The position numbers and the translations under genes are program-made. The notes beneath the pieces were generated by a model that searched no databases, was not told the origin of the DNA, and saw only the letters and a list, made by a program, of their open reading frames with translations. Below are positions 1 through 64,000 of a stretch of 64,000 bases of DNA, in pieces. Within the stretch, counting starts at the first letter, position 1; each line of letters begins with the position of its first letter. Source of the DNA: Amoebophrya sp. A120 (taxonomy: Eukaryota > Protista > Dinoflagellata). The DNA is taken from NCBI GenBank assembly GCA_905178155.1, contig CAJINV010000004.1, positions 9,096,300 to 9,160,299 on the forward strand, in the 5' to 3' direction.

Positions 1-89
1 AGGTCGTGCATTACAGACATCCTGGGTCATGTAAAATCTGCACGACAGGGCTTGTATTCTTCCAGACGCAGACATATTTGCAATGCATA
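1..89. mobile_element. Right part of family-A TIR introner, cut by window edge
   Basis: Ends TTCCAGACGCAGACATATTTGCAATGCATA; same as the end of 7517-7814. Confidence 0.85.
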
Positions 90-1590
90 GCGTTCGGGAA
101 ACAGACACAAACTTGGGGCAGAATGACTCCGCCAACACCTGGGTCGGAAAAGGGATCTTCATATCCGCCGAAGAAAAAAAAGAACTGCTGCGGCCGGAAA
201 GGCGAAATCAGTACAACCCGAAACGGCCGGACGAGTTCCATCGAATGCACCCGACTCTGTGGCTAGATACGCTGGAACGCGTGCCGATGCGGAAGGAAAA
301 CCATTTAGGGGAGGAATTTAGCCTAGCGTTCCATTCGGACCCGGTGTACGACTTACTCGACAGCCACAGCGAGGGGGAGTCGGAGTCGATCTATCCTGAG
401 TAAAAACGTACCCACACCAGAGTCAGGATGAGGATTTTGCAACACAAACCTAGGAGTTTTGTGAGTCACGCATGACAAGGCGCACTATGCAGTGTAGTGC
501 AGGTTAGCAAGTGCAGCCGCATCACAGATTCATCTGCTGATCCTGTTCACAGCATGACAAATTTCAAAACACGATTGGAAATGGCTCTCATGGGGATGCG
601 CATTACAAGTCTTCCTGTCTTATCGAAGGAAAAAAGTGATACAGTTACACACTACTTCAAAAATACCGTATTTTTTTTGGGTTAAACTAAAACATTTTTC
701 AACACTCTCCTCGCGCTCGTACCTGTTGAACTTTGATTTGTATGTCATGAGAAAAGGGTATGTTTAATTAGCTACGGTTGCTTCAGTTGACTATTCTAGC
801 TAAGGAGGCCAAAATCCCGATATCGCGGACCACGCCAAGAACGTGCTCTTCAGTCCCAGCTCCTGCAGCCCGCTGGCCCCACCTGGTGGGGCCAGCAGGC
901 GTCATACCGGTGGTCTTCGTGCTGGACTTGCAATTCGGAACCGACATCCAAACGGCATGCCTCCTTAGCTAGCTAGTTCAACATACAACTGAAGCAACCG
1001 TTAGCTACCAGCAATTCTAAGTACTTAAACATCGTGCATTCAGAAAAGAAACTCTTACCTGTGCGTCAAAAAATTTCATTCTTCAACCCAAAAAAAATAC
1101 GGTATTTTTGAAGTAGTGTGTAACTGTATCACTTTTTTCCTTCGATATGTCTTTGCAAATCTGCATTACAACTCTGGTGTGGGTACGTTTTTACTCAGGA
1201 TACGATCCCCACCTACGTCATCGACCGCGTGCGCAGGGAGCAAAATGACATGTCCCAGCGGGTATGCAATGCAAAAGCATCGTACTAGTATAAATTGCAT
1301 TACAGATTAGCCCAGCATTACAAATTGAATTTGTAATGCTGATTCACCTTGAGAAAGAGACTTGTAATGCATAAATGCAATTACTACGAGTGCGATACTT
1401 TTGCACAGGATAGCGGGAGTGCAACGGAGCGACGGTCGAGCCGCTGCGAAACTTTCGGACCAAAAGTAAGGAGGGCGGCGGGACCGGGAGTAGTAGTACC
1501 ACGATGAAAAGCAGAATGGAGGTGTCGCATTCCACTTCGAAGGGAAGCGGGCACGCGTCGAAGCGACAGCGACAGGCGAGTCCGACGTAG
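90..1590 (+). CDS. Hypothetical protein 'gene X', copy 1, 3' part (exons ~90-391, 1208-1262, 1418-1590)
   Basis: ORF 83-403 (..SVRETD..SEGESESI) continues in frame as PTYVIDRVRREQNDMSQRECNG..QASPT* after removing elements 392-1202 and 1263-1412 plus one TSD each. Confidence 0.7.
392..1202. mobile_element. Family-B TIR introner containing a nested element
   Basis: TATCCTGAGTAAAAACGTACCCACACCAGAG...CTCTGGTGTGGGTACGTTTTTACTCAGGATA; TSD CGATC. Confidence 0.92.
621..1147. mobile_element. Nested 527-bp MITE with perfect 63-bp TIR
   Basis: TIR 621-683 / 1085-1147 (TATCGAAGGAAAAAAGTGATACAG...); TSD TGTCT; absent from the equivalent element 8658-8936. Confidence 0.95.
1263..1412. mobile_element. Family-C TIR introner (150 bp)
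   Basis: TATGCAATGCAAAAGCATCGTACT...AGTGCGATACTTTTGCACAGGATA; TSD GCGGG; empty site at ~8992-8996. Confidence 0.92.
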
Positions 1591-3782
1591 AAGGAGGTGA
1601 TGTAAAGCCACCAGCACCAACCATGTGGAACAGGAAGGAGAGGTTGTAGCTGTACTAGGCGACATTTTTGGGAGTATAAAACTCGAAAAATAGGGGGAAG
1701 GACGGGGTGCACATGGTCTTAAGATTTTATTTTCGGAATCAGTCTGACACTGACTGGTCTTTATGCTACAATACCAATACGTTAATATACGAACTTGTTG
1801 TTGTGTCCTGCTACGGCATAGAACACATCAAAAAGAACGAAACAGTATATAAAGAACAGCGCAATCTAATCAGTTTAAGGTTTTACAGTTATGCGTGGAA
1901 ATGGTGCGAAAATCGCCATTACTGAACCGCTATCGAAAGCTCTCAGTTTCTCAAAGTTTATGCATGTGATGAAATCTACGGATTTTCACACCACGAAGAT
2001 AGGTAGAATCAGTTGAAATCACCGTATAGATGAAAGGTCTTATTAAAAGGGAAGGGTTGTATTTTTTTACGAATTGGAATTTTTTCCAGAGTCAAAATAT
2101 CTCGTGCTAGTGCTCTCGTGCTAGCGTTAAAACTACGTGCAAAAAAAAAGAGCCCTGAGATGCACACAGCTATTGCAACGCAGCTAGCCGACACCTTCAA
2201 ATAAATCCGAGAGAAAATAAGCCGAGGAGCACCGCATAGATATAGTGGATGTCAGGCGCACGCCTGCCTGACGTCCATGTTGGTAGTAGGTACCATGCAC
2301 ACTTCCGAACAAAGCTCGTTTCAGGCGGTGGACGAGCTGCATCTTTGGACGAGCCGCTCTGTGATCAACAACTTTATTCAAGACAAAGACTTTTTAAACT
2401 ACCGATCAAATTATTGAACTATAATCTCTATCTCTGTTTAATGCACAGAAGGAGCCTTGGCCATACGGCTACAGCAACAGCTAATTTATGGTGAATTATC
2501 AGCATTGCCACCTGCAGCGACCCAGCACTTTGACGCAAGAAGAAGACGACATTGCAATCGAAGAGCCTACTTACTTTATCGAACTATAAAACGAACATTT
2601 CAATGATTTCCTTCACATCGCTACAAGTAATAATACGTATGCAGCAGGACTTATCAGTTTTACTCCATCGCCGCTGCTGCGAAGACTACTACATGTGCTG
2701 TTGATTGATGGCAAAGTATTAACGAGTACATATGCAAACTGCTGCTCCAACTGCGTCTCCCTCTTCTCTTGACGTTTTTGTTGAATTTTCCTGCAGTTGT
2801 TTTCGATATTCTTCAGCGCGCATAGTTGTTGTACATCTTCTTCACATGATAAAAGGCGGAAAAAATTATCGGCCGTGCGTCTGTGTGGTTCTTCCTTTTC
2901 GATATGCAAGGGAACAACTAGCACAACACACGGCTGTTCTTGCAATCTTCGCAAGGTCCCTGACCACGCCTCTGTGTTGGTCCATGTGCGTGTTGTGCAT
3001 CGCGAGCCCGCATGAGTGTTAAAGCAGTAGTTTTTTCTTTTATTTGTTGAAACTTCATCCTCCTACTTGTAGATGAGAAAAATTTCTCGGATTTGGTTTC
3101 GGTAGTTCATGTGGATAGAAGCTTCGGTCATATACGAGCATTGACACATATTAGATCTCGGTTTACTACAAGAAAAACAATGATTAAAGCACAGACCAGA
3201 GGTATTGGCATTCATCGCATGGGATCTCAAATAATGTTGAAGACAAATGCTGGATCTATTGTTCCTAGATATTAAGCAGATCACATTTATGAAGATGATC
3301 CAGCATGCTTTTTTCCCGGCTCGAAATCTTCATGATCCGGTTTTTGTATGGGGGTGATGTGTCACGATGTGTGAATTCGGTGTAACGAGCACTACATGAA
3401 CGCAGCACTCGGTGAAGTACAAGAAGTGTGTGCAGTTTCCGAAAGAAATCGAGGAAAGACTCAAACCTAGTACACGTCATCGATGAACAGCAAATGCATT
3501 CTTTTTCAACAGGCCATTCTTTCGGTTTATTCCGCCTGCAAGTTTTCTTATGTAGCCTAGGCAAGAAGTTGAAGTTCGCGAATCGACATTTTGGAAACAG
3601 TAGAATCAACTCATATCTGCTGCAAACTTCTTCACGGCTTCTTCTCGTACGTAAAAGTATAAGAATATACAGAAAAGCAAAAGGCTATCATCTTCATCAC
3701 GACTCCACTCCGCTGCACATTCGTTGTAAGCGTATTACGCGTCTCTACGTTTTTGAACAAAAACAAAAATACTTATATCAAA

Positions 3783-5029
3783 ATGTCGTCCGCGCCTTCC
3801 TCCTCAATCCGGTCCAGCAGCGCATCGCTGCGATCCCAGATGAATTATGCGAAACCCTACCCAGTGTTGGTGCAGCCGCCCGTGATCGCGGTCCAACACA
3901 CCATGCCCACCGCGCCCATCCCCCGCCCCTGGATCCACGGAAAAAACGACGACGTGTGTTGTGCCTGCTGGGATCGTATCAAATGCAAAAACGTCTGGGT
4001 CTGGAAGATTCTGACACTTGTCATGCACGTTTTGCATGAGCCATGATGTCTGTGATGCATACCCTAGCAATGCAGATTTTTTGAGGGCTTCTTGATGCGT
4101 ATTCCGCTTGACAGATGCCTTCTCAACGTAGAAAAAATTGCATTCTGTTTGTTACTCATGCAATACAGATTTTTTTAGATTCCAAAAATAGCATCACAAG
4201 TTGCATTCTTCCAGACCCAGACACTTTTGCAATTGATAGATCGCTGCACCGCGCTGCCGTCGACGGAGACGCGCGACATTATGGAGTTCTCAGATGTTAC
4301 ATAGTCAACTGTTACATGAAAATTGTAATGCAAGAATGGCAATAGTGAAAGGGAAAAGATTGCGCGTTTTGCATTACAGGTTTGGAGCAGATTCTAATGC
4401 TATCTAGCGCGTCGAGAACTTGTCATGCGAAGCAGCTTGATCATGTAGTAGATATTGTTATTGATGGCAATTTTGCATGACAAATTTATGTAACAGTTGA
4501 GAGTGTAACGTTTGGGAATCCCATAGACATGGCGACCAACGGGTTACTCCGGATAAACTTCACCTATTGGGACGACCGGCACTGCTGCGCGTGCGGGCCG
4601 CACCCGGGGGTGGCGGAACAGGTACAGGATCAGCACTGCCCGGAGGAGGTCATTCAAGCGGCCATTGTGAACTGCGGGGGGAATCCAGTAATTGAGCTAA
4701 AGCAGGAACCTGAGCAACTAGAGAAAATAAACGAGGAGCCCGGTCGCGTTCTCGACATCCGAAAGGAACTAATCGACATTTGGGACGAGTACCTTGGCCA
4801 GGACGGGATGCTCTTTCACTGCTGGGTCACCATCACCTACGACGGTGATGGCCGGCCGCAGAAAAACCGCCACTTTCGCCGTTGGATCGCGTTGGCGTTG
4901 ACCCCGGAGCAGAGCGCGCTGCTGGCGGGGGAACCCCACATCAGCGGGGACGTGGAGGTGGATTTGTGTTGCGGTGGGGTCAACGAACTAGCGCTGAGTA
5001 TGCACCCGCCCAATGGCATGCTGTTCTGA
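3783..5029 (+). CDS. Cys-rich family protein, copy 1 (2 introners, internal in-frame deletion)
   Basis: MSSAPSS..CCACWDR|CTALPSTETRD|MATNGLLRINF..MHPPNGMLF; colinear with intronless paralog 29502-30425. Confidence 0.8.
3977..4238. mobile_element. Family-A TIR introner
   Basis: TATCAAATGCAAAAACGTCTGGGTCTGGAA...TTCCAGACCCAGACACTTTTGCAATTGATA; TSD GATCG. Confidence 0.92.
4280..4525. mobile_element. Family-D TIR introner
   Basis: TATGGAGTTCTCAGATGTTACA...TGTAACGTTTGGGAATCCCATA; TSD GACAT. Confidence 0.9.
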
Positions 5030-6727
5030 GTTCTCCTTTGGGGATGGGGGGTGAATAAATCCGAAAAATAACAAGAATACCGGACTGCAATATGAAAAAG
5101 AAAATGAATAAAATTGAGCAGAAGCATAAGGATAAGCGTGATAGGCACGCACTACGATTAGAATAGTACGCGCTGCCATGATACATCATAGCCATCTTGT
5201 TTTTTCTTGTGGAAAATGAACTACCGTGGACAATTTTTTTTTTTTTGACATTGAATACACAGGGGATTGACACATATATGTAATTTTTTTTCCGCAGACA
5301 GCTCTACTGTTGCGAGCAGTTTTCTGGTTTTTTTCGAAAACGTCGTTTCTAGTCTGTGCGAACCATTTAGATATTCACACTCGTTCTCACTTGATAGCTC
5401 TACCTTTTCTTGTATGAATTGCGCAGATAGAGATGAACCACAATAACAATATAAGTAGAAGCCGCACTCCAATTTTTTCGCAAGGCACATAATTCTTTCG
5501 TTTCTCTTTATTGTCGTCAACAAGAAGTAATTCTGCTTTTGTACTTGGATTTGTTTCACTTACTTTTGGGAATTTTTGTGCCTGAGGAGACGTTTTTTCA
5601 GGTTGCATGATCCCGAAATTGTAGCACGAAAAGAAGCAGAAGCAAAGCGCACTGGTTGATGTTGAATCAAGAAAAGCTGCGAATGACAACGAACAAAAGG
5701 AAAAGTGCTACGGTTATTTCACCTTGGTTTCGCTGCAGAGATGAGAAGCAAGAGCAAGATTTGTCCGCTTTCGTTTGATCCGGAAGCCAAGAACAATCTG
5801 CTCGACCATGATGCAGATCGGGAACAAGCCTGAGACAAGTCCATAGACAGATGCAGATACTACATCTCGTAGAACATAACGACGACGAGCAAAAGATCAA
5901 AGACGAGCCGCAACGTGAAAAAGGTCTAGTAGGATGGTATATTGTGACAGTTACTGGCAAGTAAGAAGCCCGCTCGTTGCGATCCGCCTTGTGTCTTATC
6001 GTGTATCGGAGTCGTGTGTTGCAAAAACAAAAAAGATCTACGTAGTCTCCAGTAGTGGCATATTGTCGTGACGGTGAAGATGAAGATCTAGTGTTAATGC
6101 GCAACTCGTCATCAAAGAGAAGAAGAAGAGCAAAAGCAACAGATTTCTATAAGTACTTCTGCTTCTGGTAGTTCGGTTAAACGAAAACAATCGAAGTCGA
6201 ACGCACATATTTGGCGGTCATTGATTCATGGTCGTGTCATCTGGTCGACCCGTCCTCTGTCATCGTGAACATTGAAGACTACAGCGGAGCCTCTAGTGTT
6301 TTGACGTACTAGATAAGCTTGTGCATGATTCGGCAAGATACTCTTGTTGCCCGCTTTTTCTACTTCTGCCTTACCAATAAAAATGAAATTTTGAATTTTC
6401 GCGGATGCTTTCCCTTTCTTGCCCTCAAGNCAAAAAAAAAAGCCAAAAAAACCCAGCGTTAGCCCCGCGCCGTTTTTATCTTGCGGGCGCCTTTTTGTAA
6501 AAACGCAGCAAACACGCAGACGCCAGAAAAATGCCGGAATCTCCGGATACAGTTGCGGCGTTTTTAGGCAAATTGCCCAAAATCACATAATCGACATTTG
6601 GGACGAGTACCTTGGCCCGGGCGGGATGCTCTTTCACAATGTGTTGTTGCACAGACATCATGGCCCATGCAAAACATGCATGACAAATCTCGCAATCTTC
6701 CAGACCCAGACATTTTTACGTTTGATA

Positions 6728-9169
6728 CGCCGGTGCATTTGACGATGTGAACGACATGGACCTCTCGGGTGCGGAGGATGAGGACCTCTTGCCCGGAGGG
6801 GTCGAGCAGGGTCCCCGCGCGGAATCCGAAACGGCGGTACTGAATCTGGACAAGATCCATTATCCTGAGTAAAAACGTCCCTACCCCAGAGTTGTCATGC
6901 AATTCTGCATGCTGAAGATGTTTCTCATGCGGAGCTCCATGACAAGCATTTACTAGTCGCGTTTCGGAGTTTGTCATGCTCCAATCAGCATGCTGCGCTA
7001 GATCTGTGATGCTGCTGCACTAGCTAAACAGGACCACACTACGAGGACAAACTTGTCATGCGAAACAACCACAGCTGGCTGATTTGTCTAGCAGATTGCC
7101 CATCTGGACTCTGGTGTGGGGACGTTTTTCCTCGCAATATCCATCCCAATCCGTTTATCAAGAACCGGGACCGCCTCTGCGACGCCATCATCAACTCGCT
7201 GAAGGCGATATCAAATGTAAAAATGTCTGGGTCTAGAAGAATCCGAACTTGTGACGCTGTCTCTGGATTCTGAAAAAAATTGTATTGCATGACCAGCAAG
7301 AGGGTCCAGTTTGTGCTACGCGGAGAGGGCATTTCTCATGCGGAAGGTGCATCAGGAAGCCCTCTAAAAGTCTGCGATGCTAGGTCATGCATTACAGGGA
7401 TCATGGGTCATGAGAAATATGCATGACAAATCTCGCATTCTTCCAGACCCGGACATTTTTGCATTTGATAGGCGACGTTGCCGCGCGGCGCGGGGAGGGT
7501 GAACCGGCACAGCATTTATGCATTGCAAAAATGTCTGGGTCTGGAAGGTTGGAACTTGTGATGCTAACTCTGGACTGCCCTTAGACCTCCGATGTGATGC
7601 TAACTCTGGACTCTAAAGAAATCTGCATTGCATGACCAGCAAGAGGAGTCCAGTTTGTGCTACGCGGGGAGGGCATTTGTCATGCGGAGTAGGCATCAGG
7701 AAGCCCCCTAAAAATCTGTGATGCTAGGTCGTGCATTACAGACATCCTGGGTCATGTAAAATCTGCACGACAGGGCTTGTATTCTTCCAGACGCAGACAT
7801 ATTTGCAATGCATAGCGTTCGGGAAACAGACAAGGACTTGGGGCAGAATGACTCCGCAAACACCTGGGTCGGAAAAGGGATCTTCATATCCTGTGTAAAA
7901 ACGTCCCCACACCATAGTTGTCATGCAACTCTGCATGCTTAAAATGTTTCTCATGCGGAGCCCCATGAGAAGCATTTTCTAATGCGGTTTGGAAATCTGT
8001 AATGCGCCAATCAACATGAGATACTAGATCTGTAATGCTGCTTAGCTGGCTCAAACAGCACTACACTACGCGTCCAAATTTGTCATGCGAAACAGCCAAA
8101 GCTTATGGATTTGTCTAGCGGATTTCCCATCTTGACTCTGGTGTGGGGACATTTTTACTCAGGATACTTCATATCCGCGGAGGAAAAAAAGGAACTGCTG
8201 CGGCCGGAAAGGCTATCAAATGCAAAAATGTCTGGGTCTGGAAAAGTGCAAGTTTGTCATGCTTGTCTGGCATGACTCGGGAATCTGTGTTGCATAGGCA
8301 CGAAAAGGCCCGCTTACCTGTCATACAAAAACAGAGTTTGCCATGCGGAATACGTAAGACATGGCAGCCAAAAAAATTGTCATGCATAGCTGCGTATTGC
8401 AGTGCGTCTATCTGTAACTTTTAGCATTACAAGTTTCCAGACCCAGACATTTTTGCAATCCATAAAGGCGAAATCAGTACAACCCGAAACGGCCGGACGA
8501 GTTTTTTCGGATGCACCCGACTCTGTGGCTAGATACGCTGGAACGCGTGCCGATGCGGAAGGAAAACCATTTAGGGGAGGAATTTAGCCTGGCCTTCCAT
8601 TCGGACCCGGTGTACGACTTACTCGACAGCCACAGCGAGGGGGAGTCGGAGTCGATCTATCCTGAGTAAAAACGTACCCACACCAGAGTCAGGATGAGGA
8701 TTTTGCAACACAAACCTAGGAGTTTTGTGAGTCACGCATGACAAGTCGCACTATGCAGTGTAGTGCAGGTTAGCAAGTGCAGCCGCGTCACAGATTCATC
8801 TGCTGATCCTGTTCACAGCATCACAAATTCCAAAACACGATTGGAAATGGCTCTCATGGGGATGCGCATTACAAGTCTTCCTGTCTTTGCAAATCTGCAT
8901 TACAACTCTGGTGTGGGTACGTTTTTACTCAGGATACGATCCCCACCTACGTCATCGACCGCGTGCGCAGGGAGCAAAATGACATGTCCCAGCGGGAGTG
9001 CAACGGGGCGACGGTCGAGCCGCTGCGAAACTTTCGGACCAAAAGTAAGGAGGGCGGCGGGACCGGGAGTAGTAGTACCACGATGAAAAGCAGAATGGAG
9101 GTGTCGCATTCCACCTCGAAGGGAAGCGGGCACGCGTCGAAGCGACAGCGACAGGCGAGTCCGACGTAG
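6728..9169 (+). CDS. Gene X copy 2, 5'-truncated, 6 introners
   Basis: Continuous spliced frame AGAFDDVNDMDL..LDKIH|PNPFIKNRDRLCDAIINSLKA|TLPRG..HS|VRETD..GIF|ISAEEKKELLRPER|RNQYNPKRPDEF..SESI|PTYV..QASPT*. Confidence 0.7.
6861..7139. mobile_element. Family-B TIR introner
   Basis: TATCCTGAGTAAAAACGTCCC...GGGGACGTTTTTCCTCGCAATA; TSD TCCAT. Confidence 0.9.
7209..7470. mobile_element. Family-A TIR introner
   Basis: TATCAAATGTAAAAATGTCTGGGTCT...AGACCCGGACATTTTTGCATTTGATA; TSD GGCGA. Confidence 0.92.
7517..7814. mobile_element. Family-A TIR introner
   Basis: TATGCATTGCAAAAATGTCTGGGTCTGGAA...CATATTTGCAATGCATA; TSD GCATT/GCGTT; internal 20-bp duplication. Confidence 0.9.
7887..8166. mobile_element. 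Family-B TIR introner
   Basis: TATCCTGTGTAAAAACGTCCCCACACC...GGTGTGGGGACATTTTTACTCAGGATA; TSD CTTCA; empty site at ~157-161. Confidence 0.92.
8214..8464. mobile_element. Family-A TIR introner
   Basis: TATCAAATGCAAAAATGTCTGGGTCTGGAA...CATTTTTGCAATCCATA; TSD AAGGC; empty site at ~199-203. Confidence 0.92.
8658..8936. mobile_element. Family-B TIR introner
   Basis: TIR of about 31 bp; TSD CGATC. Confidence 0.92.
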
Positions 9170-11357
9170 AAGGAGGTGATGTAAAGCCACCAGCACCAAC
9201 CATGTGGAACAGGAAGGAGAGGTTGTAGCTGTACTAGGCGACATTTTTGGGAGTATAAAACTCGAAAAATAGGGGGAAGGACGGGGTGCACATGGTCTTA
9301 AGATTTTATTTTCGGAATCAGTCTGACACTGACTGGTCTTTATGCTACAATACCAATACGTTAATATACGAACTTGTTGTTGTGTCCTGCTACGGCATAG
9401 AACACATCAAAAAGAACGAAACAGTATATAAAGAACAGCGCAATCTAATCAGTTTAAGGTTTTACAGTTATGCGTGGAAATGGTGCGAAAATCGCCATTA
9501 CTGAACCGCTATCGAAAGCTCTCAGTTTCTCAAAGTTTATGCATGTGATGAAATCTACGGATTTTCACACCACGAAGATAGGTAGAATCAGTTGAAATCA
9601 CCGTATAGATGAAAGGTCTTATTAAAAGGGAAGGGTTGTATTTTTTTACGAATTGGAATTTTTTCCAGAGTCAAAATATCTCGTGCTAGTGCTCTCGTGC
9701 TAGCGTTAAAACTACGTGCAAAAAAAAAGAGCCCTGAGATGCACACAGCTATTGCAACGCAGCTAGCCGACACCTTCAAATAAATCCGAGAGAAAATAAG
9801 CCGAGGAGCACCGCATAGATATAGTGGATGTCAGGCGCACGCCTGCCTGACGTCCATGTTGGTAGTAGGTACCATGCACACTTCCGAACAAAGCTCGTTT
9901 CAGGCGGTGGACGAGCTGCATCTTTGGACGAGCCGCTCTGTGATCAACAACTTTATTCAAGACAAAGACTTTTTAAACTACCGATCAAATTATTGAACTA
10001 TAATCTCTATCTCTGTTTAATGCACAGAAGGAGCCTTGGCCATACGGCTACAGCAACAGCTAATTTATGGTGAATTATCAGCATTGCCACCTGCAGCGAC
10101 CCAGCACTTTGACGCAAGAAGAAGACGACATTGCAATCGAAGAGCCTACTTACTTTATCGAACTATAAAACGAACATTTCAATGATTTCCTTCACATCGC
10201 TACAAGTAATAATACGTATGCAGCAGGACTTATCAGTTTTACTCCATCGCCGCTGCTGCGAAGACTACTACATGTGCTGTTGATTGATGGCAAAGTATTA
10301 ACGAGTACATATGCAAACTGCTGCTCCAACTGCGTCTCCCTCTTCTCTTGACGTTTTTGTTGAATTTTCCTGCAGTTGTTTTCGATATTCTTCAGCGCGC
10401 ATAGTTGTTGTACATCTTCTTCACATGATAAAAGGCGGAAAAAATTATCGGCCGTGCGTCTGTGTGGTTCTTCCTTTTCGATATGCAAGGGAACAACTAG
10501 CACAACACACGGCTGTTCTTGCAATCTTCGCAAGGTCCCTGACCACGCCTCTGTGTTGGTCCATGTGCGTGTTGTGCATCGCGAGCCCGCATGAGTGTTA
10601 AAGCAGTAGTTTTTTCTTTTATTTGTTGAAACTTCATCCTCCTACTTGTAGATGAGAAAAATTTCTCGGATTTGGTTTCGGTAGTTCATGTGGATAGAAG
10701 CTTCGGTCATATACGAGCATTGACACATATTAGATCTCGGTTTACTACAAGAAAAACAATGATTAAAGCACAGACCAGAGGTATTGGCATTCATCGCATG
10801 GGATCTCAAATAATGTTGAAGACAAATGCTGGATCTATTGTTCCTAGATATTAAGCAGATCACATTTATGAAGATGATCCAGCATGCTTTTTTCCCGGCT
10901 CGAAATCTTCATGATCCGGTTTTTGTATGGGGGTGATGTGTCACGATGTGTGAATTCGGTGTAACGAGCACTACATGAACGCAGCACTCGGTGAAGTACA
11001 AGAAGTGTGTGCAGTTTCCGAAAGAAATCGAGGAAAGACTCAAACCTAGTACACGTCATCGATGAACAGCAAATGCATTCTTTTTCAACAGGCCATTCTT
11101 TCGGTTTATTCCGCCTGCAAGTTTTCTTATGTAGCCTAGCCAAAAAGAAAAAGAAGAAGTTCGCGAATCGACATTTCGGAAACAGTAGAATCAACTCATA
11201 TCTGCTGAAAACTTCTTAACGGCTTCTTCTCGTACGTAAAAGTAAAAGAATATACAGAAAAGCAAAAGGCTATCATCTTCATCACGACTCCACTTCGCTG
11301 CAAATTCGTTGTAAGCGTAAGCGTCTCTACGTTTTTGAAAAACAAAAATATATCAAA

Positions 11358-12585
11358 ATGTCGTCCGCGCCTTCCTCCTCAATCCCGTCCAGCAGCGCGT
11401 CGCTGCGATCCCAGCGGAATTATGCGAAACCCTACCCAGTGTTGGTGCAGCCGCCCGTGATCGCGGTCCAACACACCATGCCTACTGCGCCCATCCCGCG
11501 ACCCTGGATCCACGGTAAAAACGACGACGTGTGTTGTGCCTGCTGGGATCGTATGCATTGCAAATATGTCTGGGTCTGGAAAAATTGGAATCTGTATTGC
11601 GTGTCCTGCACTCCTGTAAAATCTGTATTGCGTGACCGACAAAAGCGCTAATTATTTGTCATGCAAAAACGCAGTTTCTCATGCGCATTACATATGAGTA
11701 AGCGTCCTGAAAATTTGTCATGCTTGGCTGCTCTCAGGAGTTGGCTCAATCATCGCCACTTAGCATCACAAGTTTCCAGACCCAGACATATTTGCAATGC
11801 ATAGATTGCTGCACCGCGCTGCCGTCGACGGAGACGCGCGACATTATGGAGTTCTCAAATGTTACATTCTCAACTGTAGTTACATGAAAATTGTAATGCA
11901 AGAATGGCAAAAGTGGAAGGGAAAAGATTCCGCGTTTTGCATTACAGGTTTGGAGCAGATTATAATGCTATCTAGTGAGTCGAGAACTTGTCATGCAAAA
12001 CAGCTTGGTCATGTAGATGTTGTTGCCAATTTTGCATGACAAATTTATGTAACAGTTGAGAGTGTAACGTTTGGGAATCCCATAGACATGGCGACCAACG
12101 GGTTACTCCGGATAAACTTCACCTATTGGGACCGGCACTGCTGCGCGTGCGGGCCGCACCCGGGGGTGGCGGAACAGGTACAGGATCAGCACTGCCCGGA
12201 GGAGGTCATTCAAGCGGCCATTGTGAACTGCGGGGGGAATCCAGTAATTGAGCTAAAGCAGGAACCTGAGCAACTAGAGAAAATAAACGAGGAGCCCGGT
12301 CGCGTTCTCGACATCCGAAAGGAACTAATCGACATTTGGGACGAGTACCTTGGCCAGGACGGGATGCTCTTTCACTGCTGGGTCACCATCACCTACGACG
12401 GTGATGGCCGGCCGCAGAAAAACCGCCACTTTCGCCGTTGGATCGCGTTGGCGTTGACCCCGGAGCAGAGCGCGCTGCTGGCGGGGGAACCCCACATCAG
12501 CGGGGACGTGGAGGTGGATTTGTGTTGCGGTGGGGTCAACGAACTAGCGCTGAGTATGCACCCGCCCAATGGCATGCTGTTCTGA
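11358..12585 (+). CDS. Cys-rich family protein, copy 2
   Basis: Near-identical exons to 3783-5029; two introners. Confidence 0.8.
11552..11803. mobile_element. Family-A TIR introner, different subfamily from 3977-4238
   Basis: TATGCATTGCAAATATGTCTGGGTCTGGAA...CATATTTGCAATGCATA; TSD GATCG/GATTG. Confidence 0.9.
11845..12084. mobile_element. Family-D TIR introner
   Basis: Homolog of 4280-4525; TSD GACAT. Confidence 0.9.
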
Positions 12586-14050
12586 GTTCTCCTTTGGGGA
12601 TGGGGGGTGAATAAATCCGAAAAATAACAAGAATACCGGACTGCAATATGAAAAAGAAAATGAATAAAATTGAGCAGAAGCATAAGGATAAGCGTGATAG
12701 GCACGCACTACGATTAGAATAGTACGCGCTGCCATGATACATCATAGCCATCTTGTTTTTTCTTGTGGAAAATGAACTACCGTGGACAATTTTTTTTTTT
12801 TTGACATTGAATACACAGGGGATTGACACATATATGTAATTTTTTTTCCGCAGACAGCTCTACTGTTGCGAGCAGTTTTCTGGTTTTTTTCGAAAACGTC
12901 GTTTCTAGTCTGTGCGAACCATTTAGATATTCACACTCGTTCTCACTTGATAGCTCTACCTTTTCTTGTATGAATTGCGCAGATAGAGATGAACCACAAT
13001 AACAATATAAGTAGAAGCCGCACTCCAATTTTTTCGCAAGGCACATAATTCTTTCGTTTCTCTTTATTGTCGTCAACAAGAAGTAATTCTGCTTTTGTAC
13101 TTGGATTTGTTTCACTTACTTTTGGGAATTTTTGTGCCTGAGGAGACGTTTTTTCAGGTTGCATGATCCCGAAATTGTAGCACGAAAAGAAGCAGAAGCA
13201 AAGCGCACTGGTTGATGTTGAATCAAGAAAAGCTGCGAATGACAACGAACAAAAGGAAAAGTGCTACGGTTATTTCACCTTGGTTTCGCTGCAGAGATGA
13301 GAAGCAAGAGCAAGATTTGTCCGCTTTCGTTTGATCCGGAAGCCAAGAACAATCTGCTCGACCATGATGCAGATCGGGAACAAGCCTGAGACAAGTCCAT
13401 AGACAGATGCAGATACTACATCTCGTAGAACATAACGACGACGAGCAAAAGATCAAAGACGAGCCGCAACGTGAAAAAGGTCTAGTAGGATGGTATATTG
13501 TGACAGTTACTGGCAAGTAAGAAGCCCGCTCGTTGCGATCCGCCTTGTGTCTTATCGTGTATCGGAGTCGTGTGTTGCAAAAACAAAAAAGATCTACGTA
13601 GTCTCCAGTAGTGGCATATTGTCGTGACGGTGAAGATGAAGATCTAGTGTTAATGCGCAACTCGTCATCAAAGAGAAGAAGAAGAGCAAAAGCAACAGAT
13701 TTCTATAAGTACTTCTGCTTCTGGTAGTTCGGTTAAACGAAAACAATCGAAGTCGAACGCACATATTTGGCGGTCATTGATTCATGGTCGTGTCATCTGG
13801 TCGACCCGTCCTCTGTCATCGTGAACATTGAAGACTACAGCGGAGCCTCTAGTGTTTTGACGTACTAGATAAGCTTGTGCATGATTCGGCAAGATACTCT
13901 TGTTGCCCGCTTTTTCTACTTCTGCCTTACCAATAAAAATGAAATTTTGAATTTTCGCGGATGCTTTCCCTTTCTTGCCCTCAAGTCCCGACCCGTATTC
14001 TTCACTTTTACATACAGATACAAAACACAAACATCCACAGAGAGCTGAAG

Positions 14051-14344
14051 ATGCAGAAGCACGAAGATCAGCAGCTCGGCTCCAACAACAATGACGGTGG
14101 TCCGGATGCTGGAAGCGGCTCGGGCGGTAACGGTGAGGGGGATGATGATGGCGGGGACCACAACAATGATCCGAATCACGAAGGTTCCATGGAGGACGAG
14201 GACCACGATGGCATGGTCGACCCAGATCAGTTTGTGCACAACGATCGCGACGACTCGCCCACCTTGGATCACGATGGCAAGATGAACCGCCTGGCGGGAA
14301 GTGACGGTCATGGCCGCGAAGTTGTGGATCATTATTCACCCTCG
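14051..14344 (+). pseudogene. Truncated copy of the D/G/H-rich ORF at 33857
   Basis: MQKHEDQQLGSNNND..HYSPS nearly identical to 33857-34150, then fused to the R repeat. Confidence 0.55.
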
Positions 14345-14425
14345 CGACATCCGAAAGGAACTAATCGACATTTGGGACGAGTACCTTGGCCCGGACGGGA
14401 TGCTCTTTCACAATGTGCAACAAAA

Positions 14426-16446
14426 AAATATCGGCAGTGTGTTTCAACGACATACACCGGGCGATTGCGCAACACGGCCTGAAAATAGGTCGGATCTTCT
14501 GGAAAGGAGTAAGGCTGCAGGTGAAAAGCCTGGATGCAGTCTGGAAAGATCACAGCATGCCGGACGTGAAGAAGCTCACGAACGCAGAAGAAGACGATGC
14601 GAGGAGAAGCATCGCAGCACACCAGGAAATCACGATCAGGTCGATGCTCAGGTCATCGACAAAGCGCCTCGTAACAACTACGGATGGCACGGTGGACAAG
14701 GAGAACAACATTGCAGCGGGTGCTGGAGCAACGTGGTGGCACGAAGAAGTGCGTAGGGAAGACGGGGGCTTTCACGATCTGTCGAAATTTCCAATGCCAG
14801 TAGTGTCAAGCTATTGCTACGTAGCAGCTCCGTCGCAGCTGCATGACATCCTGCGAGTGGACTCCTACGACGCAGAAGGGCGTGGCTTCGTACATCAACT
14901 GCGGAAGTTGAAGAAGTGGCTGCAGGAATTTGGGGCGAAGGAGTTCGTGCGAGAATTCTACTTCTACCTGGATAGTAATTCCTTCTGCCAGTCCCTGGAA
15001 TGCTTTGGGGACAAAACAAATCCACTCGCCATAGAAGCAATGCTACTGCTGGAAGAAATCCGAGCGCTCTGCCTCGGAAAAGAGGGACCAGAACCGGAAG
15101 GGGAGGTGTATTTTTTCTGCACCTACACGCCAGCACACTGCTCGATGTATTTCAACGACAAGGTCGATTTCGAAGCAGCAGCTGCAGTACAAAGATGGAA
15201 AGATGGGGCCCGACCGGACACCGAGGGCGGGGTGAGTTGCCAATACGTGAAGATGCTTACGCCGCCGGTGGTTAGGAATATCATCGCCAAAAAACTGCTG
15301 AGCGAGGAATTCGACCGGTGTAAATCCGTAGCGCCCTACATGCTGCAGAGGAGATGGGAACTAGGACCATTCCGACCACCGCGGAACGCGTTACCGAGCA
15401 GAGAAGGCGAGACGCTCATGTTCTGGATATACTTGGGGATCGCTCCGAAGGGTCAATTGGGGTGCGGGGACATCGAGTATCAAAATACGAAGTTGTGCAG
15501 TATGGTGATGATGCAGCAGTACTAATTGACCAAGATCGAAATGTTGGTCACCGACAGGGTCTCGTGACTGCTGACATCTTCAGACGCATTGCAGAACAGC
15601 AGGGACTCCGGGCAGACGCGACAATGGAGACTCGCTATCTAGGGATCACAGCCACGGACATGCAGAATGCATACAACAACTTGCCACAGCATCTCCATCA
15701 AATTGCGCAGATGCAGAACAACGACAACGAGCAAGAGGTGGAGGAGGACGAAGAGGAGGAGGAGGATGAGGAGGGTCAGCAGGCGGAACAAGGACGGAGA
15801 AAGAAGCGAGGACTTTTAAGAAAAGGCGGGGCACGGGTGAGAAACATCTAACAAGATAGGGCGACTTATAACAGAAACGGGATTGATTGTGAAGGAAAAA
15901 AGAAGGAAAATAAAGACGGCGGAAGAATACCGGAGAACAGTGTTCGGTAATGAAATTTCACGAGGCGGATCGGGCACCGGGCTAATGTTGATTGTGCCTG
16001 AGCGACAATCAGGATAGGATCTTTTTTCACTTTTGAAGAACACTAAAAGGAGGATCTATAAGTCCTGCACGAGGATCTTCTTTGTTTGCTTTCTTCACTG
16101 GGATCTAGTTCTTCTGCCATCAGCATTCCTCTCATTCTATGCACCTTGCTCTTTTGCATTAGTCCTCGCTCTCGCTCTTGATCTTTTCCGATCTTGTAAT
16201 GCACAACCACTGGTCCCTGGTGAGATCTATTGACATATACGGTCTACAGTAGAAGAGCAACCTGTAATGCATATTTCGAAAAATAAACAAAAGTGAAAAA
16301 AGAAAAATGACATGGCCGAGGAAAAGGGAGGTATTCAAGATCGCTATTGGTAATTTTAATCCGTTCCTTTTTGTCTAAGACATTTTCTAGAAGTAATAAG
16401 GTAGAAATAGCAACAGATAAGAGAAGATAATCACTTGAGACTCGGG
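14426..16446 (+). mobile_element. 5'-truncated retroelement fragment encoding an RNase H domain (non-LTR-like)
   Basis: ORF 14386-15525 has RNase H motifs in order: TTDGTV..AAGAG, DSYDAEGRG, FYLDSNS, TYTPAHCSMYFNDKVDFEA; no reverse transcriptase in the window. Confidence 0.65.
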
Positions 16447-16664
16447 TCGACATTTGGGACGAGTACCTTGGCCCGGGCGGGATGCTCTTTCACAATGTGC
16501 AACAAAAACACCTGAACTGTCTCCTCCCCGGCGGATACGTACTGGGGCAGGTTTTGAATCTCGGGCGGGACCCCAAGACGAAAGCAGTGACCAACGGGTT
16601 TTTCTGGGTGCAGCCGCTCCGCGCGACGAGAATCGGGGAGTGGAGATCGGAGCGGACTGAACGG

Positions 16665-17499
16665 TATGGCGTGCTCAGACGTATACAATCTCAAGTGTTC
16701 TTACAATTGAAACAAGGTAAATCTGTCATGCAAAAAGTGCAGCATCTAGGTTAGGTAGCCTACTGTCACAGAATTGCGCATGACAAGTTCAGAAGCTCCA
16801 ATCCCGATGAGACTCTGGCGAAATTTGTATTGCGAAAACCGCAAAGCTCTGCATCCATGTTCCTCATGCTCTCTATGCAACACAAAGACAAAATCCACCA
16901 GTGACTCTATTGTAACGTTTGAGATTGGTCACACCTGAGCAGGTCATAGGGAGGACAAGGAACTTCTGAAACGACTCCAGGCACTACTAGCTACTTTCCC
17001 CCGGCTGTGGCGGCCGTGCAGTTGCGGTCGTCTGCCTTGACCGCAAGCAGCAGCGATGGCGGCAAGGGCAAGATGGGAACTGGTAGTTCGATGAAGAGAA
17101 CAGGACGGGGAGGAGGCAGCGGCGGGAAAGGTGGCGGCAGAAGTCCGGCGTCTCGTCATAGATTCACGTCGCCCGTGGGACGCGGGAATGGTGAAAACGC
17201 AACTGGAGGACCGATTGCGATTTCCATCAGCGACAGCCTGTCTCGCGGCGAGAGTCGTGGCAGCATACCAATTGCAAAAAGGGCGGGATCTCGTGGGGGT
17301 GCTTTCCCCGACAGCGCCCGGGGACGGTTACGAGGCAGTGGCGGTAAAGGTGGCGGCAAGAACGATGTTGCTCCCAGAATGATAGAGATCACAAAACAAA
17401 TAGGCGACTGCGCTAAGGCAGGCAACGTTACGGGCGCAGAACGTGTCTTCAACAGCATGCAAGCCGAAGGCCTGGAGCCGGATGTCCGCGCTTACTGCG
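16665..17499 (+). pseudogene. Truncated duplicate of the PPR gene (introner 16665-16948 plus start of exon 2)
   Basis: Near-identical to 22928-23762; breaks at GCTTACTGCG. Confidence 0.85.
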
Positions 17500-18382
17500 T
17501 TACAACCGGAAGAGCCGTTTGGAAAACCGACTGCGTGATTGCTGCGGTTTTACACGCTAGCAACCTGAATAAAGCACAAACATAAGGCGGGCGCCGGGGA
17601 TCGATTTCGCCGCATGGAGGCGCCTACTTTTGCAAGATCGTCTTGGCAACCAAAAGGGTTCGGGCTCTGGGCGCGATTTTATTGATAGATGGGCCACAGG
17701 AATTGACTTCCAAACGAGCCAAATGGTTTGGACCAGAAAAATAGTCCCAGGCAAGGGGGTTGATGCGGTGTGGCTATAATCCACCCTATTCGCAGGGCTT
17801 CCGCCTACGGAGAACCAACCTGACTGAAGACGACGGTTGCTTCGTCCCTGATCTGGGGAAAGCTGGCCCGCCGGTCGTTGGGCTGGTGACAATAGGACGA
17901 GCCAGGCAACTGGTCGGGTTGGTTGGCCGTAGGACTACTCCCCGCCACGCGCGGCGCACCCGGAGGCCTGTCTCCCACCGTGTTTCCGGGGCTTTTCCTT
18001 GCCCCGTTCGTGCGCCATCTCAAAGGCAAACCGGGGACCCGGGAACGGCCTTCCGCGGGATTATTCCAGGAAACGAAAAAGGCGACAAAAAAAAAAGCCA
18101 AAAAAACCCAGCGTTAGCCCCGCGCCGTTTTTATCTTGCGGGCGCCTTTTTGTAAAAACGCAGCAAACACGCAGACGCCAGAAAAATGCCGGAATCTCCG
18201 GATACAGTTGCGGCGTTTTTAGGCAAATTGCCCAAAATCACATAATCGACATTTGGGACGAGTACCTTGGCCCGGGCGGGATGCTCTTTCACAATGTGTT
18301 GTTGCACAGACATCATGGCCCATGCAAAACATGCATGACAAATCTCGCAATCTTCCAGACCCAGACATTTTTACGTTTGATA

Positions 18383-20503
18383 CGCCGGTGCATTTGACGA
18401 TGTGAACGACATGGACCTCTCGGGTGCGGAGGATGAGGACCTCTTGCCCGGAGGGGTCGAGCAGGGTCCCCGCGCGGAATCCGAAACGGCGGTACTGAAT
18501 CTGGACAAGATCCATTATCCTGAGTAAAAACGTCCCTACCCCAGAGTTGTCATGCAATTCTGCATGCTGAAGATGTTTCTCATGCGGAGCTCCATGACAA
18601 GCATTTACTAGTCGCGTTTCGGAGTTTGTCATGCTCCAATCAGCATGCTGCGCTAGATCTGTGATGCTGCTGCACTAGCTAAACAGGACCACACTACGAG
18701 GACAAACTTGTCATGCGAAACAACCACAGCTGGCTGATTTGTCTAGCAGATTGCCCATCTGGACTCTGGTGTGGGGACGTTTTTCCTCGCAATATCCATC
18801 CCAATCCGTTTATCAAGAACCGGGACCGCCTCTGCGACGCCATCATCAACTCGCTGAAGGCGATATCAAATGTAAAAATGTCTGGGTCTAGAAGAATCCG
18901 AACTTGTGACGCTGTCTCTGGATTCTGAAAAAAATTGTATTGCATGACCAGCAAGAGGGTCCAGTTTGTGCTACGCGGAGAGGGCATTTCTCATGCGGAA
19001 GGTGCATCAGGAAGCCCTCTAAAAGTCTGCGATGCTAGGTCATGCATTACAGGGATCATGGGTCATGAGAAATATGCATGACAAATCTCGCATTCTTCCA
19101 GACCCGGACATTTTTGCATTTGATAGGCGACGTTGCCGCGCGGCGCGGGGAGGGTGAACCGGCACAGCATTTATGCATTGCAAAAATGTCTGGGTCTGGA
19201 AGGTTGGAACTTGTGATGCTAACTCTGGACTGCCCTTAGACCTCCGATGTGATGCTAACTCTGGACTCTAAAGAAATCTGCATTGCATGACCAGCAAGAG
19301 GAGTCCAGTTTGTGCTACGCGGGGAGGGCATTTGTCATGCGGAGTAGGCATCAGGAAGCCCCCTAAAAATCTGTGATGCTAGGTCGTGCATTACAGACAT
19401 CCTGGGTCATGTAAAATCTGCACGACAGGGCTTGTATTCTTCCAGACGCAGACATATTTGCAATGCATAGCGTTCGGGAAACAGACAAGGACTTGGGGCA
19501 GAATGACTCCGCAAACACCTGGGTCGGAAAAGGGATCTTCATATCCTGTGTAAAAACGTCCCCACACCATAGTTGTCATGCAACTCTGCATGCTTAAAAT
19601 GTTTCTCATGCGGAGCCCCATGAGAAGCATTTTCTAATGCGGTTTGGAAATCTGTAATGCGCCAATCAGCATGAGATACTAGATCTGTAATGCTGCTTAG
19701 CTGGCTCAAACAGCACTACACTACGCGTCCAAATTTGTCATGCGAAACAGCCAAATCTTATGGATTTGTCTAGCGGATTTCCCATCTTGACTCTGGTGTG
19801 GGGACATTTTTACTCAGGATACTTCATATCCGCGGAGGAGAAAAAGGAACTGCTGCGGCCGGAAAGGCTATCAAATGCAAAAATGTCTGGGTCTGGAAAA
19901 GTGCAAGTTTGTCATGCTTGTCTGGCATGACTCGGGAATCTGTGTTGCATAGGCACGAAAAGGCCCGCTTACCTGTCATACAAAAACAGAGTTTGCCATG
20001 CGGAATACGTAAGACATGGCAGCCAAAAAAATTGTCATGCATAGCTGCGTATTGCAGTGCGTCTATCTGTAACTTTTAGCATTACAAGTTTCCAGACCCA
20101 GATATTTTTGCAATCCATAAAGGCGAAATCAGTACAACCCGAAACGGCCGGACGAGTTTTTTCGGATGCACCCGACTCTGTGGCTAGATACGCTGGAACG
20201 CGTGCCGGTGCGAAAGGAAAACCATTTAGGGGAGGAATTTAGCCTAGCGTTCCATTCGGACCCGGTGTACGACTTACTCGACAGCCACAGCGAGGGGGAG
20301 TCGGAGTCGATCTATCCTGAGTAAAAACGTACCCACACCAGAGTCAGGATGAGGATTTTGCAACACAAACCTAGGAGTTTTGTGAGTCACGCATGACAAG
20401 TCGCACTATGCAGTGTAGTGCAGGTTAGCAAGTGCAGCCGCGTCACAGATTCATCTGCTGATCCTGTTCACAGCATCACAAATTCCAAAACACGATTGGA
20501 AAT
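18383..20503 (+). pseudogene. Gene X copy 3, truncated at both ends; introners 18516-18794, 18864-19125, 19172-19469, 19542-19821, 19869-20119 and partial 20313-20503
   Basis: Copy of 6728-8848; ends inside a family-B element. Confidence 0.8.
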
Positions 20504-20509
20504 CTGCTG

Positions 20510-21138
20510 AATCGACATTTGGGACGAGTACCTTGGCCCGGGCGGGATGCTCTTTCACAATGTGCAACAAAAGCACCTGAATACCGGGGCCTGCTGTCTG
20601 TGCCCGATTCTGACGCTTTATTTTCTCCTTTCATTTTTCACGTTTGGCCTGTGTTGCCAGGCCTGCCAGATTCGGAACAAGGCGGTGAAAAGGTGGGACG
20701 CTGATTTTATGCTCTGCAAAAGTATCGTACTCGTATAAATGCATTTACAAATTTCCTCAGCATGAGAAAGAAAATTTGCGATGCTGATTGACCTTGAGAA
20801 AAAGGTTTGTAATGCATGACTGCAATACGAGTGCGATGCTTTTGCACAGGATAGATCTGCGCAAGTGGCAATTTGAGTTCAACAAAGCGCTGGCGCCGTT
20901 CGGTATGTTTGTGAAGACGCAGACCCACTGCTGGATCACGATCTCCTACGACGCCGATGGCCGGCCTTCGAAAAACCGGCATTTCAGGCGTTGGATCGCC
21001 CTGGCGTTGACCCCGGAACAGAGTGCCCGATTGGTGATGGAGCCACACATTACCGGAGATGTGGAAATTGACTACTGCTGCCGGGGAGTCAATGAGTTGG
21101 AACTCAGTATGCACCCGCCACAAGGAATGTACTACTAA
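20510..21138 (+). pseudogene. 3' half of a Cys-rich family paralog
   Basis: IDIWDEYLGPGGMLFHNVQQKHLNTG..WDAD|LRKWQFEFNKALAPFG..MHPPQGMYY*. Confidence 0.75.
20708..20853. mobile_element. Family-C TIR introner
   Basis: TATGCTCTGCAAAAGTATCGTACTCGTAT...ATACGAGTGCGATGCTTTTGCACAGGATA; TSD GATTT/GATCT. Confidence 0.9.
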
Positions 21139-21921
21139 GCTAGTCCTTATTTTTCAGGAGTAAGAAGTATCCGCGTCGTGTTTTTAGATGTGCACCCACT
21201 AAAATTTCGCACGCTTCCTTGCAGGAGTTGTGTGCGTCTAAGTGCCTACAACTGTATTCCTCAAGGCAAAAATAATAAGATCGCCGGTTGCGGCGCTATT
21301 TTGATGAAGCGCGATAGTTGTATCTTTATCATATCCACAGACGTTTTGACTGTGCTGAGTCCTCTTGGGGGATTCTGTCATTGTGCAATGCGGTGAAGGG
21401 ACTGCGACACCACTACAGCCCGTCTGATTATCTTGGTTTTGTTAGGAAGGCAGCCTTAGCAGCATCGCAACTTCAGCACTATTTTGGTCCTTTGTTGTGG
21501 ATGCAAACCGATTTCTATTGCAAGTATGCAAGTAGATACGGTAGATCTATGTTGGAATAAATCATGACTTAAGAAGCCTTTACCTTCCTGTTCCTCTTTT
21601 GGCTCGCCCAAGTTCTCTCATCTTTTGGTTGTGGCCACAGCAGAGCAGGATATCTTGATTACTAGCACTGAATTGACGTCGACGAGCTCTGGCTCATCCC
21701 ATTTTGTCCTCGGGATGGCTCGTGGCCGATCAGATATTTTATTTTCTTTACCGCAGACAATTCCCCTCCGATTACGGCGAGGGCGACCCACCTGCAATCG
21801 CTAACTCTGCGCTGAATGCACAATGCAAGGAGCAACATGCTCCCAGGCCGTCGCACGTATCGAAAAACTAACCGTGGTGTAACGAATCAACTCAAAGTAG
21901 CTTTAGAGCGAACGACGCGTA

Positions 21922-22650
21922 AAAATCCATGCTGCCATCAGCATTAACATCGAACGTGATTTCGCTGGTCGTGCGTGTCTTCAAAACGCCGGCCCAAGCG
22001 ATTGCGAGGTCTAAGTGCGACCTTGAAAGCCCAAACGATGTCTACAGGATCTGCATAGATCCACAACACTTACGGTACGTGATAATCAATACAACATCGT
22101 TGATGAGCCTGAGCATTCGGTGTTTTTCTAAGTGTTGTCCACTTTCTAAAAATGTTGCTCGCAGAGATCGCTTACGCACACGACGGACAGCACAGACGGG
22201 ATCATGGCGCCTGTTGATCGAAATGAAAATCAATCCGACACAGACGGGATCATGGCACCTGTTGATCGAAATGAAAATCAATCCATCCGTCAGGGTCGGC
22301 TCACAGATCTTGATAAGTAGAGCCTTGCAACTCGGTGCACGTACGCGAGGACTATTCTTGGAGGAAAGAAGTGTGAAGTGAACCGCAGTTGATCTTGGCG
22401 TTTATCAAATGAAATATAAACACCAACACGACTGGGTACAGGTACAACTAGAGGTTTGAAAAAAGTAGAAGTAGTTTTCCGATTTTATATCCTTAGCAGC
22501 TAACAAATTATTACTAACGTATTTTATCAAACCAGCAACCTTCATCGTATAGTCTTTTGGTCACAGCCAGCATCTGGCCACTTGCAACCGCCTCGGGTAA
22601 GATTTCAAAATCGGTCGTATTTTGCATATATAAAAACAAAAAGTAGACTC
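21922..22650 (+). repeat. Diverged non-coding duplicate of ~26001-26670; includes a 48-bp tandem duplication at 22191-22286
   Basis: Shared AAATCCATGCTGCCATCAGCATTAACATCGAACG... block. Confidence 0.8.
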
Positions 22651-22824
22651 GTCATCTCGTCCTCTCCTACATTCCTTGCTGCCAGTGCAAAAGAGAAACA
22701 GCACCAGTATAGAAGTCGAGTGCCGTCAGTGCCGTTCATCACAATTATTTCTGTTTTCATCATTTTTCATATTCGTTTATTTGACAGGCCATTCCGTATC
22801 GCTCTCAAATCACTTTTCCAAAAA

Positions 22825-24730
22825 ATGACCCGCAGTTTCTTTCGTCGCGTCCCTGCCACTTCCGTCAGTGGAGCTTGCGTGTTTGTCTACTTGTGCGGAG
22901 CACTACTTTCCGCAGCGCTGCTGGGAGTATGGCGTGCTCAGACGTATACAATCTCAAGTGTTCTTACAATTGAAACAAGGTAAATCTGTCATGCAAAAAG
23001 TGCAGCATCTAGGTTAGGTAGCCTACTGTCACAGAATTGCGCATGACAAGTTCAGAAGCTCCAATCCCGATGAGACTCTGGCGAAATTTGTATTGCGAAA
23101 ACCGCAAAGCTCTGCATCCATGTTCCTCATGCTCTCTATGCAACACAAAGACAAAATCCACCAGTGACTCTATTGTAACGTTTGAGATTGGTCACACCTG
23201 AGCAGGTCATAGGGAGGACAAGGAACTTCTGAAACGACTCCAGGCACTACTAGCTACTTTCCCCCGGCTGTGGCGGCCGTGCAGTTGCGGTCGTCTGCCT
23301 TGACCGCAAGCAGCAGCGATGGCGGCAAGGGCAAGATGGGAACTGGTAGTTCGATGAAGAGAACAGGACGGGGAGGAGGCAGCGGCGGGAAAGGTGGCGG
23401 CAGAAGTCCGGCGTCTCGTCATAGATTCACGTCGCCCGTGGGACGCGGGAATGGTGAAAACGCAACTGGAGGACCGATTGCGATTTCCATCAGCGACAGC
23501 CTGTCTCGCGGCGAGAGTCGTGGCAGCATACCAATTGCAAAAAGGGCGGGATCTCGTGGGGGTGCTTTCCCCGACAGCCCCCGGGGACGGTTACGAGGCA
23601 GTGGCGGTAAAGGTGGCGGCAAGAACGATGTTGCTCCCAGAATGATAGAGATCACAAAACAAATAGGCGACTGCGCTAAGGCAGGCAACGTTACGGGCGC
23701 AGAACGTGTCTTCAACAGCATGCAAGCCGAAGGCCTGGAGCCGGATGTCCGCGCTTACTGCGCGCTCATGCGCGCGTACGCAAAACGTGGCGACGGCCCG
23801 GGCGCCGGACAGGTTCTTGGCCGAATGATGGACGCAGGCTTGAAACCGGACGTCGTTAGCTACAATATCCTGATTGGCGCTTACGCTAGGAATGGCAATG
23901 CTCAGGGTGCAGAAAATGCTTTGAAAGCAATTGAAGTCGCAGGCCTAGAGCCGAACGCCCTCAGCTACAGCACGGTTATAGATGCTTACGCTGAGAGTGG
24001 CGATGCTGAGGACGCGGAGAGTGTTTGGCAAAGGATGAGAGACGCGGGCGTGAAGCCCAACGGCGTCAGCTACACTGCCTTGATGACTGCTTACGCTAAA
24101 TGTGGCGATGCTTGGCGCGCAGAGGATGCTCTGGAAACGATGGCGCACGCGGGCCTGGCGCCGGGCGTCTTCTTCTACAACTTGCTCATGCGCGCGTACG
24201 CGAAATATGGCGACGCTCCGGGCGCCGAAAAGGTTCTTGATCGAATGATGGACGCAGGCTTGGAGCCGAACATCTTCAGCTACAACGCCCTGCTGGACGC
24301 TTACGCGAAAGGTGGCAACGCTGAGGGCGCAGAGGATACTCTGAAAAGGATCGAGCGCGTCGACTTAAGGGCGGACGTCTTCACCTATACCGCGCTAGTT
24401 GACGCGTACGCTGTGAAAGGCGACGCCGCGGGCGCTTGGCGTGCTTTTCAAAGGATGAAGGACGCAGGCGTGGCGCCGGATGTCGTCACCTACAACACTC
24501 TGATGAAAGCGCACATAAAAGCGGGCGGCGCGAAGGGCGACGCCGACATCGTTCGCAAGGGCATCGATGACGTCTTGGCCTTGATGTCTGAGGACGAAAA
24601 GTTGGTGGAAGGGCCTGACGAAGATACCCTCGGTCTGATGTTGGGGTATTATTCGAAGACGGGCAGGGAAGAGCAGGCCAGACAAGTTCTTGCACTTCGT
24701 GAAGCGCGACTTCTCCAACAAAATGTGTAG
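22825..24730 (+). CDS. Pentatricopeptide-repeat (PPR) protein with N-terminal hydrophobic leader; one introner
   Basis: About 9 35-aa repeats (e.g. SYNILIGAYARNGNAQGAENALKAIEVAGLEPNAL); exon 1 MTRSFFRR..LLSAALLG joins exon 2 GQGTSE.. in frame. Confidence 0.9.
22928..23211. mobile_element. Family-D-like TIR introner
   Basis: TATGGCGTGCTCAGACG...CACCTGAGCAGGTCATA; TSD GGGAG. Confidence 0.88.
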
Positions 24731-25565
24731 GGCAAATGAATGACCACTGAAATTCATTGAATGAATGTGATCTATGTCGTGTAAACCTTTAGTAGTGAAA
24801 GCGCTTCCCGTTTTCTCCTTCAGACCTGGACTGATTTCATGTAAATGGAGCTTGGCATGACAAATTTAAATTTTCATATTTTCGCTTTCAGTTTTAAGTA
24901 TCCAACTCCAAGGATACTCAATTCCTAGCACCGTAGTCTTCTTCTAGAATGCAGCTACATTACAATCGAGTCAAGAAAACCCTCTGTCGTTTTCAACCAA
25001 TTGCAAATTTTATTTATGGCGCTACGCTTTTTCTTTTACCAAAGCCAAAGCGATTTTAGGTTACCCCTACGCTTTTTACCCCTATGCTTTTAGGTTACTT
25101 GTTTGCCAAGAACAGTTATGGTCGTACGAGGGCGCACCAAGCACGCACGTACAGCAGAACGGTCAACGGGATCGGCCCCCAGTAGTCAGAAAAGCAAAAA
25201 AATCACAAAAGCCGGAAAATTTTCGCGCTTTTAAGTTTTCGCAGGGTTTTTGCAGTTCTTGCAGCCGCTCGCTGGTGCGTTTTCTTTTTCTGGTTGTGTG
25301 TCTTGGGTTTGTGGGTTGGGCGGGAAAAGCAGGCTTGGGCGCAAGGGATTGGAGTGGGGCCGGCAGAGGGAGCCCATGTTGCCGGTGTCCTGCTTCGGGA
25401 TGGGAGGGGGATGTTGGGTGGGAACGTTTTGGGTGGGCGAGTGGCCAATTAATTCTGCGACAAAAAATCGCCTTTGTTGCGACAAAAAATCTGAAATAAT
25501 TAAAAAAAATCGGCTTTCGGCCGTGGTTTTTTTTTTCTTAGGGATTTCAGGAAGAACCCGAAAAA

Positions 25566-25617
25566 TGTCGCACCCGTGTCGCACCGGTGTCGCACCCGTG
25601 TCGCACTCATGTCGCAA
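25566..25617. repeat. 11-bp tandem repeat (TGTCGCACCCG-like, ~5 copies)
   Basis: Directly visible in the sequence. Confidence 0.85.
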
Positions 25618-26837
25618 AGAAAGCAATTTTTTGGCGCAAGTTTATTCGTTGTTTTTCTTTTTTTTCGGTGAAGTTGTGTTTGCCCGAACAAAAGTTGCGC
25701 GCTCGATTTCATGTGGCGCAGTTCTTCGAAAACCCCGGAGCCCACAGGTCCGCAGCCTGTTGACAAAGCCCCGGCGTTATTTTAGGGCCGACAGATTTCC
25801 TATCGAGCGAGCCCCGGCGGAGTGGTTTGGCACAATAGGGCGGCAGTGCAAAATTTTTTTTTTTCGTTTTTCTTTTGGGATTCGTGATTTTTTTATTTCC
25901 GGGCCCATTGGGGCCCGATCCCGTTGAGAACGGCAAGAATAACGCGCGCGCGAGCAAAACTGAGCAGAGCTGCAGAGTGTTTCTTCTAGTTGAATGGTGC
26001 AAATCCATGCTGCCATCAGCATTAACATCGAACGTGATTTCGTTGGTCGTGCGTGTCTTCAAAACGCCGGCCCAAGCGATTGCGAGGTCTAAGCACGACC
26101 TTGAAAGCCCAAACGATGTCTACAAGATCTGCATAGATCCACAACACTTACGGTACGTGATAATACATCGTTGATGAGCCTGATCATTCGGTGTTTTTCT
26201 AAGGTGTTGTCCACTTTCTAAAAATTTTGCCTGCGCCAAAGATCGCTTACGCACACGACGGACACAGACGGGATCATGGCACCTGTTGATCTTTACCTCC
26301 TGACAGATCGAAATAAAAATCAATTCATCCGTGAACTACGTTGGCTCACCGATCTTGAAAGGAGCCTTGCAACTCGGTGCTCGTACGTGAGGACTAGTAT
26401 TCTTGGAGGAAAGAAGTGTGAAGTGAGCCGCAGTTGATCTTGGCGTTTATAAAATGAAAGATAAACACGACAAGGTACATGTACAGTGTGGAGGTTTGAA
26501 AAAAAGTAGAACTAGTTTTCCGAAGATTTTATATCCTCAGCACCTAAAGAACCAACGCAACGTATTATTAAACCTGCAATCTTCATCGAATACAGTTTAT
26601 TTTCCGGTCAGAGCCAGCTGCTGGCCCCCTCGAATTTAAGATTTCAAAACAAGTAGTCGTATTTCGCACCAGAACATTCAAAACAGTAGGATAACGCGTT
26701 TATCTTCTTTTCTACCGTGTGGCCTTTTTTTTTTCGAAAATGGCATTTTTTCATCCGTCCCGCCGCTCCCGCAACAGGCATCTTGTCGTTTAACCGCCCG
26801 TCATGGCGGTCCAGCAGACCATGCCCACCGCGCCGAT

Positions 26838-26988
26838 TATGAACTGCAAAAGTATCGTACTCGTATAAATGCATTACAAATTTCCTCAGCATGAGAAATA
26901 AAATTTGTAATGCTGATTTGCCTTAACAAAGGGATTTGCAATGCATGATTTCCATACGAGTACGAATACGATACTTTTGCACAGGATA
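26838..26988. mobile_element. Family-C TIR introner
   Basis: TATGAACTGCAAAAGTATCGTA...CGATACTTTTGCACAGGATA; TSD CCGAT. Confidence 0.9.
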
Positions 26989-27050
26989 CCGATCCCCCGG
27001 CGGCGAATTCATGGCAAACAGGACGACGTGTGTTGCGCCAGTTGCGACCA

Positions 27051-27305
27051 TATGGATTGCAAAAATGTCTGGGTCTGGAAACTTGTGATGCTGGGTAGCG
27101 TATCATGAAGAGGCCACAAGTGCTGGCGTAGCATGACAAGCTTTTGAGCTTCTAGGTGTTGCCTATTCTGCATGGCAACCTGTGTTTCATCTGCATGGCA
27201 GCAAAATGGGGCTCTTGGGTAACGTGCGTGACAGATTTAAGAGTCTTGCCAGACAAGCATGAGAAACATGCACTCTTCCAGACCCAGACACTTTTGCATT
27301 TGATA
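27051..27305. mobile_element. Family-A TIR introner
   Basis: TATGGATTGCAAAAATGTCTGGGTCTGGAA...CACTTTTGCATTTGATA; TSD GACCA. Confidence 0.9.
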
Positions 27306-27401
27306 GACCAGTGGACCGCCCTCCCGTCCACGGAAATGCGCGACGTGAGCACCAACAGCATTTTGCGCATCAATTTCGCCTACTGGGACCGGCACTGCTG
27401 C

Positions 27402-27663
27402 TATCAAATGTAAAAATGTCTGGATCTGGAAGAATGCAACTTGTGATGCTAACTTTGGACTCTAAAAAAATCTGTATTGCATGACCAGCAATAGGAGCCC
27501 AGTTTGTGCTACGCGGCGAGGGCATTTGTCATGCGGGATAGGCATCAGGAAGGCCTCTAAAAATATGCGATGCCAGATCATGCATTACAGACATCCTGAG
27601 TCATGTAAAATATGCATGACAAACCTGGTAACCTTCCAGACCCAGACATTTTTACATTTGATA
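27402..27663. mobile_element. Family-A TIR introner
   Basis: TATCAAATGTAAAAATGTCTGG...CATTTTTACATTTGATA; TSD GCTGC. Confidence 0.9.
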
Positions 27664-29501
27664 GCTGCACCTGCGGCCCCCACCCGGGAGTCACCGAGCA
27701 GGACCAACATTGTCCAGAGGAGGTGATTCAAGCCGCCATTGTGAACTGCGGGGGGAATAAAGTGGTTGAGTTGAAAGAAGAAGTAAAGAAATCTGAGGAC
27801 TCATCTTCCGGCGACTCAACCTGCTCAAGTGACACGGAGGACGAGGACCATCACGATGTCGAAGTTGTTCTTTCGTCGTCCGGGCGCGTGGTCGATATCA
27901 GGGAAGAACTGATTGCAATCTAGGACGAATTTCTCGGCCCCGATGGAAAGCTCCTCCACGACGTGCAGGAAAAGCACCTTTCTACCGGCGCCTGTTGCAT
28001 GTGCCCGCTTGTGCAATTATACGCCCTGCTGTTGTGTTTCACTTGCTGCCTGGCCTGGCGGATCCGGGCAAACAAGGTAAAGCAATGGGATAAAGACCTA
28101 CGGAAGTGGCAATTCGATTTCAACCAGGCGCTTGCCCCGTTCGGCCTGTTCGCGAAGACCCAAACCTTCGCCTGGATGACACTTTACACAGACGGCGACG
28201 GCCAGTTGCAAAGGGGACGGATTACCAGGCGCTGGATTGCATTGGCCTTAACCCCGGAGCAGAGTCAGAGGCTGGCAATGGAGCCGCACATCAGTGGGGA
28301 CGTGGCAATTGGCACCTGGTGTAGCGGGTTGAATGAATTGGAGCTCTGTATGCACCCGCCACAGGGGATGTATTGCTGAGCTCGTCAATAGAATTTTTTG
28401 CGTCAGCCCCTTCAGAGAATATCCGGGCGGGAAGATTTATCATGTATGATTTGTTTACTGCCTCGCTATCGCTTTCGAGCCCTCCTCGTCGAGCGGTCAA
28501 TCAAAATTTTCAAAATCATAACTATGTTGGGCAAAATTCAATAGCGGGTAGGTGCCCGTGCCACTACAAGTATAGAATTTAGAACGAAGAACAGTTGTTG
28601 TACAGATGTGGAGGATGACGTGTACAGCATTGGATGTGGGTTTCTTGGTACAACCATCGACGTCTGCTACTAAGTACGACGTAGTTGTGCGTATGCCTTC
28701 TATGTGGAAAAAGAGGCTAGCAGAGCCATCTACGATAGCAAGGAGATTTTCGAGAACTTGTGAAACTCCCAGTCTTTTGTGCATGAAGATTGTTCTAGTT
28801 CCGCACGACCCAGCGGATCATGTTGCTTGCTCCAAAGGCACCAGTTGGCAGCTCGACAGGAGTTAGTATGATGAAGATGATCTTTCCGATACACGTCGAT
28901 CAAGATCACTTTATTTCTCGCAGATCGACGATGAGCTCAAGCCGATGACATCATTAGCTCGACGAACGTTTCTTTGAGGAAGAAAGGATGACTATCTATC
29001 AACGAAGCGGGAGGACACATGATCTTAAAAATCTGTGGCGCTACAAAACTCCTTAACAAGACAGTGCCGGTAGTTGACCCGACTTCATAAGTGTTTTTTG
29101 GTCGAGAGAGAGGGAAATTGCAGTATTTTTTTCGCCAAGTAAGAACTACTTTAAGCCTAAGCAAGCCGAAACTCTACGTCCTGCTCCTGTCCATCTTTTC
29201 AGGCACATCTTATTCGCTGTAGAAGTAACTTGTCCAATATGCCCAACATGACCAGGACGATGGTGCCCGAGGACGCACGCCGCGAGCAGGAGGCGGCAAA
29301 TGCCGGGAAAAAGATCAAGGAAAGCTACAACGGGGACGGGTACTAGGACGACTTTGCTTTTTGCTACGGCTACATATTTATGCAATACAAATTTAGCCAT
29401 AGCCTCTATGACTGGACGTACAAAATGCATGATACAACTGAACTGAAAAAAATAAATGATTTCCAACTACCGTTCATAATCAAATTCAACCCAGCACGAC
29501 C

Positions 29502-30425
29502 GTGTCCGGCGAATACCACGTGCCTGATGACGAAAAAACCGGCAGCGGTGGTTATTCCATCTCTCCGAACACGTATCCGATTCTGGTCCAGCCGCCCATT
29601 ATTGCGGTCCAGCAGACTATCCCGACGGCGCCCATCCCCCGCCCGAAAATTCATGGAAAAGAGGACGACGTCTGCTGTGCTTGCGTGGATCACTGCACGG
29701 CAGTCCCTTCGACCGAGACGCGGGATATAAGCACCAACAGCATTTTGCGCATCAATTTTACCTACTGGGACCGGCACTGGTGCACCTGCGGCCCGCACCC
29801 GGGCGTCGCGGAGCAGGATCAGCGCTGCCCGGAGGAGGTCATTCAAGCGGCGATTGTGAACTGCGGGGGGAAGCCGGTGATCGAGTTGAAAGGGAACGCT
29901 GGAAACCACAACCAGCCCGGACGGCTGATTGACGTGCGAAAGGAGTTGTCGCAGATTTGGCACGCCTTTTTGGGACCCGAAGGGAATCTGTACCGCCATG
30001 TGCAGCAGAAGCATTTGGACACCGGCACGGTCTGCATGTTCCCGATTGTCTTTCTCTACACACTCCTGCTGGTTCTCACCTGCGGCTTGTGTTGCCAGTC
30101 GTGCAAGATTAAAAACAAACGGGTAAAAGCGTGGGATCAGGACTTACGGAAGTGGCAGCTGGAATTCAATAAAGCCATTTCCCCCTTTGGGCTCTTCGTG
30201 AAGACCCAAACCCACTGCTGGGTGACCATCTCCTATGACGGTGATGGCCGGCCGCAGAAAAACCGCCATTTTCGCCGTTGGATCGCGTTGGCGTTGACCC
30301 CGGAGCAGAGCGCGCTGCTGGCGGGGGAACCCCACATCAGCGGGGACGTAGAGGTGGATTTGTGTTGCGGTGGGGTCAACGAACTAGCGCTGAGTATGCA
30401 CCCGCCCAATGGAATGCTGTTCTGA
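29502..30425 (+). CDS. Cys-rich family protein, intronless full-length paralog (307 aa, one hydrophobic segment)
   Basis: Uninterrupted ORF serving as reference for the spliced paralogs; begins at GTG with no upstream in-frame ATG. Confidence 0.75.
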   Translation: MSGEYHVPDDEKTGSGGYSISPNTYPILVQPPIIAVQQTIPTAPIPRPKIHGKEDDVCCACVDHCTAVPSTETRDISTNSILRINFTYWDRHWCTCGPHPGVAEQDQRCPEEVIQAAIVNCGGKPVIELKGNAGNHNQPGRLIDVRKELSQIWHAFLGPEGNLYRHVQQKHLDTGTVCMFPIVFLYTLLLVLTCGLCCQSCKIKNKRVKAWDQDLRKWQLEFNKAISPFGLFVKTQTHCWVTISYDGDGRPQKNRHFRRWIALALTPEQSALLAGEPHISGDVEVDLCCGGVNELALSMHPPNGMLF

Positions 30426-31708
30426 GTTCTCCTTTGGGGATGGGGAGTGAATAAAGCCGAAAAATAACAAGAATACCGGAATGCAGTATGAAAATGAATA
30501 AAATTGAGCAGAAGTGCATAAGCATGATAGGCACATACTACGATTAGAATAGTACGCGTTGCCATGATACATCATAGCCATCTCGTTTTTTCTTGTGGAA
30601 AATGAACTACCGTGGACAATTTTTTGGCATTGAATACAAACAGGGATCGATACATATAATTTCTTTTCCGCAGACAACTCTACTGTTGCGAGCAGTTTTC
30701 TGGTTTTCTTCGAAAACATCGCTTCTAGTCTGTGCGAACCATTTAGATATTCGCACTCGTTCTCACTTGATAGCTCTACCTTTTCTTGTTGTATGAATGA
30801 ATTGCGCAGATGAACACAAGCTACACACAAAAACCACAATAACAATATAAATAGAAGCCGCACTCCAATTGTTTCGCAAGGCACATAATTCTTTCGTTTC
30901 TCTTTAATGTCGTCAACAAGTAATTCTGCTTTTGTACTTGGATTTGTTTCACTTACTTTTGGGAATTTCTGTGCCTGAGGAGACGTTTTTTCAGGTTGCA
31001 TGATCCCGAAATTGTACGAAAAGAAGCAGACGCAAAGCGCACTGGTTGATGTTGAATCAAGAAAAGCTGCGAATGACAATGAACAAAAGGAAAAGTGCTA
31101 CGGTTATTTCACCTTGGTTTCGCTGCAGAGATGAGAAGCAACATTTGTCCGCTTTCGTTTGATCCTGAAGCCAAGAACAAGCTGCTCGAGGATAATGCAG
31201 ATCGGGAACAAGCCTGAGGCAAGTCCATAGACAGATGAAGATACTACACCTCGTAGAACATAACGACGACGAGCAAAAGATCAAAGACGAGCCACAACGT
31301 GAAAAAGGTCTAGTAGGATGGTATATTGTGACAGTTACTGGCAAGTAAGAAGCCCGTTCGTTGCGAGCCGCCTTTTGTCCACTACCACTTATCGTGTATC
31401 GCAGTCGTGTGTTGCAAAAACAAAAAAAGATCTACGTAGCCTCTAGTAGTGGCATATTGTCGTGACGGTGAAGATGAAGATCTAGTGTTAATGTATAACT
31501 CGTCATCAAAAAGAACAAGGAGAACAACAGCAACAAGGTCAACCGATTTCTATAAGAACTTCTGGTAGTTCGGTGACACAAAAACAATCGAACGCACATA
31601 TTTGGCGCTCAATTCATTGTCGTGTCATCTGGTCGACGCGTCCTCTCCTGTCGTCGTGAACATTGAAGACTACAGCGGAGCCTCTGGTGTTTTGACGTAC
31701 TAGATAAA
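30426..31708 (+). repeat. 3' flank shared (diverged) with 5030-6316 and 12586-13872
   Basis: Colinear similarity. Confidence 0.85.
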
Positions 31709-32272
31709 CTTATATTTACGGCGTCGTCTTCGTTGTAAGAACTTTTAGAAAATCGTAATTCTGTTGTAGTTTCATCGCGAAGTAAGTGTATAGTGTAAAG
31801 TTCAAGTAAGAGGTAAACGCAAAAATCGCCAATATTTCATATTGCACGCCTATTTTTGTTCTTTCAGAAAAGTTTTAATCGTCCTCTGATAGTTCTCCTC
31901 AGTGTAAAGACAAAGACAACGTCTACTGCTCCTCGAGCAAAAAAAAATCACCTGAAGGCGGGACAGCCACTTCTACTACGTGATATAAAAATCGTCCCTG
32001 GCACGATCTACAATTTTCGATTTCGAATCTTCTTGTTCCAAACAAAAAATGCCACGCGTTTTCGGCGCTTCTTTCATGGGACCGCGGGGCAACGGTGGAA
32101 AGCGGCGTCACCACCGACGGGGCGGCGGTGTGGGAAATCGAATTCGCACGACGAGAAATTTGTCGCCCGACGAAAATTTGCTGTCGGGGTGGTTTGGCAT
32201 GTTGTTGCGTCACGGAGAAGACGCCGGGGAACCAGGTGGGGGGGACAAACACATTTTGGGAACGCCGCTTGA

Positions 32273-32437
32273 TTTGCATTGCAACAGCATCGCGCTAATA
32301 TATATAAATTGCATTACAAGCTTCTGACTTAGCATTGCAAATTGTTTTGGTAATGCGGATGCGTGAACAAGAAAAAGATTTGCTATGCATGTAAAGCAAT
32401 TAGTATAAGTACGAGTGCGATGCTTTTGCGCTACATA
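32273..32437. mobile_element. Degenerate family-C element
   Basis: TTTGCATTGCAACAGCATCGC...GTGCGATGCTTTTGCGCTACATA; TSD CTTGA/CTGGA; removal joins ..WERRL to EELRQF.. Confidence 0.65.
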
Positions 32438-33509
32438 CTGGAGGAACTGCGGCAATTCGCTCCGTCCGGGTTCGTGCCGTGGGAAAAGTTTCTCTATCAC
32501 AGTGACAAAAGTCCTTGGCTCGGTGCCAGAGCGACGCACTATAATGCGCATGGTGCGCTAGCCGTGCTTGATGTTGATTTATTTTTTTAGCCTTCCTCAT
32601 CCTCGTCTACACTTCTGACGGAGATTCTGTAGTCGTAGATTGTAATTGGTATGTCAGGGCGAACATGCGCGCCCATGATTGTGTTATCTTGTCTTCCAGA
32701 TACAGAGCGGAGGACTGTTTTCAATGTGATAGTGTTATGCCTGCTTTCCTGAAGAAACACCCGATCCACAACGATGCCGGCGAGCGGAGACCGTGCAGCA
32801 TCAAGGCGCTGTGCAAGTACAGCATCAATGGTAACGAAGTAGAGCTTGGTCTGCCAGGTCTGCAATTCTTGCGTCATTTTGCTGCGTCTATTCAGGAGCG
32901 ACCTCGTAGGGTCATAATCATGTGTGGTAATGCACTTCCTCCGGATGGTGCGGCTCGCGATGGCTTGATAGTGGCAACTAAAAAATGAATAGAAAAACAA
33001 AATTCAAAAAAGGTGATGGGGAGCACCGCTTCGAGTATTTCAAGAGCAAAAACCCGGGAACGAAGCTGCAGCACTACGTGCGAGCCATATGGTCGGCAAA
33101 AGTATCGGGCACATGCGCATGCAGAAAAATTCAGTGCGGTTTTTCTCCTTGCATGAACAGAATTACACTGGGATATTTGTATTTCAGGACATGGACAGCA
33201 TTCATAGAACCACCAAAGTGACAATTGCAGTGTTTCTTGCATTGTGATTGTTTTGCATCCGATCGGTGCTTTTGCGCTGCATAAACCAGGACCAACAATG
33301 ATTGGGCGGTATTGCAGCTGGAGGAGCCCGAGGAGGAGTACTGGGAAGGAAAATACAAGTAAGTAAGGATGTATTTCTAGTAGTGTTCATGTTCTTTTGT
33401 GTAGTGGGGGCTCGTGGCTAATTCCGCAATGCTGAGTCCTCTCATCTCGGTACAGCCTCTAGTCTAGACTCGAAAAAAGATCTATCCTCCGCTTGTGGTC
33501 TTAGGCAAT

Positions 33510-33620
33510 AAAAATAAAATTTGAAAATTTTGCGGTTTTGAGTCTGTCATAAAAATGAAATTTTGGAATTTCGCGGTTTTGAATCAGTCATAAAAATAAA
33601 ATTTTGGAATTTCGCGGATT
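33510..33620. repeat. ~41-bp AT-rich tandem repeat, ~3 copies, with a further partial copy near 33732
   Basis: Unit AAAATGAAATTTTGGAATTTCGCGGTTTTGA.. Confidence 0.75.
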
Positions 33621-33856
33621 TCTGCTGCCTTCTTTCTTTTTGATGCATTGTCTTGCTGACCGCTTGCCTGTGCTTGTGCATGATTCGGCAAGATACTCTT
33701 GTTGCCCGCTTTTTCTACTTCTGCCTTACCAATAAAAATGAAATTTTGAATTTTCGCGGATGCTTTCCCTTTCTTGCCCTCAAGACCCGACCCGTATTCT
33801 ATCTTCACTTTCATATACAGATACAAAACACTAACATTCACGACAGAGAGTTGAAG

Positions 33857-34333
33857 ATGCAGAAGCACGAAGATCAGCAGCTCGGCTCCAACAACAATGA
33901 CGGTGGTCCGGATGCTGGAAGCGGCTCGGGCGGTAACGGTGAGGGGGATGATGATGGCGGGGACCACAACAATGATCCGAATCACGAAGGCTCCATGGAC
34001 GACGAGGACCACGATGGTATGGTCGACCCAGATCAGTTTGTGCACAACGATCGCGACGACTCGCCCACCTTGGATCACGATGGCAAGATGAACCGCCTGG
34101 CGGGCAGTGAGGGTCATGGCCGCGAAGTTGTGGATCATTATTCACCCTCGCACAACCCCTTTGCCAGGCAGAATAACAGTGTCCCCATGGGTCACGGTAA
34201 CGTCAACATGTCGGGTTCGTCTTCTCGCGGTCGTGCAAATCGAAGCCGAGATCAGGGACGCCAGCAGCCCCAGCGGACCAACTTGTATTTTGTTTTTGAT
34301 TTTCATTTTTATATTTTTTTCGGATTTTTTTGA
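33857..34333 (+). CDS. Low-complexity D/G/H/N-rich hypothetical protein or fragment
   Basis: ORF MQKHEDQQLGSNNND..; partial duplicate at 14051. Confidence 0.35.
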   Translation: MQKHEDQQLGSNNNDGGPDAGSGSGGNGEGDDDGGDHNNDPNHEGSMDDEDHDGMVDPDQFVHNDRDDSPTLDHDGKMNRLAGSEGHGREVVDHYSPSHNPFARQNNSVPMGHGNVNMSGSSSRGRANRSRDQGRQQPQRTNLYFVFDFHFYIFFGFF

Positions 34334-35240
34334 TGCATTCGCTTTGTTCGCCGTCGTGTAGAAGTGCAGTGGTTGAGGATAAGAACGGAGTCGTCTTACG
34401 GCTGTGTCTCGCGATTTGGAAAAATAAAAATGAAACGATCAATCCGCAGCTTCATCGACCATCCCGTGACGAAAGCGACTGGTGCGAACGAAACACCGCT
34501 AGGGCCAAAGCGATTCTAATCCGAAGAGCAATCGTTTTGGGAGTGAAACAAGGCTCAGTCAATGGATACTACTCACCGTTTTTACGTTACGGCTAGGGGA
34601 GGTTACGCGGGTAACCACAGCAATTCTACAGTCGTTGTACCTTCCAGCAAAGGTCCTTGCTATCCAGAAGTTTTTGTAAATGCGGTCCTAGAATAATGAA
34701 AAACATCAATTTTGATAATTTCATCAGAAAGTACACTTATGATATGTCACTCTTTCGAAACGCACGACAGCTATCCAAATTTTACGCACGAGTACTCAAA
34801 CCCATTCATTTCCACTTTTTGTTTTTACATGAACTACGACTGAAGAAAAAAACGAAACAAGTTCCTTCTTCAGAACAGCCTGTTGGGAAATGACGCCGGC
34901 AGCATAAAACCTACCTACGCTTGCGTCCGGGTCCCCGTCTGTTTCTGTTGTTTAGCCCTTAAATGCCGCCGGCTCCCGCTGCTCTATTTTCCTTGATGTC
35001 GGTTTTCATCGCCTGTGTATGTTGCGCAAGAGAAAAAAATCGAATTATTGCGATGCTCAATTACTAATTGTTACTGTCCCGAAACTACATAGTGCGTCCT
35101 TCTGCAAAATGTACCCCCAAATTGCCCTGACTCCGCTTGTCTCGGTTATGGCTTCTTTTCTGTTTTGAGTCACACCCTCGGTCGCTTTGGTTTTGATTTG
35201 TCATTCTTTTAGCTCTGAATCAATTCGCTTTTATATCAAA

Positions 35241-38200
35241 ATGGTCTCTTCCTCGTCTACGTCTGTGATGCGCAGCTGCATGCAGCTGCACCTGCAGCTA
35301 TTTGCCTCATCGTGTGCCTGTTTTCGTTTCGTCCTTTTGCTCAAGGTTTTGCTGCTTCTCGCAGTTTATCCAGCACTCGGTGCAAGCCCGACGCAGGCGC
35401 CGAGAACAAGCTCCTACATGCTGCGCGACCTGCACATGAAGCATTGGCGATGGTACCAAAATTTGAAGGACATGCTCCAGGAATTGGGAAACCCGGAAGC
35501 CTCGTCTGAGAAACGGTATACTTTTCCGGACGATGTGGCGTTTTCGTCAACGTCAGTGCCATCTTCTGTTCCCACAGAAGCGGCGTCAGGTACTACAAGA
35601 ACTGCCGTCGAGGTTGCACCGGATGGCGAGAACACCCCAGGAGCGTCCTCTTCACTACAGACTTCTGGCACCACCACGCTAAACGTCGACCCACGCGTTC
35701 TCGAACTTGTTGACACGCAGCAAAAAAGGACGGCTTTAAGAAACCCTAGTACGGTGGGGGGCCACCACCAAATCTTCACTCAGCCCTTCACCCAACGTCC
35801 ACCCCTTTACGACAAGCAAGGCAGGATACCCCGCCCCCTGACTGGGCTCCCCGGCTCCGCCCGACACGCGTGGGAAGAAGAGCGACAAATTTGGGGGGAG
35901 CTTTCCCGGGTCGAGATCGTGGAGCTGCCAGAGGAGTGCTACGCGGAAAATTCGCCGGAACACCCGTCTTTCTTTCTGTTCTACGGGTCGGCGAGGCGGG
36001 AATCCGTGCAGGGGGGGACGTTTCCGGCGCACTGGCTGACGAACACGTTTCAGGAATCGTGGTTGCACGGGTACAATTACCACTTAAAGGAGGGCTACGA
36101 TGTCTACGACCATTTGGAAAGCACGGCGGAGCTGATTTACCAGCAGAACAAGACTACAGGTGGACAACCACCCGGCGCTCCACCAGCAGGTGTACAACCC
36201 GGAAGTGGAGGACCACCGCAAGGTACTACGAGTACTGCGCAATTCATTCACACCTCGGTTTCGGGAACCGGAGCGCTGAAGAGCCAAGGAGCTCCTGTAG
36301 CTGCTACGGCAGGAGCAACAGACAGTGCTGGTACAAGCAACACAGATTTGGCTACCACGCAAGAAGGCAACGATAAAAATACTGTGTCGATAGACGGCGC
36401 CGCGAGCTCGACGAATACTTCCACCGCCACGCCCGACGCTCCCCTGCCCGCCGGCGTGGGGAAGATTATGCACAACCCAATAAATTTCTTCGTCTCTGCG
36501 TATGACGAACAAGATGCCCAGTACCAAGAATTCTTTTTCCGCGCGGAGGACCGGACAAACGCCGTCGGGCTCGGCAAACACACAGACCGGTGGGCGCCGA
36601 GAGAGTTGGTTGCGCGGCTGGAGCAGAGAAGGCGGGAGCTGCAGGAGATTGTTAATGGTGGAAGTGCTCCTGGTCCTGACACGGCAACTTCTAGAGGAGA
36701 GGAAGCTCCTTTCATCCGACAGATCAAAGCGTTGCGGGAGGAGGAGAGCACCATATCCCAGTTTGAAACGCAGTATTACAAACATCTCTTCGATAGTACT
36801 GCCGCAAAAGAGCAACAGGAACAGCTATTAAAGGAACAACAGGAGCAAGCGACAGCCGTCGCAGCAGCGGAACTAGCAACTGCTGATGGAGGTAATTCCA
36901 CTAACGGTAAAAACGCCACCCACCCCCTCGCCGGTGTCGATGTGTCCCCTCGCGGCGCCGCTGTGATCGCAGAATCGTACAAGGCGCAGTCGGGGCAGGA
37001 CCCGATAATTCTCCGGCGCATGGGCTACATCCGGAACATTTACAGGGGGGCAATCTACCAGAAATTCTCCAGAAATTTGACCCAAATCGCGCAGGAGTTT
37101 CACGAGTCCTTGGCGGACTTGGTACTGGATGAAGAGGAGAAGGCACAGCTTGAAGCGGCAAAAGCAAGTGGTGAAGATGGCACGGACACCACGACAGCCG
37201 CAGCAGCAACTGCTGCTAGTACATCAAGCACACCAGCAGCTGCCGCTCCGGCTCTAGCTACAACTCAAGCCACCACCACGACATCCTCGAAGCCCCTCGA
37301 GCCCCTCGACAACGGCGGCATCGAGCTGTTTCCGCAGAGAGAGTGCATGGGCTTGGCCTACATCATTTCCCGCTTGATTGAGGAGGAGTACGCTCTACTT
37401 GGCTACATCACCGCGGTCTCCAGCGGGCAGTTGAGAGAAACTCTGGTGAAAAAATCCCTGGAAAAGCGGTTTAAATTGCAAATTGGGAAATGGCTGCGGA
37501 TCATATTGGACGACGTTGCTTTTGATACACATCTATTCGGATTTTTCGACACGAAAATGCGGAGATTAGAGATGGAGAATAGAAAGAGTGGAACACCAAC
37601 AACTTCCACTGCTGGTTCATCGGGCCGAAGCCTTTCCTTCAACGACAAAGTTTTTTCCCGCCAAACGACCGTCGAGCCCGATCGCATGTCCCACCGGGAT
37701 AGGATTTTGGAGAGGTCCAGGTTCACCGACACGCTCGAGCAGGTTCTGGACATATCAACTAGTAAAATGTCTGGGTCTGGAACAAAGCAACTTGTCATGC
37801 TTAATCTGAACCATGTAAAAATCTGTGTTGCATGATTACCAAAAGCTGTCCACTTTTGACCTAATCAAGAGGCAGCTTCTCATGCAGGATAGGTATGATA
37901 CAACTCGTCTCACAGAATCTGTCATGCTATGTGCTACATACCAGACCTCATGGGTCATGGAAAACCTGCATGACAAGTCTGGCATTCTTCCAGACCCAGA
38001 CATTTTTACATTTGATAGGACATCAAGAAGGACGAATTGGATAGCGAAGACGAGGGAGATGAGGATCCAGTAGGACAAGATAATTCGGCATCAGGAACTA
38101 CAACTGTTGACGACACCGCTCTCCAATCCTCCCTCCGTCCCCGGGATTTACTAACCCCAAAGTTCCGATACAACTACCTGCCAAAGTATGTCCAGAAAAA

Positions 38201-41200
38201 CGGAAACGAATTCAAAAATCGAGTTCTAGCCGCGGTGAAAAATACTCCAAAATTATTGTCTCCGAAAGTTTTACTCTCCGACGACAGTCTGCTAATTTCC
38301 TACCTGTCCCACGTGATGCAACGGGAAAAGTTTTTGCGGATTGTCGCCTCGTGGATCCACGACTTGCGGTACTTGTGGGACTTTCTGGAGCAAAAACTGG
38401 AAGCGGAAATCCATGTGTCGACCGATAGCAACGCGATAGAGAAGTCGAGGATCACGAAACGGCAGGAGGACTGGCGGGTGGAGTCCATGAATTTGCTTTA
38501 CAGTGAACCCACCGGCGGGTTCCCCGTGCCCTTTCCCATCGGGGAAACGACGTTGATGAACTTACGCGCGGGCGGGGAGGCGAGGAAGTCGCAGATGAAA
38601 GAATACTATCAACTCCAAATATGTCTGGGTCTGGAAGATTGCCAGGTTTGTCATGCATATTTCGCATGACCCATCATGCGCATGCCTGTAGGGCATGACT
38701 TAGCATCACAGATTTTTGGAAGGCTTCCTGATGCCTATTCCGCATGAAAAATGCCCTCTCTGCGCAACACAATCTGGGCTCCTCTTGCTGGTCATGCAAT
38801 ACAGATTTTTTTAGAATCGAAAGACAGCATGATAAATTTGGATCCTTCCAGACCCAGACATATTTGCAATGCATAAATACAACCTAGCCTCCGTGTTTTT
38901 CCAGCACGTGAAGGGCGCTTTTGACACCCATTTCGAGAACCTCTGGTTCCCGGTCGGCGGGACGCACATTGGGTTGCTCAGGTACGGGTCGCTGCAGGGG
39001 TTTCACGCGAACTCGAGGATGGACATCCCGGACGCGGACATTGACCTAGTGGTGTTGCTGGACGAAAATCCGTTGTTGGACGAGCAAGCGGCGGAATACG
39101 ATAAACTCCGGGTGGAATTGGCGAAATTAACAGAGGAAATCCGGTTGGAAACGACGAAAAACGCCAAGTGCAAAACGGTCTTCGCGATGGAGCATTACAA
39201 ACCGATTCAATTTGTTGGTGCGACTGAACAAAGAACTGGATCCTCGTCAACGTCTACGTCATCGTCATGTGGGGCAAGTGAGGAGTTCGAGGAGAAGAGA
39301 CGGACGTATGAGGAGGTCAAGCGGAAAATTGCAGTGTTGACGGGAAAGATGGCAACATCATCCGATACAATTCTGACAAGCGCAACAGAAATTCACAAGA
39401 ACATCCACAACGTGCAGTGGCGCGCCATCTACGGTATCCAGTTCGATGAATACGCCAAGTACCAGGAAACGAACACTACTTCTGTGACGGAGATTTTGAA
39501 GAAAAGGCACCGAAAAGTCACCAATTACCATGCGTACGCGGCGAACCGGGTGTACCTTCTCACAGAGGAACTTGCGAAGCAGTACGGGTGGGCGGGGTGT
39601 CGGATGGGGGACCAGAAGTTAACCTGTTACCAACGGGCGTTTGGGATTTTGGATGAGGTCAACTTCTACGTGGAGGTGGCGTTTTTGAAGCCCATGCGGA
39701 TTTTTGTACCTAGTACGAGCAGTGCAACGTCACAGAAGGTACAAGAAACAGCGGCTGCAGGTGCTGTAGCTACTACTACAACAGCACCCGTAGTGTACCA
39801 GCAGCTTCCACGAACAGCAGCGTTTATTTCCCCGACTTCAACAAGCGAAATGGTAGACCAGGGCCGCCTAATCTACACCCACTGCGACTACTTCAACGTG
39901 GCATCGGATCACGACGGGAAGTTGACCCCCCATAGCTACGAATTGCTGACGGAAATCTACTTCCCAGAGTCCTTCTACCCGGTGAAGCCCTGCGCTTATC
40001 CTGTGCAAAAGTATCGGACTCGTATTGCAATCATGCATTACAAATCCTGTTCTTAGGGTAAATCCGCATTACAAATTTCATTTCTCATGCTGAGGAAATT
40101 TGTAATGCATTTATACGAATGCGATACTTTTGCAAAGCATAGCACCGCGTGGTCGACGATGATCAACTGCCCCGCAACGTTTGACTTGCTTGCGGAATAC
40201 GATTTGCCCTATAAGAAGAAGGAGGCGGTGAAATTTACGGAATTTGCAGCAATAGGGACGATGGGGGACTCTTTGGAGTATTTCACAATTCACGAAACCA
40301 TCTCCGCGCGGCACAGTCGGGGGGACACACCTTACCCCTTACCGGGGATAACTCGGCAGTCTGTTTTTGCAAAATTAGCGGATGAGGCAGAGAAAGAACC
40401 GGACCGGGAAAAGAGGAAAACGACCCTCGATCAGCTCTCCGCCGATGTTCTCGCGGCGTCGCAAACGGGGGATATCACTGCGATAGACCACCCAGCGGCG
40501 GTTGTGACCGGGCCGGCAGCTGTGACAGGAGTTGGGGCGCCGTGCGGGTTTGTCGGGAACTCTGTGAAGACGACGTCGTCGTTGTCACCCGCCGGAGCAA
40601 GAGCGGGTGATCCACCACCTCCTACGACTTGCGATCGCGTCCACGTGGTTTCTTCTTCAAGCTATTTGAAACCGACGGTGTTCGATAAAGGTGAGTACGA
40701 AAATTTCGGGGCGCAGAAAAAACCCGCACTGCATCTGATCACTGCGGGGAATCAGAAAGCGTTGCAAGAGCTAGTAGCGAAGTACTTTGGGGTTCTTTCT
40801 GCTGCAACGAATAGTACGAAAGGGCTTGTTGATCCAGGAAGCGGGGGCGGCCTCGAGATTATACCAGATGCAGTCACCTGTCCGATCAACGACACCACAA
40901 CCACGGCTACCCCTGCTGCTCATGTGGTGACGCAATGTAGTGCTGGTGCGAAAATTATGGACAGCGACAGTGACCAAGCAACGAAAACCCGAGGACCAGT
41001 GGAGACGAAAATCGAGCAAGTGCATAGTCTGATCAAAGAGAAATATAGCGCGACATCGCGCAATTACGAGCAGTATTTCCTGGAAGAAATTGTGACGCCG
41101 CAAGTGCAGAAGAGAGACGCAAAGCAGAAACTCATCCGAGAAGCGACTGGGATTAAAACTAAAAGCACAGGTGCTGTCGTGACAAGAAGCCCGCCAAGCG

Positions 41201-42642
41201 CATCAACGAACCCAGGTGCTGAATCTACTGCGCAAAAAGAATCTTCCGCAGAGTTGTGGAAAAACAGTTTTGGCACCCAGATTACGTTCCGTTTCTGTCA
41301 CGAGACGGTAAGGAGGAAGGCGAATGAAGTCGGAGAGATACCCTGCGTGGTGATTCACGTGTGTCTGGAATGGTTATCGAAGCATAAGTTTGTGAAGGAA
41401 AAGGTTTCGGACATTTTTCCCGTCGCGCACACAAACAGCGATATTGCGCCAACACCAACAGCTGCAAATGACCCTTCGTCATCGTCACCTGAAATACACG
41501 AAACAATATCCCGTGAGCAGCACACCATTCGCAGCAAGCTCCACACTTCGGACACTTCCGACGTCGGCCAAAGTGAAGATTTGGAGTTTTGGCTCCTCGA
41601 ACAGGAACGGAACATCGGGGAACTGCGGAAAAAAGAATCTCTGTGGCTGTCGAAGTTCGAATTCGACCACTACAAGAAGACCATGCTCAGCGTTTGTGGC
41701 GGTGTTGGTCCGATTTTGCTCGAGCAGTTAATGCCACTAGAGATTGTGATGCTGTTGAGCTATTACCCGGTAAACGCGAACAAGTACGCGTTTTTTGCCT
41801 CTTTGATAAGGCAACACCCGATCAACAGCCGGAATTACTTCACAAACGAACTGGTGGGGTTGTTCGCGGACATCATGATATCGCCCGAATCCTTCGCAGC
41901 GCAGGTAGAAAACAAGACGAAAATCGGAGTACCAAGAGGCATCGACTCGGTCTTACTCGATTTGTACTTTGACGCGGCGATGGAAAATTTCTACGAATTT
42001 GAAGTGCCTCGAGGGCCGGTTGGATCGGGGATAGGGATTGTGAACGCCGTCGAACAAGTAGCGTCGGGAGCAGGGCAAGAACACGTGAATGTCACAGTAA
42101 AAACCGCATCGGGTGCAGCGCTACCGTCGCTTCTCGACGTAGTTGCTCCTACCGCTCCAGTGAATAGAACACAGCCACCAATGGAAGAACAGGCGAGACT
42201 TCTGAACTGGACCTCTCTCATCCAGGTAACGAGGAAGAAGAAGGCACTGGTCAGGCACATTCTTTTGGAGAGGAACAGCGAGATGAGAACTGCACAGCTG
42301 CTAGATAGGGATGAACAACACGAGAATAAAGCTGCAAAGAATAAACCACCATGGTCCTCAACCACCATCCCCTTCTCCAGCGGTCTCTGCCTCGGCATTG
42401 CAGACTGTTTTGTCCGGAGAAAACACCAACTCGATTCGGAGACGACGCAGTGTCAGGAAGACCGGCACTTCGTGTTCCACCACCCCGCGAGCAAAAAGTT
42501 TTTGCAAACCACCATGAACCTACAGGACTTGCTGACTTTGCTAAAGTACAACATTGCGCTGAACCTGAAGGGGGCCGCGAGTCACGACCTGGGACTCTGC
42601 GACCCGCGGTACTACGTCAGGCCGCAGGGGGCGAGTTTGTGA
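35241..42642 (+). CDS. Large (~2240 aa) putatively secreted protein with a LicD/fukutin-like nucleotidyltransferase motif; 3 introners
   Basis: Four ORFs join in frame (VLD|IKKDE, KEY|NLAS, VKPC|TAWS); motif WFPVGGTHIGLLRYG..IPDADIDLVV; hydrophobic N-terminus. Confidence 0.75.
37753..38017. mobile_element. Family-A TIR introner
   Basis: TATCAACTAGTAAAATGTCTGGGTCTGG...CATTTTTACATTTGATA; TSD GGACA. Confidence 0.9.
38607..38875. mobile_element. Family-A TIR introner, opposite orientation to 7209-7470
   Basis: TATCAACTCCAAATATGTCTGGG...CATATTTGCAATGCATA; TSD AATAC. Confidence 0.9.
39997..40141. mobile_element. Family-C TIR introner, opposite orientation to 20708-20853
   Basis: TATCCTGTGCAAAAGTATCG...CGATACTTTTGCAAAGCATA; TSD GCGCT/GCACC. 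Confidence 0.87.
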
Positions 42643-44948
42643 CACTAATGTGGAGAACATGAAAATCATATTGCATCTACTTACTTACTTAAAAAGACGA
42701 GCAGAGCTACGATCATGAGAAAGTTGGTTTCCGTACTCGTGAATTCTAATACGCAACGCAACGAGCAGCCTAATCGTGCTCATTCGCATCAAAAGAAGCA
42801 TTGACACAGACGCCTGAGTTTCGCTTTGCAGCGTGCTTCTCCTGGTAGATTGATAACGTCCTGTGTTCCTTGGTACATCCGCAAAAACCCACTTACTTTA
42901 CCACTACCCTACAGAAGGTAGTCGCGCGGCATTGCAGACCTGAAAAGTGCTTAGCGTCATTAGACCCCTCGGGAGAACGTGCGAAACCTGCGGGGGCCGG
43001 CAGATAAGCTTCGGCGTGCCTGGTTTCGTGGCGCAGTGTTCCCCCCAACACTGCCAAAGCCTAAGAATAGCCAAAGTGCCCAGCCGTGCGCAGTGCCTCG
43101 GCGGCCGGAGTCGGATTTTGGGCCGTGTGTTGGTGGTTGCTTGGCGGGCCCGCATAACGACACCGCCGAGGACGCCGGGCGGGAGGGCGGGGCGCGGGCG
43201 GGTTTGTGAGCATCCAAGGGGGTGGCGACAAGGCGGCGGCGCGTCCACATGCACACTCGCCGCGCGGGCCATGGCAAATAAATGGCGCGCGCGATGGCGA
43301 TACGCCGGGCCGGGCGCCGCCGCCGGAATGTTGCGAAAAGAATGGGCCCGGAAGGGTGCGGCGGGTGACTTACGAAAAAGCGGGACCGGGACCAGAAGCC
43401 GGGCGCGCGGGCCCGCGGCGCGGCGGATTTTTTATTTTCTTCTGTCGGGGACCGACCTCGCCCGGCCGCTAGGTCGCCGGGCCTCCTTTGCCGCCCGCGC
43501 GCGCCTGCCAGGCGCCCGCAAGTGTCGCCGAGCGGCGCGCGCAAGCGTTGGCGAGCGAGGCCGGGCGCCAGGATGAAGGACGAGGGTGGGGGGGCGGCTG
43601 CCTGCGGACCTGTTCACGATGTTCGCCATCTCAAGGGAGAGGCGGGCCCCGCTTCCTTTGAGGGGAAGAGGAGGGCCTCGCCCTTTGCGGGAAGGCAGAG
43701 TGGGTCAACTCTATCCGGAACGCCTTCCGGGAATCGTTCCCGGCGAGGTCCGTGCGGGACGAGGAGGAAGTGGGCAGCCTGGTGCGTGAAGAGGACACGG
43801 CCCGGCGATGATCTGCCGCCCAGCCTTGGCCCGCCTGCTGGTTTTGTGGCTCGCTGGCGTGCTCGCCCCCCTCTACCAAGGAAGGGCCCGGGCGGGCCCG
43901 CTTGCTCGTATTGTTGTCCCGCTGGCTCTTCTTCGGATTGGGGCCATTGGGAGGAACCGTTGGGCGGCCGCCGGAAGCAGGCGCGCGCCTGCGCGCCGCG
44001 TGGGGCTTGGGTGCGTTGCCAGAGCATGTAGCCGCGCGTGGGCGCTGCCTCGCCTGCTGGCTAGGTAGCTAGGTAAGTACGCACGCCGGCGCCATCGATC
44101 CGACCGGGGCTTGCTGGCGCGGTGTGGCGCCGTCCTTGGCCGTCTTGCTCGCTTGCTTCATACATCCTCCCCGCCTGCCCTCCGCCTTGCCTCCTTTCTT
44201 AGCCGGCGAGGGCAGGAGACAGAGGGTTGCCAGCGGGTGTGGGCCTGCAGCCAGGATTTGCTCAACTTATTGGAGCTGCAAGCCCAGCGTGGGCGACAAT
44301 GTTCTTTCTCAGGAAGAAATACGCACGATAGAGCAAGGGCAAGCGCCCGCACACAGAAGAAGCATCTATGTCTGGTGAGTTCCGCTCGGGCGCTTCTTTA
44401 GGGGTCGCTTGGGAGATGTTCCTCGCAACGCCCGCAAATCGCTACTCCCAGTATTGGTTTGTCAAGATCTTGTTGCACGACCATTGCAATTGTGTCAACC
44501 GTTGATACAGATCTCAAGAGCCTGATCTGCGATTCATACAGCTCTGGAAGCGTTTGCCTGATGTTTTTCGAAGCTTTTGGCTTTGATTACTTATGCAGCA
44601 GTGCCTCCTTCTTGAATGATGTTGGTCCTGGAGGTTCGATTGTGGGTACGAGGCAGGCACACATAAATGGTCCAAAAGTTGTTTTTTAAGTTTAGCTTTC
44701 TACGCGCTCCTTGGTTTGCAGTCCTGGATCCGGTTCGGTATCTTTTAGTGCTACATGTACAGTAGAAGACACCTCCGACGAGAATACTATATTTGTACCT
44801 AGAACATATGCACGAGGCCACTCTTGGTTTTTGAAACTCCCCGTCCATTCGTTTGTATTGTACTTCATTTTGCAGCAGTACACCACAATATTATTGGCAC
44901 TGCGCTAAATCATCTAAAAGAACCCAGCCAGCAAGCATCTTCACGAAG

Positions 44949-46139
44949 ATGACGGACGACGCTGCGGCCAACCTGGATGAGCAGACCCAGAAGCAGATGG
45001 AAGAGCTGCGAAATGAGGCAAAGCAAGCACCGGGGGTCGGTAAACTGGAATCTTTGCAAGACTTTGCAAACGCGGAGTTCGGTTTGGAACAAACGGGCCC
45101 CTCCGCCGCGACGGCAGGAACAAGCAGTTCCAGCGGTTCACAGAACACTTTTTACAAGAAAACCATGACGTTGACCAAGCAGTTTTCCCGACTCCGCAAG
45201 TGCCGCCGGGACGGGAACTGCTTCTACCGGAGCTACCTATTCGGTATGATGGCGGAGATGTGCAAGAATGTGGGGTTTAGGAAGCACATCAAGGCGATTC
45301 TCGCGCAGAGCTTGAGCTACTGCGAGAGCGCGGGGTACGACAAATTCGCACTGGAGGAGATGCACGAGGAAGTCACGGAAAGTACAATATCACTATGATT
45401 TACATTTACTATGCTTGTTGAGATGTACTCGTAGCAGTTAGGCTCTCATACGGAATTTTCATTCCCAACCATTAACATTCTCCTGTTGCGCCTCTGTGCA
45501 ACAAGATTTCACAGTCTAATGCGGTGATGAAATCAAGTTGCAAACTCGATACCAGTTGTCGACAACCTTTTCCCGGACGATCAGACAGGGGAACTCGACA
45601 TCAGCAAAGTAGAACAACTCTTCCAGTCTGACGACCTCAATTACCCCATCTGCTTCGCGCGGTGCCTCACCAGCAGCTTCATGAAGCACAACAAGGACGA
45701 CTTCCTACCGTTTTTGACGACGCACGACACCGTGGAAGCCTTCTGCATGAGCGAGGTATACTTACTACTGCATCAAGGGGGTAGGCTTGTGCTTGAGATT
45801 CCTGTTTGTTGCGCTAGCGCGTAACTTTTTTTACAAAAATGTGAATACTTCTGTAGGGTAGCTTCCTGGTGGTCGTGTCAAGGCTCCATGGGTCGTGACA
45901 CAAATGTAAAACAGGTCGACCCCTTGTGGAAGGAGGCAGACCAGCTGCAGATACAAGCGCTCGCGAGCTACTTCAAAATCCCCATTCGGATATTTTACCT
46001 GGACCAGAGCGAGGGAGATGCCTGCACCGTGCACGAGATGCTGTTCAACGAGAGCGGGGGCGGTGGAGAAGAGGACAGTCCGACCGCGGTAATCAACTTC
46101 TTGTACCGACCAGGACACTACGAACTGTTGTATGTGTGA
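44949..46139 (+). CDS. Otubain-family deubiquitinase (OTUB1-like); GT-AG introns 45382-45555 and 45756-45914
   Basis: Catalytic motifs RRDGNCFYRS and LYRPGHYELLY; spliced frame VTE|IVDNL..FCMSE|VDPLWKEADQLQI. Confidence 0.92.
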
Positions 46140-48411
46140 ACAGCCAATTTTTCGCGGTCCGGCGGGTAATCCGATTTCAGCTTTGAAGAGGCGAGCGGAA
46201 GCGGGTCAGTTGGTAACGGGACAAATACGGAACTTAGCCGGAAGTTGCAGAGGAGGAATTGCGAATGGAAACTCTATGTGCAGCTGTCGAAAGTATAGCT
46301 TCAACCTGTCGTCGTGCCGGGCACACACGTGTCGTGTCGTACCTGCTCACCATCTGCGCTCGCACAATAGCTCAAAATATGATGGAACTGCTCATATTAT
46401 CCCGCACATGGAAAGATGAATTTCAAATTTCTAGGCAGCCGTACATCAAGCGACCACGAGTATTTTCCACATCAGGCCCGAGAAATGATTCTGCGTATAA
46501 CATCAATGTGATTTCTTGATGACTCTGACTTTCACTGCGTCCGCTTGACGAGGCGCCCTAGTTTGTTGAAAGCACAGCTAGTGCTTTTTTTGAATGATGT
46601 GTTCGGACTCCAGAAAAACAGGACGTAATGTGCTCGGATGCGGTGCAGTGGTTCTCTGGCCGCTAGTGGAGAACTGACGCGAGGCCTTGCGATGGGTCCG
46701 CGCTTTTTTTGCTTCGAGTGGCGTAAATGAAAACCCGAACGGCCCCGATGCAAAACAGAGCCCCCCGGGCGAGCGCGGTCCACCCGGCCCGTATGGGCCG
46801 GCTCTTTGTTTGTGTCATTGCCCAGGCAGTGCAGCCATGCGCGCGCGGCAGCTTGGCGGCGGCCGAGCGGAAGGAACGCCCGCCGGCGCCCTATCGCGCA
46901 GGGGGGTGGGGGTTGCGCGGCAATTGTATCAGCCCCCCCGACCTCGGGCCGTATTTGCTTCCCCGCCCGCAGGCCCGCCGGGGGCCTTTGGGCGCTCGGT
47001 GGGACGGCGGACCGCAGCGCGCCCGGCATTTCATTGCAGGGGCCCGCGTTCTCGAGCGATGGCGCCAGGGGAACGCGCCCCCGCCTTGCTTCCGGATGAT
47101 GTAGGCGCGCAGGCGCCCAGGTGTTTCCGAGGCCGGGACGCGCGCGCGGCCGGGCGGCGCCGGCTCTTGTCGGTCCGCCCGATGCCTCGTCTGCGCCCTC
47201 ATGTTGCAGAGCTGCGGCGCGCGGCGAAGACCGTCCGGGGGATGGTCTGGGACGCAGCCCGGCCCGGGCGAGGTGCGTCTCAGCTTCGCGGAGGCCGGCC
47301 GGGCCGCCCCCGCCAGCGCGGCCGGCCGGGCGGCCGGGCGCCCGCGCGTGCGATTCGGAAGGGGGCAGCGTGCTCCTCTTCGAACTCCAAGTCGTCCGTC
47401 GGTCCGGCGGCGCGGTCGGACTGTTGCTCGAGCGCGCGCATGGCGCCAAGTCGGCTGCGGGGCGAACTTTTTTCCCATTGGGCCGCTGCCGTTTCCGTTT
47501 CTTTGTTTCTTGGCCCCGCGCCCTGGCGCTGTTCGCAGCGCTTTCCTTTTCCGGGTGTGCCCGCTCTTCGTTGTCGTGGGTCGGGCCGGCCCGCCTGGCC
47601 GTACGCAGGCAGCGCCAGCGGGGAGCCCCGGCCCCGGCCCCGCGCCCGCCCCTCCCCTTGCTTCGTCTTGGGGGGCGCCCCTCCTGCATCCATGTGTGGT
47701 TTGCGCAGGGGAAGGGGTTCGCTACCGCCCGGCCGCGCGCCCCGGGCGCCGCTTCGTCCCACTGATGTGTGCCCGCCGGGGTGGGCAGGCTCATTCATTG
47801 CCCTCCCCGATTGTGTGGCCGGGGGAGAGTTTTCCCAGCCTCGTTTTGGGTCTTGGGGCGCGGGCCGCCCGCGCACGCCAGAATCTATCGGAGCGCCAGG
47901 CGGGTCAGCGAAAGAACAGGCGGCCGCCGGCCCGCAACCTTCCTTCGCCTTCCTTCCTTGCCGCCGCCCGCCCGCGGCGACCCGCTGGCCTCGTAACTAA
48001 GAACGCTTCGCGCGTGTGGTGCCTTTTGCCCGGGGGCCGGCTTCGTGTGCTTTCATTTTTTAGTCCTTCGCAAGGAAGGGCTACGAGCGTAGCCACCAAC
48101 GCCCAACTAGGCACGGCGCCGATGCTGACCAGAAAGTAGGTCGTAGACGGTGTTCTTTGTGGCGCCCCCTCGGAAGGGTTGTCACGCTTGAAACCGCGCT
48201 TGCAGTTTTTTTTCTTCGGTTGAGCGCCGCTCTGTGTGTGCGTTGTAAAGAATACCAGCGCTTGTTTTTCTTATCTAAGTATATTTTTCTTCTAGATTGC
48301 GTGTGCGTATAGCCATACGCGTCGGCAGCTTCAACTTCAGTAGCTCATTTACGTTAGTCGCAGCCCATCAAACTTCATCACGACCCCACACCACTACTCC
48401 TCCGCTCCAAC

Positions 48412-49812
48412 ATGGCGATCAAGCTTTCCGCCAAGGAGGCTGCCCAGTTCGTGCAGGAGGCCCAAAAGTCCGCCTCCAAAAACTCCGCTACCCCGAACCC
48501 GTCTCCGACCGGACAGTTCTACGGGAAGTATGACTCCCTGTTCGAGACCTCCGTCTGGTCGGTCAACGAGAAGAAGTACACCCGGTACCTGCGCAAGCGC
48601 CAGGCCCGCCCCTCCGCCGCCGAGAATCCCCGGATTCTGCACATTGCGCAGGAGTACGCGGGCTTGCTGTTCGGGAAAAGCCGGGACCGGTTGAAAAAAA
48701 TCGAACAGAAATACGACGCATCAAATGCAAAAGTGTCTGGGTCTGGAAGAGCGCGCGACTTGTCACGCAGCTTTTCCATGACCCATGAGGTCTGGAATGC
48801 AGGAGCTAGCATGACAGATTCTGTGCGATCTCTCTCATGCTTATCCTGCATGAGAAACTCCCTCCAGAATTGGCCAAAACTGGACGACTTTTGGTAATCA
48901 TGCAACACAGTTTTTTGCATGCTTCAGATTTAGCATGACAAGTTGCATTCTTTCCCGACCCAGACATTTTTACATTTGATACGACGTGAAACTTGAAACG
49001 ACCGACACGGTGCTTGACCAAGCCGCGCTGGTTCTGTCCCCATCTTCCCCCCAGGACGAGATGATAACCGGCAGTGCGAAGAACAGCAAGTCCACAATTG
49101 GTGGAACGCCGGCCGCTTCCCCCGGCACCACAGCGAATTCGGTCGGGTCCCCGATGGATGTGGACGGCGAATTGAGCAACAAGAAAATCAAGGTGATCGA
49201 GTTGAAAATCGTCGGCGGGAACGACTTGGACGTGCCTCTGATCGTGCAGGAGTTTGTCTATGCGCAGGAAAACTACGACATTCCCGACTTGGGGTTTGTG
49301 CAGTCGCACCTGCAGGTGTTGAAAGACATTTCCAGGTCGACAAAGGCGAATATCACGATCGAGAAGGAGAAAATGAGTGAGAAAGAGGAAGCGGGGGAGA
49401 TGGTATCATAGGCCGGTTTCTTTGTTGTAGCATTCAACTTCAAACACAAACTCATATGGTTTAGGCTTCTTCTGCATGAGGATGAGAATATGAGAAAGCA
49501 CTTGTTCTGTACTGGGTTCTATCTTCAAATAAGTTTCTCGTGCACAATCACACCAAAAATGATCAGGTCGAGAAAGACCCCGCCCTGCTCGTTCAAAGCG
49601 GCGATATTAACCAGGCTGCGATACAACAGCAGCAAAAACCAGCCAGAAAAAGTTTCCTGCGGATTCGGGGACCGCGTCCGTGCGTGAACCTGGCGGTGGA
49701 AGCGTTGGATACCCACATGCTGTACTTCAAAATTTCCAAGGAGATGGAGGCCCAAATGCTACAGCTGAACGCATGTCGACAGGCGATGTTAGCACAAATG
49801 AACACGGTTTGA
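48412..49812 (+). CDS. KH-domain RNA-binding protein (FXR/FMR1-like); one introner and one GT-AG intron (49403-49566)
   Basis: KH-like ILHIAQEYAGLLFGKSRDRLKKIEQKYD|VKL; C-terminal IRGPRPCVNLAVEALDTHMLYFK resembles the end of FMRP KH2. Confidence 0.65.
48719..48981. mobile_element. Family-A TIR introner (CAT start variant)
   Basis: CATCAAATGCAAAAGTGTCTGGG...CATTTTTACATTTGATA; TSD CGACG. Confidence 0.9.
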
Positions 49813-50728
49813 TTGAAGAAGTTGGATTTTGGCATGACACTACTTTAAACTACTCTTCTATCTATGGTTGTGGTTCTACTGCTTCCTTCTTGAATCAACA
49901 AGAGGTACGTTTGTTTTGCGTTTTGGAATGGACACCGATAGTACGAGACTTTATGTATAACACCATGTTAAGACTTGACTCGCTTCTCCTGCGTACTTCC
50001 ATTGGTTGCGAAAGAAACGACAATTTTCAAAAAAAAACATCGGAATTTTATTTCCGTACTCTGAGGACCCAACAAGCCACCTGTTGCCATTTTTGCAACA
50101 TTGACATTCCGAGTAACAAACTTGCGGCGCAATTGTACGCACCTCTTTTTTTTGTGTTGCCAGTAATATCTCTGTTGCTGTATCGTAATTCGGCATCGGC
50201 TGGATGGAAGATGAACATCGAAGAGTGAACCTGCCAATCGACTTCGAAATCGTGAATCTGAATGATCATCATCGTTTTTATGCATCGCAGTTACAGATGA
50301 AAAATTGAATTTTCAGAACCAATGTGCAACCTCTTCGAAGTCGTCTTTATCGTATATGTCGCTCTATCACCCTTCGTAACTCGTCGATCGTCATGTTCTT
50401 CTGGTGGACGTAAAAAGTTGCCAATTTTTTATCGATGTTTCTCTACGATGATTGCCTTGGTGGTTCGTGATCGTATGTGAACATAAGTACAAAAATCCTT
50501 TCTTCACTTTCTAGGCGGGAAGGCGGACCAGTGGCTCGGAGGATATAATAAGATGTTGTCGTGCACTTAAGAGAAGTACTTGTTGACTAGCGGCGGCTAT
50601 AATTCTTATTCGGAACATAATGTTGAGCAATATCAGCAGGAGCTGCAGCAGTACCAGTAGCACTTTCTAGCGGTTGACTTCGGCACAGGTGTCAAACCCT
50701 CCTGCGAAGCAACAACAACCGCAACGAA

Positions 50729-53700
50729 ATGCAGGCCGACCACACGACTACCCGTCGTATCGCGCCGGCGACCAGGCCGCCATCAAATTCCACCGCAGCG
50801 GGAGGTGGAAGTAGAGTGTATTCGCGGCACCCGGGCTTGCGATTGGTGACGTCGAAATCTTCCTCAACAGACGATCAAAATCATTCCAAAGACAGCAGCA
50901 CGGTTGCCTCTGGCTCTGGCACGGAGCGTGAACCACGACGAGATAAAAACAGGACCACCTGCTCCGGCACAATGGAAAGCCACGAAACAGCGACAGTTCC
51001 GTTAGAGGATGCTTTTTCTAGTTTTCTCTCTTCGCATATGGAAGCGTCAGGTTTGAAATCGACAAAGTTGAAATGATTTGTGATGCATAAAACGGATGCC
51101 AGTTGTAACACAGCTTCCAAGTGGCACATGACAAATTTGGGTGAAACCGGAAACCAGTTTGTCTTGCTGTTTGGGTAAGGACGACGCCTTTGTCATGCTA
51201 CGATAGCAGCTCTATCGCAGACCGCAAACAGGCTGACAGTCGGCCTCACTTGCCACCCCTGCAACAGAGGCACTTCATGCCAGGCAATTTATGCATGACA
51301 AATCATTTCAACTTTGACGATTTCAGTCCTGACACATCCATATCGCAAAGGAGGAGAAGGATGCATGGACATCAGCTCGAGCCGGTTTCGGAAGACGAGC
51401 CGGTGAAGTTTCTATGCTCTGCAACTATTCGTACTAATTCTAATTGCAATCATGCATGACAAATGTTGTTTCTTAGGCAAATCAGCATTACAAACTCCAG
51501 TTTTCCTTCTGAAAAAACTTGTATTGCAATTCATACTAGTACGATACTTTTGCAATGCATAATTTCTGACTGACGACAATGACCACAAGAACTCCGTCTT
51601 CCAGCAAGACCATAGTGCTCAACATCTCGCAAGCAGCAGTGCGTTCGGCTTTGGCAAAAACAACAGCAAGCAGAGCAGCCGGGGGTTCAATTCTTCTTCG
51701 CGAACCAGTTCTCGGAATTCTTCGAAGATCAACACCAATAGCAGGTATGATCCCTCCGCGCACAGCAGCAGCGACGAACAGTCGCTGGCCTCTTCTGGTG
51801 CGTATTACAGTACTCGGGCGGAGCACCAAGTGGCAACCACTTCCGCGTCGCAGTCGGAGAGTGAAGGGGGAGGCTTCAATTATATTCGAGGGGCCGCGTC
51901 AGGAGGTGTTCTGGCTGCGGGAAGCAGGAGGCCGGGAGCCTCTGCTAGTACTTCCGACGTGACTACAATGTCAACTACCTTCTCTGCGTTGCGACCCATG
52001 TTGCAGACTGTGAGCAAACAGTTGGAGGGATCATCTGCTGGTGGTATAAATGTTGAAGAAGCAGAAGCAGGTGGGATGAACAAAGATAAGCAAGAGGCAG
52101 CACCAGCACACCTTTTCCAGCCGCAGCCCGAGCCGGCACCTATGGTGATTAAGGATAGGGTGTTTCAATTCCTGTCCTCGAAGACGACCGGTGGAGGATT
52201 CGCAAAAATTTTTGACGACGATTACATGACGGATAGGAACACGAACGGACGAGAACCACAAGCGGCGGCCACGAACAAGCATACAACCCGATTTATCGAG
52301 CAGACTTCAGGGGCTAGTGGTAGGGACCACGCAGCTGCATCTTCAATAAAGATGAACGACCGCGCAGACAAGAGTTCGCCAACCAAGCAAGAGAACAAGC
52401 AGCACGGCAGGCTGGACGTCGGTCTACTCGCGAAGATGGCAGAGGTGGTGAGTAGCAGCGAAGAGCAGGGTGATGATGTGGTGGTCAACAAGCGAATGGG
52501 TGCATCAACAAGTAGAAGTACTAGATCAACATCGTCATCTACAAGGCCAAGAGGTCTGTCATCTTCGCAACAGCGCCCTGCAAGGGCCGAAGGTTCCTTT
52601 TCCGCGACATCTTCAGCCCACCTCCGCGGGCCGCGTGAAGATCCTGACCCGAAGCTGGTAAAAGAGATTTGGTTCGAGAACAAACCGCGCACGCCTTCAC
52701 CGAGAAGACAGTCGGAAATAACCGGAAGAACGGACAGGCGCCAGCAGCTACCGAATATTGAAGATCACCACGACCTGCTGGGGGACTGGCAGCTCTGGGA
52801 CCATCTATCGTCCAACCCGCGTTACCGAAGGAAATCGCTTGCAGCTTCCGGGGAAAAGGACGAGGACACGGCATTCTTGGAAGATCGTCGTCGGCGTCTA
52901 CAACTTCAGGGCGAAAATAACAATGGCCGCGAAGGAGCGACAGCGTCGCAAAGTCAATCTAGGGACGAGATAAATAAAACCAGGACGAACGGATCGGGAG
53001 ATGAAGGCGGAGCTTCTGTTACGGCATCATCTCCAGAAGATGCCAAGGAGCAGTTCCGGCAGCTCGTGCGCAATGCGGTCCGCAACCCTCTGGGCCGTGC
53101 GGTGAGCGAACGGCTAGGGATCGAGCAGGAGTTCTACGCGGACATAATGTTGGACAGCAGCAGGCAGAGTGCGTCGATGCAACTCGATTCGTCGCACACA
53201 CATTTTTCTGCTCGAGGAGCTTTATCCGGAACAAGAACATCTGGCGCACCCAACTCCCACTGGAAAATTCGCAACGTAGTGCAGCTACGGGAAAGGAAAA
53301 AGTCGCTCTTTCCTCATGTTGACATTACGAGAAGTAGTCCGAAAAATAAACTCCGGAGCCAGCAAGGTGGACCACATCTTCAAGGGACGCACAGTGCAGC
53401 GACAAGTCGCGAAGAAGGAGAACAACCGAAACATCATGACCAGCTGCACCATCAAGTACTAGATGCCTCTCGTCAAGATGAACCTCAAAGTAGAACTCAA
53501 CATCAGTCGCATAGTAATATGAATTCTACTAAAACCGTGCAAGCGGACTGCGGCGGCACGGAGAACGAAGGGGGCACTGGGTCGTCCGGGGAAACGGAGC
53601 TGACCTGCGGCGCCACCGGCTCGGTGTCCGCCCGGGGAGAGGAACAGTTGTTGCCAGCAGCAGACACTGCAACTGCAGTGCCTAACCCGACGACAGCGAA

Positions 53701-56700
53701 TGAAGACAGCTGGTCGCCGCCGTTGCGAGGCATACCAGAGGGCCAGGACGAGAACAACAACAGCTCGTCGCTGGTGTTGGAGTCGCCCGGGTTCCCTGGT
53801 GGGCGAAGAGAACCGCAACAGGGGGAACAACTCCATCAAGGAGCTTTCTCCAGTTCTTCTTCTTCTTCCCAGCAAGGTGGCGCAGAAGATGTGCCAGCCC
53901 TGCACGGTAATTCTACAGCCACGGCCACAACCAGTAAAAATCCAACCGGAGAAGTTCTTCCTCTTGTTGACCAAGAAAACAACTATTCTGACCGCGCCAG
54001 TAACGTTTCGAAGAATACGGAGTTTTACCGCATAAACGCGGAAGATTCTCCCGGTACCAGTGAGGACGCGAGTATGCACAGCGACGAGTTTTTCCCCGCG
54101 AGCTTCTCCGCGGTAGAGTGTTTGGAGGACGCGCCGGTGGAATTGATGGAGCTGCGGTTGGCGGACGTTGCAGAGGACGAAGATCAAGAGGCTGCGCTTG
54201 CGCCGGAGGTTCTGTATGGAGAGGATAACGATAAAGCACCAGGCAACTCCTCGAGTTTCGCAGTCGCAATAGGAAATAAACAGCAAATTTTTCCAGGCAG
54301 TTCTCGAGAAGCTGAACCACCTCCGGGGCAGGACTACGTTGATATTTCAACCTTGAACTGCGTCCCTTTTTCCTTCAACAAACACAATCTGTTAGAAGAA
54401 ACGGTGCGGTTCGGCGGGAGGGAAGTGCTAAAATTATCAAAAGGAAAAATCCCCCCACCCCATATCGACATGGAAATCTGTGATGCCGGATTTGTGTACA
54501 CAAATCGGCTTTGCATTGTAGGAAGGCATCGCGGCCAGATCCCCAGGCTATGCAGGGGCGTATCGGTCTAGTTGTTCAGCATGGCAAACGGCTCCGCATT
54601 AGGCCCAACAGCATGACAAAGCGCCTCCATAATGGGGGCGAAGCTTTTGCCCTTGTCCTCTTGCAAGACAGACGTGATTTGTGACCTCAAATCAGCAACA
54701 CAAATTTTCGGAAACATGCCTTCTCGATATGGGGAGGGGGGATTTTTCCTCACAATAAAAATACCCGGAAGATTTTCCGACGATGACCAACGTCACCGAG
54801 TTATCCTGAGTAAAAACGTACCCACACCAGAGTCAGGATGGGGATTTTGCAACACAAACCTAGGAGTTTTGTGAGTCACGCATGACAAGTTGCACTCTGC
54901 AGTGTAGTGCAGGTTAGCAAGTGCAGCCGCATCACAGATTCATCTGCTCATCCTGTTCACAGCATCACAAATTCCAGCCCACGATTGGAAATGGCTTTCA
55001 TGGGGATGCGCGTTGCAAGTCTTTCTGTCTTTGCAAATCTGCATTACAACTCTGGCGTGGGTACGTTTTTACTCAGGATACGAGTGCCAGGTCTGGCTGG
55101 AAAAGTACCTGACCCCGGACGCGATAAATTTTGAAGATCCATGCTTTGGAAGCTTGCTGATGCAGGTGTTCGCGCTGTACCGAGTATTTCTGCACAGTGT
55201 GGAGGTGAGGTGTACTAGTAATAGAGATACAGTTGGATTTGGAAAACTGAACAACGGACGATCAGTTTCTGCAGAATCGGCACCTGCCTTCACTAGTGGT
55301 TGTACAACCAGCAGCGTCAACTACAACGATCCAATTTTCCTTTCCGCAGCGCGACGAATCGAAAGGGGATTTCAGTGCACTCTGCTCGCTATGCATTGCA
55401 AAAGTATCGTACTAGAATAAATCGCATCACAAATCTTGGCAAGAAGAAAAGTGGAATTTGTAATGCTGTTTTACCTTAGGAAGGAGATTTGTCATGCATA
55501 TTTGCAATTAGTACGACTACGATACTTTTGCCCAGGATACTCGCGCTCCTGTCCGAGACAAGGTTGAAGCAGGGGATAAATGCGAGGGATTGTCATGGTA
55601 GGAACTTTATCAAATGCAAAAGTGTCTGGGTCTGGAAGAATGCAACTTGTGATGCTGCATTTGGATTCCAAAAAAATCTGTATTGCAGGAGTACCAAAGG
55701 AAATGCAATTGTTGCTACGCTGAGAAGGCATTTGTCATGCGGAATACGCATCAAGAAGCCCTCAAAAAATCTGTATTGCTAGGGTATGCATCACAGACAT
55801 CATGGCTCATGCACGACGTGCATGACAAGTGTCAGAATCTTCCAGACCCAGACACTTTTACAGTTGATAAACTTGTTGCACTACATGCTGGACGACGAGT
55901 TCTTCGCTCCGGCAGAGGGTATGATTTCTCATCAAAAGGAAGCCGGTTCTAGTGCTGCTGTACCCGCCGATCGTGCTTTTTCAACATCGCAAGGCGAGTA
56001 CCAGCTTCAACAACTCGTGCCAGTAATGAGGAACAGCAGTGTGGACATCGATTCCAGCAGCACCACAGGAATTCTGCTTGATCCCACTGCTCCGACCACC
56101 TCCACTGCAGCCGCCCATCTACTTCTTCTCGCCCAGCAACTACAGAAAAACTTCCTGCAATTCGTCCGCGAGGAGGCGCTGCCCCGGGTGTTGCAACATG
56201 CAAGCCTGACCTCGAAATTCCTCAACAACCCCGAGGCGACCGTGTGGGGCGCGCCGTTTGCCGCGTGCATCTTGTCAAACAGCTTCCTGGACTTTTCCGA
56301 CGTAATTCGGACGCACGAACTTTTCGACCCGGCTGCAAACTTCAACGAACCAATTGGCCCGGCACGGGACCGGGCGCCGTTACTGTCCCGGCTGCTGCGG
56401 CTGGTGTTGCTGAAATGCAGCCGTGAGGTGGATAATTTTTCCTGCTCAGGTAGAAGTTGTTTATCGCAGCCTTTACTGGGTTCTCTTCTCTCTACTGCGG
56501 AAAGTAGGAACGCAAAAGCTTTTGCGACTCCTGTTGCTGGGGACCAGCAGTTCGCAACGGTCGTAACCGAAAACAAAAAGGAGCAGGTGATCGCAACGTA
56601 TCTTCCCTTGATCATCCGCATCCTGGACCACCGAACGTTTACGGACGGAATCAATTGGATCACGACCGGGGGTGTGGACTGGTGCGAAACGCCTCTGCTG

Positions 56701-59700
56701 TTGGCGATCGAGTTGGAATCGCTGGAGTTGACGGAAAGAATTCTGTATGAACTGCAATAGTATCGTACTCGTATAAATGCATTACAAGTTTCGATTTCCT
56801 CAGCATGAGAAACAAAATTTGTAATGCAGATTTGCCTTGGGAACAAGATTTGTAATGCAAGACTTGCATTTATACGAGTGCGATACTTTTGCACAGGATA
56901 TCCTGCTCCACCCGAGTTTCGACTGCGAGAAAAATCTGATAATTCCCGCCAGGGAGCGGTTTGTGGACTACGCACCGGTGGCGACGAGGACGTCGAGTGC
57001 AACTAGACCAGCGTTGTTCTTCGGCGCGTTTTCTACTTTATCCGCGACTAGACTCGATCTGAACCCGGTGAGTCGTCTCCTCGAGAAGCTCTCAGTCTGT
57101 AATCAGAGCTCTGCCTCTGTTCACCTAGCAGCACCGCATGATTTTCCTCCAACGGAGATGCAGCACCGCACGCGTGTCCTGGCGGAGATTTTGGAGTTGA
57201 TTCTAGATGCCTCCGGCTACGAAATGTTCCGGCTCGCGAAGATGGAGCGGGCGGAAGTATCTTCAGGTGCAAATAGAAATCAGATGCTCAACATCAACTA
57301 CATATGCAGTGCGAAAGTATCGTACTCGTATTAATGCAATAGCAATACAAATTTCCTTAGCATGAGAAATAAAATTTGTAATGCGGATTCACCTTTAAGA
57401 AAAAAATTTGTAATGCATGATTGCAATACGAGTACGATACTTTTGCACAGGATGCTACAAGACAGACAACCAATTCACTCCTGACGACCAGCATCAGGCG
57501 CTGCTGTCCACCTCCCCGAGGACATCACCACACTTCGCCTGGTACGACCGTCGGGTTTTGGCGATGAACATGTCAGCGCTGCGCCTCGCGACGCTGTGCG
57601 AGCGATACGAGCAAAGGCGGAAATTCGTGAAGTACTACAGCAGCACAATATACCACGAGAATGAACTTGACGAACAAAGGTCGTCAAACCTCGCGCCTGG
57701 TATGAGTAACGACACATCCAACCGGAAATCCAAATCCGTAGTTCCGGACATGAAGGCGATTATGGGCGGGCAGATCCAGTCCACGGAAGTTTTCGCAAGC
57801 AAAATTTTTCACAACGTCCGCAAAACGCACCCGAAAAACAAGGAGAAGGACCTCTTCCGCGAGGCCGTTCTGGAAGCGTTGGAGTACCGAGCGGCGACCC
57901 TGAAACGGAGGGCGCGGCCGAGGGTTTTGCGGCTGGAGATGAAGCAGGAAAGTTTGAAAATTTTGGGGAAGGATGAAACGGCTTCTGCTTTGAAACCGGC
58001 AGAGAAATTGAAGTTGGACATTTATCCACAGGGACGTCGAGACCACGTCAGGAATAATTCGGAAGTCTTCAAGAACAAAATAAGCAAGGATTTCGATGCA
58101 GGTGCTGGGAAAATTATCAAAATGAAAATCAACAAGCGGAACAAGCGAGGGCGGAAACCCCAACGGGACGAGGGAAGCGAAGTAGATGGCAACATCATGC
58201 TAGAAGAAGTTGATATCCTCGAGGGCGGGTATGAGGACGAAGTCCGAGATGCTACGGAGCACGCCGGGGATAAGAAGATGGAAGGAACAAACACATCACT
58301 GAATGAAAAATCCGCAGACGACTACTATCTCCAAAACGAAATCATCGAAAACCTGAAAAGCAGCGATATCGTCGACGTAGCAGGAGCTACGAATGAAGAT
58401 AATTATCTCCTGCAAACGAAAAAGGCAAAGAAGAAGCTGGCCCGAAAGCGCAACAAGGCCGACCACTGGCGGAGTTTGAACGACAGCAAGACGAGTCAGC
58501 TGACCACGCAGGAGTCCACCTCCGAGCTTGGTTCTTTTTCAATACAGGTGGAAGAGAGCCCGAGGCGGCGGGCAGAGGATTTGCTGAACCGGTACCGCCA
58601 GGAGGTACTTGGGGAGCAGGCAGAGGTACTGCGGGCAAGTAGACCAGAGAAGGAACACATCGTAGTCCCAGAGGTATCGTCGGAGGGGGAACAAATTGTG
58701 GAACGGGAACGGGAGAATCGTGAAGATGCTGAGCAGCACGACTATTCCTCCCTGAACGTCACGGATCAGGAGTCCATCGGCCCTTCAGCCTCCTTTGACG
58801 GGGGAGACGACTTCCGCGAGCAGGTGGAACACGTAGGGGCAGCAGTACTAGCGCAGCAAATTAATAATACGGCTGGAGGTGCCACCACCTCAGCCACGAC
58901 TACAGACCACCAGCCAGCATCGTCGTCGTCGTCGATCATCCTGAATATTGATCCGAAGGATGTGAGTGCGATACTCGCGGATGGCGAGGACGGTGAGGAA
59001 AACAAAACCAAAACCACTGCGATAGTTAAATCGCCAACCCGCGGTATGGACAAACTCTTCGGGTGTTTCTCTCGGTTGGTCTGCCTCGGGCAAGCGCGAC
59101 CAAACCCACTGAAGGAATTGCTGGCGCAGGTAGAGGGGAGAGAAATAAATGGTGTTTCTTCATCTGCGAACAAGAACGACAAAGACTCATTGTCACAGCG
59201 GCGATCCGCCAGCGCAGACATTAGCGCAAGAAGAGATCGTCTGCGAGAAGATGAACAAGAACGAGAAGATGCAGGAGCAATAAACAATTCGTCTGCAAAA
59301 AGGCGCAGCAAGAGCAGCAAGCCGTGGCTCGAACAAGGCAGTAGAGCGGAACAAACAACAGCATCTTCATCTTCAAATCGCGGTAGAGCCCATGACCGGA
59401 GCAGAGACTACTACAAGCGGATCGATGGGTCTGCGAAGCCGGTCAGCTTCACCACCAATCTGGACGACAATTTTTCCACCAACTCCGACGGCGCGGGAGA
59501 CGAGGACAGTGCGCTCGAAGAACTGGATCGGCTGGCGCTAGCCGAAGCGCTTGAGGAAAACTACAAGGCGCCTTCTGGAAGATCAGATGTACTGGATAAT
59601 AATTCACGACGTCAAGAGAGGTACGATCGCAAGAACCTACTCATCCTGCAAAACACACTGTTAGTACCTTCACAGGATAAATCACGCGGAACATCATCAA

Positions 59701-62700
59701 GCAATATTAAACCCAGCAGTAGGAGAACCAGCAAGAATCAGCAAAAGCGCGCGTCGCGGGCGGGGTCTTTGGAAACCAGTGTGATTGAAGAGGACCAGGA
59801 GTTCTATCCGCCAGAAGATTACGACGAGGATCTTCAACTGCATTTTCATCCGATGTCCTCAAATAAAACTGTCGGCTCATCTTCAAAAAGCGGCCACGAG
59901 GATCATCATCTTGAAAGCAGCTACAAGGTTAATATCAACAAATCCCGGGGGTCGTACTCGTACACTACTAGCGGCACAAATTTCGGTCGGGTGATGCAGA
60001 AGAAAATGCTCCAGGCGGAGACAGACGACGAGACGAGCGAGATTTCTCGCATGCTGAACTACACAACGGAGGAAGACACGTCGACAGTGTTAGACGGGGA
60101 AGAGTTCTTCTCTCACCAGAATCTAACGGATGAGCAAGAAACCGACAACAACAAGGACACCACGATAGAAGGACTTAGTGCCACAACTGCAGGACCTCCG
60201 AGAGCGAGCGCGGCGGAGGCTGTCGGGTCATCATCGACTTCAAAGGAGGGCCGTGAGGACGGGCAGGAGAGAATCTCCGGCACCGCAGCTGGCTGTGTAG
60301 GGCGGGCAGGCAACAACTATCACGAGCAAGCGGGGGGGTCCTCGTCTAGCACGGCGAAGACGAGACCCGGCGCCTTTTCTACAAGTACAACAAGGAGACC
60401 TGTTCTCGACAACAAGAAACGGGGGCTGACCAGTGAAGAGACATCGCTCTTGAAAGAAATCACCAGTGGATGGGAAAACATAACAAGCGACAGGAACAAA
60501 GAAGAGACCACAAAGCAAGTGGATCTTCTCCTGCAAAGCTACCCAAACGACCTGCTCGTTCTGCAAGATTCCCGCGGGACTGAGATCGTCAGGGTCGCCA
60601 GCCACCATTTGGAGGGCGACATCAGCCTGCAGAACTGCGACTTGCACGGTGCTGTGAATCAATTGAAAAGCCAGCAAAGCTTCCTTCCAAGAAACCAACT
60701 CCTCGTAGCACCGAATCTGGTGGTCGACAGCAACAGGAACATGACGGCGCTGTCGTCGACGAGGAACAGATCTGCTGCATCCTGCTCCGAGATGAACCAA
60801 ACCTCCTCCACTATGCGAGGAAACAATTTTGTCACGGTTTACCTCCTTCGGCCGGAGCACGGGGTGAGACTGCGGTACGACCTGGACGAGGGAATTCTCG
60901 GGGCAAGAGACATCAACTTGTCGGAGGAAATATGCATTCGCAAAAGTATTCGTACGACGTATAAATCGCGTGACAAATTTTCTCAACAAGAAAACTGGAA
61001 TTTGTCATTCCGATCGAGGTAAGAAACACAAACAGGATTTGCAATGCGTAGCTGCAATATTTTTTTTCTACGAGTGCGATACTTTTGCAGTGCATAGGAA
61101 GTTTCCGCAAAGGAACTGTTCCAGAAAGGGATGAAAATCTACGACTTCCTATCGTATATAGAAACGTCCCCATCCAAGAGTTTTCAAATCTGTGATGCTA
61201 GAAACAGCATGATATGCTAGATCTGTGATGCTGCTGAACTAGCTCAACAGGGTTACACTACAAGGACAAGGCTGTCATGCGAAACAACCATAGCTGGTTG
61301 ATTTGTCTAGCAGATTTTCCAACTTGATTCTGGTGTGGGGACGTTTTTACACAGGACACTTCGGACATTTCGAAGAGATCTCGTCTTGTTCCGCGGCGCA
61401 GGCGGGGGCTGGCGGGATGATAAACGATGATGCGGCACCAGCCCGACTGGAGGTAGGTCATCATACCCTGAGCGGAGGAGGAGGTCCTCCTGTCTTGTCT
61501 TCCAGTAGTGGAGATCTTCATGCGGCCTCCACAAGTGGAAGTGGCGGTGCAAACGTGACGGACGGGGCAAGCGCAAGAACTACATCCTCTACCACTTCCG
61601 CGACGTCTTTGACCCCAGTGGTCGAACCTCTCGCCCTGTTGGAAAAAAACCTGCAGGAACGGTGGCGGGCGGGGACAACAATATCAAGCAGTTCGAGTTG
61701 TAGACCTTTGTGGATCCGGTTTCAGGTCCAGCCGGTGCGGAAGGTATTGACGCTTGCGAAGAAAATATGCAAGAAAAAAACTATGTGGGTGTAAGTCTGT
61801 GATGCAGAAATAAATGCAAAACTGTTACACTTGTCATGCTGGATCCGCGTCATAGGCTACGTTCAGTACGTGTTTCCACGTACTAGCTGCGCATGACAGA
61901 TTTTCCCTGTAATGCAAAACGAATTTGTGATGCTGCTCTTCCTTACAAAGTTACACTAGCACAGTTTTTTTCTTGGATAGAAAGCGGACAAATTCCCGTT
62001 TTCCTACCTCCACCGCAATGACCCGTCGCAGTTTGAGGAGAGCATGAGCAGTGCTGCATCTAGTAGTAGAGTTGCGTTTAACAGTTCTCATGGGGAACAA
62101 GAAGTACAAATAGACAGAGACACCAGAGAACGCGAGCTGTTACAGTTGCAAGCGTTGCACGGAAACCGTGTTTTTTCTGCGTCCGTTGAACAGCAGCAGC
62201 TACGGGCAAGAAATAGTAACGATGAAAAGAAAGAGAATATTAAAGACGGCAGCAATCCGAATCCGCAGATGAACAACATTCGCCCGGGGGACCGTATCGA
62301 GGCGTTTACCATGCCGGATGGAAAAAGGTACCGGTTCGACAGTGGCGAGTACGCGCACCGACAGATTCTCGAGCGGATTCGACCGTTGGAGGTGGAGTTT
62401 GTGGAGGAGTTTGGGGACCAGTTTTCGTTTTTGCAAAGTGTGCAGAAATTCGTTTCTTCCGGTTCCTCAAAACAGAAATTCGTTGCGTCCTCCAACGGCA
62501 GTTGTCGTGGTTTCTTTCACGTCGCGCCCATCTGGAACCCGTTTGCGGCGCCGAAACCAGCAGGAGGAGTTGTAGATGACCTCGTAAGAACTACCGGCAG
62601 CGAAGCAAAGGAACATCTTCAAAACGACCAAGACGGGTCGGCGTTCATCTCTGTTGAGACCCAAATCAGCAAACTCCGCTCCGAATTCAATATCCGCTTG

Positions 62701-64000
62701 ACGCAGCGGGTTTTGATGACCCTCGCGAACGCCGGCGAGTGGGAGATTTTTCTCAGACTCGCGGACCAAATATCGGATAGCGACTTCTTGGCTACCCGAG
62801 TTCTGAATGGCGGTGTGGATTTGCGACGAAACACGGCGTTGGACTTGTTGCAGCGCAGATTGGTGGCTGTGGAGAAGAGTAGAGTGGGTCCCAACTCCGA
62901 ATGCTTCGAGGTCTTGGACTTTGAGGAGATGGAAAACAAACAGGAAACCGGGAATGCTAGACCTAGTAAAGGCGAAATAATAGTAAACGGGAATGTTGAG
63001 ACGGAGACGGACGCTCCTGATGTGAGAGACACATCAGATAAACCGTCAACAGGTCCACGCAAGAACGACGAGAAGATTCTAGACGCAGCCCCCGTGATGC
63101 TAAACGACAACGATCAGGACTACTTCTCGAAAAACCGAGACCGTTCGTTTCAAATCACGATTCGGGAAGACGATCCGGCAACTACAAGCCGATCGGCCTC
63201 CTCTAACCTTCTGAAACCAATGCGCAAGCACGAGCAGATTTTTGACTTCAATCTCAGCGCTGCGAATCCGCGACTACGAAATTTTGTAAACTTTCCAGCA
63301 GTAAACCCTGACGGGAAGGAGCATGACAGGAATTACAACTCGGACAACGACGGAGAGGATGACCCCTTCATGGAAGACACGACGCTCGACGTTCCCAGCT
63401 CTTTTGCAACGATGAAGAAGATGAAGAAGTCCGTCAGGTTTTCCGTGGACACAAAATTCCGTACCTACGACGGCGAAAAGCAAAAATCCGATTGGCTGTT
63501 AGAAGACGCCTTTGCGGATTTGGAAGAATTGCAGAACACATTTCGGAAGATCGAGCCGACACTGAACAACAATAACCGGCGCACGGTAGTTGTTCGCGAT
63601 CCTGTAAAGAATGGAACGACGAACGATGAAGGGGTGAGTGTAGGTGCTGTTAGAGCGAACGAAATCGCAATGCAACCAGGTCGTGAAGAGGCCCTCCTCG
63701 CGACCACTGCGGGTAGAAGTAGACAGACACACGAAGAAGGCAGCAGCAAAGCTAGTGCCTCCAGCGTGGTACGACCAAGCGGAACAACGCTGGCCGCTGC
63801 TTCAGGCGTACAACTACCGCTGCATCGGTCGGAGCTATTGCGAAGGTTCTTCCCTCCAGCATTCTTACGTGTAGCTGGGCGGGGTAATGGAATAAATGGA
63901 AATGGTGGAAATCGCATTTTTCATCACACCGCGGAACAGCAGGCCAAGATGAATATGATCTTCTTCGAGCAACTTCTTTTCTCCATCCGCGTCGAACACA
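50729..64000 (+). CDS. Very large low-complexity protein with ankyrin-like repeats, 11 introners, 3' end beyond the window
   Basis: All exons join in one frame after element+TSD removal; ankyrin-like INARDCHGRN|LLHYML and WCETPLLLAIELESLELTERI|LLHP; no stop seen after 61980. Confidence 0.75.
51037..51342. mobile_element. TIR introner, family F (~55-bp imperfect TIR)
   Basis: TATGGAAGCGTCAGGTTTGAAATCG...CGATTTCAGTCCTGACACATCCATA; TSD TCGCA. Confidence 0.9.
51413..51561. mobile_element. Family-C TIR introner
   Basis: TATGCTCTGCAAC...GATACTTTTGCAATGCATA; TSD GTTTC/ATTTC. Confidence 0.87.
54435..54757. mobile_element. TIR introner, family G
   Basis: TATCAAAAGGAAAAATCCCCCCACCCCATATCGA...TCGATATGGGGAGGGGGGATTTTTCCTCACAATA; TSD AAAAT. 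Confidence 0.9.
54802..55080. mobile_element. Family-B TIR introner
   Basis: Close relative of 8658-8936; TSD CGAGT. Confidence 0.92.
55390..55539. mobile_element. Family-C TIR introner
   Basis: TATGCATTGCAAAAGTATCGTA...CGATACTTTTGCCCAGGATA; TSD CTCGC. Confidence 0.9.
55608..55869. mobile_element. Family-A TIR introner, opposite orientation to 3977-4238
   Basis: TATCAAATGCAAAAGTGTCTGGG...CACTTTTACAGTTGATA; TSD AACTT. Confidence 0.9.
56746..56900. mobile_element. Family-C TIR introner
   Basis: TATGAACTGCAATAGTATCG...CGATACTTTTGCACAGGATA; TSD TTCTG/TCCTG. Confidence 0.88.
57303..57454. mobile_element. Family-C TIR introner (ends ATG)
   Basis: TATGCAGTGCGAAAGTATCG...CGATACTTTTGCACAGGATG; TSD CTACA. 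Confidence 0.88.
60931..61096. mobile_element. Family-C TIR introner
   Basis: TATGCATTCGCAAAAGTATTCG...CGATACTTTTGCAGTGCATA; TSD GGAAA/GGAAG. Confidence 0.87.
61150..61358. mobile_element. Family-B TIR introner, internally deleted, ends ACA
   Basis: TATCGTATATAGAAACGTCCCCA...TGGGGACGTTTTTACACAGGACA; TSD CTTCC/CTTCG. Confidence 0.85.
61766..61979. mobile_element. TIR introner, family H
   Basis: TATGCAAGAAAAAAACTATG...CACAGTTTTTTTCTTGGATA; TSD GAAAA/GAAAG. Confidence 0.87.

Follow-up and report, generated by a model that had tools for sequence, protein, structure and literature searches.

Removal of TAT...ATA introner elements together with one repeat copy in Amoebophrya sp. A120

Related systems and identity of the elements

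Introner elements of Amoebophrya sp. A120 were described with TAT-N7-AAA inverted repeats, a hairpin and 5-bp direct repeats (legend of Fig. S19), a mean length near 240 nt, many families, a transposase-free interior and RNA-supported removal (PMC7789003). More than 60% of 66,565 RNA-supported A120 introns were reported as non-canonical. In its passages on introners, the same paper gives the border position as unknown or variable and the splice motifs as highly diverse, and leaves the mechanism open. Copia/Gypsy-related ORFs have been described within one A120 introner family bounded by TIRs (PMC12130899), and an integrase-like enzyme would fit these ORFs.

The introners of Polarella, Symbiodinium and Aureococcus (PMC9860276; bioRxiv 10.1101/2020.10.14.339549) are also intron-creating DNA transposons, with a similar phase-0 excess (51:23:24 in one Polarella class). 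They carry or recruit GY/GA and AG sites, which accounts for their phase bias, whereas recruited bases were not detectable here. The nonconventional introns of euglenids (PMC12501133; PMC11282704) share a TIR hairpin, TSD-like repeats, the lack of GT-AG, set spacers with a longer 3′ one and a proposed MITE origin. They differ in their CDG/CHG motif, the purine after the 3′ cut and the unrelated lineage, and the excised hairpin introns of Euglena are reportedly circular RNAs rather than lariats. The euglenid signature (N3CDG...CHG-N5-6 with R after the cut) was absent from our elements, whose end consensus is TATS-N6-AAA. IS3EU/GingerRoot transposons (PMC10045372) share TA..TA termini, but their TSDs are usually 6 bp, against 5 bp here.

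The window analyzed here is a 64,000-nt stretch of A120 DNA. The A120 proteins P0001, P0002 and P0005 are exact substrings of window frames when each element is spliced out with 5 additional nt. The published end motif (TAT followed by seven variable positions and a run of at least three A) is that of the window elements. An A run was present at both ends in 35/42 outer elements. As the sequence-only reading of this DNA had claimed, the ends are TAT and ATA (exact in 38/42) and are flanked by a 5-nt repeat, perfect or with one mismatch in 38/42; the published border repeat is 3–5 nt. Repeated families occur in the window, and non-GT-AG removal from RNA was seen for one element in an RNA-type contig and six in public gene models. 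No difference in kind from the published introners was found in organism, ends, repeats, hairpin or families. The window elements are thus almost certainly the A120 introner elements of Farhat 2021 themselves, removed at the RNA level. That reading had called them similar to introners reported in Amoebophrya; the report exists, but it concerns this very case. The elements and the open question of their removal have been in print since 2021 and are not new, so the discovery value is low. The published motifs are diverse, whereas the junctions checked here all agree with a single rule, the loss of the element and one repeat with the cut after base 4.

Census, ends and folding of the elements

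The window holds 43 complete TAT...ATA elements, in line with an earlier estimate of about 40: 42 outer ones and one nested (621-1147). Four truncated halves were also found. Seven of the 42 are copies inside recent segmental duplicates, which leaves 35 distinct outer elements. The features of the first part of the window are as follows.

1..89: right half of an element, cut by the window edge
392..1202: 279-nt-family element with nested insertion, repeat CGATC; 275/279 identical to 8658-8936 after taking out the nested element +5
621..1147: nested 527-nt TAT...ATA element, 79-nt TIR, repeat TGTCT
774..1001: second nested TIR element, non-TAT ends, repeat TAGCT; no empty site seen
1263..1412: 150-nt-family element; empty site 8957-9036
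3977..4238: 262-nt-family element with repeat GATCG; paralog 29502-30425 has the empty site
4280..4525: element, repeat GACAT
6650..6727: truncated right end, at a rearrangement junction
6861..7139: element of gene 6726-9166
7209..7470: element of gene 6726-9166; one equivalent cut is GC-AG
7517..7814: element, base 3 of repeat mismatched
7887..8166: element; empty site 122-201
8214..8464: element; empty site 164-237
8658..8936: 279-nt-family element
11552..11803: element, base 4 of repeat mismatched; left copy kept in public gene model P0001
11845..12084: element, spliced out with +5 in P0001
16665..16948: copy of the 22928 element; its foreign left flank marks a duplication breakpoint
18305..18382: truncated right end, duplicate of 6650-6727
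18516..20119: five elements (18516-18794, 18864-19125, 19172-19469, 19542-19821, 19869-20119) within a 99.7% duplicate of 6431-8848
20313..20503: truncated left part of a 279-nt-family element
20708..20853: 150-nt-family element, base 4 of repeat mismatched
22928..23211: element inside frame 22504-24727 of a PPR-repeat gene
26838..26988: element, spliced out with +5 in P0002; three paralogs have empty sites
27051..27305: element, spliced out with +5 in P0002
27402..27663: element, spliced out with +5 in P0002; two paralogs have empty sites
29502..30425, + strand: element-free paralog with empty sites

The outer elements are 145–323 nt long, apart from one 811-nt composite. The two copies of the 5-bp repeat are identical at 27 of them, differ at one base in 11 and match less well in 4. 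Clustering at 62% interior identity gave five multi-member clusters and 7 singletons, so the figure of at least 7 families holds. Folding gave z < −2 with paired ends in 34/35 elements (12 shuffles each), as expected of the proposed hairpin-forming TIR. A search for TAT..ATA pairs (span up to 400 nt, exact 5-bp repeat, at least 10/20 TIR matches) returned 24 in the window and 0, 0, 0, 0 and 1 in five shuffles. When repeat lengths of 3–8 were compared, TAT ends appeared only with length 5 (14/15 hits). Both orientations relative to genes are present (262-nt family, 23 vs. 12; 150-nt family, 12 vs. 8). The elements have the features of MITEs: TIR, fixed-length TSD, short length, no coding capacity, and empty sites with one TSD copy.

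Related loci (149) were obtained from a metagenome search that covered 18/64 parts of the collection, with full flanks in 80/151 loci. A repeat-blind search of the 149 loci found 293 elements, with a perfect 5-nt repeat in 223, one mismatch in 30 and a perfect 6-nt repeat in 0; shuffled loci gave 0 elements. The base composition of the 5-nt repeats was flat, which agrees with a repeat of arbitrary sequence. No autonomous partner was found among seven longer TAT..ATA spans in the loci, none of which had a frame above 151 codons bar one chance span. Pfam searches of 20 window frames detected PPR in two, otubain in one and a transposase in none, and Rfam gave 0 matches.

Removal of the element and one repeat copy

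The features of the second part of the window are as follows.

30487..30636: decayed element without clear repeat, outside any restored frame
32273..32437: element with left end TTT, in frame 31989-32985
32495..32731: element with decayed repeat, in frame 31989-32985
33088..33283: element outside any restored frame
35169..42639, + strand: 2259-codon frame, opened by removing 37753-38017, 38607-38875 and 39997-40141 (+5 each)
45382..45555, + strand: ordinary GT-AG intron, skipped by an RNA-type contig
45756..45914, + strand: ordinary GT-AG intron, skipped by an RNA-type contig
48719..48981: element with left end CAT; 268 nt (element + 5) missing from an RNA-type contig; GT-AG/GC-AG at no equivalent cut
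49403..49566, + strand: ordinary GT-AG intron, skipped by the same contig as element 48719-48981
50729..64000, + strand: 3617-codon frame, open at the window end, 11 elements inside
51037-51342, 51413-51561, 54435-54757, 54802-55080, 55390-55539, 55608-55869: elements 1–6 of the 3617-codon frame
56746-56900, 57303-57454, 60931-61096, 61150-61358, 61766-61979: elements 7–11 of the 3617-codon frame
61766..61979: base 5 of repeat mismatched; right copy kept in public partial gene model P0005

Removal of the 11 elements with 5 nt each from 50729-63999 left 0 stops in 3617 codons, and keeping any one of them produced a stop. Elements with decayed TIRs and repeats lie within this stop-free 10.8-kb frame. 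No Pfam family was found in four exons of the frame; protein searches with the full protein gave no match and a profile search only two fragments. The 11 consecutive restorations are therefore confirmed. The broader claim that the ORF is restored in all genes traced fails for 30487 and 33088, which lie outside any restored frame, and for 16665, which has no matching left repeat. From the reading frame, the removed length follows only up to a multiple of 3 (in one mode, +2 and +8 fit as well), so the length of +5 comes from the empty sites. Ungapped empty-site matches within the window were found for 9/42 elements, all at +5 only, and four of the nine are to the intronless paralog 29502-30425, as had been proposed.

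Contig 18 of run X9 skips 48711-48978 plus a GT-AG intron. This contig is of the type that we label RNA-type; among the matching runs listed, none is on record as RNA. It gives direct cover of one element, and the other six junctions come from the P0001, P0002 and P0005 gene models, which were built on aligned transcripts and correspond to element+5 removal. The element and one 5-base repeat copy are absent from each of these seven RNA-derived junctions. The elements behave as non-GT-AG introns, lost as the element plus one repeat. Raw RNA reads of run X6 gave 58 matches, all on element sequence and hence uninformative, and run X5 gave little coverage.

The absence of a consistent GT or AG at the boundaries was confirmed: at any cut across the repeat and on either strand, GT-AG was found in 0/42 elements and GC-AG in 4/42 (2 distinct), so the GT/GC...AG ends of U2-type introns are not the rule here. 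Among 187 perfect-repeat elements, 9 had GT-AG and 5 had GC-AG. Cryptic frame-compatible GT-AG pairs, whose use would have spoken against the sequence-only reading, lie within 12 nt of 18/35 elements and are used in no checkable junction. An in-frame GT...AG hugging element 11552 is left unused in P0001. A U12-type intron (RTATCCT donor, AT-AC/GT-AG ends, U11/U12) was rejected: the first base is free, C or G follows TAT, and minor snRNAs are reported absent from A120.

Position of the cut and intron phase

Two imperfect repeats bracket the cut. For P0001 (element 11552, base 4 mismatched), the cut must follow base 4 or base 5, and for P0005 (element 61766, base 5 mismatched), it must lie at or before base 4. 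The cut would therefore fall between repeat bases 4 and 5, and the intron would start with N-TAT and end four bases past the hairpin. This bracket is one junction per side, and a cut varying between elements fits equally well; we consider a fixed cut after base 4 probable.

Elements without a confident strand and frame call (118/307 locus elements) were dropped, and the oriented set also excluded two decayed elements and the duplicates within the window. With the cut after base 4, phase 0 was found in 98/189 frame-called related elements, against 46 and 45 in the other phases (p = 4.6e-7). This excess also fits a cut after base 1, and the window alone gave 14/31 in phase 0 (p = 0.12). The first intron base was G in 62/221 oriented elements and the last two bases were AG in 21/221. 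Local base-preference models predicted 37–43% in the favored phase vs. 52% observed and performed worse than phase alone in cross-validation; they rest on 187 sites, a size at which many weak preferences could go unseen.

Mismatches were spread over the five repeat positions as 12/8/8/5/8. The proportion of synonymous mismatches (15/29) exceeded the expected 23–28% (p = 0.0007 to 0.006), an enrichment that points to purifying selection. A mutation-direction test on 14 non-synonymous mismatches found 6–9/14 consistent and favored no cut.

Choosing the equivalent cut closest to GT-AG placed 45% of junctions in the 13 types listed in Table S4 (37% in the table itself); a fixed cut after base 4 placed 21% in the same types, and other cuts 0–18%. 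The aligner's choice among cuts within the repeat is enough to recreate the diversity of splice motifs in the published data. The N-T starts in Table S4 were rejected as evidence for the cut, because aligner choice yields the same pattern.

Mechanism of removal

We propose, with a probability of about one half, that a modified spliceosome, working without U1 and setting its cuts by distance from the terminal hairpin, excises the elements from pre-mRNA. The elements show that insertion duplicates five bases, whatever their sequence, and takes place in both directions with respect to the gene. The transcribed ends are predicted by folding to pair into a long stem starting with UAU/AUA. The product would be the pre-insertion sequence, as seen at seven junctions. 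Judging from the two imperfect repeats and the phase excess, the cuts would lie 1 nt upstream of the stem on the 5′ side and 4 nt downstream of it on the 3′ side. The intron would then have the form N-TAT-S...S-ATA-NNNN, which keeps T at +2 and A at +3 of a normal donor and dispenses with +1 G and AG. U2/U5/U6 chemistry may carry out the reaction, with a hairpin-recognizing factor in place of U1 and AG scanning.

The spliceosome has an even chance of being the catalyst. Nearly all spliceosomal proteins and U2, U4, U5 and U6 were reported in A120, but no U1 was detected (PMC7789003); U1 is present in a relative whose introns are GT-AG (PMC12005148). The three ordinary donors in the window (GTACA, GTATA, GTATC) resemble N-TATS. 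Against a spliceosome, the unused GT...AG at 11552 is one that an ordinary spliceosome would be expected to take, G is the first base in only 62/221 and AG the end in 21/221 oriented elements, and both orientations work.

The same features suit a separate structure-guided endonuclease that cuts beside the stem and a ligase that joins the exons, as proposed for euglenid introns, which we regard as a serious but less probable explanation. The repeat imposes no base requirement, end-pairing is stable in 34/35 elements, and GT-AG is ignored at 11552. In the Euglena pattern N3-CDG...CHG-N5-6, the 3′ spacer is likewise 2–3 nt longer than the 5′ one, and circular products are reported. The inferred 5′ end is donor-like, however, and no relevant Pfam hit was found in 20 window frames. 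To our knowledge, arbitrary flanks are unable to form the bulge-helix-bulge or IRE1-type loops required by known RNA splicing endonucleases.

Rather unlikely, in our view, is a second A120 splicing route that acts as a ruler, in which a non-spliceosomal cut-and-ligate enzyme independent of the euglenid one would take any UAU/AUA stem and cut 1 nt before and 4 nt after it, without base requirement. Every insertion of these transposons would then be silent in protein, and the phase-0 excess would reflect a codon-aware step in insertion or retention.

A hairpin with direct repeats is a classic setting for a reverse-transcriptase template switch. The skips could be such switches across the hairpin between the repeats, with the genes dead or the elements retained; all junction evidence is cDNA-derived, and RNA-type runs also have contigs joining element ends to flanks. 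This is very improbable, since any one of the 11 elements on its own brings a stop into the 3617-codon frame, yet the exons of this frame are stop-free despite several decayed TIRs and repeats. The repeat mismatches are enriched for synonymous changes, and non-canonical introns dominate the RNA-supported A120 set (PMC7789003).

Precise DNA-level excision in transcribing nuclei, as of the internal eliminated sequences of ciliates, would suit the anatomy of a DNA transposon (TIR and target duplication) and the empty sites in near-identical duplicates, which are equally explained as pre-insertion states. We consider it extremely improbable. The eight longest DNA contigs listed (run X1, ~39–44x) begin or break off within elements, and an empty site is spanned by none of these eight; 1071 other joints lie outside this set. 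The RNA-type contig without the element also lacks an ordinary GT-AG intron, and a 3′-offset cut on the transcript is unexpected from a symmetric transposase. As the parasite is not known to have a separate germline nucleus, any loss of DNA would be passed on to its progeny. Of the two routes that the sequence-only reading had offered, RNA splicing or DNA excision, the former is supported and the latter disfavored, since the eight DNA contigs skip no element.

Splicing of N-TAT...ATA-N (element + 2 nt, near GT-AG, with a one-codon footprint) is frame-compatible in 8/9 genes and would account for the phase excess and the NT-AN types of the published table, but as the main route it is refuted by six junctions in P0001, P0002 and P0005, the RNA contig and a stop in 35169-42639, and it could persist as a minor isoform.

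Significance

This analysis replaces the many splice motifs by a single removal rule and predicts where the cuts lie, 1 nt ahead of the stem and 4 nt beyond it, which brings the published question closer to a test. The phase-0 excess without recruited splice bases is not obviously explained by the proto-splice-site model. If the catalyst is non-spliceosomal, or is a spliceosome that ignores GT and AG, A120 would have a new way to render transposon insertions harmless, and this may offer a tool for scarless RNA excision.

Element inventory and folding

An unbiased scan of the window for inverted ends with direct repeats showed that a repeat length of 5 alone yielded TAT ends (14/15 hits). The TAT/ATA rule gave 24 short pairs with an exact repeat and matching ends, compared with 0–1 per shuffle (n = 5 shuffles). 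End profiling together with BLAST searches using the elements completed the list, which then held 42 outer elements, plus a nested TAT element and four halves left by truncation. Exact TAT/ATA ends occurred in 38/42 outer elements, and the 5-bp repeat was perfect or had one mismatch in 38/42. Folding predicted an end-paired hairpin for 34/35 elements (z = −8.9 and −7.4 in two separate foldings), and both orientations were present within plus-strand genes. The sequence-only reading of about 40 hairpin elements with a 5-bp repeat in at least seven families was borne out, with twelve sequence groups found.

The observation is genuine and already published: the sequence-only reading noted that similar introners are reported in Amoebophrya, and PMC7789003 describes these very elements in A120. 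PMC12130899 places A120 introners in several classes of transposon, one of them a TIR family that has integrase-like frames. Other related literature includes PMC9860276, PMC11453091, PMC13326754 and bioRxiv 10.1101/2020.10.14.339549.

Transposon origin

The 811-nt element (392–1202) consists of a 279-nt element (275/279 identical to 8658–8936), a nested element and 5 nt. The nesting has three levels: inside the 279-nt element lies a 527-nt TAT element, and inside the latter a 228-nt TIR element, whose ends are not TAT and which has a 5-bp repeat of its own. For nine elements an ungapped empty site exists elsewhere in the window, with one repeat copy every time.

A pattern search of metagenome contigs gave 151 loci, of which 149 (486 kb) were analysed. 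These carry relatives of the window elements (39/42 with best hits 68–95% identical). Seven window proteins had no match there at the gene level. Among 293 locus elements, found without using the repeat, 223 had a perfect 5-nt repeat and none a perfect 6-nt repeat, and the repeat base composition was flat. The repeat is therefore a target-site duplication without visible sequence preference. IS3EU/GingerRoot transposons share the TA..TA ends but usually have 6-bp duplications (PMC10045372). No transposase was found in 20 window frames or in the metagenome loci.

Duplicates and neighbouring genes

Genes in the window
3663–5026, 11220–12582, 20511–21135, 26794–27920 and 29502–30425: cysteine-rich paralog family, no known function
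22504–24727: PPR-repeat gene (Pfam)
44838–45395: otubain (Peptidase C65) gene (Pfam)

Every cysteine-rich paralog has its own set of element positions; the element-free paralog (29502–30425) had no Pfam match. In two near-identical gene copies (93% identical upstream, 99% downstream), an identical site and repeat hold two different elements, 3977–4238 and 11552–11803, whose interiors are just 54–60% alike. The pattern suggests that gap repair or gene conversion, drawing on another copy, replaced one element, or that the site was hit twice.

Recent duplicates contain 7/42 outer elements. One duplicate adjoins the window's single N, so some of this duplication could be an artefact of assembly. 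The 99.9% duplicate 16664–17499 (versus 22927–23762) starts one base ahead of an element end, giving its element a foreign left flank. Further duplication breakpoints cut elements at 6650, 18305 and 20503. Two explanations are possible: rearrangement promoted by element ends, or misassembly at these breakpoints.

Removal as introns

Taking out 11 elements, each with 5 nt, opened 3617 codons in 50729–64000, in line with the sequence-only reading of a frame restored 11 times there, and each element, if retained singly, stops this frame. Public gene models cover the frame (3617+ codons) in pieces only: P0005 is partial (158 aa) and P0004 (1713 aa) begins at an internal position. Genes with these introns thus appear fragmented in the annotation.

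The reading frame sets the removed length modulo 3 only, so removal of element+2, which gives near-canonical NT...AN ends, was also tested. It was rejected, as the protein models P0001, P0002 and P0005 match element+5 only (two, three and one elements, respectively). A120 gene models derive from aligned transcripts (PMC7789003, section 25). Contig 18 of sequencing run X9, putatively RNA, skips 268 nt at element 48719–48981, equal to the element plus 5, and also lacks a GT-AG intron. In 51 raw RNA reads of run X6 (at 48894–48944), a related element is joined on one side to a foreign flank, so the family is also present in that sample's RNA; X6 reads otherwise had no match to the window.

Repeat mismatches were synonymous in 15/29 cases (expected 23–28%), as expected if one repeat copy is translated. 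The reported lack of consistent GT or AG at the boundaries held, with no GT-AG at any equivalent cut in window elements and 9/187 in the perfect-repeat set. Cryptic GT-AG splicing, the contrary outcome envisaged, was not seen at the junctions checked: a GT...AG pair beside 11552–11803 is left unused in P0001, and all six gene-model junctions are at element+5.

Position of the cut

A perfect repeat conceals the cut position, and an imperfect repeat reveals it. The copies at 11552 differ at base 4, where P0001 carries the left copy's residue; those at 61766–61979 differ at base 5, where P0005 carries the right copy's residue. A single fixed cut, if one exists, must therefore lie between repeat bases 4 and 5, with one junction supporting each side; the P0001 model could have been guided by a paralog's transcript. 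A fixed cut after base 4 would give the intron N-TAT-S...S-ATA-NNNN. The direction of mutation at 14 non-synonymous repeat mismatches favoured no particular cut, with 6–9 of the 14 agreeing with each cut considered.

In Table S4 of PMC7789003, the nine top-ranked junction types of A120 each begin N-T. This was rejected as support, because picking the equivalent cut nearest GT-AG reproduces the list better than any fixed cut, and an aligner effect suffices. The literature found, which covers few subscription journals, names no A120 catalyst, cut position or phase bias; Figs S19–S23 of PMC7789003 may bear on the cut position.

Removal machinery

The leading proposal, at a probability of about 0.5, is that a modified spliceosome positioned by the hairpin removes the elements. 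This is favoured because the inferred intron start resembles three ordinary donors in RNA contigs, and because A120 retains most spliceosomal proteins and U2, U4, U5 and U6 while U1 is undetected (PMC7789003) but present in a relative with GT-AG introns (PMC12005148). Under the inferred cut, the RNA-confirmed element 48719, which has a mutated end, would start with GC.

A separate candidate endonuclease/ligase is kept as a possible, more tentative explanation, because the junctions have no base requirement of any kind, the GT...AG at 11552 goes unused, and the elements resemble euglenid nonconventional introns. The latter are reported to leave as circles, an observation made in euglenids (PMC12501133, PMC11282704). 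Of the two routes first proposed, RNA splicing agrees with the X9 contig and gene models, whereas DNA-level excision is very improbable, since the DNA contigs listed (the 8 longest) keep the element ends; template switching as the source of the junctions is equally improbable.

Phase-0 excess

The first repeat base lay at codon position 3 in 98/189 frame-called locus elements, and at the other positions in 46 and 45 (p = 4.6 × 10−7). The excess had the same direction on both strands and across three end classes; among window elements, 14/31 were in the favoured phase (p = 0.12). The favoured class is phase 0 if the cut follows base 4 or base 1. This 98/46/45 distribution was observed without detectable base preference, as no repeat position in the locus elements deviated from codon-position expectation at p < 0.05. 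Sequence models account for part of the excess only. Beyond the published description, these results add a sharper and directly testable proposed cut rule, together with the phase-0 excess.

Follow-up and report, generated by a model that had tools for sequence, protein, structure and literature searches.

Introduction

The stretch of DNA examined here (the window, 64,000 nucleotides of Amoebophrya sp. A120) contains introners of several families, and one short motif, TGT(C/A/G)ATGC, is repeated inside them on both strands. The question raised by this locus is what the motif is for. The original prediction held it to be a convergently maintained cis-signal in unrelated families, for example a binding site marking the sequence for excision or a means of internal pairing that compacts the hairpin. 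Introners comprise 17% of the A120 assembly (PMC7789003). As regards their movement and their removal in this organism, the sections of Farhat et al. 2021 (PMC7789003) covered here report no transposase, and U1 was not detected. The analysis below leads to a helically phased TGT(C/A/G)(A/T)TGC array of predicted binding sites for a protein that binds double-stranded DNA and likely acts in introner transposition, a reading given a probability of about 0.6.

Introners of the window

The window catalogue was built blind to the motif, from TAT..ATA ends, TIR similarity and a 5-bp direct repeat. From its 45 rows five were removed (three alternative ends and two weak pairings) and one exact duplicate was added by hand, giving 41 elements, 34 of them non-redundant; a further 315 elements were added from beyond the window. 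The element search gave no false positives on 301,633 shuffled bases. Among 341 elements selected on TAT..ATA only, A occupies positions 11-13 in 88-95% of the ends, with TCAG, CAAA or CACA in place of AAA in families D, E, F and n6. The TSD matches at 5/5 bases in 302 of these and at 4/5, the minimum of the search, in 39, and has neither base bias nor target bias. Lying in exons and being short, non-coding, repeated and bounded by TIR and TSD, the elements have the traits of MITEs, and those of the window are introners of the Amoebophrya A120 type (TAT-N7-AAA ends, 5-bp TSD). Empty paralogous sites were found for several of them. Over 144 aa a protein of the window is 100% identical to one labelled Amoebophrya sp. 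A120, compared with 45% for an A25 protein; Rfam gave no match in the window. Same-site element pairs were few or very similar, and an open frame was absent at 14 of 312 elements, which leaves the comparison of exonic and non-exonic copies underpowered. Several candidates were rejected: a 2.2-kb 'long TIR' in locus L022, which consists of two family H copies in inverted arrangement, nestings suggested in L012, L017 and L071 by wrong pairing of neighbouring elements, and another in L001 that was a double call.

Family letters are those of this analysis and may differ from those of the original prediction; strand is given relative to the family reference. Family A comprises the introners at 1263..1412 (+; sites 38R, 56R, 73F and 104F, empty paralogous site near 8996), 20708..20853 (+; 3 sites), 26838..26988 (+; 4 sites), 32273..32437 (+; left end degenerate), 39997..40141 (-; 4 sites), 51413..51561 (-; 3 sites), 55390..55539 (+; 3 sites), 56746..56900 (+; 4 sites), 57303..57454 (+; 4 sites) and 60931..61096 (+; no exact octamer, 3 matrix sites). 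An A-like degenerate element (A2, 33088..33283, +) has no exact octamer, one weak site and a 4/5 TSD. Family B is found at 3977..4238 (-; 6 sites), 7209..7470 (+; 6 sites, duplicate 18864-19125), 7517..7814 (+; 298 bp with an internal duplication, duplicate 19172-19469), 8214..8464 (+; 5 sites, duplicate 19869-20119, with an empty paralogous site), 11552..11803 (+; both termini being motif matches), 27051..27305 (-), 27402..27663 (+; 5 sites), 37753..38017 (+; 5 sites), 38607..38875 (-), 48719..48981 (-) and 55608..55869 (+), the last with the mirrored layout 44F, 75F, 129F, 168F, 184R and 216R.

Family C is represented at 6861..7139 (+; 6 strong sites, all in one direction, duplicate 18516-18794), 7887..8166 (+; 6 sites, duplicate 19542-19821, empty paralogous site near 160), 8658..8936 (-; in opposite orientation inside a + strand gene), 54802..55080 (-), 61150..61358 (+; shortened, 4 sites) and 392..1202 (-). 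The latter, 279 bp of introner with a 5/5 TSD, is 99% identical to 8658-8936 and carries the nested element N, absent from that copy; N (621..1147, unstranded) has TAT-N7-AAA ends, a 79-nt TIR, a 5-bp TSD and no motif. The two family D introners, at 4280..4525 (+; 4 sites, F R F R) and 11845..12084 (+), occupy the same site and are 91% identical. Family E is present upstream in a PPR-repeat gene (22928..23211, +; 4 sites) and at a duplication breakpoint where the left TSD is lost (16665..16948, +). The remaining families are F (51037..51342, +), G (54435..54757, +; two 32-bp same-direction pairs) and H (61766..61979, +; 5 sites). Three GT-AG introns served as controls: 45382..45555 (+; otubain gene), 45756..45914 (+) and 49403..49566 (+).

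The search for a binding protein was negative: integrase and transposase matches were absent from 82 long ORFs of the loci, from 10 ORFs of the window and from another 50 taken from long elements and the GC-rich parts of the window. The window and 759 kb of overlapping loci contained no autonomous element with the same ends. An interrupted ORF in L027, integrase-like by eye, had no Pfam match and no relative but itself. The scan with the TIR of B ends gave no match in viral contigs or prokaryote genomes; 26 viral matches to the ends of A and C resembled none of the family consensus sequences and are attributed to chance.

Form and distribution of the motif

With reverse complements included, the four octamers number 132 in the 10,030 bp of introners and 16 in the 53,970 bp outside, 5 of the 16 falling in truncated element pieces. 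Element interiors contain 105, compared with a mean of 2.3 and a maximum of 7 in 500 dinucleotide shuffles, and TGTVATGC was observed 133 times across the window (6.9 expected). The string TGTCATGC came first in an unseeded k-mer ranking and is present in 8 of 10 family labels. The fuller motif is about AA(A)(T/C)(T/C)TGT(C/A/G)(A/T)TGC; the final model is a seeded matrix, which replaced an unseeded EM motif that was a pseudo-palindrome produced by merging both strands. With the 315 further elements, the motif was identified in 13 of 13 multi-copy families. In host DNA its frequency is close to that expected by chance (11 genuine background octamers in about 53 kb; 12 sites per 45 kb), and octamers are absent from the three GT-AG introns and from the nested element 621-1147. 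The enrichment, the sharing across families and the scarcity in these controls are as originally described, whereas the 4-10 copies per element were too many: exact octamers number 0-6 (median 3) and matrix sites of at least 7 bits 1-9. The observation is thus partly confirmed.

That the families are unrelated and their motif convergent is only partly right. When family pairs were aligned with the motifs fixed in place and the remaining sequence shuffled, 37 of 78 pairs gave z<2 and 7 of 78 gave z>6, with homologous interiors (among them D-E at 14.9 and F-G at 6.5; D and E also pair with locus family n6). A maintained cis-signal is supported; convergence need not be invoked, all families having the same type of end and several having interiors that are homologous by common descent.

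Constraint on the motif

The motif core is more conserved than the other interior bases in 13 of 13 families. Relative to a trinucleotide-matched background its change rate is 0.15 on internal branches (70 changes observed, 456 expected) and 0.39 on terminal branches, in parallel with the TIR (0.20 and 0.50). Changes at core T5 number 59 on terminal and 7 on internal branches, and the degenerate position changes at about background rate. CpG decay was rejected as the source of the motif: private changes at CpG run at the background rate, and matching by trinucleotide does not abolish the deficit. Purifying constraint acts on the motif and is strongest on the branches that leave many copies; as in subterminal arrays, a short motif is repeated inside the ends and conserved in mobile lineages. 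The core ratio is 0.38-0.42 in copies with damaged TSD or TIR and does not rise with age proxies; its constancy in damaged copies leaves room for selection after insertion.

Spacing and helical phase

Same-direction copies of the motif lie 31-33 bp apart, with a modal spacing of 31-32 bp that agrees with B-DNA and not with an RNA helix of 11 bp. The 7 held-out units contain 7 same-direction pairs at 30-33 bp (1.0 expected) and all 15 units contain 18 (2.9 expected); a 31-33 bp pair is present in 13 of the 15 units and in every one of the 8 related clusters. Weak half-sites were seen at +14 inside the 31-bp pairs, hinting at an old 32-bp repeat unit. In 23 inward-facing family ends the first site is 37-39 bp (9 ends), 45-49 bp (11) or 57-60 bp (3) from the end. 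With one end per family the phase to the end gives R=0.84 (p=2e-4, including the period scan); because the families are related, the tests of phase overstate independence. In the homologous interiors of n6, D and E the first site is at 38, 48 and 58, respectively, and the one large subfamily shift within B moves it from 47 to 38 (47 copies).

Inter-site distances at 8 bits have a period peak at 10.4-10.6 bp in all three orientation classes (p 0.001-0.011, open scan of 7-20 bp); in held-out families the signal is weaker and R-F pairs are not significant. The spacers have diverged in sequence and kept their length, and among length variants of at least 3 bp shared within families 14 of 15 are out of phase, which speaks against the phased reading.

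Removal from RNA

The orientation of introners to transcription is about equal (B 48:45, A 13:11, C 6:6) and so are the site counts of sense and antisense copies. A strand-specific RNA signal is unlikely, because the families insert equally in both orientations. Motif cores are predicted to be paired with a probability of 0.65-0.83, compared with 0.56-0.65 for other interior bases, and pairing of mirror copies is predicted in A (0.58), D (0.59) and n8 (0.69). In family C the consistently shared sites all face one direction and the predicted motif-to-motif pairing is 0.05. Mirror sites do not covary (family B 41/145, 65 when shuffled), none of the 5 families tested has covariation at the free position (best p 0.066), and G-U and A-C mismatches in the TIR arms (105 and 86, p=0.19) give no sign of selection at the RNA level. 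The proposed compaction of the hairpin by internal pairing is not supported by the family C value and the mirror sites. Given the equal orientations and the lack of covariation between mirror copies, double-stranded DNA is the likely form in which the signal is read; a site read there may still mark the element for excision from RNA, and the original interpretation is partly supported.

The family B element 48719-48981 plus one 5-nt repeat (268 nt) is absent from a transcript-like contig (run X10, record 2), which also lacks a GT-AG intron and comes from a set in which no run is on record as RNA. Non-canonical removal is thus seen in 1 of 1 element bridged by this contig, the others in the same stretch being unbridged. 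Assembled reads of runs X1, X3, X4 and X7 over 44500-64000 gave genomic contigs and repeat noise with no usable splice joints, and runs X5 and X6 bridged no element. Run X7 matched the window partly, at 90-95%. No sequence signal was found at the boundaries.

Only 5 of 412 TAT elements lack sites, and two of the five are the truly nested ones, N and L014:1641-1751. Both have perfect TSDs, so movement without the motif is possible; the rarity of site-less elements together with the nested pair fits a splicing licence better than a transposition role, with n=2 nested cases, one of them chosen in the original prediction. Motif-bearing elements were never found inside another element. Exonic elements without the motif are L027:2386-2653, L019:3379-3581 and L065:15170-15321. 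Long frames are broken by four motif-poor TAT elements whose TSDs are imperfect, and precise removal restores 673+189, 477+85, 374+54 and 91+337 aa, which suggests from the frames that removal can work without the array.

Interpretation of the array

In the preferred reading, several sites on the same helical face would be occupied by a trans-acting transposase or host cofactor, which would position or stimulate cutting at the TAT ends, by analogy with the Ac hexamers and the internal sites of the P element. The lead transposase candidate would be an integrase-like DDE enzyme; A120 family 38 is listed in supplement 8 of Gozashti et al. 2025 (PMC12130899) with '5-bp TSD, TA/TA Termini' and integrase-like homology. 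Families keeping the array would amplify; the main guides for removal from RNA would be the symmetric TIR hairpin and the 5-nt repeat instead of the motif.

A DNA-binding protein could instead coat the introner on the gene and license its removal from the transcript by recruiting a splicing or cut-and-ligate activity during transcription, either as its only role or besides one in transposition. The motif is missing from both truly nested elements, for which no separate removal is needed, compared with 3 others among about 410; the core ratio shows no rise with proxies of age; the boundaries carry no sequence signal; U1 was not detected in the sections of PMC7789003 covered; and helical phase to the ends would suit boundary marking. 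This is rather unlikely given that the motif-poor elements leave frames restored by their (frame-inferred) precise removal, that constraint relaxes on terminal branches as much as that of the TIR, and that the nested cases are only the two already mentioned. Quite unlikely is its extension to one DNA code for both spread and a U1-independent, sequence-blind removal, in which a protein reading the phased array on the chromosome, not on the RNA, would measure out the ends and have the element taken out of the nascent transcript together with one 5-nt repeat.

That the motif is bound by a chromatin or transcription protein of the host, with a role in protecting, packaging or targeting the elements (for instance towards GC-rich exons) and no contact with the transposase, is decidedly unlikely. 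A 10.5-bp phasing is also compatible with wrapped chromatin, coding-like flanks are present at 84% of 386 elements compared with 45% of random positions, and motif-bearing elements are not nested, as if occupied or avoided; but the motif is near chance in host DNA, its phase is tied to the element end, and the exon bias may come from GC preference alone (cf. the part of PMC9860276 covered). Action in RNA, by pairing of inverted copies or as the site of an RNA-binding protein, would agree with the predicted pairing of cores and of mirror copies in A, D and n8. It is very improbable, being largely refuted by family C (pairing 0.05, orientation 6:6), the lack of covariation, the equal site counts and the B-DNA spacing. 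Extremely doubtful is the view that the motif is only what remains of ancestral tandem or foldback repeats, inherited in common and now functionless: homologous interiors, the +14 half-sites and termini that match the motif speak for it, but the conservation of the core in all 13 families and on internal branches refutes it unless it is an alignment artefact, and spacer length has outlasted spacer sequence.

The shared, constrained and helically phased motif suggests that one DNA-binding specificity serves many of the reported A120 families. The motif offers a bait for finding the protein, with a built-in control (shifts of 5 and 10 bp), and a survey of the whole genome could tell whether the code is for transposition, for intron removal or for both.

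Comparison with known systems

The elements share with the published A120 introners (PMC7789003) the TAT + 7 variable + AAA ends, short direct repeats, a length of about 240 nt, non-canonical junctions and many families; the sections covered describe terminal IR and DR motifs only, with no internal motif, spacing rule or helical phase, and the supplement text holds none of the motif strings. Introners of A25 are TTA-ended. In PMC12130899 listed family lengths such as 149, 209, 234, 252-261, 278, 305 and 317-322 bp, among A120 families that include 'TIR DNA, Unknown' ones, match families found here; its main text contains neither 'subterminal' nor 'binding site', and the passages covered do not discuss an internal motif. 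No earlier description of this motif in introners was found in the literature covered (texts, and part of the supplements of PMC12130899, figures aside). New here are the same-direction 31-33 bp spacing, the end-proximal positions and the 10.4-10.6 bp period.

The nonconventional introns of euglenids (PMC11282704, as far as covered) are likewise closed by TIRs, with TSD-like repeats, non-canonical junctions and an unknown removal mechanism, but have another end consensus and no described phased internal motif. Among Ginger/Tdd elements (PMC2836005, in part), TDD-4 and TDD-5 also give 5-bp TSDs; Ginger differs in its TGTNR termini and mostly 4-bp, sequence-biased TSDs, introners having TAT termini and unbiased TSDs. 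The 5-bp TSD also departs from the 8 bp of the hAT (Ac/Ds) and P superfamilies. In maize Ac/Ds the transposase binds several internal copies of the short AAACGG hexamer, beyond which non-autonomous elements have little in common; the hexamer is missing from some mobile Ds1, as the motif is from element N (PMC3260210, sections covered). Ac/Ds has 11-bp TIRs, 8-bp TSDs and another motif, and binding is proven there and predicted for introners. The Drosophila P element (PMC7776569, sections covered) has a TIR of about 31 bp followed by an internal 10-bp site, with spacers of 9 and 21 bp that have been compared with the 12/23 rule; no left/right spacer rule of that type was seen in introners. It differs in its 8-bp TSD, its known THAP transposase and its one site per end, whereas introners carry 3-6 sites through the element, with left and right spacers often equal.

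Catalogue of the elements

The window is eukaryotic DNA in which the plus-strand genes are broken up by inverted-repeat elements of 145-320 bp, and one of its protein fragments matches a protein labelled Amoebophrya sp. A120 with 100% identity across 144 aa. The catalogue was built blind to the motif, from TAT..ATA ends, similarity of the terminal inverted repeats (TIRs) and a 5-bp direct repeat; from 45 rows 5 were dropped and 1 exact duplicate was added, giving 41 elements (34 non-redundant), and the labels A-H, A2 and N are our own. The ends fit the A120 introner signature, described in the available excerpt of PMC7789003 as TAT, seven variable bases and AAA with short direct repeats, and by that description the elements are members of this class. 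The seven variable bases (end positions 4-10) differ between both ends of one element, change at or above the background rate and form a small vocabulary common to several families.

Paralogous empty sites in the window carry one repeat copy only, so the elements are insertions. AT-rich DNA is avoided, the flank GC being below 45% in 10 of 312 insertions versus 310 of 1,271 random positions. Three paralogous genes hold a B element at the identical site (3977-4238, 11552-11803 and 27051-27305), which is empty near 29690. Similarity among the three is only 60-69% and their orientation varies, with flanks of the first two 97% identical, suggesting that one introner was replaced by another or that the target was reused. 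Segmental duplication breakpoints lie at or inside introners (16665-16948, 20314-20502, 6652-6727 and 18293-18382); an E copy begins exactly at one of them, and families C and B are represented by truncated copies. A 24-base coding stretch of a tandem gene family has 7 copies (4775, 6593, 12331, 14367, 16449, 18248 and 20514), 5 of them short pieces at rearrangement junctions. Other features are a PPR-repeat gene that is partly duplicated upstream (23213-24730), a gene for otubain (Peptidase C65) that contains GT-AG introns (44949-46140) and GC-rich intergenic blocks, up to 73% (42900-44400, 46650-48150 and 24950-25950), whose 8 longest ORFs tested gave no Pfam match.

Removal from the transcript was observed for one element, of family B (48719-48981), the only one bridged by a transcript-like contig of sequencing run X10. 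This contig lacks exactly 268 nt at 48710-48979, corresponding to the 263-bp element plus one 5-nt repeat, and a GT-AG intron is likewise absent. The other elements are presumably removed as well.

Searching 13 of 64 parts for the family B end identified at least 157 stretches, comprising 148 loci (L001-L148) and 759 kb including overlaps; all 80 matches listed are JACKZZ01 contigs. No long unique sequence links the loci to the window, whose elements match theirs at 74-94% identity. Another 315 elements came from these loci, the same procedure giving 0 false positives on 302 kb of shuffled sequence, and the resulting 349 elements formed 25 clusters in which family B is oversampled by design. 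Longer TAT-like elements with telomere-type repeats were identified at L054:2279-2760, L058:15316-16038 and L048:2009-2335, the L054/L058 pair having its own repeated near-variant GGTGATGC beside the ends, and L018:505-1608 contains GAGAGG-type repeats.

Enrichment and constraint of the motif

Octamers of the motif TGT(C/A/G)(A/T)TGC, counted as four sequences and their reverse complements, number 132 in 10,030 bp of elements versus 16 in 53,970 bp elsewhere in the window, 5 of these 16 within truncated element pieces, and element interiors hold 105 versus 2.3 in dinucleotide shuffles. The enrichment first noted within introners is thus borne out, as is the scarcity in element N and in all three GT-AG introns of the window, where octamers are absent; exact counts per element are lower than the 4-10 first proposed, at 0-6 (median 3). 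Unseeded k-mer ranking retrieved TGTCATGC in 8 of 10 labels. With a matrix trained on the window, sites of at least 10 bits number 154 in 8,092 bp of elements versus 12 in 45,443 bp outside. The motif is present in all 13 multi-copy families, 5 of them missing from the window, with medians of 2-6 sites. An intergenic inverted-repeat element with another end type and without the motif (L022:11419-12256) is a natural non-introner control.

The families had been called unrelated and the motif convergent. When motifs were kept fixed and the remaining sequence was shuffled, 7 of 78 family pairs aligned at z>6 (D-E-n6, G-n8, G-F, H-n9 and B-n11) and 37 were at z<2. TIRs and interiors appear to have been reshuffled, so both descriptions are only partly right.

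The original prediction of a maintained cis-signal is supported by conservation: at consensus-defined sites, with 60 of the 173 family B copies used, core columns (the fixed bases) are 0.80-0.96 identical versus 0.49-0.83 in other interior columns, and the motif exceeds the interior in every one of the 13 families. In trees built for 9 families, the rate of change at intact core bases, relative to a trinucleotide-matched background, is 0.15 along internal and 0.39 along terminal branches (TIRs, 0.20 and 0.50), and the free, degenerate position changes at 0.9-1.1 of background; the motif is therefore maintained, not just inherited. Private length changes in families B, A and H are mainly small insertions of 3-7 bp, not deletions.

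Spacing of the sites

Same-direction sites lie 30-33 bp apart 9 times versus 1.6 expected in the window (p=0.001, any 4-bp interval allowed), 7 times versus 1.0 expected in 7 held-out units (p=2e-4), and such a pair is found in 8 of 8 clusters of relatives. The spacer is tight in length and variable in sequence (138 of 146 at 30-32 in family B). Inward-facing end-proximal sites are 37-39, 45-49 or 57-60 bp off the terminus (23 family ends), as in the homologous n6, D and E, at 38, 48 and 58; with one end per family the phase to the terminus is R=0.84 (p=2e-4). Converging sites have offset peaks at 5, 14, 36, 46, 57 and 67. An open period scan (7-20) at 8 bits peaks at 10.4-10.6 bp in all three orientation classes, and at 5 bits in two of the three, R-F peaking at 15.5; held-out support for the period is weaker, and absent for R-F. 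Neither pair distances nor related families are independent, which limits these spacing and phase statistics. Minor shared within-family length variants of at least 3 bp are out of phase in 14 of 15 cases, so the helical phase is a preference of successful lineages rather than an absolute rule.

Element N (621-1147) is inserted between the two sites of a 31-bp motif pair in its host; it has 28 of 31 terminal bases in common with family H members, carries an inverted repeat internally and contains TAGCTA several times. No motif-bearing introner nested in another was found in the window or L001-L148.

Probable reader of the motif

Gene direction was callable for 190 of 307 elements (in the window, 25 plus, 2 wrongly minus and 5 uncalled). 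Insertion orientation is even (B 48:45, A 13:11, C 6:6), the number of sites does not depend on it and no base bias was found in the target-site duplications (TSDs). A period of about 10.5 bp with strand indifference is the pattern expected of a protein on one face of B-DNA, and we infer such a protein here; the helical-phase grammar points to a reader of double-stranded DNA. RNA pairing or RNA binding is improbable. Besides the even orientation, the shared sites of family C are all in one direction, so that its RNA bears the motif or its complement, with motif-to-motif pairing of 0.05, and mirror-site covariation is absent in 5 of 5 families tested. The somewhat higher predicted pairing of cores than of other interior bases is to be expected where inverted copies exist, and the suggestion that internal pairing compacts the hairpin is not upheld.

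The reading given most weight, with a probability of about 60%, is that the array would provide binding sites for the transposition machinery. Constraint strongest on propagating branches and a phase tied to the element end count in its favour; a core ratio of about 0.40 even in copies with a damaged TSD or TIR counts against it. This ratio favours a DNA-read licence for removal from the transcript, unlikely overall, as does the rarity of TAT elements without sites, which likewise counts against transposition: 5 of 412 in a relaxed catalogue with some 7 false or double pairings among its entries, 2 of the 5 being the sole two truly nested, with perfect TSDs. Against such a licence and for transposition, four TAT elements poor in the motif and with an imperfect TSD break long frames that exact removal would restore; these are presumably removed, although pseudogenes could look identical. 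A host chromatin role is somewhat more doubtful. A passive relic, the least probable explanation, is at odds with the core deficit on internal (0.15) and terminal (0.39) branches. No transposase or integrase was found among the 142 ORFs scanned.

Comparison with known systems

The internal code is real, constrained and within a known introner class, and as far as searched it is undescribed, no account of motif or spacing being found in the text and supplementary rows covered. In the excerpts available, the array resembles the subterminal hexamers of Ac, some mobile Ds1 likewise lacking the motif (PMC3260210), and the internal sites of the P element, which follow a 31-bp TIR at set distances (PMC7776569). 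Membership of hAT or P is ruled out by a TSD of 5 bp, not 8 bp, and that of Ginger by termini that differ from TGTNR, as given in the part of PMC2836005 consulted. The best lead to an enzyme source is an A120 family with integrase-like homology, annotated as '5-bp TSD, TA/TA Termini' in the available portion of PMC12130899.
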